64,000 nt of DNA from Cyanophora paradoxa CCMP329 (taxonomy: Eukaryota > Plantae > Glaucophyta): the NCBI GenBank assembly GCA_004431415.1, contig QPMI01000493.1, positions 124,001-188,000 of the forward strand, given 5' to 3'. Made by a program: the position numbers and the translations under genes. Shown in pieces: positions 1 to 64,000 of the stretch. The first letter of the stretch is position 1; every line of letters begins with the position of its first letter. The notes under the pieces are model-generated. The model worked only from the letters and a program-made list of their open reading frames with translations, searched no databases and was not told the DNA's origin.

Positions 1-411
1 CCTCCCGAGGCTCCGGACCCGACAGTCCCCACTTTCCAACTCATTCTCCCTGCCCCTCCCTGAGCGCCCGCACTTCGCGGCGATTCCCCTCCTCCGAAAA
101 GCTCCCATTTTCCAATTCGTGTTTCTTATAGACGCCCCGCAGGGGCCCCCGGGAGGCCGGGCCCCCCGCCCCCGCCCCCGCCCCGGCCCCGGCCCCAGGG
201 GCAGCGGAGCCTCGGAGGGCCAGGGCAGAGGGCCACGGGCCGCGTCCGCCGCAGCCCCTCTCCCGAGCCCCCGAATTCCGCAGCCCCCCGCGCGCGCCCA
301 AAAAGCTCGAATTTTCAATTTGTTTTTCTTATGACCGCCACCTCGCTCGAAGGACCCGAACTCGAAACGAAGCGGAGGGCAGGGGGTACCGGGGCGGGGC
401 GGCGCCCCGGC

Positions 412-3400
412 CTAGGGCGCGGCGGCCTCGGCGGGGCGCTCGGCGCCGGCGGCGGCGTCGCGCTCGGCGGCGGCGAGGGCCGACCAGTGCGCGAGGTGCC
501 GCTCCGCGTGCTCCAGGAGGGCCGCCGCCCCCGGGAAGCGCGCGCACCACGCCGCGTACAGCGGCACCGCCAGGAACGTCAGGAAGCCCTGCGATCAGAT
601 CAGATCAGATCGGATCGGATCAGATCGGATCAGATCAGACGAATCTGAGCCGACCTCCTGGGCGCGGGCGAGGGACTCGGAGCGGTCGCAGAGGGGCGAG
701 ACGGGCAGCCCGAGCCGCCGCTCCTCGTCTGAGCGACGGGCTCAGACGGGGGGGGGGGGAGGTTGGGGGTGGGGTACGCGGACCGCCCTGGGCCCCGAAC
801 TCCTCGACGATGCGGCGGGCCCAGCGCTCGTGCGTCGCGAAGGGTCTACCCCCGTTCGCGATGTCCGCGACCTGCGTGGGGAACATTCGAGAGGGGGGGA
901 GAAGGCGGGGGGGTACGGGGCACCTTGAGGGCCATGGAGAGGAAGAGGCGGCGGTCCGCCTGGGGCAGCACGGCGCGCGCCAGGAGGGGGGGTACAGGCA
1001 GGCCCAGGTTCATCACTGCGGCTGGGGCTCGAGGCGGGGAGAAAGAGGAAAGAGAGAGAGGCGGGGGGAACCGCTGCGGCGATGCTTGAAGGAGTTGCCG
1101 CGGGCGCTGCTGCGGCCGCTGCGGCCGCTGGCGACGGAGCGCGCGTCGTCGGCGGGGCCCTCCGAGTCGGCCCCGTCCCCGTCCCCCTCGTCGTCCGCCT
1201 CCTCCCCGTCTTCCGCCTCCCCCTCGTCCCCCTCCGCCTCCACATCCGCCTGCGGGACGCGCGATCTGAGGCGAGGGCAGAGCACGCCGAGGAGGAGGGC
1301 GTACCCCGGCGGCCTCGAGGGTCTCGGTGACGAGGAGCGCCTTCCACGCGCTCACCGTCTCCAGGTGCCGCTACCCCCCCCCGCGGGGTCGGGCGCGGGG
1401 TAGAGGGCGCGGGGGCGGGGCGGGGGCGGGCGCACGCTCATGTCGGTGGCCAGGACGAGGGCGATGACGGAGCGCCGGAACTCGGCCCGCTGGCGTACCC
1501 CCGTCAGGCGGGAGGGGGAGGGGGCGGGGCCGGCCCGGGGTACCTGCTCCCGCGTGAAGGAGGAGAGGAAGTCGCAGTCGGGGTCCCGCAGCATCGCGAA
1601 GGTCCGCGTCAGCGCGTTGTGCTCCTGCGGACAAGGCCGGCTCAGGGTGGTGGGGGGAGGGGGGAAGGGGGGGTAGGGGCGCACGAGGACGGACTGGTCG
1701 TTGTAGAGGAGCGCGAGCTCGCTCCCCGTCGCCACCTCGAACCCGTTCGTCCGCCCCGTGTGCTGAGGGAAGGGGGGGGGGGGGGGGGGGGCTAAGGGGG
1801 GGGGGGAGGGATGTCGGGGGGTGCGCACGTCGAGGTCGTGGACGGCCGCCGCGACGAGCGCCGCGAGGACGTCCGCCGAGCGAACGTAGGGGCGGAGGCC
1901 CCCCGGGAAGAGCAGGAAGTACAGCTGTACCCCTGTTAGAAGACGGTGGAGGGAGGCAAAGGGTCTAGGGCCAAGCGTACCCCCTGAACGACCTCCGCGG
2001 CGCTGGTGGGAGAGGGGGGGGAGGGCGGAGTTAGCCGGGGGTACGGGGTCGGAAAGCGGAGGGCGCCGCACTGCATGCGGTTGTGGTAGGGCTGCGAGAA
2101 CGGAGCCCGGCGGTTAGAGAGGGGGGCGGGGGTACAGGGAACGAGGGGAGCGGACCGTGGCGCGGTACCCCGCCTCGACGCGCTCGAGGAACGTGCGGAG
2201 GCGGCCGCGGTCGACGCCCATCTCGTCCACCACCCGCGCCGCCTTCCGGAGCCGACGTCAGCTCGCGCGCGCGCGCGCGGCGGGACCCGGCCCGGCGGGG
2301 CCTCTCGGATCGAATTCACCTTGAGGAGCGCGGTGCCCACCGCCTGCAGCGGCCGCCCGTGCGAGAGCCGATCCACCTGCGGGGTACCGTCCCATCGGAC
2401 GGGGGTACGGGGCCGGGGGGGTGGGGGGTACGGCACCGCCTCGATGTCGAACTCGGTCCATGAGGAGGCCTTGTCGAGGGCGGCGGCGAGGCCGGCGGAC
2501 GACTCGTCGGAGAGCGCCGCATCGAGGCTCGGCGGGGCCGGCAGCGGCTCGAACGAGCGCGGCCGGGGGGTACCCGGCGAGCTGTTCGCCGTGATCGACG
2601 CGGACGAGTGCCGCCGCCGCGTCGAGGCGCCCCCTTGCCCCGGCGCCTGCATCTGCGGGCAGGCTCTCAGCCCCGACGGAACGGAGGGCACGGGGGTACG
2701 GCTCGAAGGGGGGGTACCAGGGACCGGATCCACTGGACTTGGACGTTGTCTGCGCCGGCAGCGGCGGCGGCGCCCCCCGGCGATTCTTCCCCCTCCTGGA
2801 GGGGGGGACAAGACCCGTGAGGGCCGCGGCAGAGGTCCTTCTGAAAGCGAGGGGGGGTACCGTGTAGAGGCCGGGGGGGCCCTGGGGGGCTGCCACGCTC
2901 GAACGGAAGGCGCGCGAGTTGAGGAGCAGCCTGCGCCCCGTACCCCCCCGCGCCAGTCAGACGCGAGCGGCCGGGCGGGGCTTTGGAGCCGGGACGATCC
3001 AAGCGGGGCTTAGCAGCCGGGCCTCGCGTTTCCGAAGGCGGGCGCGGGCGGCCGAGCCGAGCAAAAGCCAGCGCCCATAGCGCCCCGCCCCCGCAGCCCG
3101 GCCCCGCTGCCTCCCGGGCGCACCGAAGGGCTGCCATCAGGTCCGACGCGTCCTCCGCCCGCCCCGCCGCCAGCTGCCGCCCCAGGATCCGCTCCATCTG
3201 AGGCGGGAGGAAGATCAGATCAGATCAGATCGGATGGATTCTGAGGCGACGGAAGCGGCGTACCCGGCGGAGGAAGGAGGCAACGTGGCGCCCGACGCCG
3301 AGGGACGCCGCCGCCTCCTGGGAGGCCCCGGATCAGATCAGATCAGATCAGATCAGATCGGATCAGATCAGATCTGACCTGGAAGGCCTTGAGCTCCCGC

Positions 3401-4713
3401 GTCATAAGGTTCGAGTCGGGCCGGATCTGAGAGGGGGGGGGGGGGGGGGGGGTACGGGGAGGACCGGGGGGGTACGCGGACGGCGGCGAGGTCGCTGACG
3501 GTGTTCCGGCGGCGGAGGAGCGCCTGCCGCGTGCGGCTCGTCTCGATCCAGGAGGAGTGGGCGGCGGCGCCGGCGGCCGCGACGCAGGCAAAGAGCGCTA
3601 GGCGGGACTCGGTCGGGTCGGCGGGGCACAGGCCGGCGCAGGCGGCGGCGACGGCCGAGAGCGCGACGCCGACGGCGCCGGTGAGGAGGACAAAGGGCAG
3701 GCGCAGGCGGAGGGGGCCGGCGGCCGCCGCGCAGCCGGCGGCGACGGCGGCGGAGAGGGCGGAGGGGTACGGCGCCACGTGCGAGAGCAGCGCGTAGGCC
3801 GCGCCGTAGTAGACCAGCAGGCCGCCCGTGGCGACGGCCTGCGGGCCGCGTCGGACGGGGCGAACGAAGAAGGTGCTGGGGGGGGGGTACGGCACCTGCC
3901 AGTCGCGGGAGCGGAGGGCCGGCGGGAGGCGGCGGCGGCGAGGAGGGCGAGGGCGGCGAGGGCGACGCCGCCAAAGGCAAGGGCGGCGCGGGCGGCGACG
4001 TGCCCCGCGGCCACGCCGCCCGTCACGAAGGCGGCCGCCCCGAGCGCGAGCAGCGCCGCTCCGCCCGCGAAGAGCCTGCGGCGGGCCCGGCCCTCAGCGG
4101 AGGCGGGGCGGGCGGGCGCGGGGCCGCGGCGCGGCGCACCTGACTTGGGGCGGGCGCGGGTCGGACGCCCTCAGGCGGTCCCCGAAGGCGACCTCGGGGC
4201 GCGAGGAGGTCCGCCGCGAGCGGCGGCGCCCGCGAGCGACCCGACGACGACGCCGGCGGCGGCGCTCTCGACGGAGTTGCTGCGCACGCCCGAGCCGGCG
4301 GCGGTGCCGAGGGACCCGCTGCGCGCCGCGTTGCGGGAGGCGCTGCGGCGCGAGGGCCGCCGGGAGGCCCGCCGCGACGCCGTGGAGAACTTGCGCTCGC
4401 CGGCCTCGGTGGCGGCCAGACTGAAGCTGCGGACGCGCGTCGTCTCCCCCTGCTCCACGTGCACGAGCGTCACGCGCCGGGCGCTGGCGTCTCCCACGTC
4501 GGGGGGCGACCCGCCGGCCGACTCCACGGGCCCGGGTGCGATCTCCGCGTCCGTCCTGCGGCGCCCGCCCGCGCCGGTGAGCCGCGGGCGGGCGGGGAGC
4601 GGGGCGTGTTCGCAGAGCGCGAACCAGAAGGGTCGGCGGAAGGCGACCGGGCCGGGGCCGCCCTCTGTCTCCGCGCCCGACGCCTCCTCGATCGCAATGT
4701 GAACCTTGGACAT
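412..4713 (-). CDS. Membrane-anchored class I 3',5'-cyclic nucleotide phosphodiesterase (multi-exon)
   Basis: Spliced exons give PYHNxxHAAEV (~2000-2090), AAAVHDLDHTGRTN, LYNDQSVLEHN, LVLATDM, KVADIANGGR and AQEGFLTF, the full PDEase_I metal-binding set. Hydrophobic TM-like segments lie at ~3550-4060. ATG at 4713, TAG at 414-412. Internal exon boundaries are partly uncertain. Confidence 0.92.
593..641. repeat. (GATCA/GATCG)n pentamer array in a PDE intron; similar arrays at 3213-3238 and 3331-3377
   Basis: Tandem gatcagatcagatcggatc read directly from the sequence. Confidence 0.9.
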
Positions 4714-5465
4714 TGGCGAGCGCGGGCCGGAGACGCGGCCGTACGAGGTGCCGGGAGCCGCACAGGCCGGCGCTGCAGCTGGCGCGCCGCGGGCACGGCA
4801 GAAGGTGCTGCGTTCTAAGCTACGAGGGGCGACTCTCTACAGGCGGCCGCTCTCCTGGGTCCGCCTCTGAGAGACGGTCCGCCGTGAACCGAAACAAGGT
4901 GCTTGCCGCCGCGGCATCACATTGGGCCTTGGCCGCTCGAAATGCAAACACTTGAGAGAAGGCAGCGCCCCCGTCCGTCTGGAATGGGTGCCGCTGGGAG
5001 CCGCACAGTTACTCGAATTGTTGTTCGGCGCGCGCGCCGGGGTGGGCGCGCAACAGAACTGCAATACCACGAGGGCCGATGCGCTGGGCTCTTCCTGTGC
5101 TGCCGGGGCGGCCTTGTTCGGAGCTGGTCGGTTCGTTTCCACACAGACGGCGAGGCGCGCGTACCCGGTACGATGCTCCGCGCGGGTACAGCCGCAGATC
5201 GGCGCTGCGGTTGATCGTGAGGCTTCAGACGACGACGGCTTCAGATGGCTTCACCTAAAGCTCGGGTGCCCCGGCTAACGGAAAGCAACCGCAGCATTCC
5301 AATTGCGTTCTCGCTAGGCCGCCAGCTTGCGCCCGCGAGAACCGCCGGCAGCTCGCCAGCACCGAGGCCGGCCGAAGCCTCGCCCGTGAGCTTGAACGCT
5401 GCCGGCGGCTTGACGTAGCGCTTCATAGCCCTTCTTGCGTCATATCCTGTGCCCAGCCTTCTCGC

Positions 5466-7016
5466 ATGGCCGACCCCGTCGATCCGAACGTGGGGAGGTC
5501 GGATGCCGACGGCTCCTTCGTCCCGCTTACGCCGCGGGCGACACGGGCTCCCTCGTGGTTTGCCAGCGCACGAGACCGCGTCCTCGGCGAGATCCGCGCC
5601 GCCGCCGGCCGCCCGCCGCGCGTCCGGTCCCCGCGGCCGGGCGCCTCGGATCCCGGTGCCGGGCCCTCTGCCCCGCGCCCTGCCGCGCCCGACGTCCTCG
5701 CAACCCCGCCGGTTAGATCATTCCTTGCGCGGCCGCCCGCGCACGGGCCCGGCTCTGACCCGTTTCGCGCAGGAGCAGCGGACGCCGCCGCCGCCGCCGC
5801 CGCCGCCGCCCGGCCCCGCGCGCCAGTTTCCGCTGCCCATGTCCCCTCCCCCGCCGCCCCCTCCTCCTGGCTCGGGGTACCGCCCCGCGATCTCCGCCCT
5901 CCCCGCGAGCGCCCGCGCCGCCGGCCTCGCCCCGCCCCCGCCCCACCCACGCCTCCCCCGCCGGCGGCCGTCGCGCCGCCCCCGCCGCCCCGCCGCCGCC
6001 GCCTCCCTTCTCGGTGGACCACCCCTTCCTGCACGTCCCCAGCCCGCCGCCGCGCCCGCCGGCGCCCCAGCAGCGCGCCTTCCCGCCCCCTCCGCCCCTG
6101 GGCGGCCGCGACGTCCTGCGGGGCCCGCGCCTGGAGGAGGCGACGGAGGACCCGGCCGCCCTCCGCGCCATCTGCGGCGAGCTCCGCCTCGCCGTCCGCC
6201 TCCGCGACTCCCGCCTCCGCGACATGGAGCGCGCGGTGCGCCGTACCCCCCCGGCGTCCTTTTCCCTCTTTCTTGTACCCCTATCTAACGATCGATTAGA
6301 TCCAGCGCCAGGAGCGCGCCGCGAACGTAGCCAGCGCAGAAGCCCAGCACCTCCGCGACCAGGTACCACCCTCGACTCCATCCCCCACCCCTTCGAAGCT
6401 GACGCGTACCCCCGGGTAGATCGCGCGGCTCTCGGCGCTGGCGGGGGAGGAATCGGCGGTGGCGGGAATGAGCGCCGAGCAGCTCGAGAATTGCATGCGG
6501 CAGCTCGCAGCGACCGAGGTGCGCCGACACAAGCGCCCCCCCCCCCCCTCCCCTTTCCCGCCCCCATGGTCCCTGACCACGTACCCCCCTCGCAGGCCCG
6601 CATGAAGACGCTGGCGATCGCGAAGCGCAACGCCGAGATCGAGAGGCGGTGCGCTTCAATTTGATTTCCGCTCAGGTGAGGAGGCGCGCCTGACACCATG
6701 TACCCCCCGCAGGTCCAGGGAGCTGGACGATTTGATCCGGGTGGTGGCGGAGAACTGCAGCGACCCGGCGGCGGCGGCGGCGCGGGCGGGGCCGGGCTCC
6801 GCGGCGGAGGCGCACCTGCGGGCCGCGCACGGGAGCGTGGCGCTGGGGGCGGGGCCCAAGGGCGCCCGCGAGTGCTGCGTCTGCCTGGTCGAGTACGCGA
6901 GCGTGGCGATGGTCCCGTGCGGGCACCGCGCCCTCTGCGGGCCCTGCAGCGGCCGCCTCGAGGCCTGCCCCGTCTGCCGCCGCCGCGCCTCCTCCCTCCT
7001 CGTCGTCTACGACTGA
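5466..7016 (+). CDS. Pro-rich/coiled-coil protein with C-terminal RING-HC (C3HC4_3-type), putative E3 ligase
   Basis: The last exon encodes CCVC-x11-CGH-RAL-CGPC-x6-CPVC followed by LLVVYD*. Helical exons lie at 6150-6650. The 5' structure is uncertain, with a possible frameshift in a C-rich run. Confidence 0.8.
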
Positions 7017-7352
7017 GCGGCGGGCCGGGGGCCCCGCGCGCCCGGCGGTCAGGGGCCCCGGGGCACCTCAAGCTTGGCCAGCCTTATTCTTCTTTTTTCA
7101 TGAAGCCAGTTCGCTCTTCTCTTGCAGTTTACGAGCGCCGCGTTCTTCTGGCCCTAGGCCTAGCCGTCTAGTCATAGATTTTCCGTCTACCCTTTCCGGG
7201 TAGAGTTTCTGCACACGTTCTCAAGTTTTTGAACTCTGTAATTAATCCTCATCTAAGAAAAAGCTTTCTCTGCACTAGGCAATCCTAACTGAAACTGAAT
7301 CCCATTATCTATCTAGACTATACAGCCAACGGCATAGATCTGTAAGCCATAC

Positions 7353-9489
7353 CTAGTAGTCGTTCTCGATGTTGACGAGCCACACGGCTGCGTTCTTTAC
7401 GTACCTGTGGGTTGGGTGGGGTGGGGGGGGGGGGGGAGGGGAGGGGGGGGGGGGGGCGGTGATCGTGAGGGAGAGACCAAGGCGGAACCGGGGGGGACAG
7501 GGCTGCGCACCGCACAATGCCGGCGGTGTCCCAGTAGTCGCGATAGAGGCGCGTGAAGCCGCCGTCCAGGAGGGCGCGCCGCCCCTCGCGCTCGTAGACG
7601 GCGGTCACGACGTTCCAGCCGAGCCGCGGACGAGGGCGTGGAGGTGGGGTGGGGCGCGATCGTCGCGATCGTGCTGCCCTCGAAAAGGCGCGCAACGCCT
7701 GCCGGGAGGGGGGATGAGGGGGCGGGAGGGGAGGGGAGGGGGGGGGAAGGGAAGGAGGGGAGGAGGGCTGAAAGGGGAGGGCGAGGCGAGGAGTTCGGCA
7801 AGGGTGTTCAGGGGGGGAGGGCGAGGCGAGGGCGGGAGGGCTACGTCTGCCCGGGTGTTCGGCGAGGAGACAGCTGAAGACGGCGCGGGTAGGAGGGAGG
7901 GAGGGGGAGGGGGGGGGGGAAGTGGGAGAAGAGGGGCGTACCCGTCGTGATGAAGTGCCGAACGAAGCCCGGCGTCCCAGCCGATGCCCCGTGTGTTGCC
8001 GTGCCCTTCGGAGCTGCGGGAAAGTTAGCTACGAAGGGCGGAGGGAAAAGATAGGAGGGGGATGGGCAGGGTGGGAAAGGAGGAAGACAGGGGAAGGGGA
8101 GGGGAAGGGATTGGGTTGGGGATTGGCGGGGTGGGGGAAGAGGGGGAAGATTGGCGGAGGGGGGGGGGGGGGGGGAGGGGGGTTTGAAGGAGGGGAGGGA
8201 GGGGGGGAGGGGGTAAGGGCCAGGCGAGGGTAGCAGAGGTAGCAAGAGGAGAAGGGCGGGGAGGAAGAGGAGGCGGTTGGGGGGAGGGGGGGGGGTACAA
8301 AGAGGGGCAAAAGCGGAACCTTCAGTTAGATTTTGATCGCCAGGTACGTTGCCGGACATATATCCACTGAAGAGAGCTCTAGCTACACGATTCGCATCGT
8401 AGTAATACGGCTCGTTGTCACCCCTTTATGTAAATCCAGAATTCAGAAATGAATCCCAGTGCAAAGGAAGAGAGGCGAGTCGGCGCACCAAATGTAGACT
8501 CCCCTGCCCTCGTTGAAGAAGCGGCGGATGCGGTCGATGTGCGCGTCCGAGAGGCCTCGATCAACGCGATCGGACAGGATCCAGAGCTGGCAGGCGCGGT
8601 CGAGGACGGCGCTGAACTCCTCGAGAGGCGGGACGCGGTCCGACCACCGCTTGACGTCAAAGCCCTTCTCCCGCAGCGCAGCCTCTGGAAGCAAGAAGTC
8701 GAAGCCTTCTCCCGTGTACTCGTGCAGCACGGCGATGACCATGCCGCGGAAGGCGTTGTCGACGCCGAGATCGAAGGCGCTGCCCGCCGCGTTGCCGTGC
8801 CGGTCGCGCGGAGCCCCCGCCACGTCGGTCTGGCCGGCGTGCTCCGAGTAGACGCGCAGCATGAGGAGCGTGTCGCCGGACTTGAGGGGCGAGTCTGCGA
8901 TTGGCGTGGGGCTTCCGTTCCTCAGCGCCTGCGATCGGGACGCGCGCGACATCATCAGCTGCGCACGAAGCGCGGGCACAAGCGCGCGCGCTCACCTTGA
9001 TCTCCACATCGCTGCGGTCGGCGAGAAAGAGCCGCTGCTGCTGCGGGGGCACGCGGAAGGCCCGCTCGACGGCCCGCTTCAGGTCCAGGCACGTCGCGCC
9101 GTCGTCCAGCCGGATAGGCTGCATGCCGCCGTCCATAGACGTGACGAGGAACAAGTACCCGGCCTCCACCGGCGCCGCGCGGGCCGCAGCGCTGCTGAAC
9201 AAGATAACGGAGTCGAGCTCTCGCAGCTTCTCCTCCAGCGCCTCGCGGTCGTCATCGTCGAGATGAGCTTGGCATGATGGGCACTGGCCAGCCTTCTCCA
9301 GGCACTGCGCGGGCCGGTCAAGGCCGATCAATTCGCGCCGCGGCGAGGCGGAGAGCTCGAGGCGGGCCCAGAGCTGCACGGCGCAGCACGAACCGGAGCG
9401 CAGCAGTTCGGCACGTGGCCGCAGTGCAGTCTGCGGACGAGGAAGTCGCCCGATGGGCGAGCGCCCCCGCCGCACTTCTTGCAGTCCAT
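7353..9489 (-). CDS. RING finger + ubiquitin-like domain + uncharacterised alpha/beta (GATase-I-like) domain fusion
   Basis: RING: MDCKKC...CGHVPNCCAP|CLEKAGQCPSC. Ubl: LFLVTSMDGG...TCLDLKRAVERAFRVPPQQQRLFL...LKSGDTLLML. C-terminal domain: IAVLHEYTGEGFDF...QLWILSD...GRGVYIWGDNEPYY...ALLDGGFTRLY...YVKNAAVWLVNIENDY*. Two -1 frameshifts near 7615-7650 must be assumed. Confidence 0.82.
7700..8296. repeat. Intronic G-rich (C-rich on the transcript) polypurine tracts
   Basis: Long G runs and GGA/GGGA repeats inside introns of the minus-strand gene. Confidence 0.85.
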
Positions 9490-10440
9490 CGGACGGCGCG
9501 CGATCAGAAATCCGGGCCGCGCGGTCACGATCGAAACGCCGCGCGGTCGCCCGACCGCTGCAGCTCTCGCCCGACCAGCTGACCAGCCTGACCTGCTTGG
9601 ACCGGTACCGGATTTCGGTCGAACTCAGCATCGAAGTCGGGTGGCCGCGCGGTCTGCCGGCCCGCCAGCGGGGCGCTGGCCTGATTGTTCGACGCAACAG
9701 CTTGACTCAGTGTGCTAGCGGGTTCCGAGGGCGATCGCCTCGTCCAGGTGAGCGTGCGCATCGCTTTCCTTGTTGGCATATGGGGCGTACGGGGCAGCGA
9801 ACACGCGCGCCTTTGACGCTGACGCTTTCATAGCGTCGTTCGGTCGCGCCCGGGCCGAGCCGCGGGCCCTAGACTTCGGCAGATACGTCACAGTTCGGTG
9901 TGTATCGTCATACGCGAGCAGCGAGCTCGCGCGGGCATGCCCATGCATTTGCCTAACTTCCTTTCGTCATTCGAAGCCAAGGCGGCGCGCTGGTTTCGCC
10001 CGATTCGCCGCGGCCGGGGCACGCGCTCTCCGGTACCGGTGCGCATCGCTCACCGCTGGAGCGCTTGCCGCTGGACTGCGGCCTAGGCCTTAACATCTGC
10101 TGCAAGGCCTACGCCTGCTTCTTGATTTCGCGCGTGGCACAGGGCAAGACGCGCGTCGAGTGCTGAAGCAATATGCGAATTCGAAGGTGTGCGCGCGCCA
10201 GTGCCCGAGCGAATCCTTGCCCAGATTGGGCTGACGTGTCCAGACCTTGTGCACGAACTTTCTGAGCCGTGAGCGTTCCCTGTACAAGAATCATCGGCCT
10301 GGTTCGGCCCAGGTGCGGTCAGCCACATTTCCCAGCTGCAGGTTCGGTGTCACGGTGATATGTAGTTGATAACGAGGCCCAGATCATATTCAAAACGTTC
10401 ATCGATTATAAGTGCTTTTCACATTACACCCATTCCGGCC
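9490..10440. promoter_or_regulatory. Probable bidirectional promoter region between the RING-Ubl gene and the RNF213-like gene
   Basis: Inferred only from the divergent gene orientation. No core elements were identified. Confidence 0.45.
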
Positions 10441-11190
10441 CCTACCCCCGCCTAACCCACTCCCCCCTCCCCTTCCCCCTCCCCCCGGCGCAGCGGATGT
10501 ACCCCTTTACCTCATTACCTAGCACTCCTACTTCTCAATACCCCCAATTTTGCTAGTATGCCCGCCCCCACTGCACGCCGAAAGTCGTACCTCTCCCCAT
10601 CCCCCCCCCCCCCCCCCCCCCCCCCCGGCAAACCGGCCTGATCATGCTGTACCTGACCAGATCGAAGTCCGTCTTGTGGCGCTCCTGGACCGGCGGTCCG
10701 TATCCCCTTCCACCCACCCTTCCCTCCCCCCCCCCTCCCCCTCCGCCCCCCCCCTCCCCATTCCCTTGCCCCCGCCCTCCCTCCCTCCCCCCCCACCCGC
10801 CCACTCCCCTATCCTCCGGCTGCTGCCCCTCCCTTTCTCCTCTCAACCCCCCGCCCGCCCCACCCCATCCCGCTTGCCCTACTCCCTCAATCCCCCTCCC
10901 CTCCCTCGCCTTCCCCCTCTCCTCTCCTCTTCATTGCACCCGCTCACTGCACCCTCGCTCCGCCACTCCGCCTTGTCCCCCGGCGCCCACTTAATCTTCT
11001 CCCCCAGCGCTAGCGCCCACCCTCGCAACGAAACTCTAGATCTGCCTTATCCCCCGCGCCCCGGTGCCTGGTCCCTCCCCCGGGGCCCTGGCCCCTGGCT
11101 CCCTCCCCCAACCACCCCCACCCCATACCCCCTACCTCTGCCCCTTCCTCTTGCGTGCTCTTCCCTTCTCCACCTTGACTCTTGATACAG
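10440..11190 (+). repeat. C-rich low-complexity tracts, probably 5'UTR intron(s) of the RNF213-like gene
   Basis: Poly-C tracts end at the acceptor gatacag (11190). An in-frame TAG at 11200 precedes the ATG at 11206. Confidence 0.65.
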
Positions 11191-11205
11191 ATCCAGATCT
11201 AGAGG

Positions 11206-14200
11206 ATGGCCAAGAACAAGAAAGCGAGGTTGCAGTCAACCTCGCAAACGGCACCTGCTTTCAATGGGTAAACATTACATTTAATTTATCGTATCTGTTT
11301 AATTGCCCTGCAGCGCAGGAGATGTTGAAGTCGTGACTCTGATGGATCTAGATCCTGTTGATCAGTCACCCCCCGTCGGACCGTCAGGGTGCACGTGGGC
11401 TCGCAATTGTTTGAAAGAATTCTGACCGATGCTGTCTAATATTGGATTTCATCGTAATGAACAGGTCGAATGCGCATAACGAACCAGGTCTCAATCTGGA
11501 TCCGGATCTCCTGACTTCCGCGGATTTGTCCGGAGAGAAATCGAATAGAGGGTGCGAGTTTTATCCATTATCATTATTTCTTTTCACTGCGCATGCGTTT
11601 CGTGCTGACCCGCTCTACCCATAGCGTCGATTCTGCACCCCCTGCAGCTTCTGGGAGCTCAGCATCCATCTCGAGAAGCCCTTCTAGATCTGCCAGGTGC
11701 AGCACTAGCTGCTTAAGCATATCATTAATATTCTTCGATCCGAGATTGCGTGTGAGATTTGTGCATTTACATTGCTAATCGTATTATTCTCGATCACTAT
11801 TCTAGCGGACTCAAAACGACGAAGACGCGCTTTTTCCTGCTGCTGCCGCTGAAGGCCGAGAACAAGGGTACTTTCTTCGTCACAGGAGAAACGCTCTCTC
11901 TCGGCGACTGGGGCCGTGCTGAGGGCCTCGTCCGGCAACTCCGCCAAGTACGCAAGTCGCTGTGGGCCTCCGACGTCGTGGAGATCCCTGCAGATGCGCC
12001 TGTCCAGTACAAGTACTTTCTCCTCCCTGGGCGCGACCACGATCAGCTGCAGGCGTTTCTGGCAGCGTGCAAGAGGGTTTTCACATCGGGTTCAGGTTCT
12101 GATAAAGATCCGCGGGAGTGGGAGAATCCGCCACGAGTCAACCGTCGAACCCGTCCTGGGCCCTGTCAGTTCGATCTGTATTTCGACTCCGACCAAAAGG
12201 ACCTGAACATCAGCAAGACTTCAGATGAACCTGTCAACATGTACTTGCGACACATTCTTCACCTGGAGGAGTGGGTTGATCGGATTCCGGAAGTGTTGTC
12301 GTTGACGTCAGCTCGTTTCGCGGCTCGCATGGCGCTGCTCGAGATGCTGCACGATCAGGTTCGTTTCATCCTTTTAAGTAATGATTTGCCGCACTGCATC
12401 TTATACGTCTCTGGTTGTGCAGTTTGAGGCGATGCGGTCTTCATACAGCTATGTGACTTTTGGTCACAAGGCTCAGAGCTTTTTGTCCTTTTTTTGTGAC
12501 TCAAAACTCTCTGAATTCCGCAAAGGTTTGCCTCTTGATACTGTCGCATTTTCTATTTGATCCTGCTCATGCATGCCATGATGCACATTATCCAGGTCCT
12601 CGATCCTTCCCTCCCGATGCAGCACTCTTCGTCGCTACTGTCTGGCAAGTGGTCTGCGGATGCATGTGCTTAATAATGCTCATCGACAACTCAGGCAATT
12701 CGCCCCTTGAATTCTTTTATCCGTGCAGATGATGCAAATGTCGAACCAGCAAGTTGTATCAAGTCACAAAGGTGCTTTGGCGTCAGTACTCTTCGACTCG
12801 TTTTTCCGTGGCTCGAACGGATTCAGAAGTGACGAGCTCGCGGTCGAATGCGAGAATGAGAATGTCCGGATCCTTGTTCACAATGCCATTACCTTCCTCA
12901 TCAAAATGGCCTTGGCAAGCCCGAGCTCTGCAACATACAACGTAAACCCCGCACTGTGGATGTTTTCTATTGTCGCTGAGTCCAAGCTCGGCCTTGACCT
13001 CTCCTTCCTGATCGACCTGCCAACAATATCCTCTTACACAGACTCTGAGAGCTCGAGGCTCCATACGTGTGAAGAGTTTGTGCAGACAGCGAAAGCTGTC
13101 ACGGCGTGCCTCGCGAAACTCAACCCGGCCAACTTTCTTTCAGTAATCAAAGCACTCTTCATGACAGCACCTTCGTTCCGCACCCTCGTTGATGTCCTCG
13201 TCGTTTGGTGGCCCACAGTCGAAGAAAACCTTCGCGAAAAGAACATCTCTGTATCTCAGTTTTTCTCCCAGCTTCATAGCGCATTTCTTAACCGGAAGAC
13301 AGTCGCTGCATCGATGATCCGTGCGGTGGGTCGCATTCAGACCGTGCTCGAATGCTGGGAGCGACTGCCGCGTGGACTGGATCCTCTTGTGGCGGACGTC
13401 ATCCAAGACTTCGTTCTGGACAAACTCAGACTAAAATCTTCCGCCGCTTTTTGCCAGATTGGCGATGTTCTTCCACGTCTCATCAATAACGACTTGTATG
13501 CGACGTTGATTTCTGGATCTGAAAAGACCCTCTGGCGGCCCTTGGAACTTGTCATTGAGTTTCACGACCGTGTCGCCCTAAAGGGGCACATGTCGTTGCT
13601 GGCGGCCACTGCTGCCCGCTCATTGGACAAAGCGGGGGCGAAGCTTGTCGAGTGCACGCGAAGCTTCCTGGCAAAGGCTTACGGAATGGAAGCTGAAAGT
13701 GCGATATTATTTTCTGTTATTTCGCGAAAACCTATCAGCCACGTTTTCCTCACTACTATCGCGCGCAGATGCTAATCCACTTTCTATCTTCAATGCCGTC
13801 GACCTGCTCCCTGCTCAAGCTCGGCGTCACCCCGCCATCCTTGGTTTTGCGTGGGAGTCCTGCCGCAAGCACAGCGACGAGAACATTCTGCGTTCGGCCC
13901 GTTGTGCAGGGCGCAACGACGCGACAATGTCCCAATGGCGCGACGAGACTCGCGCTGCGTTTGTTGACGGCTGTGCTGGTATCATTTCGAAGGCTGCCGC
14001 AGCACCCGACACAGCCGCTTTGATGCTTGGTCATCTCTGCGGGACAAAGGACGTTGTGGAGTTCTCCGATGAACGGTAGGCTGTTTGACGCTAAGCATGC
14101 CGTAATTTAAACGCTAAGCATGATCATGGCGCAGGATTCGGGACGAGTGCCTCGAACGTCTTTTCAGCTCTATCCGCTCTCTGGATTTTGAGAAGGAGAA

Positions 14201-17200
14201 CACCGTTGCAGCTCTTATCAAAGCCCGCAACTTCTGGATTCCCGCGTTTGCTCTGCGCAGCATTCCTGTCGTCGCTGGGAGCAAGAGTTTCACCACAGCC
14301 ACAAGCATTCTCAGCGCTCTGCATCAATCCGTTGTTCAGCAGACCGTCCCCGTCCACGTCGTCGAGGCCGTCGCAGCGGCCGGCGTCAACATCCTCTCGG
14401 CGTGCTTCAGTGCAGCGGGCATCCGTGCAGATGATTTGGAGCTGCGATCGGCAGTTTCCACCACGCAGGAGCGACGAAGCCAGCTCGAAAGCTTGGCCGA
14501 GCTCTTCTCAGCATGGCAGGTGGTTTCTTTGGCAGAAGCTGACAGCAGCCAGTATAGCGCACTTCGTACCATGCTTGCTGAGGAACAGCAGCGGTTCCCG
14601 GATCAGTCTCTTGCAGAGCTGGCCATGGCGAGTTCAGCCCTCAGCGCGTCGACCTCCGCATTCTCCGTTCTCGATATGGCGCTGAAACAACTGCCCAGGC
14701 CTGCGTCTCAACTTTTGGCCTCACTTGTCTTCCGCAACATTCTCCAAGATTCGTACAGGAGAAATATTGCGGTCGGGTTTTCATCCGAGCAGTCGTTTGA
14801 GCAGCGCATGGCGGTCGTGACTGGCATTTCGTGGAAATCGTACGCGGACCACATGGCGGCTCTCATGCGTGACCACAAGGCCGTCAACGTTCGCGACGTC
14901 ATGTTGTACTGGGGCGGCTTGACAGAGTCTGGCGCAGCGCTAGCAGTGCAGCAGTTGAATGTTGCGTTGACATTGCTGTCATCAGCTGGTGGAATTACTC
15001 CGCGCTTCACCGTTGACCGTGATCAACACGCGCAGCAACGCCGCAACCAAGACATCGCGTGCAGCGTCGTTGTCTGCCTGAAGATTTCTGAGCTCTCGGG
15101 GTTGTGCCGCGATCTCCTCCACTGCATGGACTCGATCTCTTGCCTTCCGACTCGAGACGAGACGAACACTCTTGGCCGCGCGGAGGCTCTCCTCGCGAGC
15201 GAGGGAGCTACTGTGCGGGATGCGCTGGACGCCCAGCGCGCTGCCGATCGCCTTCTTCGGAATGTGTGCCCAGACACAGCCGCAGTGATCAAGGCCCTTG
15301 CGACACATGACGGGCGGGACCTTGTCGAGTTTCTCAAGCGTGTCGGGCAAGAGAACGACGAGCTTCGCCACCTGATCGACGCTGTGGAGGAGCACAATGA
15401 TATGTTCTCTCGCGCGGTGTGTGTACGAACTATACAATTTCTGGTTCTGATCATGGCCTGATCATCACCACTGCTGTCCTTTAATTTCGCAGGAGACGTT
15501 CAAGGACCTGATCGATGTGCGTCGCTACCTGCAGCCTCTGCTGAAGCTCTCCGGTGCCTCGGTTGCCGTCTTCCTCAAGGCGCTGCTGGATAGGCCCGGG
15601 AAGAAGACCATGGCTGGCAAGATCCACGTCTGCAGCGCCAACCTTCACGGCCTCGAGCGCCTCTACGACACGATCGCCAACCGCAGCGAAGTGACGAAGA
15701 GTGCCGTGCGGGACGCCGTCCAGTCTGGCGTGTACCTCTTCACGGCCGCTTCCGGCTCCGCCCGCCTCGAATTGGAGATCCCTTCCCAGCGGCGCGAGAA
15801 CGAGAGCCGGATCATCGACTTCAACGAGCTGCAGGACATCCGCAGCCGAGCGCTGTTGATTCTGAGCTCACGTTCGCGCAACGACCTTGGGCAAGGCGAA
15901 CAGGACGAGCACCACGACGCCGAGAAAGCCCTCTCCCAGAAGTTCATCGATGAGAGCTCGCTCGCAGAGGAGGTGAGCTGGTTTTAAATTTGCTGCATTT
16001 CTAGTGCCATTTAAGCAACACAGTTTATTTGTATGATTCGGTGCGATGTACTGTTTATGCTGAATTTCCTGAGCGCAGGTTTTTGGCGTTCTCGTCGATC
16101 TTCAGAGCCTGTCGGGGCACTACCGGGAGTGGTCAGAGAAAGCGAAGGGCATCGATGACCTTCGAAACCTTCTCGGCCAGCTGAAGCACCACCGAGACGA
16201 GTGCTCAGACGATCTGGACAAGGCTCGAAGCAAGAGCTACTGCCTCCTCTTCTTCCGCGCCCGGCAGATTTGGTCAATCTTCGATTTCGTCGACAAGTCA
16301 GACGATCAGCTCGAGGAGGGCGACGCAATCCGACTCTGCAACCTGCTGCGCAAGTTCGAGCCGGGCATCAGCGTGCAGGCGGTCAAGGCGTCACGGGCGC
16401 AGTGCAGAATGGAGCATCCCATGCGCGACACGGAAATGCCTGAGGAATGCTTCGCGCTGGCCACCGAATTCGTTGGGTACTGCGCCGGTCACGAAGCCAC
16501 CCGTGCAGCTGCACCAAAGGCGTTCCCGCGGCCGCGTTCAGGCGGAGCAAAGCACGCAGAGCACGCGGAGCGGGCTCGTCTGTTCATTGCCGCCGTGGAT
16601 CGCCCCGAGCAAGTCGCCAACGCCCTCTTCTCGCTGTGCATGAACGATGGGCACGTCCCCGCGCGCAGCCAGGTCCTCTTCTGCTCGCCGGCAACCACGA
16701 TGGAAGACGTACACCTTCTCATCGAGCGCTGCCGCTATGCGTCTAAGAACGGCTTCTCCGACCGCCTGTTCTGCATCGTCAACGCCGAGCTCCTCGACTA
16801 CCACCTCCAGATTGAGCTCTCCGCGCTCGTCCGCCAGCTGCAGCAGGAGGCGGCCTTCAACCCGTTCCGCCTCGCCATCATCTGCTGCCGCCGTGGCGCG
16901 GCGTCCGAGCAGTCGCAGATCCTCACCGACTTCGCTGCCTCCGTCGTCCCTACGACTGGCCTCAGCGAGGACGCCATGCGCGAGGTCGCCGAGCAGCTGT
17001 TGCCGCACGTCATCTTGTACACGTCAGCAGCCGCCGGCCTCGGCAAGTCGGAGGAGATCCGGCTGCAGTGCCTGCGGCAAGGCCGCGAGCCTCACATTCT
17101 CACCATCAGCGGAGTCTTCAGTGCCGAGTCGCTCGCCAGGCGCCTAAATGAGCTCGAGCTGAACACCGCCCGCGACGCGCTGCACATCGATGTGGGGCAG

Positions 17201-20200
17201 GTGGACTCGCCGCAAGCGTTGAATCTGTTCCTGCTGGAGCTGCTCTTCCTCCGCTCCGCCTCGGCCGGAGACGAGACCTTTCACCTGCCGGCCCTTCCCG
17301 TGTACGTCGAGATCGGCAACACGGCAAGCGGCTCACTCCTCTCGTCTCTTTCATTCTGCGGCTGTCTTCCGCACACGCGCCTCCAGTGGTCGACGGACCG
17401 TATCGCTGTCAGCACTGTACCATCGAGCCCCGATCAAGTCGTCTGCAGGTGCGACGTATTTATTTAATTTTCTCATGTCGACGTGAACGTCTCTCATATC
17501 TCCTTCGGTATTTCCGTTAGATATCTGCAAGCACTGGAAAGTGGTCGTTTGTCGATTGAGGATGTTGCCGTTGTGCAGCGGAACGCTGGATCTGCAGCTG
17601 GGGTCCGTCCGATTCCGCTGCAGCAGTGCCGCGCGCTTCTGCGCAAGTACTTCTTCGACAACGCTCGAGTGCCGCGGAACGCGTCGTTCTCCGCTCTGCG
17701 CACTTTCATCAACGTGCTCGCCTGCCAGCTCGTCTCGTTCTCCAAGAGTCCGTTCTTCAAAGTGCGCAACCTCGCGTTTGCGATGGCGGGCAACTCGGGC
17801 GACGTGCGCGCCCTCCTCCTCGGGTCGCTCATCGACATGGCCGCCGAGTTCGCCAGCCTCAAGCAGTCGAACGAGGCGGCGGTCCACGGCGGCGGTGGCG
17901 GCTCCGCGATGGACGACATCGACCGGCTTGTCGACCGTTTCTCCCGCCTGGTGCAGTGGTCGGCCGAGGAGAACAACCACCTGCTCGTCCTCTTCCACCC
18001 CGTCGGCTCCATCACTGCGCTCTACCGCGATCGGAACCGCGTCCCCGACTCCGTCAGGCGTCTGATCGAGAGTCAAGTGCGCGTACATGTTTTTGAGAGG
18101 CGTTTTTTCGTTCATAAAGTGAACGCAGTCGTTCCGGAGCAACCCCGGGCTCACCAACTACGGCACGCTGAAGCCGACGCAGCTGCTCGAGGAGCTGATG
18201 AAGCTCCTCTCCTCCAGCACGCGGGCGGCCGACATGGAGACGGACGGCTACGTCATGACGCTGGACAACCTGCTGAAGATGGGCCTCATCCTCACCCGCG
18301 TCCGCGCCCGCGTCCCGGTCGTCGTGATGGGAGAGACCGGCTGCGGAAAGACGAGCCTCGTGCGCTTCTCGCACTGCGTCGCTCTGCTGAATTTGACAGC
18401 TGCGCTGACCATGACGCTTAACTGCATCAGATTCGTTTCCTTGCTAAGGCGGCGGGCGTGCCGTTCGCAGTGCTGAATTTCCATGCCGGTATCACTGAGC
18501 GGCACATCGAGGAGGTGATCGAGCAGGCGGAAGAGCAGGCAGCGGACGGACATCCCGTGTGGGTCTTCCTCGACGAGATCAACACGAGCGACTCGATCGG
18601 GTTGGTGGGCGAGATCATCTGCCAGCACACCTTCAACGGCCGCCGCATCTCTGGCAACATCGCTTTCCTTGCCGCATGCAACCCGTACAAGAAGCGCTTG
18701 GCTGCGGAGGTGGCCAAGCAGCGGCAGGCGGGCCTGAAGCTGAAGCAGGGCGACGACCCGATGTCGAAGCTCGTCTACCGCGTGCACCCTCTGCCCGAGA
18801 AGCTGGCGGACTACGTGTGGGACTTCGGCTCGCTGACGCGCGCCGACGAGGAGCAGTACATCCAGGCGATGGTCGAGACGAGCGATTTCTTCCGCGACCG
18901 TCGCCACCCCGACGGCAGCGTGACGGCGCGGCTCGTCGTGAGCCTGCTCGTCGCCTCGCAGCACTTCATGTCCGATGTTGAGGGGCTCTCCAGCATCAGC
19001 CTGCGCGACGTCCGCCGCTGCATCTTTTTGATGGGCAAGTTCCTCGACTTGCTGGATCGGCGGCTTCACGTCAACGGCGAGGGCAGCGGATTCGTGGGCG
19101 CTGTGAAGAAGGCCCTCGGTTTCGACGACGCCGCCAACGCCCCGTCGGCATCCGTGCGCGTGCGGGCGGTTGTGCTCGCGCTCGCGCACTGCTACCACAG
19201 CCGCCTCGCCGGACGCAACGAGCGCGAGCACTACCGAGAGCTGCTGGGGAGGACCTTCAGGCCGGCCCGGACGGCCAACGACCTGCTTTACATCATCCAG
19301 TGGGAGCAGCGCGATTACCTCCGGCGGATGGAGTTGCCGCCCGGCACGGCCATGAACGAGGCCCTGCTCGAGAACGTGTTCGTGCTGCTGATCTGCATCA
19401 TTCACTGCATCCCCGTCTTCCTCGTCGGCAAGGTGTGAAATCAGCTTCGAATTCACTTATCGATTCGTGTCGCCTGGAATGCTGAAATTTCCGAGCAGCC
19501 GGGCTGCAGCAAGTCGCTTTCCATGCGCCTCATCTACACGAACCTGCGCGGGCCCGACAGCAGGGACCCCTTCTTCCGCACGCTGCCGCAGGTGCGCAGA
19601 TCTAGATCTAGAGTGCAAAATCGCGCGGGAGGCTGAATCCGCGCGAAAATCGCAGCTCTACTTCGTGTCGTTCCAGGGCTCCGAGCAGTCGACGTCGGAC
19701 GGCATCCTAAAGGTCTTCGAGAAGGCGCGCAGGTTCGGCTTCGGCTCGCACCCGGGCGAGGCCGGCGGCGGCGGCGGCGGCGCGGAGGGCGAGGCGGGCC
19801 GCCCCGCGACGATCCCCGTCGTGCTCCTGGACGAGGTGGGCCTGGCGGAGGTCTCCCGCTTCAACCCCCTCAAGGTCCTACACGCCCTCCTCGAGCCCGG
19901 GTGCGTCTTCTTTATGTATAAAACGAGTGCAATTTACGCAACTGAACATTGCACAGCTATCCGAAGGTGTTTCCGGACGTGGCGGTCGTCGGGATCAGCA
20001 ACTGGCAGCTGGACCCGGCGAAGATGAACCGAGCCATCCACCTCTCCCGCCCCGAGCCCGACGAGGAGGACCTCTACAGGACCGCCAAGGCCATCATCGA
20101 CGGCGGGCGCGAGGCCGACCGCGATGGCCATGGTGCGGGCGGCAGGTTGAGTAGGCCGTCGATCCTGGACGACGCGCGCCTGCGCGGGCTCGCGAGGGCG

Positions 20201-23200
20201 TACCACGAGCACCAGACGAAAATGAAGGAGAACCAGTTCGAAAACTTCCACGGCCTGCGCGACTACTACTGGTGCGCATTGAAAAATTAGAATCGGCTAG
20301 AACTTCTTTCCATTCTGATTCCAAGCAGCTTGGTCAAGAGCCTGGCGAAGGCGCTGCCCGGCACGCCGCAGGAGACGCTGCAGACGGTCGTGCGCGCGCT
20401 GCACCGCAACTTCGGCGGACTGTCGGCGCTGCCCTCGTCGAAGCTGCGCGGGCAGGGCTCCCGCGAGCTCGCCCAGGCTATGATCGAGTCGTTCGTGAGG
20501 CACCTGCACCTGGACGGCAACACGAGGCCGGCAGGCGGGCACGAGCGCCCGCCCGTGCTCGAGCTCATCCGCGAGAACTGGATCGACACTGAGGTCCGTC
20601 CGCGTCGCCCGCACCGCCCCGCCCCGCCATGCGCTGTCTCCCTGATCGTTTCCGCGCAGGCGCGGCACCTTCTCGTCGCCTCCGGCTGCGACGCCACGAT
20701 GGGCATCCTCCAGAAGGAGCTGGCGCCCGTCCTCGCCGCCCGCAACCGCAGCCTCGTCATCATCGTCGGCAGCGCGTTCCCGGACGACGTCGGTAGCGAG
20801 GACTACATGTACCGCGTCCTAAGCCGCATCATCCTCTCGATGGAGGCCGGCAACTGCGTCATCCTGAAGGACCTCAACGTGTACGGATCGCTCTACGACA
20901 TGCTGAACCAGAACTACAGCGTCGTGGGCAGCAAGCGCAACTGCCGCGTGGCGCTCGGCGCCTACTCCAACCCGATGTGCCACGTCGACGAGTTCTTCCG
21001 CTGCATTGTCGTCGTCGACCGCGACGACGTCGAGAAGCAGGGTCCGCTCGGAAATTCGCGATCGCATAGGCGGGTTTCCACTCGCTGCCGTCTGAACGCC
21101 TTGTTTCGCCCCGCAGATCCGCCATTCCTCAACCGGTTCGAGAAGCAGGTCATTTCGTACGAGGACATCCTCACGGACGAGCAGCGCTCGCTCATCCGCG
21201 AGCTCCAGCGCTGGGTGGAGAACGTCAGCGCCTGCACCGTGCCCAACAGCAGCTTCGACTCGGAGCACCCCGAGCGCTCCTTCTGCGGATTCAACGCCGA
21301 CACGCTGCCGTCCCTCGTCCGCCTGCACTCCGGCGGGCCGGCGGACGCGCGGTCGCGCGAGGCGGTTCTGGAGCGCTGCAAGGCGGACCTGATCAACACG
21401 GCGACGGAAGACTGCATTGTTCGGCTGCCGCTCACGCGTCTCGGCACGTCGGACCCAGAGGCGGCGCGCCGCGTCGCGGAAGTCTACCGGCGCGAGCAGG
21501 AGCACGGCTCGCTCGCCGCGTTCATGAAAGCCGCGGTCGAGGGCTGGCGGCAGCGCCCGGAGGCGTGGGGCGGGGCGACGGGCGTCACAGCCGTCGTGTA
21601 CACGTTCTCGCAGCCGACGGCGTCGGTCAGCGTCGGCGGCCTCCGGCCCTCCGTCGTCATTCTGGGCGCCATCAAGCGCGAGGCGGACTTTGTCGCGCGT
21701 CTGAAGTCGTTCTGGAGCGGCGAGTCGGGCGAGGACCTGCTCGTCGTGCAGTGCTCGGCGCAGCTCGACCGGGCGACCATCCCGCTCGCCCGCTACCTGC
21801 TCGACCAGCACCGCGACGAGTACGCCGCGGCCGCGGCCAAGGCCGGCGAGGCGCCGCCGCCGAAGCACGCCCTCATTGTCGTGCACCTCGACCGCTCCGC
21901 CGCCGCCTGCTCCGCCGACTTCAGCCACCTCGGCCAGTGGCGCCAGGTGCCTTCTCCGTTATAGATCGTACTCGAGTCTTTCATGAATTTAAGCGCCATC
22001 TTCTTAGGTGACGGTGGACTCGCTGGAGCCGATAACGGTGGACGCGGAGGGCCGCGTCCGCCTCGACGTGCAGTCGCTGCTGGGCCTCTCCGTGGCGGAG
22101 CTGCTGCAGCGCGAGGGCGGGCACGACGGGGGCCTCCTCGACGCGCTCTTCGCCGAGGTCCTCCAGTGGGCCTTCTCGGCCCTCCGCTACCGCCGCTCGG
22201 CGCACGCCATCGACCACGTCAAGGGCGTCGTGGCCGGCATCCGCGCCTCGCCGGCCGCCCGCGCCTTCCTCAAGGCCCTCATCGTCGGCAGCCTGCGCCA
22301 CGACGCCGGTGCCGATGAGCTCTGGGCCCGCCGCGTCGCCTCCAGCTTCCAGGTGCTCAAACATCTTATACAATAATGCGAGCTTTAGCTACAAACAGGT
22401 CTAATTATAAGCGCGTGATGTGCAGGACCTGGCGATGTCGATGATGCTGGGGACTGCGGTCCTGGAGTGCCTGCGGCGCCACATCCGCACGCCCCTCGCG
22501 AAGATCGTCTTCGCGCTCGAGAGGGAGGAGGCCCTCGCGACGCTCGTCGGGCGGCCCGGGCCCTTCGCCGAATCGTGGCACCCCGTCGCCTCCGACCTCA
22601 AGATCGATCTGGAGGACCTCTCTGCGATCCCGGAGCCGAGGGTGGAGGGCTACGCGGTTCTGGGCCCCTTCCCGCCCCGCCGCCTGCCCTTCTCGCGCGC
22701 CGTCTTCGGGCGGCTCGAGGAGTTCCGCGACAGCCACCGCCTCAAGCTCGAGGCGCTCCGGCGGCACTACGAGCAGGCGATGGACGAGGAGGAGGCGGCG
22801 GTCGCGGCCGCCGCTTCGGACTGCCTGCGGGACCTGCGCGCCGCGATCGCGTCGTGCCTGCCCTCCCTCGCCCAGTCCCCCGCCTTTCAGAGCACGGAAG
22901 ACTACGTCGCCGACTTCGCCGTCAGCGTGCGTCGCCCCCTCGGCTCGCGTCTCCGTCCTGTCCACTCGCTCAACTGCTTCTCAGGTCGCGTGCGCGTCGA
23001 TGGCGGACACGTTCGACTCGGTCGAAACGGCGGCTGGCGTCGTCGCGTGGCTCCTGCGCTCGCTGCACCCGGAGCCCTTCGCCGACTTGGCCGAGGTGCA
23101 CGCTTTCTGGTGGGGCGCCGCCAAGGAGACCGGCGCCTGCGTCGCACTCCTCGCCGCCTGCAAGGACTTCGTGAGCGTGCCGAGCGTCATCGGCGGTGGC

Positions 23201-26200
23201 GGGGCCGACGCCGGCGGCGCCGGCGGCGCGGCGTGCACGCGCGTCTTCATCGCGGACCGCGTCTGCCGCTCGGTTCTGGAGCGGGCGGGGGCGGCGGGGC
23301 CGGGCGGCAGTGGCGCCTCACTGGACTGGCTCTCGACCGCCCGCTTCGTCGTGGCTCAGATCAACTCGGGGGGCCCCTTCGAGGTGCCCCCGACGGCCCC
23401 CATTCAGCTGCTCCGCATCTGCACGGAGCTGGCCGCCTGCTTCCGCCAGCCCCGGCCGCAGCACCGGGCGCTGCTGCGCGAGGTCGTCGACCTGGGGCGC
23501 GAGGCGGAGGCGCAGGCCGAGGCGGGCGGGGCCGCCCCGCTCCCCGCGTCCGCGTCCTTCGTCGCGGGCCTCCTCCGCGCCGTCGACCGGCACGCTGCGC
23601 ACCTCGACGCGGCCGCCCTCGCCCGCTTCGAGTGCGCCCTCTTCCTGCGCTGCGTGCCCCTCGCCCGGTCCTCCACGGAGCTGCTCGGCGCGATCGCGGG
23701 CCGCCTGCTGGGCGCGCGGCCCCGCGCGACGGCGGGCTCGGCGGCCGTCCTGCGCGCGCTCCTCACCGTGGCGGCCGAGGAGCACGCCAACGACTCGGGC
23801 CTCGGGCTATACGGGGACGCCCTCCTCGACCCGGAGCTCGTCGCCGCCTCGCCGGCCCTCTCCGCCATCGACGGCGCGCTGGCCGCCCACGGCCACCCGC
23901 CCGACAGCGAGCCCTGGGCCTTCGTCTGCGACCTCCTGCTCCTCTCCCAGTACGCCCGCATCGGGCCCGAGGAGTGCGCGACCGGCGGCGGGAGCGGCGG
24001 CGGCGCCTCGCGCGAGCTCGCCCAGTGCTTCCTCGCCGCCTGCCGCGCCCTGGCGGCCGACCCCGCCGAGGCGGACCGGTCGCCCCTCCGCCTGGCCATG
24101 GCCGCCGCCTTCGTGCGGGCCCTCGCGCGCGCCGCGGCGCCCTTCCTCGTGCCCCTCAGCCAGCGCTTCGACCTGTGCGAGCACGTGGAGCGCGCCCTCG
24201 CGGAGGGCCTCGATCGCGGCGCCCCGCGCCTGGAGGCGGCCAAGGTCGCCGTGCTCCGCGCCATACGGGACCAGGCCGAGGGCCTCCCGCTGCAGGAGCT
24301 CCGCGCGTGGTGCAGCCGGGACCTCGCCCAGCGGCTGCCCTGGGCCCGCCAGCTCCCCTGGCGCCGCGCCGCCGCCTCGCGCCTCGACGTCGACCCCTTC
24401 GCGAACGAGGCGCGCTACGCGGCGGCCGACCGCGCCCTAGACGCCTTCGTCATCCGCGAGGCCCGCGAGGATCTGGGGGCCGTCCTCGCCGCCGCGCACG
24501 GCGGCGACGCCGGCGCCGCCCGCGGGCTCCTGCAGGCCGCCCTCGCCTGCTTCTACCTCTCCCGCGCCTCGGCCGCCCCGACGGACCGCGAGGCCGCCGC
24601 CCGCGCCGCGCTGGAGGCGCTCCTCGAGGCCCGCCCGCCCCCGGGCCACGCCGCCCGCCTCCTTCGCGCCCTTCTGTCTCCCGAGTCGGCCCCGCCCGCC
24701 GGCGCCTTCGCGCTGCCCCGGCCCTGCTGGCTGGACCTGCAGCCCGGCTGCGACCTCTTCGACCTGCACCTGTCCGCCCTGCTCGCCCACGCGGCGTCCG
24801 TCTTCGCCGCCGGCCCCGCCGACGCCTCCCCGTTCCACGCCCTTTTCGCGGAGCCCGGGCGCGCGGCGGCGCTCTTCGTGCCGGGGGCGCCCTCCAACGA
24901 GCAGGCCGTGGTCGCGCGGGCCCTCCAGGAGAACGGCCTCCGCGAGGCGAACCGCTGGTACCGCCACGCCTGCGGGTACTGGTGCGAACTCTTGTTTTCG
25001 CGGGGCTGGCTAGCGCCCATATCACAGCATCAGCGTTTTCGCTGACGCTGTTGGCGGCAGGTACTCGGTCGGCGCGTGCGGCCGCCCCATGCAGATGGCG
25101 CAGTGCCCGAACTGCGGGCAGGCGATCGGGGGCGCAAACCACGTCCCAGCCGCCGGAAACGAAGCGGCTCAGCCGGCGGCCGATCCCGACCAGCCGGGCA
25201 TCATCCCGGAGGACCCGGCGGCGCTGCGGGCGGCGGGCCACACGGAGCGCGGGCTGCACCCGGCGGTCTTCCGCGTCCTCCACCTCCTCACGTACCTCGC
25301 GCTGGCGGCCGCCGCCCGCGCTGGGCTGCTGCCCGAGTCGAGCGGCCGCGCCCTCTTCCACAACGGCGACGGCCGCAGCTGCCTCGACCTGATCTCGGGC
25401 GACGTCGGCGCGCTGGGGCGCATCTTCGGCGCCGTGTACCCCGACCCGGCCGTCTTCCTCGCGCTCCACGGCATCCTCCGCCGCTTTGCCGCCGACGTGC
25501 AGGCCGGCGGGGGCCGCGCCGCCTTCGCCCGCGCCGCCGCCGCGGCGCGGACGGCGCAGGGCCGGCGGGACTTTGAGCGCGAGTTCGCGCATCGCTACGT
25601 GCAGCCGCTGGTCGAGGCCGGCGCGGCGGCGGCCGCCGCCGCCGTGCGTGAGGAGTGCCGCCCGCGGGAGGACGCGGAGCAGTCCGCCGTGCTGGAGGCG
25701 GAAATTCTGGAGGATTTCGGGCCGCTCCTGCAGGGCGACTACGCCGCCCGGTTCCTCCCGCGCGTCTTCGCCACCGTGCACGCCGGCTCCGCCGACGGGT
25801 TTCGAGCCGCGTTCCGCCTCCGCCCGGAGAACGCCCGCCGCTTCCCCGTGCTGGCCCTCTTGCTGGAGAGCGAGGGCAGCGCGCGCGCGCTGCGGCGCAT
25901 GTGGGCGCTGGCGGAGTGGTCGCGGACGGCGGCGGCGCGCCTCCAGCACGCGATCACGCGCGCAGAGGCGGCGCAGAAGCCCGTGGCGCGCTGCATCGAG
26001 GAGTGGCAGCGCTCGCCCGAGGAGCGGGCGGCGCTGGAGGCGTCCTTCGCTGCCTTTGTCGAAGCGTGGAACGAGCTGCGGCCCGAGGTCACGCGCTTCG
26101 AATGCCTGGGCGAGCTCGCGATGCCCGAGATGACTGTCGCGGGGGATGCGGCGATCGCCCTCTGCCTCCCCGAGCGCAAGGACAGCGGGTGGGCCGTTCG

Positions 26201-28886
26201 TGTGCGAAATTTACGCCTTTTTGCGGCTCACCTGTTGGGCACGCGCGCGCGCGCTCGCAGACTGTTCCTGTGCATCGGGCTGGACCAAATCGCGTGCGTG
26301 CAGAACCACCTGCTGACCGAGGCGGCGGCACTGGCGCGGCAGGGCCACGCCGCCGTCGCCTTCCTCGCCACCTCCGCCGCCGCCTTCGGCCAGGTCCCCG
26401 TCCAGGCGCGCTGTTCGGCTTCGCTCACATTTCCGCCAATTTCGGCGCCGCTCACGGCCTCGGCCGCCGCGCGCAGGACGCGACGGAGGCGGACCTGTGC
26501 GCCTTCGAAGTCGACGACGAGTTCGCGCGGCGGCACGCGCTCCCCTCCCTCGCCCTCGCCGGCGCGGGCCGCGGAGCTGTCGACTACGACTTTGGCGCGG
26601 CGGAGGCGGCGCTGGCGGCGGCGGCCCTCGCGGGGCGGCGGCTGCTGCAGGCGGACCCTGAGGACCGCGCCCGCGCCCTCGTCCGCCCCTTCGTCTACCA
26701 CCTCGAGCTCTTCCCCAGGCGCGCGCGCCTGGAGCTGAGCCGGCGCCCTGCTTAAATTTCCCGAATTTCGCACCCGGATCAGAGCCCTCGCTTCTAACCT
26801 TCGCCTCTGCCTTAGCATAATGATATTTTGCCTCCCGCCTTCTTCCTTACGCCCGCCTCTGCCTTCGCTTCCCGAATTTGAGCTCTGCGCCAATTTCCGA
26901 ATTTCGTCCTGACCTCCGCCCCCGGGCCCGCAGCGCGGGGACGATCATGGAGGAGATTCACCGGAAGGTCCCGCAGGAGCCGCTGCCCCGCGAGAGCGCC
27001 GCCGCCCTCGAGGTGCCTTCTTTCCCTAGTAACCTTTCTAACCGAGTCGTACTAGTTCTTTTATATCGTTCCGCCCTTCCTATCTGTGCCCGCCACGGCG
27101 CTCTGTCGATCTCCGGTCCCGATCATGACGCCGCGCGCAGGCCGACTTCGCGCTGAAGGGCAAGCGCCAGCGGCTCATGTCCGCCATGGACGTCGTCCTC
27201 TCCACGGTACCTAACTCAACGAACTGATTAACAACCAACCAACCATATTTAAAAGCTTGCTATTCATCTACCAACTAGCTCCCTAGCTAATTCCGTCGTC
27301 GACGTCGCAGCTGAACCGGGCGTCGGGGCGGTGGCCGGAGGACCAGCCGCTGGGCGACTTCGCGCGGCAGCTCGAGGCCGGCTCGCTCGAGGCCTGGCTC
27401 CTCTCGCTGCCCGTGCTCCGCGGCCTCGCCCTCAAGCACGTATGCGCCCTCTACGAGGAGCTCGAGGGGCTCTGCTGCGAGGCGCGTTCCCGTCGCTCTG
27501 CTAAGGATCTAGGATTTAGAACTCAAGAAACACGAAAGTTTTACACGGCTCCAGAATTGCAGCATTTCTTGCGTTAGCTCACTCCGCGCTCCCGCGCAGG
27601 TGGTGGTGGAGTGCGTGGCGGAGCAGTTCAAGCGGGCGCTGCCCGAGGGGGCCGAGGCGGCCCTCGCCGCCGGCCTCGACCTCGCGTCGGGATCGGCGAC
27701 GGCGTCGGGATCGGCGACGGCGTCGGGATCGGCGACGGCGTCGGGATCGACGACGGCGTCGGGATCGGCGACGGCGTCGGGATCGGCGACGGCGTCGGGA
27801 TCGGCGACGGCGTCGGGATCGACGACGGCGTCGGGATCGGCGACGGCGTCGGGATCGGCGACGGCGTCGGGATCGGCGTCGGCGTCGGGATCGACGGCGG
27901 CGTCGGGATCGACGGCGGCGGCGTCGGGATCGACGGCGGCGGCGTCAGGGACGGGATCGGCGGCGGCGTCGGGATCGGCGGCGGCGTCGGCGTCGGGATC
28001 GGCGGCGGGGCCGCCGCGGCTGCGCCTGGAAGACCTGCGCGTCGCCCTTCGCCGCTTCATATTCAGGTGCGGAACTCATAAGAATTCCGAGATCCGCTAG
28101 ATATATATACCGATCGGGAACGGCTGGCCGGCCGGCGTCGGGATCGAACGGCGGCTTCGGGATCGAACGACGGCTTCGGGATCGACCGACCGACTGACCG
28201 TGGCCGTCGTTAGGTACCTGGCGGGGACGGGCGCGGACGCGGCGGCGGCGCGGCAGCCGCTGGCCGAGCACCTGAAGCGGGAGGACCTCTGGCGCCGCGC
28301 CGGCGCCTCCGCCCCGCCCGACGAGGCCATCGAGGCGAGCGCGGCGAGCGCCTCGAGCTCGAAACAATAACAGACTCACTTAGAGCAAAATAGCACTGCG
28401 AGCAAAATAGCTGCAAGCCCGTTATTATATATAATTACTATCTTTGACAAGGCTGACGCTACGCCGCGGCAGGCGTGCGTGCACGGGGCGCTGACCTGCG
28501 CGCACACGTACCACCTCTACAAGGCCCTCCAGGCCCTCTACAACGTGCGTTCTTGGCTCGATCTTATAACGTTAACTAGCCGCTCTTTGGAATTTAAAGC
28601 GCATGTACTGCAGCTGACTACCGCATTTACGATAAGAGTTAAAGCTAAATTCAAGCGCTAGCTTACGGCGAGCCTCGGAGCCTGACGTCCCGCGCAGCGC
28701 GTCAACTTCGGGATGCGCCCGGCGGCCGCCGCGGCGGTCCTCGCGAGCACGTGCACGAGCGCGAGCTCGGCGCGGGCCGCCGCCGGGCTCGGCGCCCGCC
28801 CCGCGACGCCGGCGCTGGCGGGCCCCGGCGCGCCCGGGGGCCCTCTCCTCGGGGCGCGGAAACCGAAGAAGCAGACTTATTTCTAG
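11206..28886 (+). CDS. RNF213: RNF213/mysterin-like giant AAA+ ATPase / RZ-finger E3 ubiquitin ligase, with no RING detected
   Basis: RNF213 motifs in order: [10 protein letters not shown] (~17020), [13 protein letters not shown] (~18320), [34 protein letters not shown]|[80 protein letters not shown] finger at 24955-25145. The first exons splice in frame from ATG 11206, and the protein ends KPKKQTYF*. Confidence 0.93.
11807..12200 (+). other. CBM20-like carbohydrate-binding domain in the RNF213-like N-arm
   Basis: [13 protein letters not shown]...[10 protein letters not shown]...PVQYKYF...[10 protein letters not shown] matches the CBM20 pattern (LGxW, W, YKY, WE..NR). Confidence 0.8.
24955..25145 (+). 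other. RZ-type (RNF213/ZNFX1) zinc finger split by intron 24982-25060
   Basis: Spliced sequence WYRHACGYW|[27 protein letters not shown]. Confidence 0.88.
27684..28007 (+). repeat. In-frame 18-bp coding minisatellite (GCGTCGGGATCGGCGACG; ASGSAT) of about 17 units
   Basis: Read directly. It lies inside the open exon 27600-28066. Confidence 0.95.
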
Positions 28887-29762
28887 GTGTAGATAAAATG
28901 TGTTCGCTCATTTTTTTGAGAGACTACGGTGGGGCTAAGAGATAAGAGACAGCAGAGGAATCACAAATTAAGATATATATATAGCAGACAGTTACAAAAT
29001 ACAGAATCGAGAACGATCACGGTAAGGGGCACGCGTACGATCATGAGAACGCAGAGGATCAGGAGAACGAGTACGAGGCCTAGGCCTAGGAGAAGTAGTA
29101 GAAAGACTGAAGGACATCACAGTTACAGACACAGTACCAGTACCGAAAGAGCGTTAAATTTCTGACAGTGCATACAGCCTGCAGGCTGCAGGGCCAGTGC
29201 ACTGCGGCAGACTGTGCAGGCTCAACCCCATGGCCAGCGAGGACACTGGCAGGCTCAGCGACGGGCCGCAGCGACAAGCCAGCTCAGCACTGCCCCCCCC
29301 CCCCCCCCCTCCCCCCCCCCCCCCCCCTCCCCCCCCCCCCCCCCCCCCCCCAGCAGGGCCCAGGGGACTACCAGTAGTACTCTGCAGAGTCTGCACTGAG
29401 AGAGTCTGCAGTGACTCTAGATCTGCCCAGCCGCCCAGGCGGCCAGCTGCAGCTCAGCGGGCCGTCAGCGGCTTGCCACAGTGCAGCCTGCAGCCTGCAG
29501 CCTGGCAGGCCGCGGAGCCGCGCGGGGCCGCGAGCCCGGCGGGCCCGGCCGGGCCGGGCCTTGCCGCACGGCGCAGTGCGGCCCTGTGCACGTGCGGGGC
29601 TGCGCCAGGGCACTGCGGGCCTGTCACAAGCTGTGCGGCCGCAGCGGGCCGGGCCTGCGGGATGCGGCCGCATTGCGGCGTGCCAGTGTCGGGCACTGCG
29701 CATGCCGCTGCAGTCACTGAGTAGCAGCAGTACTCGTGCCGCAGACTCCAAGTCCCGCAGTG

Positions 29763-30918
29763 CCGGCGGCCCGGGGCCGCCGGGGGCCGGCCCGCGCCGG
29801 CGGCCCGCGGCGGCGGTGCCGCGCCGCCGCGGGCCGCGGCCGCGCGGCCGTCGGCCCGGCGGGCCGGCGCGGGCGGCGGGCGCCGCGGCCCCCGCCGCCC
29901 CGCCAGTGATGTTATTCCGAATTAACCGAAAAACTGCCCATTCCGGGAATATTCCTGGAATATTCCTAGTAAGATTCCGAATTCTTTATTGTTTCTAGAA
30001 ACCCTTCCCTCACTGTGAGTCATGATCATACACGCGTACCGCACCCCACGCCGGCCCGGCCCGGCCCTGCCCGCCCCTCCCCGCTTTGCCAAAAGTTGCA
30101 ATTGCGAGACTACTGTATGAACTGTCAAGCATTCGAATTCGAAGGTGCAGCAGTGAGCTCGACTCCGAGGCTCAGCGAGCTCGAGCTGTCGTCGTCGCCG
30201 TCGTCGGGCAGACCGCTTGCGGAGGCGGCTCCGGCGGGCCAGCTGAGCCTTCGTTTTCACCAGACATCGATTTACGATGCGGGCGCGCTCTGCTGGACGC
30301 TGTGTGCTGCGTTCTGGCGAAAAATCCCGCGCACGAACAAGTACCCCCCCTTATTCGGAACAATTCCTGAAAGAACGGCGTTCCCAGCACCATTCCAGGA
30401 ATCATTCCAGGAATTATTCCTGGAATAGAATTAAAAAATGTTTCTAGAAAGAATGCCATCACTGCGCCCCGCCGCCGGCCCGCGCGGGCCCGGCCCGGCG
30501 AGTCGGCGGCGACCGCGCCGGGCCGCCGCCGCCCGCCGGGCGGCCGGCCCGGGCGGCCGGGCCCGGCCCGGCGGCCGGCGGGGCCCGCCGCCCGCCGCCC
30601 GCGGGGCCCGGGCCCCGGGTCCCGGGCCCGGGGCCGGGGCCCGGGGCCCGGGGGCCGGCGGGGCCGGGGGCCGGCCGCGGGGCCCGGCGCCGGCCCGGGC
30701 CCGGTGGGCCGCGGGGCCGGGCCGGGGCCGGGGGCCGGCGCCGGCCCGGCGGGGCCGGCCCCGGCCGGGGCCCGCGCGCGGGGCCGCGCGCGGGCCGCGC
30801 GCGCGCGGGCGCCGCGCGGCGGGCCGCGCGCGCCGCGCGGGCGCCGGCGGCTGCAGCCTGCAGGCTGGCAGCGGGCTGCGAGCCTGCGGCCGCCCGGGCC
30901 CGCGGGCCTGCGGGCCTG
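29763..30918. repeat. Near-pure G/C low-complexity tract rich in CCCGGG/GGCC/CGCG palindromes, interrupted by a MITE
   Basis: Only about 5 A/T bases occur in 30465-30850, and 29763-29903 is similar. Confidence 0.85.
29904..30464. mobile_element. Non-autonomous hAT-type DNA transposon (MITE, 561 bp)
   Basis: TIRs CAGTGATGTTATTC and GAATGCCATCACTG (12/14 match). Exact 8-bp TSD CGCCCCGC at 29896-29903 and 30465-30472. Subterminal ATTCCnGGAAT palindromes occur at both ends. Confidence 0.85.
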
Positions 30919-30926
30919 GCTGCGGC

Positions 30927-31035
30927 CAGGGTTCGCCAGGGGCCCAAGGGCCGGGGCCAAGGCAAAAATTATCGCCATAATTTTTGGACCCTTGGGGGAC
31001 CCCCAAATTGGGCCCCAATAATTTTCACATCCCTG
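30927..31035. mobile_element. Possible 109-bp hAT-like mini element
   Basis: Ends are CAGGGTTCG and CACATCCCTG (Ac-like CAGGG termini). GCTGCGGC flanks both sides (30919-30926 and 31036-31043). The TIR match is short. Confidence 0.5.
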
Positions 31036-31516
31036 GCTGCGGCTGGGCCCGATCAACGGCGATCATGCGGCCCGGATCATCCGGGGCCGGATGATCCGAT
31101 GATCATTATTGCAATTGATCATGATGATCGCCGATTCATCGGATCTTGATTTATGAGCCGCGTTCAATCGGCAATTGAAAAAAAAGGCTGAGCCGCTTTC
31201 ACTCAAAAACTAAATCGGATGGAAAATTGATTGGATGGAAATTGCGACATTCACTGTGCACTGTAACAGTAGTACAATGAACTGTAGACTGTAGTACCTT
31301 TAAAATTTTCACCACAGTACCCAGCCTACTACCAGGCCAGGCTGGGAAATTGCAACTACCGGTAGGCGGCCGACACAGTTTTTTGCCTGCGGTAGGGGGG
31401 TACATTACCGTACACACAACAGTACGTTTCTATAGCGTTTCGATATTAATGCGGTCCCAAATTAATGCGTTTCCAAGTTTGCCAGTGGAAAACTTCGTGC
31501 GAAGCGGCAACCCTAC

Positions 31517-31558
31517 TTCAGGGCCAAGTTCAGGCCCAAGTTCAGGGCCAAGTTCAGG
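31517..31558. repeat. 12-bp tandem repeat TTCAGG(G/C)CCAAG x3.5
   Basis: Read directly. Confidence 0.85.
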
Positions 31559-31735
31559 CTGAGACGCTGCTGACTCAGGCATGCGCAGTGCACGTGAGTT
31601 CAGGCTGTTCAGCGGCCGGGCACTGCGCCGGTGACTGCGCAGTGCGGCAGCGGCTGTACATGTTCAGCAGCAGCGGCGTGGAACAAGTTCCGAACAACTT
31701 GGCAAGCTTAAAGCTAAAGCTTGAGTCGATGCGCG

Positions 31736-34700
31736 ATGTCGACTAGACGAGCAATTGCAAGCTTTAGCGCTAAATGCGTATGTACAATTGCAAGGTTCGC
31801 ACTGCAGCAGTTCCCACTGCTTCCCAGAGTATTGGTACTGCTTCCAGAGATACATATGCATATCGCAGTATACATGTGCATATCGCCGCCTTCCATGCGC
31901 AAGCGCATATTCATACTGGTACATGCATAATTATAATATTTTTAATGCGCTGATCATACAGGATGCAGCGCACTACTATACTATATATGTCGTAGCTATG
32001 ATACATATCTCTATATACTATGCGGCTAGTCCGGCTAGTACATATCTCTATATACTATGCGTGCGCGCATATGCATGCGTATGCAGATGCATATGCATAG
32101 ATCCGATGATCATCACAGGTACCGGTGCAGAACTCAGCTGCACACTTGCGGAGCTTCCGTAAGCATCGCCGTTAGCATCGTCGTCATCGTGTTTGCGGGT
32201 GAGCAATGATCATGAGCATATGGGTTACGCACATGTACCTACGCAATTGCGAACTGGACTGGGAAGCGCGGGCGCTCTCGAACTCGCTCACTCGCGATCG
32301 CGAACGTTCGCAGCTGTTGTCGGGCCGGCGCTCTGCCAATCGATATCTTCCGGCGTCGCTGGTCCGTGCATGTGTATTAGCGTATGCGTATGCATATGCG
32401 TTGGCTCTGTCTGAAACGACTCTCCGGAGCAGCTGAGCCGCTGTTCACTCTGGTTGGCCACTTGTCTCAGGTCGATGCCGTCGCTGTCTCTCCAGACGGC
32501 CAGCTCGTCGCGACCGCCGACAGCTTCTACGTATTCAAAGGCTCGCTCCGCATCTGGTCGGCGGCGACTGGCGCTCAGTTGCATGCTGTAGCCTATGCGA
32601 ACCGGGCTCCCGGGGGCCTCCAGCAGTTGCAATTCACCGCGGATGGCGCCATCATCGTCGTCGCCTGGGAATACGGAATGTCTGCATTCTCGGCTTCGAA
32701 TGGCACTCTTCTCTCTAGTGTGAATATTCGTCCGGCCCTCTCTAGTGTGAATATTCGTCCGGCCCCGACCAGTCGGAATTCCATGCGCGTCGGCCTCTCG
32801 CCGGACGCCCGGACAGCTCTTGTAGTGTCCTCGAACGTCACACTCGAGGCGACCACATACGAGGCGAGCCTGCGCGGCCTGGACGGTGCAGAGATCCTGC
32901 GGATTCCCAATGTGTGCTGCAACTCGCGCGGGGGCCTCACGCGTACGGCTCAAGCTCTCTACGACGCGTCCTTTCTCGCCCTCTCTGCCGACGGCACTAT
33001 CGTGTCGGGCTACGCCCGCGACCGTAAGCTGAGCATCTGGTCAACGAACGGCACAGAGCTGAAGGTCTTCGACATCACTGCAGCTGGCGGAAACGTGTTT
33101 AGATTGTCGCCGGACGGCTCGTACGTCGTTGTTTCCAGCGCTGATTTCAGCTTCAGCCCTCTCGCTCCCGAGGTTTACTATCCGATCGTGAGCACTGCCC
33201 AACCGACGACGATCTCTCTCGTTTCGACATCGAACGGGGCGGTACTGCGTTCTTTGAGCGCGGCCGTGTCTTACTGGACGGCCGTATCAATCTCAGCGGA
33301 CAGCTCGCGCATCCTGACCGGTGGCCGCGACGGCCGCATCTGCATTTGGACAGCGGGCGACGGTGCCCTTGTCCAAGAGTTCTCAAGCAGCGGCAGCATT
33401 GCGGTCAAGGCAGTCTCATTCGACAGGCTGGGGTCGCACATTGCGTATTCAGCCGTGCGCAACATGTCTGCAACAGCGACGTTTTACAGCTCTGCTTCGG
33501 TTTTCTCGACAGCGTCACCCAGCTCGCGATCGGCTGGGCACATCCAGCTCGGAAATTTCAGCACGTTCGTTGGACCTATGGCCAGCACCAGCTTCGATTC
33601 GATCCGTGCAATAACGAATGCCAACTTCTTATTTACAGCGGTCACTATCGACGCCTCGGAATCGCGATTTCATTCGTCGAACGACCGGAAGCAGACGCAC
33701 GTCATGAAGTGGTCAGCAAGCGGCTCGCAGGTTCTTCGCTTCGAGACATCGGGCAAGGACTTTCGATCGGCATTCGCAGTCTCCCCCGATGGCACCCTCG
33801 TGGCCATTCCTGCTGTCGGTGGCGCCGTTCGCATCTTGTCAGCGGCGGATGGGACCCAGCTCAAAGTCCTCGTTTCTTCCTCATCTTCCACTGCAGTCGC
33901 CATAGAGTTTACGCCCGACTCTGCGTCTGTTGTCATCGCCTGGTCGAGGCTGGACCCCGTGCAAGTCTGGGACGTAACGAGCGGAACCCCTGTCCGCAAC
34001 TTGACCGCACCCGGCATCGACCCTCGAGATGATCTGTTCGCCGCCACTTCGCTTGCGATCTCTGCCGATGGCCGCTTCATCGCGGCGGCCGGTTATGGAG
34101 GGGGCCGCGTTTATGAAACGGGTGCGCTCCAGATCTGCTAAGCTAAGCGCACATGCGAGATATTGATTTAATTGGCGGCTTCACTTGGGCTCATGATCAG
34201 CGGACGCCGGGCGAGGTGGCGTGCGGCTCTGGTCTCTGGCTTCCGGCGAGCTGCTCTGGTCGTTCAGGAACACGACTGACGGGCTCTCCTACAGAAGCGT
34301 AGCAATTTCCCCGGACAATGCCCACATCGCCGTTGGAGAGGATTCCACTGGGACTGTGCGGCTTCTGTCTGTGGCGTCCGGAAGCCAGCTGCACGCCGTG
34401 AACCAGCCATCCGAGTCACCTGCAGGCTCTATCTTCAGCATTACTGGAGTAGACTTCTCTTCGAGCGGCAAGGTCCTCATTTCTGGCGACAGTCAAGGCA
34501 ACGTCCGGTTTTGGTCGGTCGGAACCGGCAAGCTTCTCCGCTCGCTGCTTTTCCCGAGCGACAGAGAGTTCTCTGGGAATATGTATGCCATAGAGCGCTC
34601 ATCAGACGGCAAATTTGTGTACTTTACGTGGAGCCCTGACGCGAGTGCCGCGACGCACGCACCGCTTATGCGCATCAATCTGTCGAATCTCGAACATGGT

Positions 34701-35813
34701 GAGTGAACTGAATTTAAAGCTGACATTGGCGTCCTTCATGATCCAATTTAATGATTTCGATCCTAAATCGTGCAGAGCTCGGGCTCTCGAACTCAACCAC
34801 GGCGACCGTGCCTTCGAGCTCCGGATCCCGTGCACGTGTGCGTACCCTGCAGATCTAGATTTAACATTGACGAACATTGACAATTTAATTTCGTTTGACT
34901 CAAGATACCGAAGCTCAAGATAGGGAGGGGGACGAATGTCACCCTGACCTTCGATGAGAACGGCTACGCCCGGCTTTCCGTCCCCGCAGCCCGAGCTTCC
35001 CAGGTCCGAATATCTTCTCGCGGCCTTCCAATACTCGGACTAATTTTCTTAAATGATTCTTTAATCGGTGTTACAGCATGGCGGCGAAGTCAGCATCTTC
35101 GGCGAGGTAAGAAGAAAACAAGAATAGAAAAGCGATCGCTGACGCTGGCTGGTAGGGATTTCCGTACCCCGAGCCAATCGAAGTGTACGTGGTGTCTGGC
35201 GGACAGAGCGTTCGAGCGCCCGAAGCGCGATTCGCGTCGGAGACCGAAATGCGATTCCGTGCGAGAGCCCCACAATGCAGATTATAATCGAGCAATTGTT
35301 TGATCATCTGACTAAAATCACGACATCGACCAGGCGTTCCGAAACCGCTCGCGCGCCGCACACGCGGTCTCCTCGGCACTGTGCGCTCAATAACTTATGC
35401 AGCTGGCTTTGAATCTTTCAAGATCTGCCTCTTATAATTACACGGAATCGGCAGGTGGTGAGCGATCTCCGCGTTGTCAGCGCCAACAATGCCTTCGGGA
35501 CTTTCACGCTCGGAAACGTGAGCCCTCTGTCAAGGTTTCCCCTCTGTCAAGGGTTGAACGTGGCGGCTTGCGATTGCAGGCCTTTGAGTGGGACGGGATG
35601 CCTTTCTCTGGCCCGATGTGCGTACCCATTCACATATCAAGTTTAATTTGCGAACTTGCTATATATAGACCGCCGTTTTGCGATCGCAGGCCCCTTCTGC
35701 AGTCGGCGTCGACTTCCGGAGGCTCGACAGGAAAGGCGACTGGCGTCTTCAGCCACCTTGCACTCTTCCTCGTCGCGACTTGCCTGACGCTGGTTATGCA
35801 CACGCACGTGTGA
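31736..35813 (+). CDS. Secreted or GPI-anchored WD40 beta-propeller + IPT/TIG domain protein
   Basis: The large exon 32432-34121 and exon 34201-34698 encode WD40 repeats (GHLSQVDAVAVSPDG...LRIW, ILTGGRDGRICIW, VQVWD). Small exons give GGEVSIFGEGFP...ASETEMRFRVP...AFEW (IPT/TIG). The C-terminus SASTSGGSTGKATGVFSHLALFLVATCLTLVMHTHV* is hydrophobic. A hydrophobic N-terminal exon lies at 32119-32198. The start at 31736 is tentative. Confidence 0.82.
32711..32764 (+). repeat. Perfect 27-bp in-frame tandem duplication (LSSVNIRPA x2)
   Basis: ctctctagtgtgaatattcgtccggcc occurs twice. Confidence 0.95.
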
Positions 35814-37041
35814 TACTTTTGAGATTGCTATTATCATGATCATCTCCTTGCCCTACCGGACCGTAGTATCTCAAAAACGATGCCATGAGCTTGTGTATGC
35901 TCAGAATAAAAGTTCGCCTCCCTGCGCATCCTCCCCGCCGGCACTTATAATTAATTATAAGTAGCTTCCGTCGACGTCAGCTGGCCAGAGTGAGGGAGGC
36001 GGGGGCGGGAACTCGAGGGGCGAGGTGGGCGGGCGGGGGGCACGTGCGAGGTGAGGCGGTAGATGTTGCGGAGGGAGGAGATCAGGGGGTACAGCGCGTT
36101 GTCCTTAACTTGCCGCCGGTGCCCTCCTCCTCGTTCTCGATCTGCGCGCGCGCGGGCCGGTCGCACTTCGCGAAGAAGAGAGCAAAAGGACGACCGAAAA
36201 GAGCGGACCCGGTCGAGGACCGCCGTGTAGAAGTGGTCCGGCGAGGCAGCGGGCCGGCCGCTCCACCGAGGCAAAGGCGACGGCGCGCCGAATATTAATG
36301 TGAATGCGGATCGATTAGGATTAAAGTACTGCACACGTGAAGTACAATTGAATCGAGTCCTCTTTTTGGTGCGACGGTCCGACAGTCCGACGGACCGACG
36401 GTCCGACAGTGCCATGGTGGCGGGATGGGTTGCGAATATATATAGTTCTGACATGATTATTTCTTTCCCACTAAAAGATCTAGAGCTTACTGCACGGCCT
36501 AGACTAAGCTGCCTAAGCTGGGTGCGGTTGAAAATTTCGCGAGCTAGCGCCTGATTAAGTGCTGCGCATTGCGGCATGCGCAGATTAAGTGCTAGCGGTT
36601 GAAAATCCAGATAAAGTGCTGCGCATTGCGGCATGCGCATGTGCACGTGAGGTATATATACGTACAATTCGCAATCGAGTCGAGTCTTCGTCTTGGCATC
36701 AAGACCCACTTAAAGCTTGTCAATCTAGACACCGCCCAAATGAGGCGCTCGTGATCATCGATATCGAGGGGGTCTAGATAGATCTCGGGGGCAGTGAGGG
36801 CGTCATCTGCCGCAGTGCAGTACTAGCATGCGATCACCCGCGCAGGCGGGAGTCGCTAATTTAGAGCTCGAGTCCCAGCGGCGCCTCCACGGCGCCGGCG
36901 TCGGGTCGACGTTGAGATCGGCCCCAAGCCTACGGGGTACACGTGGTGGGATTATTTCTTTCTGAGTACTAGATCTATAGCTCGAGACTACTGCACGGCC
37001 TAGACTGATCTGCCTAAGCTGGGCACAGTTTCACAAGAGCG

Positions 37042-40000
37042 CTAGCGCCTGAGGTGGACGAGGAAGCGCTGGGCGAGGGCCCGGGCCGCCTCGAAGGCGG
37101 CCCGGGCATCCGTCGATCCCGAAGTTTTGGTCGATCCCGATGCCTTTTCGTCGATCCCCAAGTCCACCCTGATCCTACCGCCTGAGGTGGACGAGGAAGC
37201 GCTGGGCGAGGGCGCGGGCGGCCTCGAAGGCGGCCCAGTAGGCGAGGAGCACGCCGACGTTGGGCCACTGGTTCGCGAACGCGAAGCCGTAGTAGGCCAT
37301 CACGTCCTCCCCCGTCTGAGGTGGGAAAGAAGGGTCAAGGTTTGGCGTGGGGAGGGATGGGGCAATCGAAAAGTAAGGACGTAGTAAGTTTGAGAAAACC
37401 GGTTATAATTGAAGTATATAAATATATATACGTAATGATTTAACGGAGGGAAGAGGGGAGGGGGCACCTGGTAGGCGCAGTCCGGCTCGCCCTCGCACGA
37501 GAAGGCCTGGCCCTGGACCTCGTTCGCGATGAGCGACTCCAGGGGGTACCGGTACCACTGCGGCGCGTGACGTCAACGGAGTATATATAAGGGGGTAGAT
37601 GAGCGAGGGGGGTACCAGGAGGTAGGCCATCCACCTCCAGCCTTGCGGGATGTTGGGGACGGGAATCTGCGGCGGCGAGGCTCAGAGAAGATGTGTGCAC
37701 AAAGCTAACGAAGATCTGAAGCCAGCCTGCCGCACCATGAACCCGTTGAACTGCGAAAAAGCGATCAGAGCAGCGCAAGAATATTGATACTCGAGCTGCA
37801 GATGGCAGAGTGCTCTATAGCTCGCACAAGCTTAGGCGGCGCACCATGTCGAGGAGGGACTGGACGAAGGGCGCGATGGTGTACGCGATGTCCCCCGACG
37901 GGCACACGAAGCTGCGCAGGCGCGGTGGCGGTGTCAGTTTGTGCTGAGAAGGCGGGATCGGCCCCACAGACGGCGCTAAGACTCTTAACGGACTGGCGGG
38001 CGGCGGCGAAGAGCTCGAAGGTCACAGTGAGCTTGGGGATCGACGGAAAGACTTCGGGATCGATGGAAGGAAGGGGGCGCACGCGAGCATGGAGGCAAAG
38101 GACTGGCAGGCGGCGGTGAAGACGGCCGAGACGAGGAAGAAGAAGCCGAAGCGCGCGCCGCCGTCCGCCCCGCTCATCCCCGAGAGCCAGTCTTCGAGAT
38201 GAAAGAGGCGGATCAGAAAGATTTCGGAAATTCGAACGAGGGCGGGGCGGGGTTCGGTCTCGCGGGCGCACAGATGACGAGGGAGGAGAGGAGAACGGTG
38301 AGGGCGTAGAAGGGCGCGTTCGCCAGTGCGTCTGCGGCGGCGCCGTTCTGAGAACACCGTATTCTAAAAGCACGAAAGGCCGAACGAACCGGAGACGTGC
38401 GCGGCGAACGACTTGTACATCCCTGCATCCATTGTCAAGTTCTGCTCCGCTATGCTCTGCTCTGCTACGCTACGCTGTGCTATGCTCCGATCGCTCCGAC
38501 CCTGAGCGAGCGGCTTTGGACGGCGCACCCATGGCCCGCTCGCGGTAGTAGACGGCCCGCGTCGACATCTTCGAGGCGATCGAGCCGACCGCCAGCTGCA
38601 TCTGTACATGCGGAAAGGGATTCGAGAGTTAAAAGATCAGATAGCCAAGAAATAAGGAAGGATTAGAATTAGGAATAGAGTGAGAAATTAAACGGAGGGC
38701 TAAGAGCTAAAGCATGGAATCCAAGGCTAGTTGACGGCCGCGGGCCGGGGGCGGGCGGACGTGGAGGGTCATGATGAGGTAGCACATGGAGACGCGCATC
38801 CGGGCGTACGCCTGCGAGTAGCCCATCCGCCAGTACTCCGTCCCGATCAGGAAGCAGATGAACATCGTCTGCGAAACGAGGCCTCAATAAAGCGTGGGAC
38901 AGAGGAGGCAGATCTAGAGTAACGGGAAGGAAGGGCGGACGGTGAGGAAGTTGGTCCAGAACTCGCTCGGCTGGCGCCAGAGGTGCCGCCAGTTGCGCGC
39001 CGTCAGCACGCGGATCTGAACCCGCCGCCAGATTCAGGCTCGACTTCGCGATCGACGGAGAGTGCGGAGCGGCCGCACCTGCGTGCCGAGGCCGCTGGCG
39101 TACATGTGCTTCATGGGCACCTCCCCCGCGCCCGGCGCGCCGGCCGCGAACCTGCGCTCCTCCTCCGCCAGCCGCTGCGCATGCACGCGAGTCGCCGTCA
39201 GTGCCGAGCTGAAGGAGAGCATCGAAGCCGAGCGCAGACGCCGAGAACCTACATGGAAGCTAGAGCAAGGACATAGATGAAAGCATCTTCGTTCATAGAA
39301 TCTAAGCTTAGCCCAGCGCCACGCACCTCGGCCATGCGGCGGCAGAGGTCGGAGCTTTTGTACGCCGCCACGAGCGCCTCCCCCAGCTCCTCCTCCTGCA
39401 CGGCAGGCAGGAAGTTCACTTCGGGATCGACGGAAAGACTTCGGGATCGACGGAAAGACTTCGGGATCGACGCACGGAGGAGCCGGCAGCAGCACGGGCG
39501 GGGGCGGCCTTGCCCTGCGCGATCTCGAGGAGCAGGTCGGCGGGGTTGCGGTGCGCCGGGAGCTCGTAGCCGAGCCGCTCGAAGTAGGAGAGGACCGTGG
39601 CGCTGCGGGCGCCTGCGCGCGACGCGCCGCGATCACGTCGGGGTTCAAGCTTAAAGGCTACTGATATGCAGAGGGCGACTGCTTAAGCTCAAGGGCGACT
39701 TGAAGGCGTTACTGGTGCCTACGCTTAAGGGCGACTGAGATCTAGATGCGACTGATATGCAGAGGGCTACTGGGGCGACTGATATGCAGAGGGCGACTGA
39801 TATGCAGAGGGCTACTGCTTAAGCTTAAGTTGCGGTTCAAGCTGAAGGGCGACTGGGATGGAGGGGGCGTCCGAGGGCACCCGTCCGACTTGGACTTAGA
39901 CTCGGGATCGACGGAAAGACTTCGGGATCGATCGAAAAAAGGGCGTGGCGATTATATACATATATAGAGGGCGTCCGAGGGCACCCGTCTCGCCGAAGTA

Positions 40001-43000
40001 GCAGACGCGGCCGCCGCGGCGCAGGAGGAGGAGGTGGTCGAACGCGTCGAACACGTCCGACGAGGGCTGGCTGCGCGCGCGGAAATGTCGGAATAGTTGG
40101 AAGAGCGAGCTCGAGAGAGGACCGAGCCGGCTCACTGGATTGTGCAGACTGCGCGGAGAACAAACGCTCGGGTCAGGGGACGGTCGCACGCGCCGCCCAT
40201 GCCGGGGGCTTCGGAGGAGGAGATCTAGATGGGGTAGAAGGCTTATTATAGGGCTTATTATATTATAAGATAAGCATCAAAACGTGCGACGGTAAGCTTC
40301 TTCTTCTGAGCGAGCGCGCGGGCGAGCGCGCGCGCACCGACGGTCTGGCCGCGGTCGCAGAGCCGCCGGACGAGGCCGACGAGGGCCGAGGCCGCCACCG
40401 CGTCCAGCCCCGTCGTCACCTCGTCTGCCACCGCGTCCAGCCCCGTCGTCACCGTCGCGCTTTAGTACATATATATAGAACCTATATTAACGAGGTGTTC
40501 TATATTAACATTAGATCTAGATTGTTGTTGTGTGTTTCTTAATATAGATCCAGCCCCGTCGTCACCTCGTCTGCCGTCGCGGGGCGCTTTAGTATATATA
40601 GAGCCCGGGACGTCCGACGGCTGGAGTTGATATGGAACACCGAGTGCAAGAAAGGCGCGCGTGCCTCTATAGGCTATCTGTTCATCTGGCCATCGAGGGG
40701 CGGGCGGGGCGGGCGGGGCGGGCGGGCACCGAGGAAGAGGACGGCGGGGCGGGCGACGAGCTCCATGGCGATGCAGACGCGCTTGCGCATCTGCGTGGGC
40801 GCGGGCGGAGTTAGCGAAGTCGGACATGTACAGGTCCGGGAGGCGGGAAGCGCAAGGACGCGCCTCGAGCGAGGCGCCGGAGATGAGGGCGTCCGCCGAG
40901 TCGGCGAGGCCTGCGCACGCGCGCAGTGTCAGAGTCGACAGAGGCGGCGCGCAGGCCCCGGATTCCCGAATTCCCGCCGACTCACCGACGTCGGAGAGGG
41001 ACGAGTCGGCGAGCTCGACCTTGCGCTCCGCCTGCGAGCGGACGCGCGCGCGGTGCGCGTCAAACGCTGAAGGCTTCGGAGGAGGAGATGGGGTAGAAGG
41101 CTTATTATAGGGCTTTATAATAAGATAAGCATAAAACTTGGGCGCGAATCGAAGCCAGCTTAAGCTCGTGGCTTGTGGGGTCCGGTGGCGGTTACGAGAA
41201 GGGAGGAAGCGCACGGGGATGCGCTGGTTCCAATGCTTAATGGGGGGAAGAAAGCCAGCTTCTGGATTCCAAATGTTTTAAAAAGGCATCTTAAAGTCTC
41301 CCCGAGGCTTAAAGTCCCTTCTGAGCTTCGAGCGCACCGGGAGGCGCTCGTCGAGGCGGAGCATGGCGGACATGACGACCGCCTCGCGGACCGTCTGCGT
41401 CGGGAAGAGCTCGTCGAACTGCCCCCGCCCGCGGCCGTCCGCGCCCCTCGGTCAGACAGGCGGCTGCAGACAGACAGACAGCCTCCAGCTGTTTAATATT
41501 ATTATATATATGTTGTTGTCGTCGTTCTGTGCGCTCGACCGGCTTTGAAGTTCACCTGCTCGACGTAGGCGACGAGGCGGTTGAAGAACTTGTCGCGGGG
41601 GCGGCCGTTCAGCGCGACGGCGCCGCCCAGCCTGCCGCCCGTCTTCCGGCCCGCCAGCACGTCCAGAAGCGTCCTGCCCCGTCCCGAGCCGCGCGTCAGT
41701 CAGCCGAGAGAGAAAGAGAGAGGGAGGGAGGAGCAGCGCACGTCTTTCCGCCGCCCGACTGGCCCATGAGCTTCGACACACTCACTCCGATCAGCAAAGC
41801 GCAGAAGCAAAGCAAAGACGACGGCGCAGTACACGTACCGCCAGCATCATGCCGGAGGAGGCGAAGCCCGTCACGCCGTCCAGAAGGACCTTGCGTGTCT
41901 TGGGGCGGCCGCCCGGGCGCAGCCGCGACAGCGCCCGCAGCGCCGAGGCCAGCGCCCCGCCCTTCCCTTCTCCTCCTTCGCCGCCCTCCAAGTCCTCCTC
42001 CTCTTCCTCCTCCACTTCGACCTGAGCGGACCTCAGCGCGAGTCGAAAATGAATCGAAGCTTAAGAAAGAAATATAGGGCACTCGCCTCGTATTTCACGT
42101 CACGGAAGGTGAGGAGCGCGGGCGGCGGGGCCGAGGCTGCGGCCTGCGCCCCGCCCGTTTCCGGCTGGCCCTTAAGCTTCTTCGACGGCTCCGCGATCGT
42201 CGGGGCGGGCTTGGCCGGCGGCTCGCCCGCCGCCGCATCCTCCGCCTCGCCCTCCTCGTCGTCGGCGTCCGGCGGGGGGAACTCGCGCGGCGGGCGCAGG
42301 AAGGCGACGCCCAGCCAGGCGATGAAGAGGAAGGCCGCCCAGAACAGCGTGGAGACCGCCAGGTCGTACCTACATCAATATTTATTTTGTAGCGCTACTT
42401 TCAACTTTTGATTGCGACCTGAAGACGCACCCCGCCCAGGAGTAGTCCGTCTGCATCGCGAACGAGTCCAGCGCGGTGCGGCCGACGTCGTACCCCTTCT
42501 CGTCCACGACGTCGTGGAGCTCCGCGACCGAGAGGGCCTCCAGGGGGTACCGGAAGATCGAGACGTCTGCGGCCGCCGTCAGACAGACGAATCCGAGACG
42601 CAGAGAGGGCCTAGGCCTGGGCGCGGGGCGCACAGTAGAGCCAGATCCACGGCTTCGGGATCCTGCGCGCGGGCGGGTATATTACAAACAGCTGTTAAAT
42701 TACAAAGAGCGGTTCTATTTTATTCTAAAGAAAGAAAGCGCTTCCTCGGGCTTCAGGGGCACTTTAGAGCGGTTCTTCAACAAAGAGCGGTTCTATTATA
42801 GCGGCGCACAGGGAGCGGGGCACGAGGAAGCCGGCGAAGAGGTTCATGGCGGAGGGGATCATAGCGGAGAGGAGCGCCGCCACGTCGGGGCGGTGCACCG
42901 CCGAGCAGATCGCCCTGGACGGAGAATAGAGTGAGCGAGGGTGAGCGAGGACAATCTCAAGATCCCAGAGCTAAAGTGGATATATATAGCCCTGGGCGAA

Positions 43001-46000
43001 GCCCGGGATCGCGATTGCGCACATGACGATGCCGTCGGAGCAGAGGCGAATGATGAAGTGGCCGTAGACGAAAATGCCGAAGCGCGCGCCGGCGACTCCG
43101 GGCTGTGCGGGGGCGGGGCGGAAGTCGCGGTTGGCCTCAGAGACTTCGGAAAGAAAGATCACTCCGGCCTGGTGGTGGGGTGGGGCGGGGCGGGATGGGG
43201 CAGATCTAGAGCGGGTCCGGGGATCCTAGTACAGTTGACCTAGCCCCAGAGATGTAGATCTAGAAACCAGAAATAAGGCAGACGACTTCAAAACAAACGC
43301 GCCTGGAACCCGGCGGCGAAGAAGGCGACGGCGCTGTAGAGGAGGACCTCGGCGAGGGAGAAGGGCACGCCCACGACCACGTCCGCCAGCAGCCACTGAA
43401 AGAGTCGAGGAGGAAGTGAGAGGCGAAGTGAGGTAGTAAAATCGACCAACCGTGAAGGAGCGGTAGTAGGCGCGCGTGTGCTGACCCTCGTACACGGCGC
43501 GGTCCGCGTACCAGGGCTCGATCTTGGCGAGGCCCATGAACCCGAAGCTGGGGAGGGGAGCCGGGGTGTCAGGTGTTGGTTAGGCTGGGACCGGGATGGA
43601 GGAGGGAGGAGGGATTTCGGGCACTTCATGACGCCTGCGACACCGGCGTCAGGGGCCGCGGCCGCGAAAACAGAGGGACGGAGGCGGAGCTCGCGGGCGC
43701 GCGCACCGAGGCTGATGAAGGAGACTCGATCCAGGCATCCTGAAGAAGAAGAGACTCGTGTGGTCAACACGCAGGCAGGCGCGGCGGGCCGGTCGCGATC
43801 GGTCGTGCGGACCGTCGAGCGTGTTGGGGCGCTTCAGGAAGAGCGTGCCGGCGATGACAGCCAGCAGCAGCGACTGGACGTACCTGGCCTCGCGATCGGG
43901 CCGACGTGAGCCGCAAAAGGAAAAAGGCGGGACTGAAGTAGGGCACCGGGCGACGAAGAAGGACTGCATGCGCCACGTGAGCTTCCAGCGGCGCCCCGCG
44001 AGCAGCGCCAGCTCCCGGACCGCCCCGTTCGCGTACCGCCGCCCGAACTGCGGAGGAGACGTCGCCCGCCCCGCTCACATAAGGCGGCGTCCGATTTCGG
44101 ACTCAGCCTCGGAGCGCACCCGCATGGCCTCGGAGGGCGCGTCGACGAGCTCGCCGGCGGCCTGCTTGGTCTCCAGCTGGCGCACCTCGGCGTCCACCGC
44201 CGCGAACTCGGGCGAGCTGCGGCCATGAGCCAAGCGAGCAGCTGAGGTTCAAGCGGAGCGGTCCGGGCGCACTTGCGGTAGGCGCGGGCGAAGTGGCGGG
44301 CGACGGGCGCGACGCCCTCGAAGCCCGCGTACTGCCGCGCGCTCTCCGGCGTCACCATCGCCTGCGCGCGGGAGTAGAGTTAGCACTAGGTTCCAGGCCT
44401 TTCGAGCTTCGCTAAGGAGGGAAGTGGAGTTAAAGTAAGGGCCGACTTGAGGACTTCGACTCGAACTTGAGATGAGCCTAATTATAAGTACCTGAAGGAA
44501 GTCGGGGGCGGTGATGGAGGGCGGGCAGCGGAAGCCGAGACGCTGGAAGTAGGCGAGGGGGGCGTCCCCGGCGGGGCCCCAGTACAGGAGCCGCCCGCCC
44601 CGCGAGAGGAGCGCCACCTCGTCGAACGCCGCGTAGGCCTCCCTGCGGCGCGCGCGCTGAGCATTCAAAGGATATAAATATGGCGATGGGGATATTTTAC
44701 GATACAGCTTAAGCTTTAATCGTGCGCAGAACCCTTGTAACGCTTTGCGTGAATTTAAGCTTGGCGCACGCGGAGGGCTGGAGGAGGGTGGCGAGGACGG
44801 AGCCGCCGCCGTCGGCGACGGCGCGGAGGGCGCGGCAGAGCTCGAAGGCCGCCGTCGCGTCCAGGCCTGCCGGCGGGGCCGGGCGGGCGGGGTCAGCGGC
44901 GCGCTAGCAGCTCAAAACGTGATAGCTCAAAACAGATGAAATGTGACGGCTGAGAAAGGCTCCAAATGATGCCGCACCGTTGCTGGGCTCGTCGAGGAGG
45001 AACAGCGAGGCTGCGGGGCGGGTCACGCCAGCTCAGAAATCTCAAAGACGCGTTCGACAGAGCCCATCGTCACCTGTGCCCATCATCTCCACGCCGATGC
45101 TGAGGCGCCGCTTCTCGCCCCCGCTCAGACCCCGGACCGTCGCGTCTGTCCCGGCGCCCGCCCTTGCATCAGCAGTGCCGAGCGGACCGAGCAGCCGGTG
45201 CGCGCGCACCGCCCACGGGAGAGTCGGCGACGTGCGTGAGCCCCAGGGTCGCCAGCACGCGCTCCACCTTCGAAAAAACGAGTGAGAAACGGATCGACCT
45301 GGATCTTAGATGGGAGGGGGCAGGCGGGCCTTGGTCTCGACCTCGCCGGCGATGGCCGAGGGGGCGCGGCACGACCCCCCGAACTGCAGCGTCTCCCGCA
45401 CCGTCAGCAGCGCTGCCGAGGTCGAAAGATCGAAAGAACCGCTCAGCGATTTAGATAGACAGATCGAAGCGTAAGCGAAGCGCAGGGAAAGGAGGTGAAA
45501 CTTAAGCTTAAGCTTAAGCGCAAGGGAGCGGTTCGTCCAGCTCAAGGGGAAGCTTAAGCGAATTCGAATTGCTGAGGGAAGGGAATGGAGGGAGAGGAGA
45601 GGGCCGCACGGTAGTGCCTGTCGTCGCCCTGGTCCACGAGGGCGATGCGGCGGCGGAGGCCTGGGACCTGCGGGAACGGGCGTGCATTAGCTGAGAAGAC
45701 TCCAAAGAATCTCTATTGATTATAAGACGGAAGATGGAAGAGGGGGAGTGCATAAATAAGCTAAAAAGACTCCAAAGAATCTCTCATTGAGAAATGATAA
45801 GATGGAAGATGGAAGAGGGGGCTGCATAAATAAGCGAAGGAAGGCGCGCGCGCCTGCTTGGGGGGCAGTCCGTTGTAGAGGACGGTGCCGCCCATGAGGC
45901 CGGGGCCCAGCTCGCTGGTCGCGCGGGCCAGCAGCTTGAGCAGCGTCGACTTCCCGGAGCGGGGAGGACCCAGCAGCAGCGTCGCACGGCCCGGCTGCGA

Positions 46001-47764
46001 GGGGGAAGGGGAAGGGGTTGAGGAGGGGCGAGGGGAGGGGGGGGGTGGGAGGGGGAAGGGCGGGGAAAGTGGAGGAGGGGGTGGGGCGGAGAGGGAGAGG
46101 GGGGACCGGGGGGGTGGGGGGGGGGGCTGGGGGTGGGGGGATGGGGGGGGAAGGTGGAGGAGGGGGTGGGGCGGAGAGGGAGAGGGGGACCGGGGGGTGG
46201 GGGGTGGGGGGTGGGGGGGGAAGGTGGAGGAGGGGTGGGGCGGAGAGGGAGAGGGGGACCGGGTGTGTGTGTGTGGGGGGGGGGGGGGGCGGGTGTGGAG
46301 GGGGGGAGGCGAAGTGGGGTTGGGGATGCAAATGGGTAGGGGCGGAGGAGGGGTGAAGGCGGAGGGGTGGGGCAGAGAGAGGGGGAGCGGAGGAGGGGCG
46401 GAGGAGGGGAGAGGGGAGAGGGGGCGCGGGAGGAGGAGAGAGGGAGGGGGGAGGGAAGGGAAGAAATGGGGGGGGGGAAGGGGGAAGGGGGGGGGCTTAC
46501 GGAGAGGCAGCCGGTGATGCCGCGCAGAACGGGCCGCCGCTCGACGGCGGCGCCGCAGGGCCCGCCCCGCCGCAGCTTCTCGGCAGCCCACGCCCAGGGC
46601 GACGCCGTGAGGATCGTCTCGTACGGCGGGGCCGGCCCCGCGCCGCCCTCGGGCTCCGGCGCGCGCTCGGAGTCCGCGGCGAAGGTCAGGTCCCCTGCGG
46701 CCTCTCAGGAGGGAGGGGTACGTAGAATCGGGGGGGGTACGCACGGAAGGTGACGGCGAGGGAGCCCTCGCCGAGGCCGCGGGCGCGGGCGTCGGCGATG
46801 CTGTCCAGAATCATGGTCTTGGCCTTGACGAGGGGGGCACGGCGGGGCGGGGCGCCCCGCAGGGTCGGCGGCGCCGGCGCCCCGTCGGCGGCGGGCAGGG
46901 GCGGGCCTTCTTCCTCCCCGGGTACGCCGAAGTCTCCTGCTCGGCGGTCATTGTAACGATCGCGGGAGGTGCAGGGGTACAGTGCGGTGGGCGCACCGCG
47001 CACGGCGGTCGGGGCTGCAGCTGAGGGCGCGCGCGCTGCGGGGATCCGGGGTGAGCTTAAGCGGCGGGCGGGCGAGGAGGGATACGGCGGACAGGTCGAG
47101 TTCGGGGAGAGGGGGTGCGCGCCGGGGCCGCCGGGGCCGCCGGGGCCGGAGCCCGAGCGCAAGGCGGCGCCCTCGCCCCCGTCCGAAGCACCTGAGAGCG
47201 CCGCGCGTGAGGCGTGAGAGGCGTGAGGCCGAGCGCAGCGCACCGGACAGCGCTCGGCCGACCCCGCCGGCGGAGGCGGCGGAGCGGGCTTGCGCCAGCG
47301 TTTCCGCCGAGGACTCGCCTGGGGTTCGCGGTGAGCAGCAGGCGGGCCGACCGCGGGGCGGCGGGAGGGCGCGCGCGCGCACGGCGGGCGGCGGACGACG
47401 AAGAGCGCGCTGCGCGGCGTGGTTGTGAGCGGCGGCTGCGGGGGATGAGAAAGGGGGCGAACAGGTTGGCGAAGTGGGGCCAGGTGAGGCGAGCGGCTCC
47501 ACGCCGGGGCCTCCGGGGCCAGAGCTGGAGCGCAACGGCACGTCCTCATCACGATTCGCTGCGGGCGCGGCGCCGTGCGTTTCAGAGAGGAGGTGCGTGG
47601 AGCGAGCGGCGCGGAGTGAGACGCACAGGCGACCGAAGCCGCCGCGGAGAGCGGGCGGCCGACTCCGCCGCCAGCGGAGCTCGTACGGGCGCGCGCGAGC
47701 GCCTCAGATGCTGCGGGCGAGTCGCCTGCGGTTCGAACGCGTGAGCCGCGGTCTCTCGTGGCAT
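37042..47764 (-). CDS. Full-size ABCG/PDR-type ABC transporter (NBD-TMD-NBD-TMD)
   Basis: NBD1: [54 protein letters not shown]2: [68 protein letters not shown] exons follow each NBD, and the protein ends FLVHLRR* (stop at 37175 or 37042). The 5' end is uncertain. Confidence 0.92.
39419..39472. repeat. 20-bp intronic repeat CTTCGGGATCGACGGAAAGA; dispersed copies at ~38035-38063, ~39901-39933, ~37112-37160 (inverted) and 28137-28190 (variant)
   Basis: Read directly. Confidence 0.9.
39655..39855. repeat. Intronic degenerate tandem repeat (GGGCGACTGATATGCAGA / CTTAAG units)
   Basis: Read directly. Confidence 0.8.
45695..45835. repeat. About 70-bp imperfect tandem duplication in an ABC transporter intron
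   Basis: aagactccaaagaatctct...gatggaagaggggg...tgcataaataagc occurs twice. Confidence 0.85.
46000..46496. repeat. G-rich intronic tract with repeated GGAAGGTGGAGGAGGGGGTGGGGCGGAGAGGGAGAGGGGGACC units
   Basis: Read directly; three unit copies. Confidence 0.85.
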
Positions 47765-48634
47765 TCAAGTTCAACGCGCACCGTCCAACGCACGCGCGGT
47801 AGGCGGAGCTGGGCCCGGAGCGGTTCCGGCTGGCGCTGTCGACGTCGACGAGCTCGACGATGCTCGGGACGGCGCTTCCGTGGAACCCGCAGCAGCTACG
47901 GTCGCTGGATGTTGTTCGTCGCCGCTCTCGCGACCCCCTCCTTCGCGATCTAGCGTCATGATCAGCCAGCGAAGTCGAAGCTTAAGACGACGCGCCGGCA
48001 GACATCGCGCGTGTCGAGCGCACCGCTTTCTCCGCCCTCGTCCATACCGGTCGTGCACTGCTAGATCGCGTACACGTACTTCGCTGCTCTTCGCCGCGGC
48101 TGACCGCGAGGCTGAATTGCTTTCGATCTGAAGGTTGCGCGAAGCGTGCACCGCGGCAGGCTAAATTCCTGGCTAATCGCTCTCGAACTGGAGCGTGCGA
48201 CGCTTACGAACGCCCTGCTCGAACGCCCGCTCGGAGGCCCGGAGGCTCACAAAGACCCGCGTGGAAGCAAGTGCTACCGGGTACACGTTGACAGCGCTCG
48301 GAGGGGGCAACCCGCCAAGCCTCGTCGCACCTCCTTTCGCCCCTCGGCCGGCAGCTGTCAGAGCCTGTCACGGATTCCGGATTCCGGATTCCGGGAATCG
48401 CGGCTCGCTTGGTTGATCGATCGCATCACTGCGCGTGCGGCCTACGAGTGCAGCTGATCGAATTCGCTCAGCAGCAGCAGCTGGGGTGACGGGGATCTCG
48501 CAGAAGCGACCAGCATCGCCATAGGTGATCGCACTCGTCATTGTGGTCGAGCGCGGTCGGTCCGACCGCACTGCGGCAACTGCGCGTTCGCGCCTCAGCG
48601 CTGAGGCGCGAGCGCACACACATTCGTTCTCGCG
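47765..48634. promoter_or_regulatory. Probable divergent promoter region between the PDR transporter and the PKS/NRPS
   Basis: Inferred from the head-to-head orientation. It contains a short (GGATTCC)x3 repeat at ~48372-48392. Confidence 0.45.
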
Positions 48635-51600
48635 ATGCCGCGTATTAACGTGCAAGGAATCGGGTGCGTGCTCGTCGCCTCTTCAGCGCTGTCGGCCGCG
48701 GGCCCTTCTCCGCGCTAGCGCTCGGTTCGGTATCTTCCACTCCGCGTGACTCGAGCGCGCGCAGGATCCGTATCGGGGGCGCTTCAAGCGTCGACGAGGT
48801 CCTGGATGCGATCCTCGGGCGCGGCGCGGGCCAGGAGCCGGTCTCGGCCCGCCCGCCGCCCGCTCGGCTCTCCGACGCGGCCCTGCAGGAGCTCCTGCCG
48901 TCCGCCGCCAGCTCCGAGAGTGCGCGGTGCCCGCAGAAGCGCTCCCGATCTCCTCTGAGCGCGCGCGCAGTCTCCGGAGCGGCTCGCCTGGCTCTTCAGG
49001 TCCTTTGGGAGTCGGCGGCCGACGCCGACCTTCTGGATCGCTTCTCGGGCTCCTCCGCCGACGAGGAGACCGTCCTGCCCGCGCTCTACCCCGTTGGAGG
49101 CGATCCGTGCGCATCTGCGCATCAACGTATCCCCGTGCGGTCCTCGCGAACGCTTCAGGCAGGACCGTGTGGGAGGCGCTGGCCGGGTCGCTGGGCCTCG
49201 ACCTGCAGGAACCCTCTGAGGACTTTCTGACGGCCGCCGCCCGCGCCTGCGCCGACCTGCACGCGGGCCCACGCCGCGTTGCCTTCGTCGCCGCCGCGGA
49301 CGGGTGCGCCCCCGGATCAAATTCCGCCGCTCCAAAGCTAAGCTTAGAGCAGGGAAGCCGGCGCGGTCGCAGTCGGCCTGGTGGAGGGCGGGCAGCAGGC
49401 CACCGCCTATAGCTACGCCGCGGTCGAGGGCGCCGCCGCCGGCGCGGGCCTGGGCGCCCCCGCCCTCCTCCGCGCGGCCTGCTCCCAGTGCAGCTTCCCC
49501 TCCTCCAAGGTATTCTGCGGCCCTAGGCCTTAATTCGTCTTCTGTTCACCGGGCTCCGCAGGTCGCGAGGGTGGAGGTGACGGCGCTGCCGCGGGAGCAG
49601 CGCGCGGGGCTCGCGGCGTTCGACGGGCGGCCGGCCGGCTCGGGCCCCGCCCTCGTCGACATCGACCGGAAGGCCGGCCTGCCGACGGGCGGCCCGCTGG
49701 GCGGCGCCGCGGCCTTTCTTCACGCGCTGGAGCGGTGCCGCGGCTCTAGCCTCGACTCCCCCGTGGCCGCCGCGGCCCGGGTGCAGCCCTCGTCCTGCGG
49801 GCGGCGGAGGCGCCGAGCCAGCCGGCGGCGCTGCTCCCGCTGAGCGCCCCAGCGAGGCCGGCCTGCGCCGCTCCGCCGCGGCGCTGGCGGCGCTGCTCTC
49901 CGGGGCGCCCACGACGCCCGCGGCCTGGCGGCGGCCATGGCCGCCCGCCGCAGCGGCCTGCCCCGCCGCGCCGCCGTCGTCTTTCGCACGGCGGCCGAGG
50001 CCGCCGCCGCCCTCGCCGCCCTCCGCGCCGGCCGCCCGCACGCCGCCCTCGTCCGCGGCGCCGGGCCCGTCGCCCCCTCCGCCGCGCCGGTCCGCCATCG
50101 CGCCGCCCCTCTCCTGGCCCATCTGCAGGCTCTAACTTTCGGCAGAGGGGAGCGGTCTTTGTCTTCTCGGGCCTGGGCCCGCAGTGGGCCGGCATGGCCC
50201 TCGCCCTCTCAGCCGAGCCCGAGGCGCACGCGGCGCTGCGGGACTGCAACGTGGCGTACGAGCGCGTGGCCGGCGGCCCGCTGCTCCCGCGCTGGCGCGG
50301 CCTCTCCAGCGACGAGATGGAGCACCGCGTCGAGATCGGCTTCCCGGCTGTCTTCGTCCTCCAGGCGCGCTTAAGTGTTCTATGATTCTATTTACAACCG
50401 ATGTCAAGCTTCTTGATGATAAGTTCTGACTTCTGATTTTATGACAGGTCATGCTCGCGAGGCAGCTCGCCGCCTGGGGCGTCAAGCCGACCGCCGTACT
50501 GGGGCACAGCGCCGGCGAGGTGCCCCCCCTCCCCCTCCCCCCCCCCTTCCCCCCTCCTCCTAAGCCCCCCCCCCCCCCCCCCCGCCCCCCAACCCCCCCC
50601 CCCCCCCCCCCGGCCCCCATCCGTCCCCCACCCCTCCTGCTATCCCCTCACCCCCACCGCTCCTGCCTACCTTCCCCCTCACCCCCTCACACCTTCACCT
50701 CCTCAGATTGCGGCGGCGTACGTCTCGGGGCGCCTCGGGGACCTCCGGACGGCCATGGCGGTCGCCCACCACGTCGGCCGCGCCCTCCAGGCCCGCCTCT
50801 TACTCTACTTTGGGATCCCCTGAATTCCCGCTCTGAGTTGGATTTGATGTGATTGCAGGCCGCGTCGGGGACGGGCCGCCTGCTCGCCGTCTCGCTCAGC
50901 GCCGCGGACTTCGCCGCGAAGTACGGGGACGCCTTCGATGAGCAGTTCGAGGTGCCCTGAGGCTTCCGCTTGTGAACTGATCGCGAATCTTTGGGATCGA
51001 TCGCCCTGGCAGGTGGCTGCCGAGAACGCCCCGGGCAACTGTACCCTCGCCGGCACCGCGTTCGCCCTGGAGGAGATGCAGCGGAAGCTCCAGGCACCTT
51101 CCCTCCCCCCCCCTTCTCCCCCCCTTCTCCCCCCCTTCTCCCCCCCTCTCCCCCCGTTTGAGAGCCGCCCCTTCTCGCGATCGTTTCTCACGCGTACCCC
51201 AGGCCGACGGCGTCTCTGCCCGCCTGCTCCGCGGCTCTATCGCCTTCCACAGCAGCGCCCTGGATCCTATCCTCCAGGTACCCCCCTCAATTTCTAAAAC
51301 CTTCTGCGCCCGGATTCGAACCCCGGTTCGCAGTCCTTGGAGGCGTCCCTTGATGAAGTCTTCGCCGCCGCCGCCGAGCGCGCCGAGGAAGAGGTGGGCG
51401 GGGGTACGCCGAACTTGGGGCAAGGGTCCTTGACTCACGGTCTCGCGCAGGGCAAGCCCTGGCCCCCCGAGCCGACCTGCCCCTTCTACGCCGGGTGCCT
51501 GGGTACGCGAATTCCCTCCGCGATTTCGCTCAGCCCCGCCAACGCGCGCCGCGGCAGGCGCGGCGAGCTGCGAGGAGGGAGAGTGCCTTACGGCCGACTT

Positions 51601-54600
51601 CTGGGTCCGCTCCGTTCGCGACCAGGTGCCATTTACCCCCAATCCCATCATACCCTGCGCCTTCATTCTGGTGCAGGTCCGCTTCGGCGAGGCGGTGGCC
51701 TCGTGCTTCTACGCGACGGAGCCGCGCCCGTGCTTCGTCGAGCTCTCGCCGCACCCCGTCCTCGTCAACTACGTCGCCGCCTCGGTGCCCGGCGCGCTCG
51801 CCCTGCACACGCTGCACCGCGGCGAGCCCGACGAGCGCGCCTCGCTCCTACGCGCCGCCGCCGGCCTCTACGTCGCCGGCGCCGCGCCCGGCCTCTGCTG
51901 GCCCCTCCTCGCGGGGGCCGCCCCACCCGCGGCCGCCGCCGCCGCGGCGCGCCTGCCCGGCCCGCGGGAGTGGTGGGGCGCCGAGGGCGACGCCCCCGAC
52001 GACGCCGCCGACGAGGCGCCGCTCCCCGAGCGCCTCCGCGCCTTCACCGCCGCCGTGCGTACGAATTTCTGCATTTGATCGCTATCGAGATAAATTGGAA
52101 TTTCTTAAAAAGAACCGTCAAATGCTTTATAGAAGTCGCAATCATGACCCAACTGTTATGAAGCGGAGATTACTGAACAAACTTAATGCTTCTCGCGCCG
52201 ATGGGATTTAAAGATTTAAGCAATTGTATTCAGAGAACGTTCGAATGCGGCGCGTGCGCAGCTGCTGGGCGTGGGCCCCGAGGAGCTGGACCCGACCCGC
52301 CCCCTGCGCGAGTACGGCATCGAGTCCATCTCGGCCGTCCAGCTCAAGCGCGCCCTCCCCTCTTCCCTTGGATTTCCGGTCCCGCCTTTCCTAACTCCTG
52401 GACCGCAGGTTCTGGATCGACGAGAACGTCCGCCCGGACATCATTTCGCAGGTCTTCGATTTCATCATTCGCCCCCTCTCGTCCGCTCTGATTCGTCCGT
52501 CCGGCGCGGGAAGGTGGAGCTGGTGGAGGGCCCCTCCCTGGCCGCCATCGAGGCCCGCTTCGAGGCGCTGGAGGCCGCCCCGGCCCCTGCGGACCCCTTC
52601 GCCGCCGCCGCCGCCCGCGCCGGCCCTGGCTCGGTGGGCGAGCGCGAGGGCCAGCGGGAGGCCTCGCCCCAGGAGGAAGGTGCGCGCCTGCAATTCGAAA
52701 TAAGCCAAAAACCTTCTTCCTTAAGATTCTTCTTCTTCTTTAGAGCCTGAAAGAATTCTTCCTTGAGCTGACAGCGCGGCAGGCATGTACATGGTGCAGC
52801 TCTCGTCGCCGGACTCGGCGGGGCCCAACGTCTGCTGGGCCGTCCTCTTCGAGGGGGACCGCCCCGCCCCCGGAGACGTCCTCAAGGTAACCTGACGCTT
52901 TGCTTCGCTTAAAGATTCCGGCCCTGATTCGAACCTCGGATAATACCTTAGGCGCTGCTGCACGTCGTGAACGACGACCCGATCTTCCGCACGCGCTACA
53001 CGGTGGGCGCGGAGGGCATCGTCGCCGTCGTCGACCCGCCCCTCCGCGCCGCGTCGGCGCTGCCCGTCGAGGCCGCGCGGGCCGACTCGCGCGCGGCCGC
53101 CGTGGCGCGGTTCGAGGCGGTCGCGGGCCGTCCGTTCTCGCTGGAGAGCGAGCCGCCCCTGCGCGGGCTCGTCTGCGACGTCCCGGGCGGCCGCCTCGTC
53201 GGCCTCTCCATCCACCACATCGCCATCGACGGATTCGGCCTCTCGATCCTCTCCCGCCGCTTTGGCGACGCCCTCCGCAGCGTCCTTGCGGGGCGACCGC
53301 CGGCGCCGGCCGTGCGCGCCACGTACGGCGACTTCGCGCGGGCGCAGCTGGCGCGGTGCGTGCGCCGTCTAGATTTATACTTCTTTTCTTCTTGATTTTT
53401 CCGACGAGTCTGTTCTTTCTCTCTTTCTTTAGCGAGGAGGAGGTCGAGGCGGCGGTGGCCGCCCTCACGCGCAACCTCACCAACGACCTCGAGGTGCGCT
53501 TTTATTTCTTCACGATCGCCCCAGCTTGAGCTTCTCCCGGAGTCCCCTCTTCTTCTTCTTATTCTCCAAGACGATATTGGATATTAGCCTCCTTCCTAAA
53601 AAGCTGCCTTCCTAACGACCAGCTTATCACCAACTCGCGATCGGGCGCGCAGCCCCTCGATTTCCCCGTCGACGTCCCCGCGGCGCACGCCAAGGCGGCG
53701 GGCGGCCCCAGCGGCCAGGCCGCCGGCCACATCCAGTTCAGCCTCCCCGCCGATCTCGTCAAGGGCCTCGAGGTGCTCCGTTTCGCTCTCCTGCAGCGCC
53801 TTAGATTCCTCCCTCGAGCCGAGCCGAGCCGCGATGGCAGGCGGAGTCCCGCCGGAGCGCGACGCGGACCAAGTTCTCGCTCCTGCTCGCCGCCTTCGCC
53901 GCCCTCCTCCGCCGCTACACGGGCCGCGAGGACCTCCTCATCGGCTGCCCCTTCGCCAACCGGTGCGCCCCGGCCCGCTTCGACTTCCCCTCTGTGTCTA
54001 TGCCCGATCGCGACCGGGCGCGCACGCTCGCCCAGCTCCTCCGCGTGGTCGTGCGATGTCGTCGGGCTCTGCATCAACACGCTGCTGCTGCGCGTCGGCG
54101 TGCCTTCCGACTGCAGCTTCGCCGCCCTCTGCGACCGCACGGCCGAGGCGGCGCGCTCGGCGCTCGCGAACCAGGCCGCGCCGCTGCAGCGCGTCGCGCG
54201 GCACCTGCGCGCCATCGGCGTCGACAGCGCAGTCACGGGCGAGGTCCTCTTCGCGCTGCAGAACCTGCCGGCGCGGGACGTGAGCGCCGGCGAGGGCCTG
54301 GCCGGCCGCTGGACGCCCGCCTACGCCCCGCACTCGTCCTTCCCGCTCGCCCTCGAGGTCTTCGAGGAGGACGGCGGCATGCGCGGTGCGGCTTAAACGC
54401 TAATTTGTCTTAAAGCTTCTGAAAGCTTTCTCATCCTCGAGCCGCGGCCGCAGTGCACATCATGTTCTGGAGGGCGCGCTACACGGAGCGGCTCATGCGG
54501 CAGTTCGGCGAGCACTTCGTCGCCGTCGTGCGGGCGGGGCTCGCGCAGCCCGACTCGCCCGCCGGCTCGCTGCCCATCATGGCCCCCGCCGAGCTGCGCC

Positions 54601-57600
54601 TCGTCACGTCCGACTTTGCGGACGGGAGCGTCAGGGACGGGCCGCTGCAGCAGAAGCCCGCGTGCATCCACGCCGCCTTCGAGCGGCAGGCGCGCCAGCG
54701 CCCAGAGGCGGTGGCGCTCGCCTTCAACGCGCGCGAGGTGACGTACGGCGAGCTGGACGCGTGGGCCGAGGCCATCGCCGCGCGCCTGGCCGCCGCCGGC
54801 GCGCGCCGCGGGGGAACGGTCGCCCTCCTCCTCTCCCGCACGCCCGAGATGGTCGCCTCCCTCCTCGCCGTCCTCAAGGTGCCTTATTTCACGATCACGA
54901 TCTCGCCTTTTATTTCTGAGCCGATTCGCGCAGACGGGCGCCGCGTACGTGCCGATCGACCCGAGCGTGCCGGCCGAGCGCGCCCGTTCGATCCTCGAAG
55001 ACGCCGAACCGAAGGTGCGACCTGAAGAGAATTAACCTTGGATGCCCGAATCCGACGGCTCTGTGCGCGCAGGTGCTGATCACGAACCTGCCCGATGTGA
55101 CGGCGATCGCCGGCGGCCTGCCCATCCACGTCGAGCGCGTCTCGGGCGAGGCGCTCGCGGCCCCGGCCGCCCCCGCGCAGCGCGAGGCGCCCACGCCCGA
55201 CGATGTCTGCTACATCATCTTCACGAGCGGCACCACCGGAAAGCGCGTCGCACTTTCATTCCCGCCCTTGTCGCACCGTTCGGATTAAATTCTAAGCGAT
55301 TGTGCGATCCGCAGGCCGAAGGGCGTCGAGATTCGCCACTCTTCCGTCACGGCGCTGGTGCGGGCTGCGAGCTTCGCGCCCTTCTAATCTCCGCGCCCAT
55401 CCCGCCGGCCGCGGGCAGATGGAGGCGATGGGGCTCAAGTTTGGGACGGAGGCCGAGGGCGCCACGACGCTGCACCACACCTACCAGTTCGACGCCAGCG
55501 TCTGGGAGATCTGGGTCCGCCTCAGCTTGTATCGAGCTCGTGCCGCCGGCGCTCGGAATTCGAAGGTGGCTGACATCGTCCCAGGTCGCCCTTGCGTTCG
55601 GCCGAACCCTCGTCATTGTCCCCGAGGTCCGCTTGCCCGGGCTGTTCTCGAATTTCCGGATTTCCGAACTGCTCGCACCCAGATCGTGGCAATGTCGCCG
55701 CACGACTACGTCGACCTGATCGCGGCCCGCGGCGTGACGCACATCCTCGCCACGCCCTCCTTCTTCTCCGTCATGCTAGAGTCCGGCTGGGCCGAGCAGG
55801 CGCGCGCCCCCGCCCGCCCGCCCGCCCTTGTTTCGTGCTTTCTCCAATCTAAGGGCCGGGCCCGCAGCGCGCCAAGATGAAGATCCGGCACGTGACGGTG
55901 GGCGGCGAGGCGGTGCCCTTCGAGCTCGCCCGCCGCTGGCGCGCGCTGGCGCCGGCCGGGGCGACGCTCTGGAACGTCTACGGCCCGACGGAGATCACGG
56001 TCGTCTGCACGGCGGGCCCGCTGGACGAGCGCTGCCTCGAGGCGGGGCGCGTGACCATCGGGCGGCCCTTCCGCGGCTGGTCCTGCTTCGTGTGCGTCCA
56101 ACCTCGACTCGCCGAATTTCTGCGGAAATTCAGAGCGCTCCGCAGGGTGGACAAGCAGGACCAGCCGGTCCCCGTCGGCGTCTGGGGCGAGGTCGGTGAC
56201 GGCCAACTGGAGAGGCGAAGTCTCAATAAATTCTTTGCTGACGCATCTCCGGCAGCTGCTGGTGGGCGGGGCCGGCGTGGCACGCGGCTACGTCCGCAGG
56301 CCGGACCTCACCGTGCGCGTTCTGAATTTCCTCGTTTTACGCGATTTTCTGTCCTGGCTGATCATGAGCCTTGGATTTGCAGGCATCCAAGTTCGTGCCG
56401 TGCCCCGTGCAGTGGACCGGCCCGGGCGACGGGCCCGTGTACCGGACGGGCGACCTCGTCCGCTGGACGGCGGAGGGCGAGATCGAGTTCCGCGGGCGCA
56501 TCGACCTCCAGGCGCGTCAACTATCTAAAACCAAAACGCGAATCTAATCCAATATTCCTATAGCTAGCTTCGGATCTGCGCCGCGCGCCTTTTCAAGATT
56601 TCTGATCCATGTACAGGTCAAGATCCGGGGCTACCGCGTGGAGCCGGGCGAGGCGGCTGCGGCGCTGCTCAAGCACGCCTCGGTCCAGGACGCCTACGTC
56701 ATCCCCTACAAGCCCGCCGGGTCCGTCGGCCGCTCTCTCTTTACTTGACCGACGTGTCCGGCAAACGTCCTCGGGCCCGTCGTTCTCTTCTAACGGAAGG
56801 CACGACAGGCCCGACGAGCTCGCGCTGGCGGCGTACGTCGTGCTGCGGACCTTCCCCTGCGAGACGGAGAAGAATTCGATCCGCGCACACGCCCGCGCCT
56901 CCCTGCCCTCCTGTCCGCCCCCGCCATCGCAATTGCAGTCGTTTAATTTCCGTTTCGTTGCAATTGCTGACGAGTTGCCGTTGTCCGGGCAGACATGGTC
57001 CCCTCGGCCTTTGTGTACCTCGACGAGCTGCCCATGACGGTCAGCCCGATTTCCGAGGGAAATCTTTCCAAATCTTTTGAAGGCGCTGAAGAGTGCGCGC
57101 AGACGAACGGCAAGGTGAACGCGAAGGCCCTGCCGCCGCCGGACCAGGCGCAGCCGCAGGCGGACCCGCACCTGCCGCCCACCTGCAGCACCCGCCGCTC
57201 CAGCAACAGCAGTTCGTCTGGGGCGACCCCGCGCCGCAGCAGCGTCCTCGCGGGAGCGGGCCAGCCGAACCGCCGGGGGAGCGCGCTAGGCAGCCGAAAG
57301 GCCAGCGTCATGGGCGGCGGGCGGCGCCCAAGCGTCCTGCCGGCGTCGCTCCGGAGGGTTCATGATCACTCCCCGTCGCCGAAGCCCCGTCCCCTGCTCA
57401 AGCAGGCCCTCTCCAACGCGTCCAACATCTCCAATGTGCATGATTTCTGTTTCTGTGCGTCCATGCCTTCACGACTTTTGACGCCACGGCCGCTGCAGGC
57501 GTCCACCGGCGTGCTCTCGCCGGCAGCTTCCGTCGGCATCCGGAGCGCCCCGTCGCAGTCTGGCGCAGACTCCGCTGTGGAGCTGGCAAGCCCCAGCGGC

Positions 57601-60600
57601 GAGGGGCCGCCGTCGCCCGTCGCGACCGGCCCGCCCCGCGCGACGCTCTTCGAGCGGGCGCCGACCGTCTCCGTCTCCGCCCCCTCCGTCCTGCGCACGA
57701 CGCTGAAGGCCGTTGCGCTCTTCAAAGGCCTCGGCAACAGCAACAAGGCGACCTCGCCCGGCGGTAACTTCCTGCAGGGCTCCGCCAGCATGCGCCTCGA
57801 CCGCGCACTCAGCGCCCGCTCGAATTCCATCGCTGGCCATGGCCGCGCCGGCTCGATCTCTGGATCCGGCTCCCGGCCGGTGCGAGCTCGAGCGCGCGCG
57901 AGCGCCGCTGCCCCCGCTATGAATCGAGGTCTCGATCGCCCCGCAGGGAGTGCACTTTGCGGTGCCCGAGGGGGAAGAGGCGGCCGATCGCGAAGCGCAA
58001 GCCAGCCACGCGGTGCGCCCGAGCCGTCTCTCGAACTCCCGTCGCGTGCGGCTTACTCGCGGCTGCCCGCAGCCCCGGTCGCCCCTCGAGCCGGCCGCCT
58101 CCATCCGCTCGGCCACCGCCTCCAACCTCGAGATCATCGTGGCGGAGGCGATGTCCGAGGCGCTGAGTGGGCACGTCGACATCGGCCGGCACGACTCGTT
58201 CTTCGACATGGGCGGTGCCCCATTAATATTTTTGCGTTTGGTCGATTTCGCATAGAATATTTTTGCGCGCGCAGGGCACAGCCTGGCGGCGACCAAGTGC
58301 GTGGCGCGGCTGCGCGCGCGCTTCGAGGTGGACGTGCGCGTGCCGGCCATCTTCGAGCACCCGACGCCCGCCGGCCTCGCCGCCCACGTCTCGGCGCTGC
58401 TTGCCGCCAAGTTCGGCGGCGGCGGCGGCGCGGGCGGCGGCGCCGGCGCGCAGGAGGCGAAGCTCCCGACCATCGCCTCGCTGCCGGCGGGGCCGGACGG
58501 CGAGCGGCAGGCGCCGGCGAGCGAGGGCCAGCAGCAGCTGTGGTTCCTGGCGCAGCTGCAGCCGGGCTCGGACGAGTACAACGTGCCGCTGCCGCTGCTC
58601 GTGGCGGGGCCGCTCGACGTCGGCCTGCTGGCCCTCGCCGTCGGGCAGCTCGTCGCGCGGCACGAGGCCCTCCGCACGACCCTCGCGATGGACGGCGACC
58701 GCCTCGTACAGGTCGCCGCGCCGGCGGCGGCCGCCGCCGAGCGCGCGGCCGGCGAGGCCCTCCGCGTCCGCGAGGTCGCGCAGGCGTCCATGGACGACGA
58801 AATACGCGCGGCCGGCGCGCGGCCTTTTGATTTGCAGGCCGGGCCCCTCTTCGGCTGCACCGTCCTGCGCGTCTCCGACACGTACTACGACGAGGTCATT
58901 TATCCATTTGCGAGTTTTGCTGCTGACGTTTATTGAGAGCTTTCCAGGCGTGCCACGTCGTGATCCTCGCCGCCCACCACGCCGTCATCGACGGGGCCAG
59001 TGCGCCCGCGCCTTCAATTTCTCGAGAGTTTTCCTCGCGCGCCGCCCGCGGCCGACGGTCTTGCAGGCCTGGCCTCGCTGCTCCAGGAGCTGGCGGCGCT
59101 GTACGGCGGCTACGCGCGGCTCGCGCGCGAGAAGGGCGCGCCGCCGGCGGTGCGCGAGGTCTGCGGGGGAAGCAGCCCGGCCCCGGCCCCGGCCATCCTC
59201 GGCGCCGCCCTCGGCTGGGCACGCGACATCGCGGCGGGCATCCTCGCGCCTGTGGCGGTGCAGTACGCCGAGTACGCGCTCTGGCAGGCCGCCTGCCTGC
59301 AGGGCGCCTACCTCGAGAGTGGCCTCGCCTTCTGGAAGAAGGCGCGCGGTCTTTGATTTTACTCTATTATAAGCACGAGAGTTTGCGGTCTATATTTTTA
59401 CTATGCGGTCTAGGGCTTTACCATAAAGATGACTTGCAATAACTACGCGGTCTTTTTCGCTTCTGACAGCTTGCGTGAGCAGACGCTGGCGGGCGTTCCC
59501 GCCATCGAGCTCCCCTACGACTTCGTGCGCCCGGCGGGCGCCCCGAAGGTGGCCGGCACGGCGCGCTTCAGCGTGCCGGGCGAGGTCATGGCGCTCGTCG
59601 ACCGCTTCTCCCACTCGGCCAAGTGCGCAGATTTCCGCCCGATTTCCGTCCGTCTGATGGCCTCGCCCGTCTGACGTCGACCGACGCGTCGCAGCTGCTC
59701 GCACTACATGGTCTTCCTCGCCGCCTTTGCCCACGTGCTGCAGCGCCTCGCCGGCGCCGACGACTTCGCCATCGGCACGCCCGTCGCGGCCCGGCCCCTC
59801 CCCGAGCTCGAGACCACCGTCGGCTACCTCGTCAACACCGTCGCCATCCGCTCCAAGTGCCCTTCCCTATCACAAACCCAGTCTGCGCGCCGCTCGGCTG
59901 AGTCTGTCCGTCCGTCTGTCCGTCCTCGCCACGCCGCCAGGTTCGAGCGGTCGGCCACGTTCGCGGCGGCCGCGAAGGCGGTCCGGGAGGCGGCGCTGGG
60001 CGCCTTCGCCCACGACTACGTCCCCTTCTCCCGCGTGCGCATGCGCCCTATCTGCTAAATTAGAACTTTGTCGCGTACAGTTAGGCAGGAGCGAATCTAT
60101 TTGAGGACGTGAGGCCTAGGCTTGGCATGGGTCCTGCCATAGTTGGAATTGCTCCAGCTTCGGTTTTCGCCGATCGCGAAATTTTGATTGGCTCGAATAT
60201 TAACTTTGCGCGCGCAGGTCGTCTCGGCGGTGCAGGCGAACCGCGACGCAGGCCGCAACCCGATCTACCAGGTCCTCCGCTCTGCACTCGACCTTGGCAC
60301 TCGTAGCTCGCTTTTCGTGGACGGCTGACTTTAGCGCCCGTGCAGGTAATGTTCGCGGTGGAGTCGTGGACGGAGCTGGCGGTGGGCGACGGCGACGGCG
60401 TCCTTCTCGACGAGGAGCGCGAGACCACCGCCGAAGTCCTCAGGTGCCTTCCACGTTTTAGTGATTTGGTAGAGATTACGCGTGTACAATTTACGCGTCC
60501 TCCGCGCAGCTACGACTTCGCCACGCCTAAGTTCGACCTGAGCCTGACGGTCGCCGACGCGGTCGGCGTGGCGGACGACCCGCGCGCGGCGGCGTGCAAT

Positions 60601-63600
60601 CTGGAGTACCGCGCCGACCTCTTCTCGGCCGCCACCGCGCAGCGCATCGCCGAGCACTTCGTCGCGCTGCTTTCGGCCGCGCTGAAGGCGCCCGACGCGC
60701 CGCTGTCCCGCCACGCGATCCTGAGCGCCGCGGAGCACCGCCTCGTGACGTCCGACTTCGCGGACGGGAGCGTCCGCGACGGGGCCCTGGAGGGCGCCCC
60801 CTCGTGCATCCACACGGCCTTCGAGCGGCAGGCGCGCCAGCGGCCCAAGGCGCTGGCGCTCGTGCACGGGCCGCGCGAGGTGACGTACGGCGAGCTGGAC
60901 GCGTGGGCCGAGGCCATCGCCGCGCGCCTCACCGCCGCCGGCGCGCGCCGCGAGAGCCGCGTCGCCCTCATCATGGACAAGGCAAGCCCTCCACTTTTCC
61001 ACATTTCCGCTCTGGCCGCTCACTCTTCCATCTCTGCCAGGCCCCCGAGGCGATTGCAGCCATGCTGGGCACCCTGAAGGTCCGCCCTGCCCGGCCCGCC
61101 GCTCTGCTGATGCGATCTAAACTATTGTCATTGCGCACAGGCCGGGGCGGCGTATGTCCCAATCGACCCCGCCACGCCCATCGACCGCATGCTCTACATC
61201 TTCGAGGCGAGCCCCGGGCGCCTGCTGTTCAGAACCGCTCCGACACGAGCGTCCTCAGGACTCGGGCGCGCGCTGGCTGCTCTCGCACAGCTCCGGCGAC
61301 CTCCCGACGCGCGTGCACAAACCGGCCTCCGACGCCGGCGTCGAGGCTCGCGCGCCCCGCCGCGCCCCGCCTTCCCCTCAATTTCCGCTCATTTTCCGGC
61401 ATGCAGGTCATTTTGGCGGACGCGATCCCGCCGGGGCTCCAGCGCCGCCGCAGGCCGGTGCCGGTGGAGCCGAGCAACCTCGCGTACTGCATCTACACCT
61501 CCGGTCCGCTCCGCTCCGCACTTTCGCTCGCTCGCGCTCACGTTTGATTTGTGCGCATGCGCAGGCACGACGGGGAGGTGCCCGGCCCTGGACTCAGCCC
61601 CAGCCCTCGCCGCTCCGTTGTCGGCCGCCGACGCCGCCGCGCAGGCCCAAGGGCGTCGCGGTCGAGCACGAGGGCGTCGTCCGTCAGGCGAGCTCCAGCG
61701 GCCCTCGGCATGGTTGCGCTCGGCTGCTGAGCCGCCGGCGCCGCCGCGTGCAGGTGGAGGCGGTGGCGGGGCGGCACCTGGCCGTGGGGCCCGCGGACGC
61801 CTGGGCCCAGTTCTTCTCCATCTCCTTCGACGGCTCGGTCCGCCCTCTATACCTTTAATACACCTGATAAATTCCATTAAGGCCAGTCGTTTTTTAACTT
61901 TAGCTTGCGCGTCCCCGCAGGTGGAGGAGATCTACGGGGCCCTCCTCCGCGGCTCGCCCCTCGTCCTCGTGCCCAAGGCGAGAGCCCCGCCCCCGCCTCC
62001 CTCGCCGCCGCCCTCGCCTCTAACTTCCAATCCGTCTCCAATCCAGAGCGTGGGCCTCTCGCCGGGGCAGCTCCTGGAGCTCGTCGCGGCCCGCCGCATC
62101 GCGGTGCTGGACATCCCCACAGCCTTCCTCGACGTCCTCTCCGGCGCGCTTTGTCCATTCTCACTTCAGATCATATAAAGAGCTTGCAAAGAGCTATAAA
62201 GATCAGATATTAATTTGGGGCGCTGGCCGCCTAGGCCACGATCGGCCGCAGCCCTGCTGACGCGTCGGTCCGCCGCGCTCTGCAGGCGAGCTGCAGGCGA
62301 TGTCGGAGGGGAGCGTGGCGGCCCTGCGGCTGCGCCACGTCATCGTCGGTGGCGACCGGCTCCTCTCCCGCCAGGCGAGCGCGCCGCGCCGCTTGAATTT
62401 CGGATTTGAAAATCAAAACGGGCTCGCGGACCCTGACTCCGGGATCCGGTCCGAGCAGGTTCTGGCGTTCGCGGCCGCCTGCAGGGGCCGCGTCAAGCTC
62501 TGGAACACATGTGCAGCCCTTTGCTGATCATAGCTTTCGCCGTCCAGCCGTCCAGCCAGCATTAAACTGAACTGTGTTTTCTTTTGCGCAGACGGCCCGA
62601 CGGAGGCGACGGTGGACTGCACCATCCGCCTCGTCGACGCCGAGCAGGAGGCCGCCTCTGAGGCTCAGGTGCGCCGTACTCTTTCTTAAGCCGCTTCTTC
62701 CATGTTTTGATTTTTATATATTTTCTTCCGCTCAGGTGGGCCGTATACGAATTCTTCCTCGCTTAGTTCGTGGCCATGGTTTGATTTTGGTTTCACGGTC
62801 TGCAGGGCCGCTGCACGATCGGGAGGCCCTTCGCCGGGCGCCGCCTCTTCGTCGTCGACAAGGGGCTCGCGCCCGTGCCGCCGGGCGTCTGGGGCGAGGT
62901 GCGAGGGCCGCAAAAGTCTGCTCTGCAGCTCGCGCCCGACGGTCGTGCTTCCGCGCCGCAGCTCCTCATCGGCGGCGACGGCGTGGCGCGCGGGTACCTC
63001 AACCGGCCCGAGCTCACCGAGGAGAAGGTCCCTACTTTTCCGGTCCAATTTCTTGGCCCCGAAATGAAAGCCCACGCCAGTTCTGCTGGGTGGACGTCGC
63101 GGGGCGGCCCGAGCGCGTCTACCGCTCGGGCGACGTCGTCCGCTGGCTCCCCGACGGCACCCTCGAGTTCCGTGGCCGCGCCGACACGCAGGCGCGCGCA
63201 CACACTCACACCCTTTAGCTCTGCTTCGATCCGCATCGTTTGTTTAGACGGGAGCGCGCGCAGGTCAAGATCCGGGGGTTCCGAGTCGAGCCGGGCGAGG
63301 TGGCGGCCGTCCTGCAGACGCACGCCGCCGTCCGCGCCGCCGTCGTCGTCCCCGCCGCCGACGCGTGCGCGAATTTCCGAAATCGATCGCAATTTCGGCG
63401 CTGACGGGGCGATCGCGAGCATGCGCAGGAGCGGCATCGTGTCGGGCCTCAACGCGTACGTCGTCCTCGACGATGCCGCCCGCGGCCAGCCCGAGGTCCT
63501 CTCTAGTTTCCTGCCACCTTCCTTCCTTCGCTTCTAATCGCCTCTCTTCTCAGGCGGCGCTGGAGGCGGAGCTGGAGGGGCACGCGAGGAGGACCCTGCC

Positions 63601-64000
63601 GCCCTACATGATGCCCGCCTCCTACACGTTCCTCGAGGCCTTCCCCACCACGGTCCGTCCGCGTTATGTTTCGTTCACTGTTTTAAAGATAGTCGTTGTG
63701 GCGTTCTTCCAATTGTACCTCGCTAAGATTCACCATTATATACGCTTAGATATTTGGCTTCCTGTTCCAAAGATGCCATTAAACCACTATGTTTTCAGAT
63801 CGTGGGCAAGATCGACACGCGGGCGCTGCCGCCGCCGCGGCCCCGCGCCGGCGCGGCGGGCGCCGAGGAGGCGGAGGGCGACAGCGACGCGGGCGGCGCG
63901 GGCGAGGCGATGACGGCGGTCGAGGAGGCGATGGCTGCGATCTGGCGGGAGATCCTGGGCGTGAAGAACATCCGCCTCGACTCGGACTTCTTCCTCCTCG
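48635..64000 (+). CDS. Hybrid PKS/NRPS: degenerate KS - AT - ACP - C - A - linker - T - C - A - T (3' truncated, about 70 introns)
   Basis: AT: VFVFSGLGPQW, GHSAGE (50502), AFHS. ACP: EYGIESIS (52310). C1: HHIAIDG (53213). A1: IIFTSGTTGKPKGV, YGPTE, YRTGDL, QVKIRGYRVE, NGKV. T1: FFDMGGHSL. C2: HHAVIDG (58975). A2: YTSGTTGRPKGV, YRSGDV, VGKID. T2 begins at ~63910 (DSDFFLL...). The start reads MPRINVQGIG|IRIGGASS. Confidence 0.93.

Follow-up and report, generated by a model that had tools for sequence, protein, structure and literature searches.

A hybrid acyl-peptide synthetase gene divergent from a full-size ABCG transporter gene in Cyanophora paradoxa

Reductase-terminated NRPS lines of bacteria and fungi make short N-acyl peptide aldehydes or alcohols, among them leupeptin-like and flavopeptin-like compounds, the fellutamides and, with MxcG, myxochelin. 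They take an acyl starter and two to three amino acids, with a basic residue last, and close with a C-terminal T-R pair; the starter is brought in by a starter C domain with acyl-CoA or a ligase. Another kind of loader stands at the head of the DEBS and avermectin lines, where an AT and an ACP suffice. Generally, ATs for carboxylated units keep an arginine that binds the carboxylate (cf. Arg117 of E. coli FabD), and loading ATs for monocarboxylic starters do without it, a rule that reportedly goes back to Long et al. in 2002. In KSQ-AT-ACP loaders, a KS-sized part precedes the AT. Fungal and bacterial clusters commonly carry a pump gene next to that of an NRPS. To our knowledge, algal NRPS genes are rare, and we know of none with a known product.

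The window analyzed here, 64,000 nucleotides of nuclear DNA from Cyanophora paradoxa, contains a divergent pair: a + strand synthetase gene and a − strand full-size ABCG gene, seen in both the gene models and the RNA-derived contigs (Table 1). The synthetase resembles the reductase-terminated lines in its predicted acyl starter, its two amino acids with a probably basic one last, and its probable C-terminal T-R end. It differs from them in having a cis AT-ACP behind a probably dead KS in place of a starter C domain, and in a gene with 70 or more introns. Like the DEBS and avermectin loaders, it opens with an AT-ACP pair whose AT lacks the carboxylate-binding arginine. The PDB matches of this AT include the loading AT of avermectin synthesis (4rl1). 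As in KSQ-AT-ACP loaders, a KS-sized part lies ahead of the AT, but here it gives no KS family signal in Pfam or the PDB.

The synthetase gene itself is already known from two algal surveys. Each lists for C. paradoxa a single NRPS that carries two C domains, in agreement with this gene (Shelest et al. 2015, PMC4661987; O'Neill 2020, PMC7073580). The 2015 survey (PMC4661987) had a 5' gap, and the 2020 survey (PMC7073580) guessed at a tripeptide and was unable to predict the substrates. The AT-ACP loading module, the dead KS and the ABCG neighbor with a common 5' region are described in neither (PMC4661987, PMC7073580). Given an acyl loader and two A domains, the tripeptide of the 2020 survey gives way here to an acyl-dipeptide.

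Table 1. Features of the synthetase and ABCG genes, in window coordinates.
Feature	Position	Strand	Basis or remark
Degraded copy, in inverted orientation, of the final reductase-domain exons of the synthetase	36047-36287	−	tblastn of P0001 3605-3618 and 3654-3695
ABCG coding region	37049-46814	−	Own spliced model, ~50 exons
Spliced 5' leader of the ABCG mRNA, at least 6 exons	46937-48261	−	Single RNA contigs
Gap between outermost RNA contigs of the two genes	48262-48314	.	Candidate bidirectional promoter core
Synthetase gene	ATG 48636, past window end at 64000	+	Mapping of public model P0001
Synthetase exon 1	48315-48664	+	Leader of at least 320 nt, ATG 48636, donor GTGCGT at 48665
Synthetase exon 2, start	48765	+	P0001 mapping
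KS-like remnant (probable) and KS-AT linker, N-terminal 358 residues	48636-50145	+	Position, short motifs, ESM Atlas feature search
Acyltransferase domain (AT)	50155-51787	+	Pfam Acyl_transf_1, P0001 362-663 and single exons
ACP of loading module	52259-52519	+	PP-binding and ACP_SdgA_C
Condensation domain 1 (C1)	52785-54580	+	HHIAIDG 53213; Pfam Condensation, exons 52952-53353 and 54037-54384
Gene-conversion tract, module 1 C/A junction	54576-54830	+	Partner 60718-60972
Adenylation domain 1 (A1)	54678-57132	+	AMP-binding, P0001 1328-1679 and exon matches
Thiolation domain 1 (T1)	58142-58390	+	GGHSL; PP-binding, P0001 2098-2160 and exon 58277-58783
Condensation domain 2 (C2)	58517-60741	+	HHAVIDG 58975; exons 58277-58783 and 60511-60981; P0001 2410-2697
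Adenylation domain 2 (A2)	60820-63828	+	AMP-binding on exon 60511-60981; PDB NRPS A domains, E 5e-94
Thiolation domain 2 (T2), start	63916-64000	+	P0001 mapping; gene continues as P0001 3314-3756

The public protein model of the synthetase (P0001, 3756 aa) maps at 100% identity over 48635-64000 in 71 exons. The 70 introns, ~78 nt long on average, bear out the roughly 70 counted in an earlier sequence-only reading of this DNA. Because the exons are short, a splice-aware gene finder was written for the locus; it splits weak regions into tiny exons, and such exons were disregarded. Domain searches used single exons one at a time or the database protein, and long bacterial-style ORFs between 48 and 64 kb gave no Pfam matches. 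In RNA-derived contigs from four RNA-like runs (three samples, two studies), predicted introns of both genes are absent at exact GT/GC-AG borders. The joint 49302/49352 is among the RNA-supported splice joints of the synthetase, and exon 50145-50361 is covered by RNA contigs. At the 5' end, the N-terminus of P0001 maps to exon 1, whose sequence was read directly. The RNA contigs over this exon span 48315-48653 and do not give the strand, and the contig with 48764-48919 carries 36 extra letters upstream. The gene on the + strand encodes a hybrid megasynthase; it is nuclear, transcribed and spliced, and is not the untranscribed NRPS that the sequence-only reading had named as a possible refutation.

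That reading had also taken the NRPS for native eukaryotic DNA, a view that the spliced contigs with their exact borders uphold. Bacterial contamination, or a very recent unspliced transfer, would be in keeping with the closest relatives of the C2/A2 exon, which are large multimodular NRPS proteins at 29-42% identity. Against it stand the 70 introns, whose splice consensus is the same as in the adjoining ABCG gene, and the presence of the stretch in 16 DNA runs of the same organism. Contamination is ruled out by the spliced RNA contigs in the four runs, and the probability left to this origin in either form is negligible.

From its start, the + strand gene encodes a KS-like remnant and then AT, ACP, C, A, T, C, A and T, with a probable reductase domain beyond 64000. 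Exon by exon, the Pfam matches come in the order Acyl_transf_1, PP-binding, Condensation, AMP-binding, PP-binding, Condensation and AMP-binding. Besides the condensation motifs in Table 1, GHSAGE (50502), NVYGPTE (55973), YRTGD (56440) and YRSGD (63120) mark the same series. The description of this gene as a PKS/NRPS with at least two NRPS modules therefore stands for the NRPS part, on motifs and Pfam. For the PKS part it does not, since the AT-ACP lies behind a KS-like remnant and neither Pfam nor the PDB detects a KS.

The N-terminal 358 residues are probably an eroded, inactive ketosynthase with its KS-AT linker. They yielded no match in Pfam, with ketoacyl-synt missing at E values up to 10, and none in the PDB, and no ketosynthase with a Cys-His-His triad was found with either. 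Their single-sequence AlphaFold model reached a pLDDT of 38.6 and gave no usable fold. In the ESM Atlas feature search, however, the matches listed for this part were all beta-ketoacyl synthase clusters (0.88-0.90), and the remnant is placed ahead of a modular-PKS-type AT, as expected for a KS. The AT itself carries GHSAGE and AFHS and is aligned to the AT of tylactone synthase with an E value of 1.6e-34, HHVGRA lying opposite ALRSRA. Its fold family is clear, but it is not an extender-type AT with the carboxylate-binding arginine: in the alignment to modular PKS ATs, that position holds valine. From its sequence, the AT would be of the loader type rather than the extender type, so that the front end would be a loading module and not a working PKS module. 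The ACP that follows has its PP-binding match on exon 52262-52345 (E 2.9e-6) and an ACP_SdgA_C match at P0001 767-812, and it keeps the serine in GIESIS.

Downstream, the two NRPS modules are well supported. Condensation domains with HHxxxDG were found, with Pfam Condensation matches on four exons and in P0001. AMP-binding and AMP-binding_C each occur twice in P0001 (E 8e-158), and the core motifs were read in both modules; those of A1 are TSGTTGKPKG, FDASVWE, NVYGPTE, YRTGD and NGK. PP-binding matches fall in three stretches of P0001, where GIESIS, GGHSL and GGTSI all have the serine. Beyond the window, P0001 3314-3756 holds the carrier serine of T2 and the reductase domain. The latter is recognized by NAD_binding_4 at P0001 3448-3607 (E 2e-21) and has both GxxGxxG and YxxxK, with profile positions 1-98 missing from the public model. 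Of the release domain and tailoring genes that the sequence-only reading had proposed looking for, a putative reductive release domain is present in P0001, while the left 37 kb holds no tailoring genes. Collectively, these observations support an acyl-peptide synthetase that has two NRPS modules. The gene-conversion tract where C and A meet in module 1 and its partner in module 2 have 81-91% nucleotide identity over 246 nt; overall, the two modules share 37% amino-acid identity.

Among 1.84 billion representatives, no relative of the C2/A2 exon exceeds 42% identity, and P0001 is a singleton at 90% clustering. Metagenome matches show 29-53% identity over part of the query, the best long match having 36%, and are most likely distant NRPS relatives.

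The substrate pockets of the A domains were read by eye in the GrsA register. That of A1 (D A W L T G V V V K) is hydrophobic. That of A2 (D G E D I G T V D K), the register of which was checked against A1, has three acidic residues, which indicate a basic amino acid. A mechanism can be proposed on this basis. The AT, lacking the arginine that binds a malonyl-type carboxylate, would take a plain acyl group from acyl-CoA and load it onto the ACP in the way of PKS loading modules; the KS-like part would be inactive. C1 would then couple this group to the hydrophobic amino acid that A1 activates, and C2 would add a basic one activated by A2, probably of the Lys, Orn or Arg type. Finally, the reductase would release the N-acylated dipeptide in aldehyde or alcohol form. 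The product class predicted from the domains and pockets, with somewhat better than even confidence, is an N-acyl-(hydrophobic)-(basic) dipeptide aldehyde or alcohol.

The same features allow another product, namely an iron chelator or other non-inhibitor such as an acylated Orn-, hydroxy-Orn- or Lys-type amino alcohol (myxochelin-like), in which case the pump would export a siderophore. A terminal reductase would be shared with myxochelin synthetase, and the acidic A2 pocket may be close to ornithine-type substrate codes. A single basic residue, however, would make for poor iron binding, and the left 37 kb contains no hydroxylase, no formyl- or acetyltransferase and no iron-uptake genes. An iron chelator is accordingly considered improbable, and the N-acyl dipeptide aldehyde or alcohol remains the preferred product class.

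It might also be argued that the synthetase is decaying and no longer makes any product. Besides the dead KS, the incomplete reductase in the public model and a degraded copy of the 3' end of the gene close by, three 1-nt indels in the linker separate the window from the RNA contigs (49775, 49846 and 49901). If they are not errors of the assembly, the allele as assembled has a frameshift that spans ~42 codons. Yet once the three 1-nt insertions of the RNA contigs are added, 49562-50089 is a single open exon of linker-like sequence, so that the RNA version restores the frame. Splicing of the transcript likewise speaks against decay, as do the catalytic motifs, every one of which is intact in AT, ACP, C, A and T across 70 introns. 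Decay is thus very unlikely, and a synthetase that still makes its product is the better reading.

The − strand gene is a full-size ABCG, probably of PDR type, with two NBD-TMD halves in reverse topology. The order NBD1-TMD1-NBD2-TMD2 lies on a single polypeptide encoded by colinear exons, as in the full-size ABCG (PDR) pumps of plants and fungi, which likewise have the (NBD-TMD)x2 arrangement in a single chain. Both halves carry a Walker A and a signature motif. RNA-supported exons 45210-46936 encode [14 protein letters not shown], and the spliced model also has [10 protein letters not shown] and [12 protein letters not shown]. ABC2_membrane_7 matches both halves (44492-44641 and 39986-40069), and the halves are joined by the stop-free exon 42087-42368, in which the linker lies between the last helix of half 1 and the first strand of NBD2. 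The full-size transporter called on the opposite strand from sequence only is thereby confirmed. Its Walker A, LLLGPP.SGK, is plant-PDR-like, and CTIHQPS in the second half is likewise as in the plant and fungal pumps; NBD2 also has MGQSGGGKT. When the Walker A exon was compared with the PDB, the only ABC transporters among the matches were Pdr5 and Cdr1, both weak. The PDR-specific Pfam families (ABC_trans_N, PDR_assoc, PDR_CDR) gave no match on the ten short exons scanned singly. The first plausible start is the ATG at 46814, but translation may in truth begin within the two leader exons that immediately precede it.

The two starts had been placed about 0.9 kb apart, but the ATGs at 48636 and 46814 are separated by 1.8 kb, and the apparent intergenic gap is filled by the long, spliced, non-coding leader of the ABCG mRNA. 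An RNA contig joins ABCG exon 46745-46936 to 48261 through five − strand GT-AG introns (47192-47243, 47319-47382, 47559-47626, 47726-47781 and 47950-48023), and one further junction lies somewhere between 46937 and ~47106. The joints are found on single contigs in X17, X18 and X20, the X17 contig running into exon 46745-46936, and the intron borders are all GTGCG..CAG on the − strand. In the four distal leader exons, codon log-odds are negative in every frame.

ABCG-leader contigs end at 48230-48263 and unspliced contigs of synthetase exon 1 begin at 48315-48340, so the 5' ends are ~50 bp apart or overlapping, contig ends not being mapped transcription starts. With divergent genes and contig ends at 48263 and 48315, the pair is physically linked and shares a candidate regulatory region. 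RNA of both genes occurs in the same four runs and is missing from three or four others, as far as presence or absence goes. A co-regulated synthesis/export unit, as the sequence-only reading had supposed, is plausible.

The surroundings bear on this as well. The left 37 kb encodes a phosphodiesterase, a RING protein, a ubiquitin-like protein, an RZ-finger giant ATPase and a WD40 protein; no further pathway genes were found there, the right flank being beyond the window. The degraded copy of the reductase exons, ~0.8 kb past the stop codon of the ABCG gene, keeps exon breaks as in the synthetase gene. The adjacency may have no functional meaning, with a pump for lipids, sterols or xenobiotics and a 5' region that is common through tight gene packing. 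The other neighbors, all unrelated (phosphodiesterase, RING protein, RZ-finger giant ATPase and WD40 protein), fit this explanation. Transcript ends within ~50 bp and the presence of both transcripts in the same four runs argue against chance. We give such adjacency a little less than an even chance. More tentative still is the proposal that the pump serves to export the product or to protect the cell against it, both genes being regulated from one bidirectional promoter. A narrower form, in which a minimal two-gene unit under one bidirectional promoter joins a leupeptin-like basic peptide aldehyde synthetase to a dedicated PDR-type secretion pump, is unlikely; here the peptide aldehyde would act as a protease inhibitor or cyclic imine. 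Taken as a whole, a hybrid synthetase with a divergent ABCG gene and the mechanism proposed above is the best explanation of the locus, and one that we hold to be rather probable.

The corrected domain reading would turn the published tripeptide guess into an acyl-dipeptide with a reductive end. As the line is small, with two amino acids and an acyl cap, its chemistry is predictable and its product can be sought by mass spectrometry. The promoter arrangement with the pump would be a simple case of secondary-metabolism gene clustering in a primary alga. If the two-gene unit were true, the cluster logic of bacteria and fungi would have been rebuilt in an early-branching photosynthetic eukaryote.

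The + strand synthetase is an intron-rich NRPS gene that runs beyond position 64000. When its exon 60511-60981 was searched against 1.84 billion representative proteins, it retrieved P0001, a public protein model of 3756 aa (EukProt; singleton at 90%); the remaining matches were large multimodular NRPSs with 29-42% identity. P0001 represents this same locus: it aligns to 48635-64000 with 100% identity in 71 exons and 70 introns (mean intron length 78 nt), while its residues 3314-3756 fall outside the window. The G+C content across the window is 52-78%, and bacterial-style ORFs of 250-600 aa in the 48-64 kb region matched no protein family. A motif scan of the + strand gave, in order, GHSAGE (50502), HHIAIDG (53213), NVYGPTE (55973), YRTGD (56440), HHAVIDG (58975), and YRSGD (63120). 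Direct reading of 55.2-57.2 kb revealed exons of 40-200 nt and introns of 50-100 nt, with GTGCGC or GCGCGC donors and GCAG acceptors, and a gene finder based on codon bias and splice sites, written for this analysis and trained on the locus itself, called about one-third of donors as GC. Pfam searches were run on single exons or on P0001. Exon by exon, the domain order was Acyl_transf_1, PP-binding, Condensation, AMP-binding, PP-binding with Condensation, and Condensation with AMP-binding. The synthetase likely ends in a reductase domain, graded no higher because this domain lies outside the window and the initial third of the profile is missing from the NAD_binding_4 match in P0001.

Features of the synthetase, the ABCG leader and the left flank
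Feature	Position	Strand	Basis
Acyltransferase (AT)	P0001 362-663	+	Pfam
Three carrier domains	P0001	+	Pfam
Two condensation (C) domains	P0001	+	Pfam
Two adenylation (A) domains, each with C-terminal subdomain	P0001	+	Pfam
NAD_binding_4, likely terminal reductase	P0001 3448-3607, outside window	+	Pfam
Synthetase exon 1	ATG 48636, end 48664, donor GTGCGT	+	P0001 mapping, direct reading
Synthetase exon 2	start 48765	+	P0001 mapping, direct reading
ABCG leader introns	47192-47243, 47319-47382, 47559-47626, 47726-47781, 47950-48023	-	Single RNA contigs
Left-flank genes: phosphodiesterase, RING protein, ubiquitin-like protein, RZ-finger giant ATPase, WD40 protein	left 37 kb		

Several local features of the gene deserve description. 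P0001 retains a 93-nt proline-rich in-frame segment (61978-62070) in A2, which is probably an intron that the annotation left unspliced because it begins with GC, finishes with CAG, and has no counterpart in A1. The intron between two AT exons (50520-50706) can be read in two frames as a long run of prolines. Numerous unrelated RNA contigs and spurious joints gathered at this low-complexity intron and at the GC-rich regions around 49.4-50.2 kb. Overall protein identity between the two NRPS modules is 37%, and their C/A junctions (54576-54830 vs. 60718-60972) share 81-91% nucleotide identity over approximately 250 nt, a likeness that points to intragenic gene conversion.

The front end had been labeled as PKS in the sequence-only reading. 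The AT-ACP part of that label stands, but a ketosynthase (KS) escaped detection: the first 358 residues were blank in Pfam and PDB even at E = 10, and KS family membership of this region was supported by none of the tests run. A single-sequence AlphaFold model had a pLDDT of 38.6, too low to use, and in a language-model feature search, a lead only, all matches listed were ketoacyl-synthase clusters (score 0.88-0.90). The N-terminus looks like the start of a KS domain, and the region is followed by KS-AT-linker-like sequence and then by an AT of the modular PKS type. On the basis of this position, the N-terminal likeness, and the language-model lead, these residues are quite probably an eroded ketosynthase. 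Alignment of the AT to those of modular PKSs scored E 1.6e-34. Its HHVGRA sequence has Val at the Arg position of the ALRSRA motif, the equivalent of FabD Arg117, which binds the malonyl carboxylate. Loading-module ATs that use monocarboxylic acyl-CoA starters lack this Arg, as Long et al. reportedly described in 2002. Since the carboxylate-binding Arg is absent, the front end is best read as a loader, in which the AT would transfer a plain acyl group onto the ACP, whose GIESIS motif keeps the carrier serine.

The pockets of the two A domains were read by eye in the GrsA register, which reproduced 9/9 numbered code residues, and the modules were aligned to each other as a check. The A1 pocket (D A W L T G V V V K) reads as hydrophobic. 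In the A2 pocket (D G E D I G T V D K), three residues are acidic, suggesting that the substrate is a basic Lys/Orn/Arg-type amino acid. The reductase would then release an N-acyl-(hydrophobic)-(basic) dipeptide as an aldehyde or alcohol, a product class that we favor with moderate confidence.

On the - strand, a motif scan placed an ABC signature at 45114 and a Walker A at 41741, and the spliced model is colinear (NBD1-TMD1-NBD2-TMD2), ending near 37049. NBD1 was read with RNA-supported exons, NBD2 carries MGQSGGGKT and CTIHQPS, and ABC2_membrane_7 matches occur in both halves. Two separate half-transporters were considered and rejected: the stop-free exon 42087-42368 bridges the halves, and ABCG is therefore a single full-size transporter. 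Against the PDB, the Walker A exon gave weak matches, among which the only ABC transporters were Pdr5 and Cdr1; no PDR-specific Pfam families were seen on single ABCG exons. Near the NBD2 Walker B (40338-40459), the TTGLDAVA-coding sequence occurs twice in tandem, and one copy is probably intronic.

Transcription was assessed with four RNA-like sequencing runs (X17-X20; three samples, two studies), which contain 26-38% of the words of 45000-51000, a share that fits exons only. Their contigs on 45001-51000 lack the predicted ABCG introns, with borders exactly at GT/GC-AG (GC in 2/10 validated donors), and likewise skip synthetase intron 49303-49351. The two genes had been placed 0.9 kb apart, but this interval is not intergenic: single contigs carry five further - strand introns, and in X17 the contig runs on into ABCG exon 46745-46936. 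The interval is thus the spliced ABCG mRNA leader, which extends to at least 48261. The first plausible ABCG ATG is at 46814, and the distal leader exons, with negative coding scores in all frames, are read as 5' UTR. Unspliced contigs cover 48315-48653. The outermost contigs of the two genes are separated by ~50 bp, measured between contig ends rather than mapped starts; for this reason, and because the 48315-48653 contigs are strandless, the transcripts may overlap. In the synthetase leader, near the 5' region common to both genes, GGATTCC occurs three times as a direct repeat and a TTCCGGGAA palindrome comes next (48372-48400); this could be a regulatory site.

In the linker, RNA contigs carry single extra bases at three G/C runs, after 49775 (C), 49846 (C), and 49901 (G). 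Adding these bases turns 49562-50089 into one open exon with KS-AT-linker-like sequence, whereas P0001 spans the shifts via intron 49781-49852. Either the assembly is in error at the three runs, or the linker is locally frameshifted in the sequenced strain.

The gene-pair observation is sound, albeit corrected in part, and the proposed synthesis/export unit is plausible but unproven. In its favor, the genes are divergent with a common 5' region, and both transcripts occur in the same four runs, whose contigs carry no expression levels. Against it, the left 37 kb holds unrelated genes. No relative fit for a synteny comparison was found among the 1.84 billion representative proteins or in a metagenome scan, whose best long match had 36% identity. 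A functional link is possible, though we lean somewhat against it. Within the left flank, the very large + strand gene at 15490-28500 is RNF213/ZNFX1-like in that it combines a P-loop (GETGCGKT, 18330) with an RZ-type zinc finger (25062-26411); it also contains a coding-like (GVGIGD)n repeat (27593-28018). At 36047-36287 (-), about 0.8 kb past the stop codon of ABCG, lies an inverted, degraded copy of the terminal exons of the synthetase reductase, with identical exon breaks, so that ABCG sits between this remnant and the synthetase. The 3' end of the synthetase itself points the other way, and the remnant may be a trace of an old inverted duplication.

The synthetase gene is already known and annotated, as it is listed in two earlier surveys: for Cyanophora paradoxa, Shelest et al. 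2015 (PMC4661987) give a single NRPS that has two C domains and is gapped at the 5' side, and O'Neill 2020 (PMC7073580) gives one NRPS, "likely a tripeptide", with unpredictable substrates. New here are the RNA support for expression and splicing, an ABCG partner whose long leader is spliced, the nearly abutting 5' ends, the reading of a putatively dead KS and an Arg-less AT as a loader, and the predicted acyl-dipeptide-reductase logic. In leupeptin-type protease inhibitors, the pharmacophore is a basic C-terminal aldehyde; the one predicted for this glaucophyte could also form an imine by cyclization.
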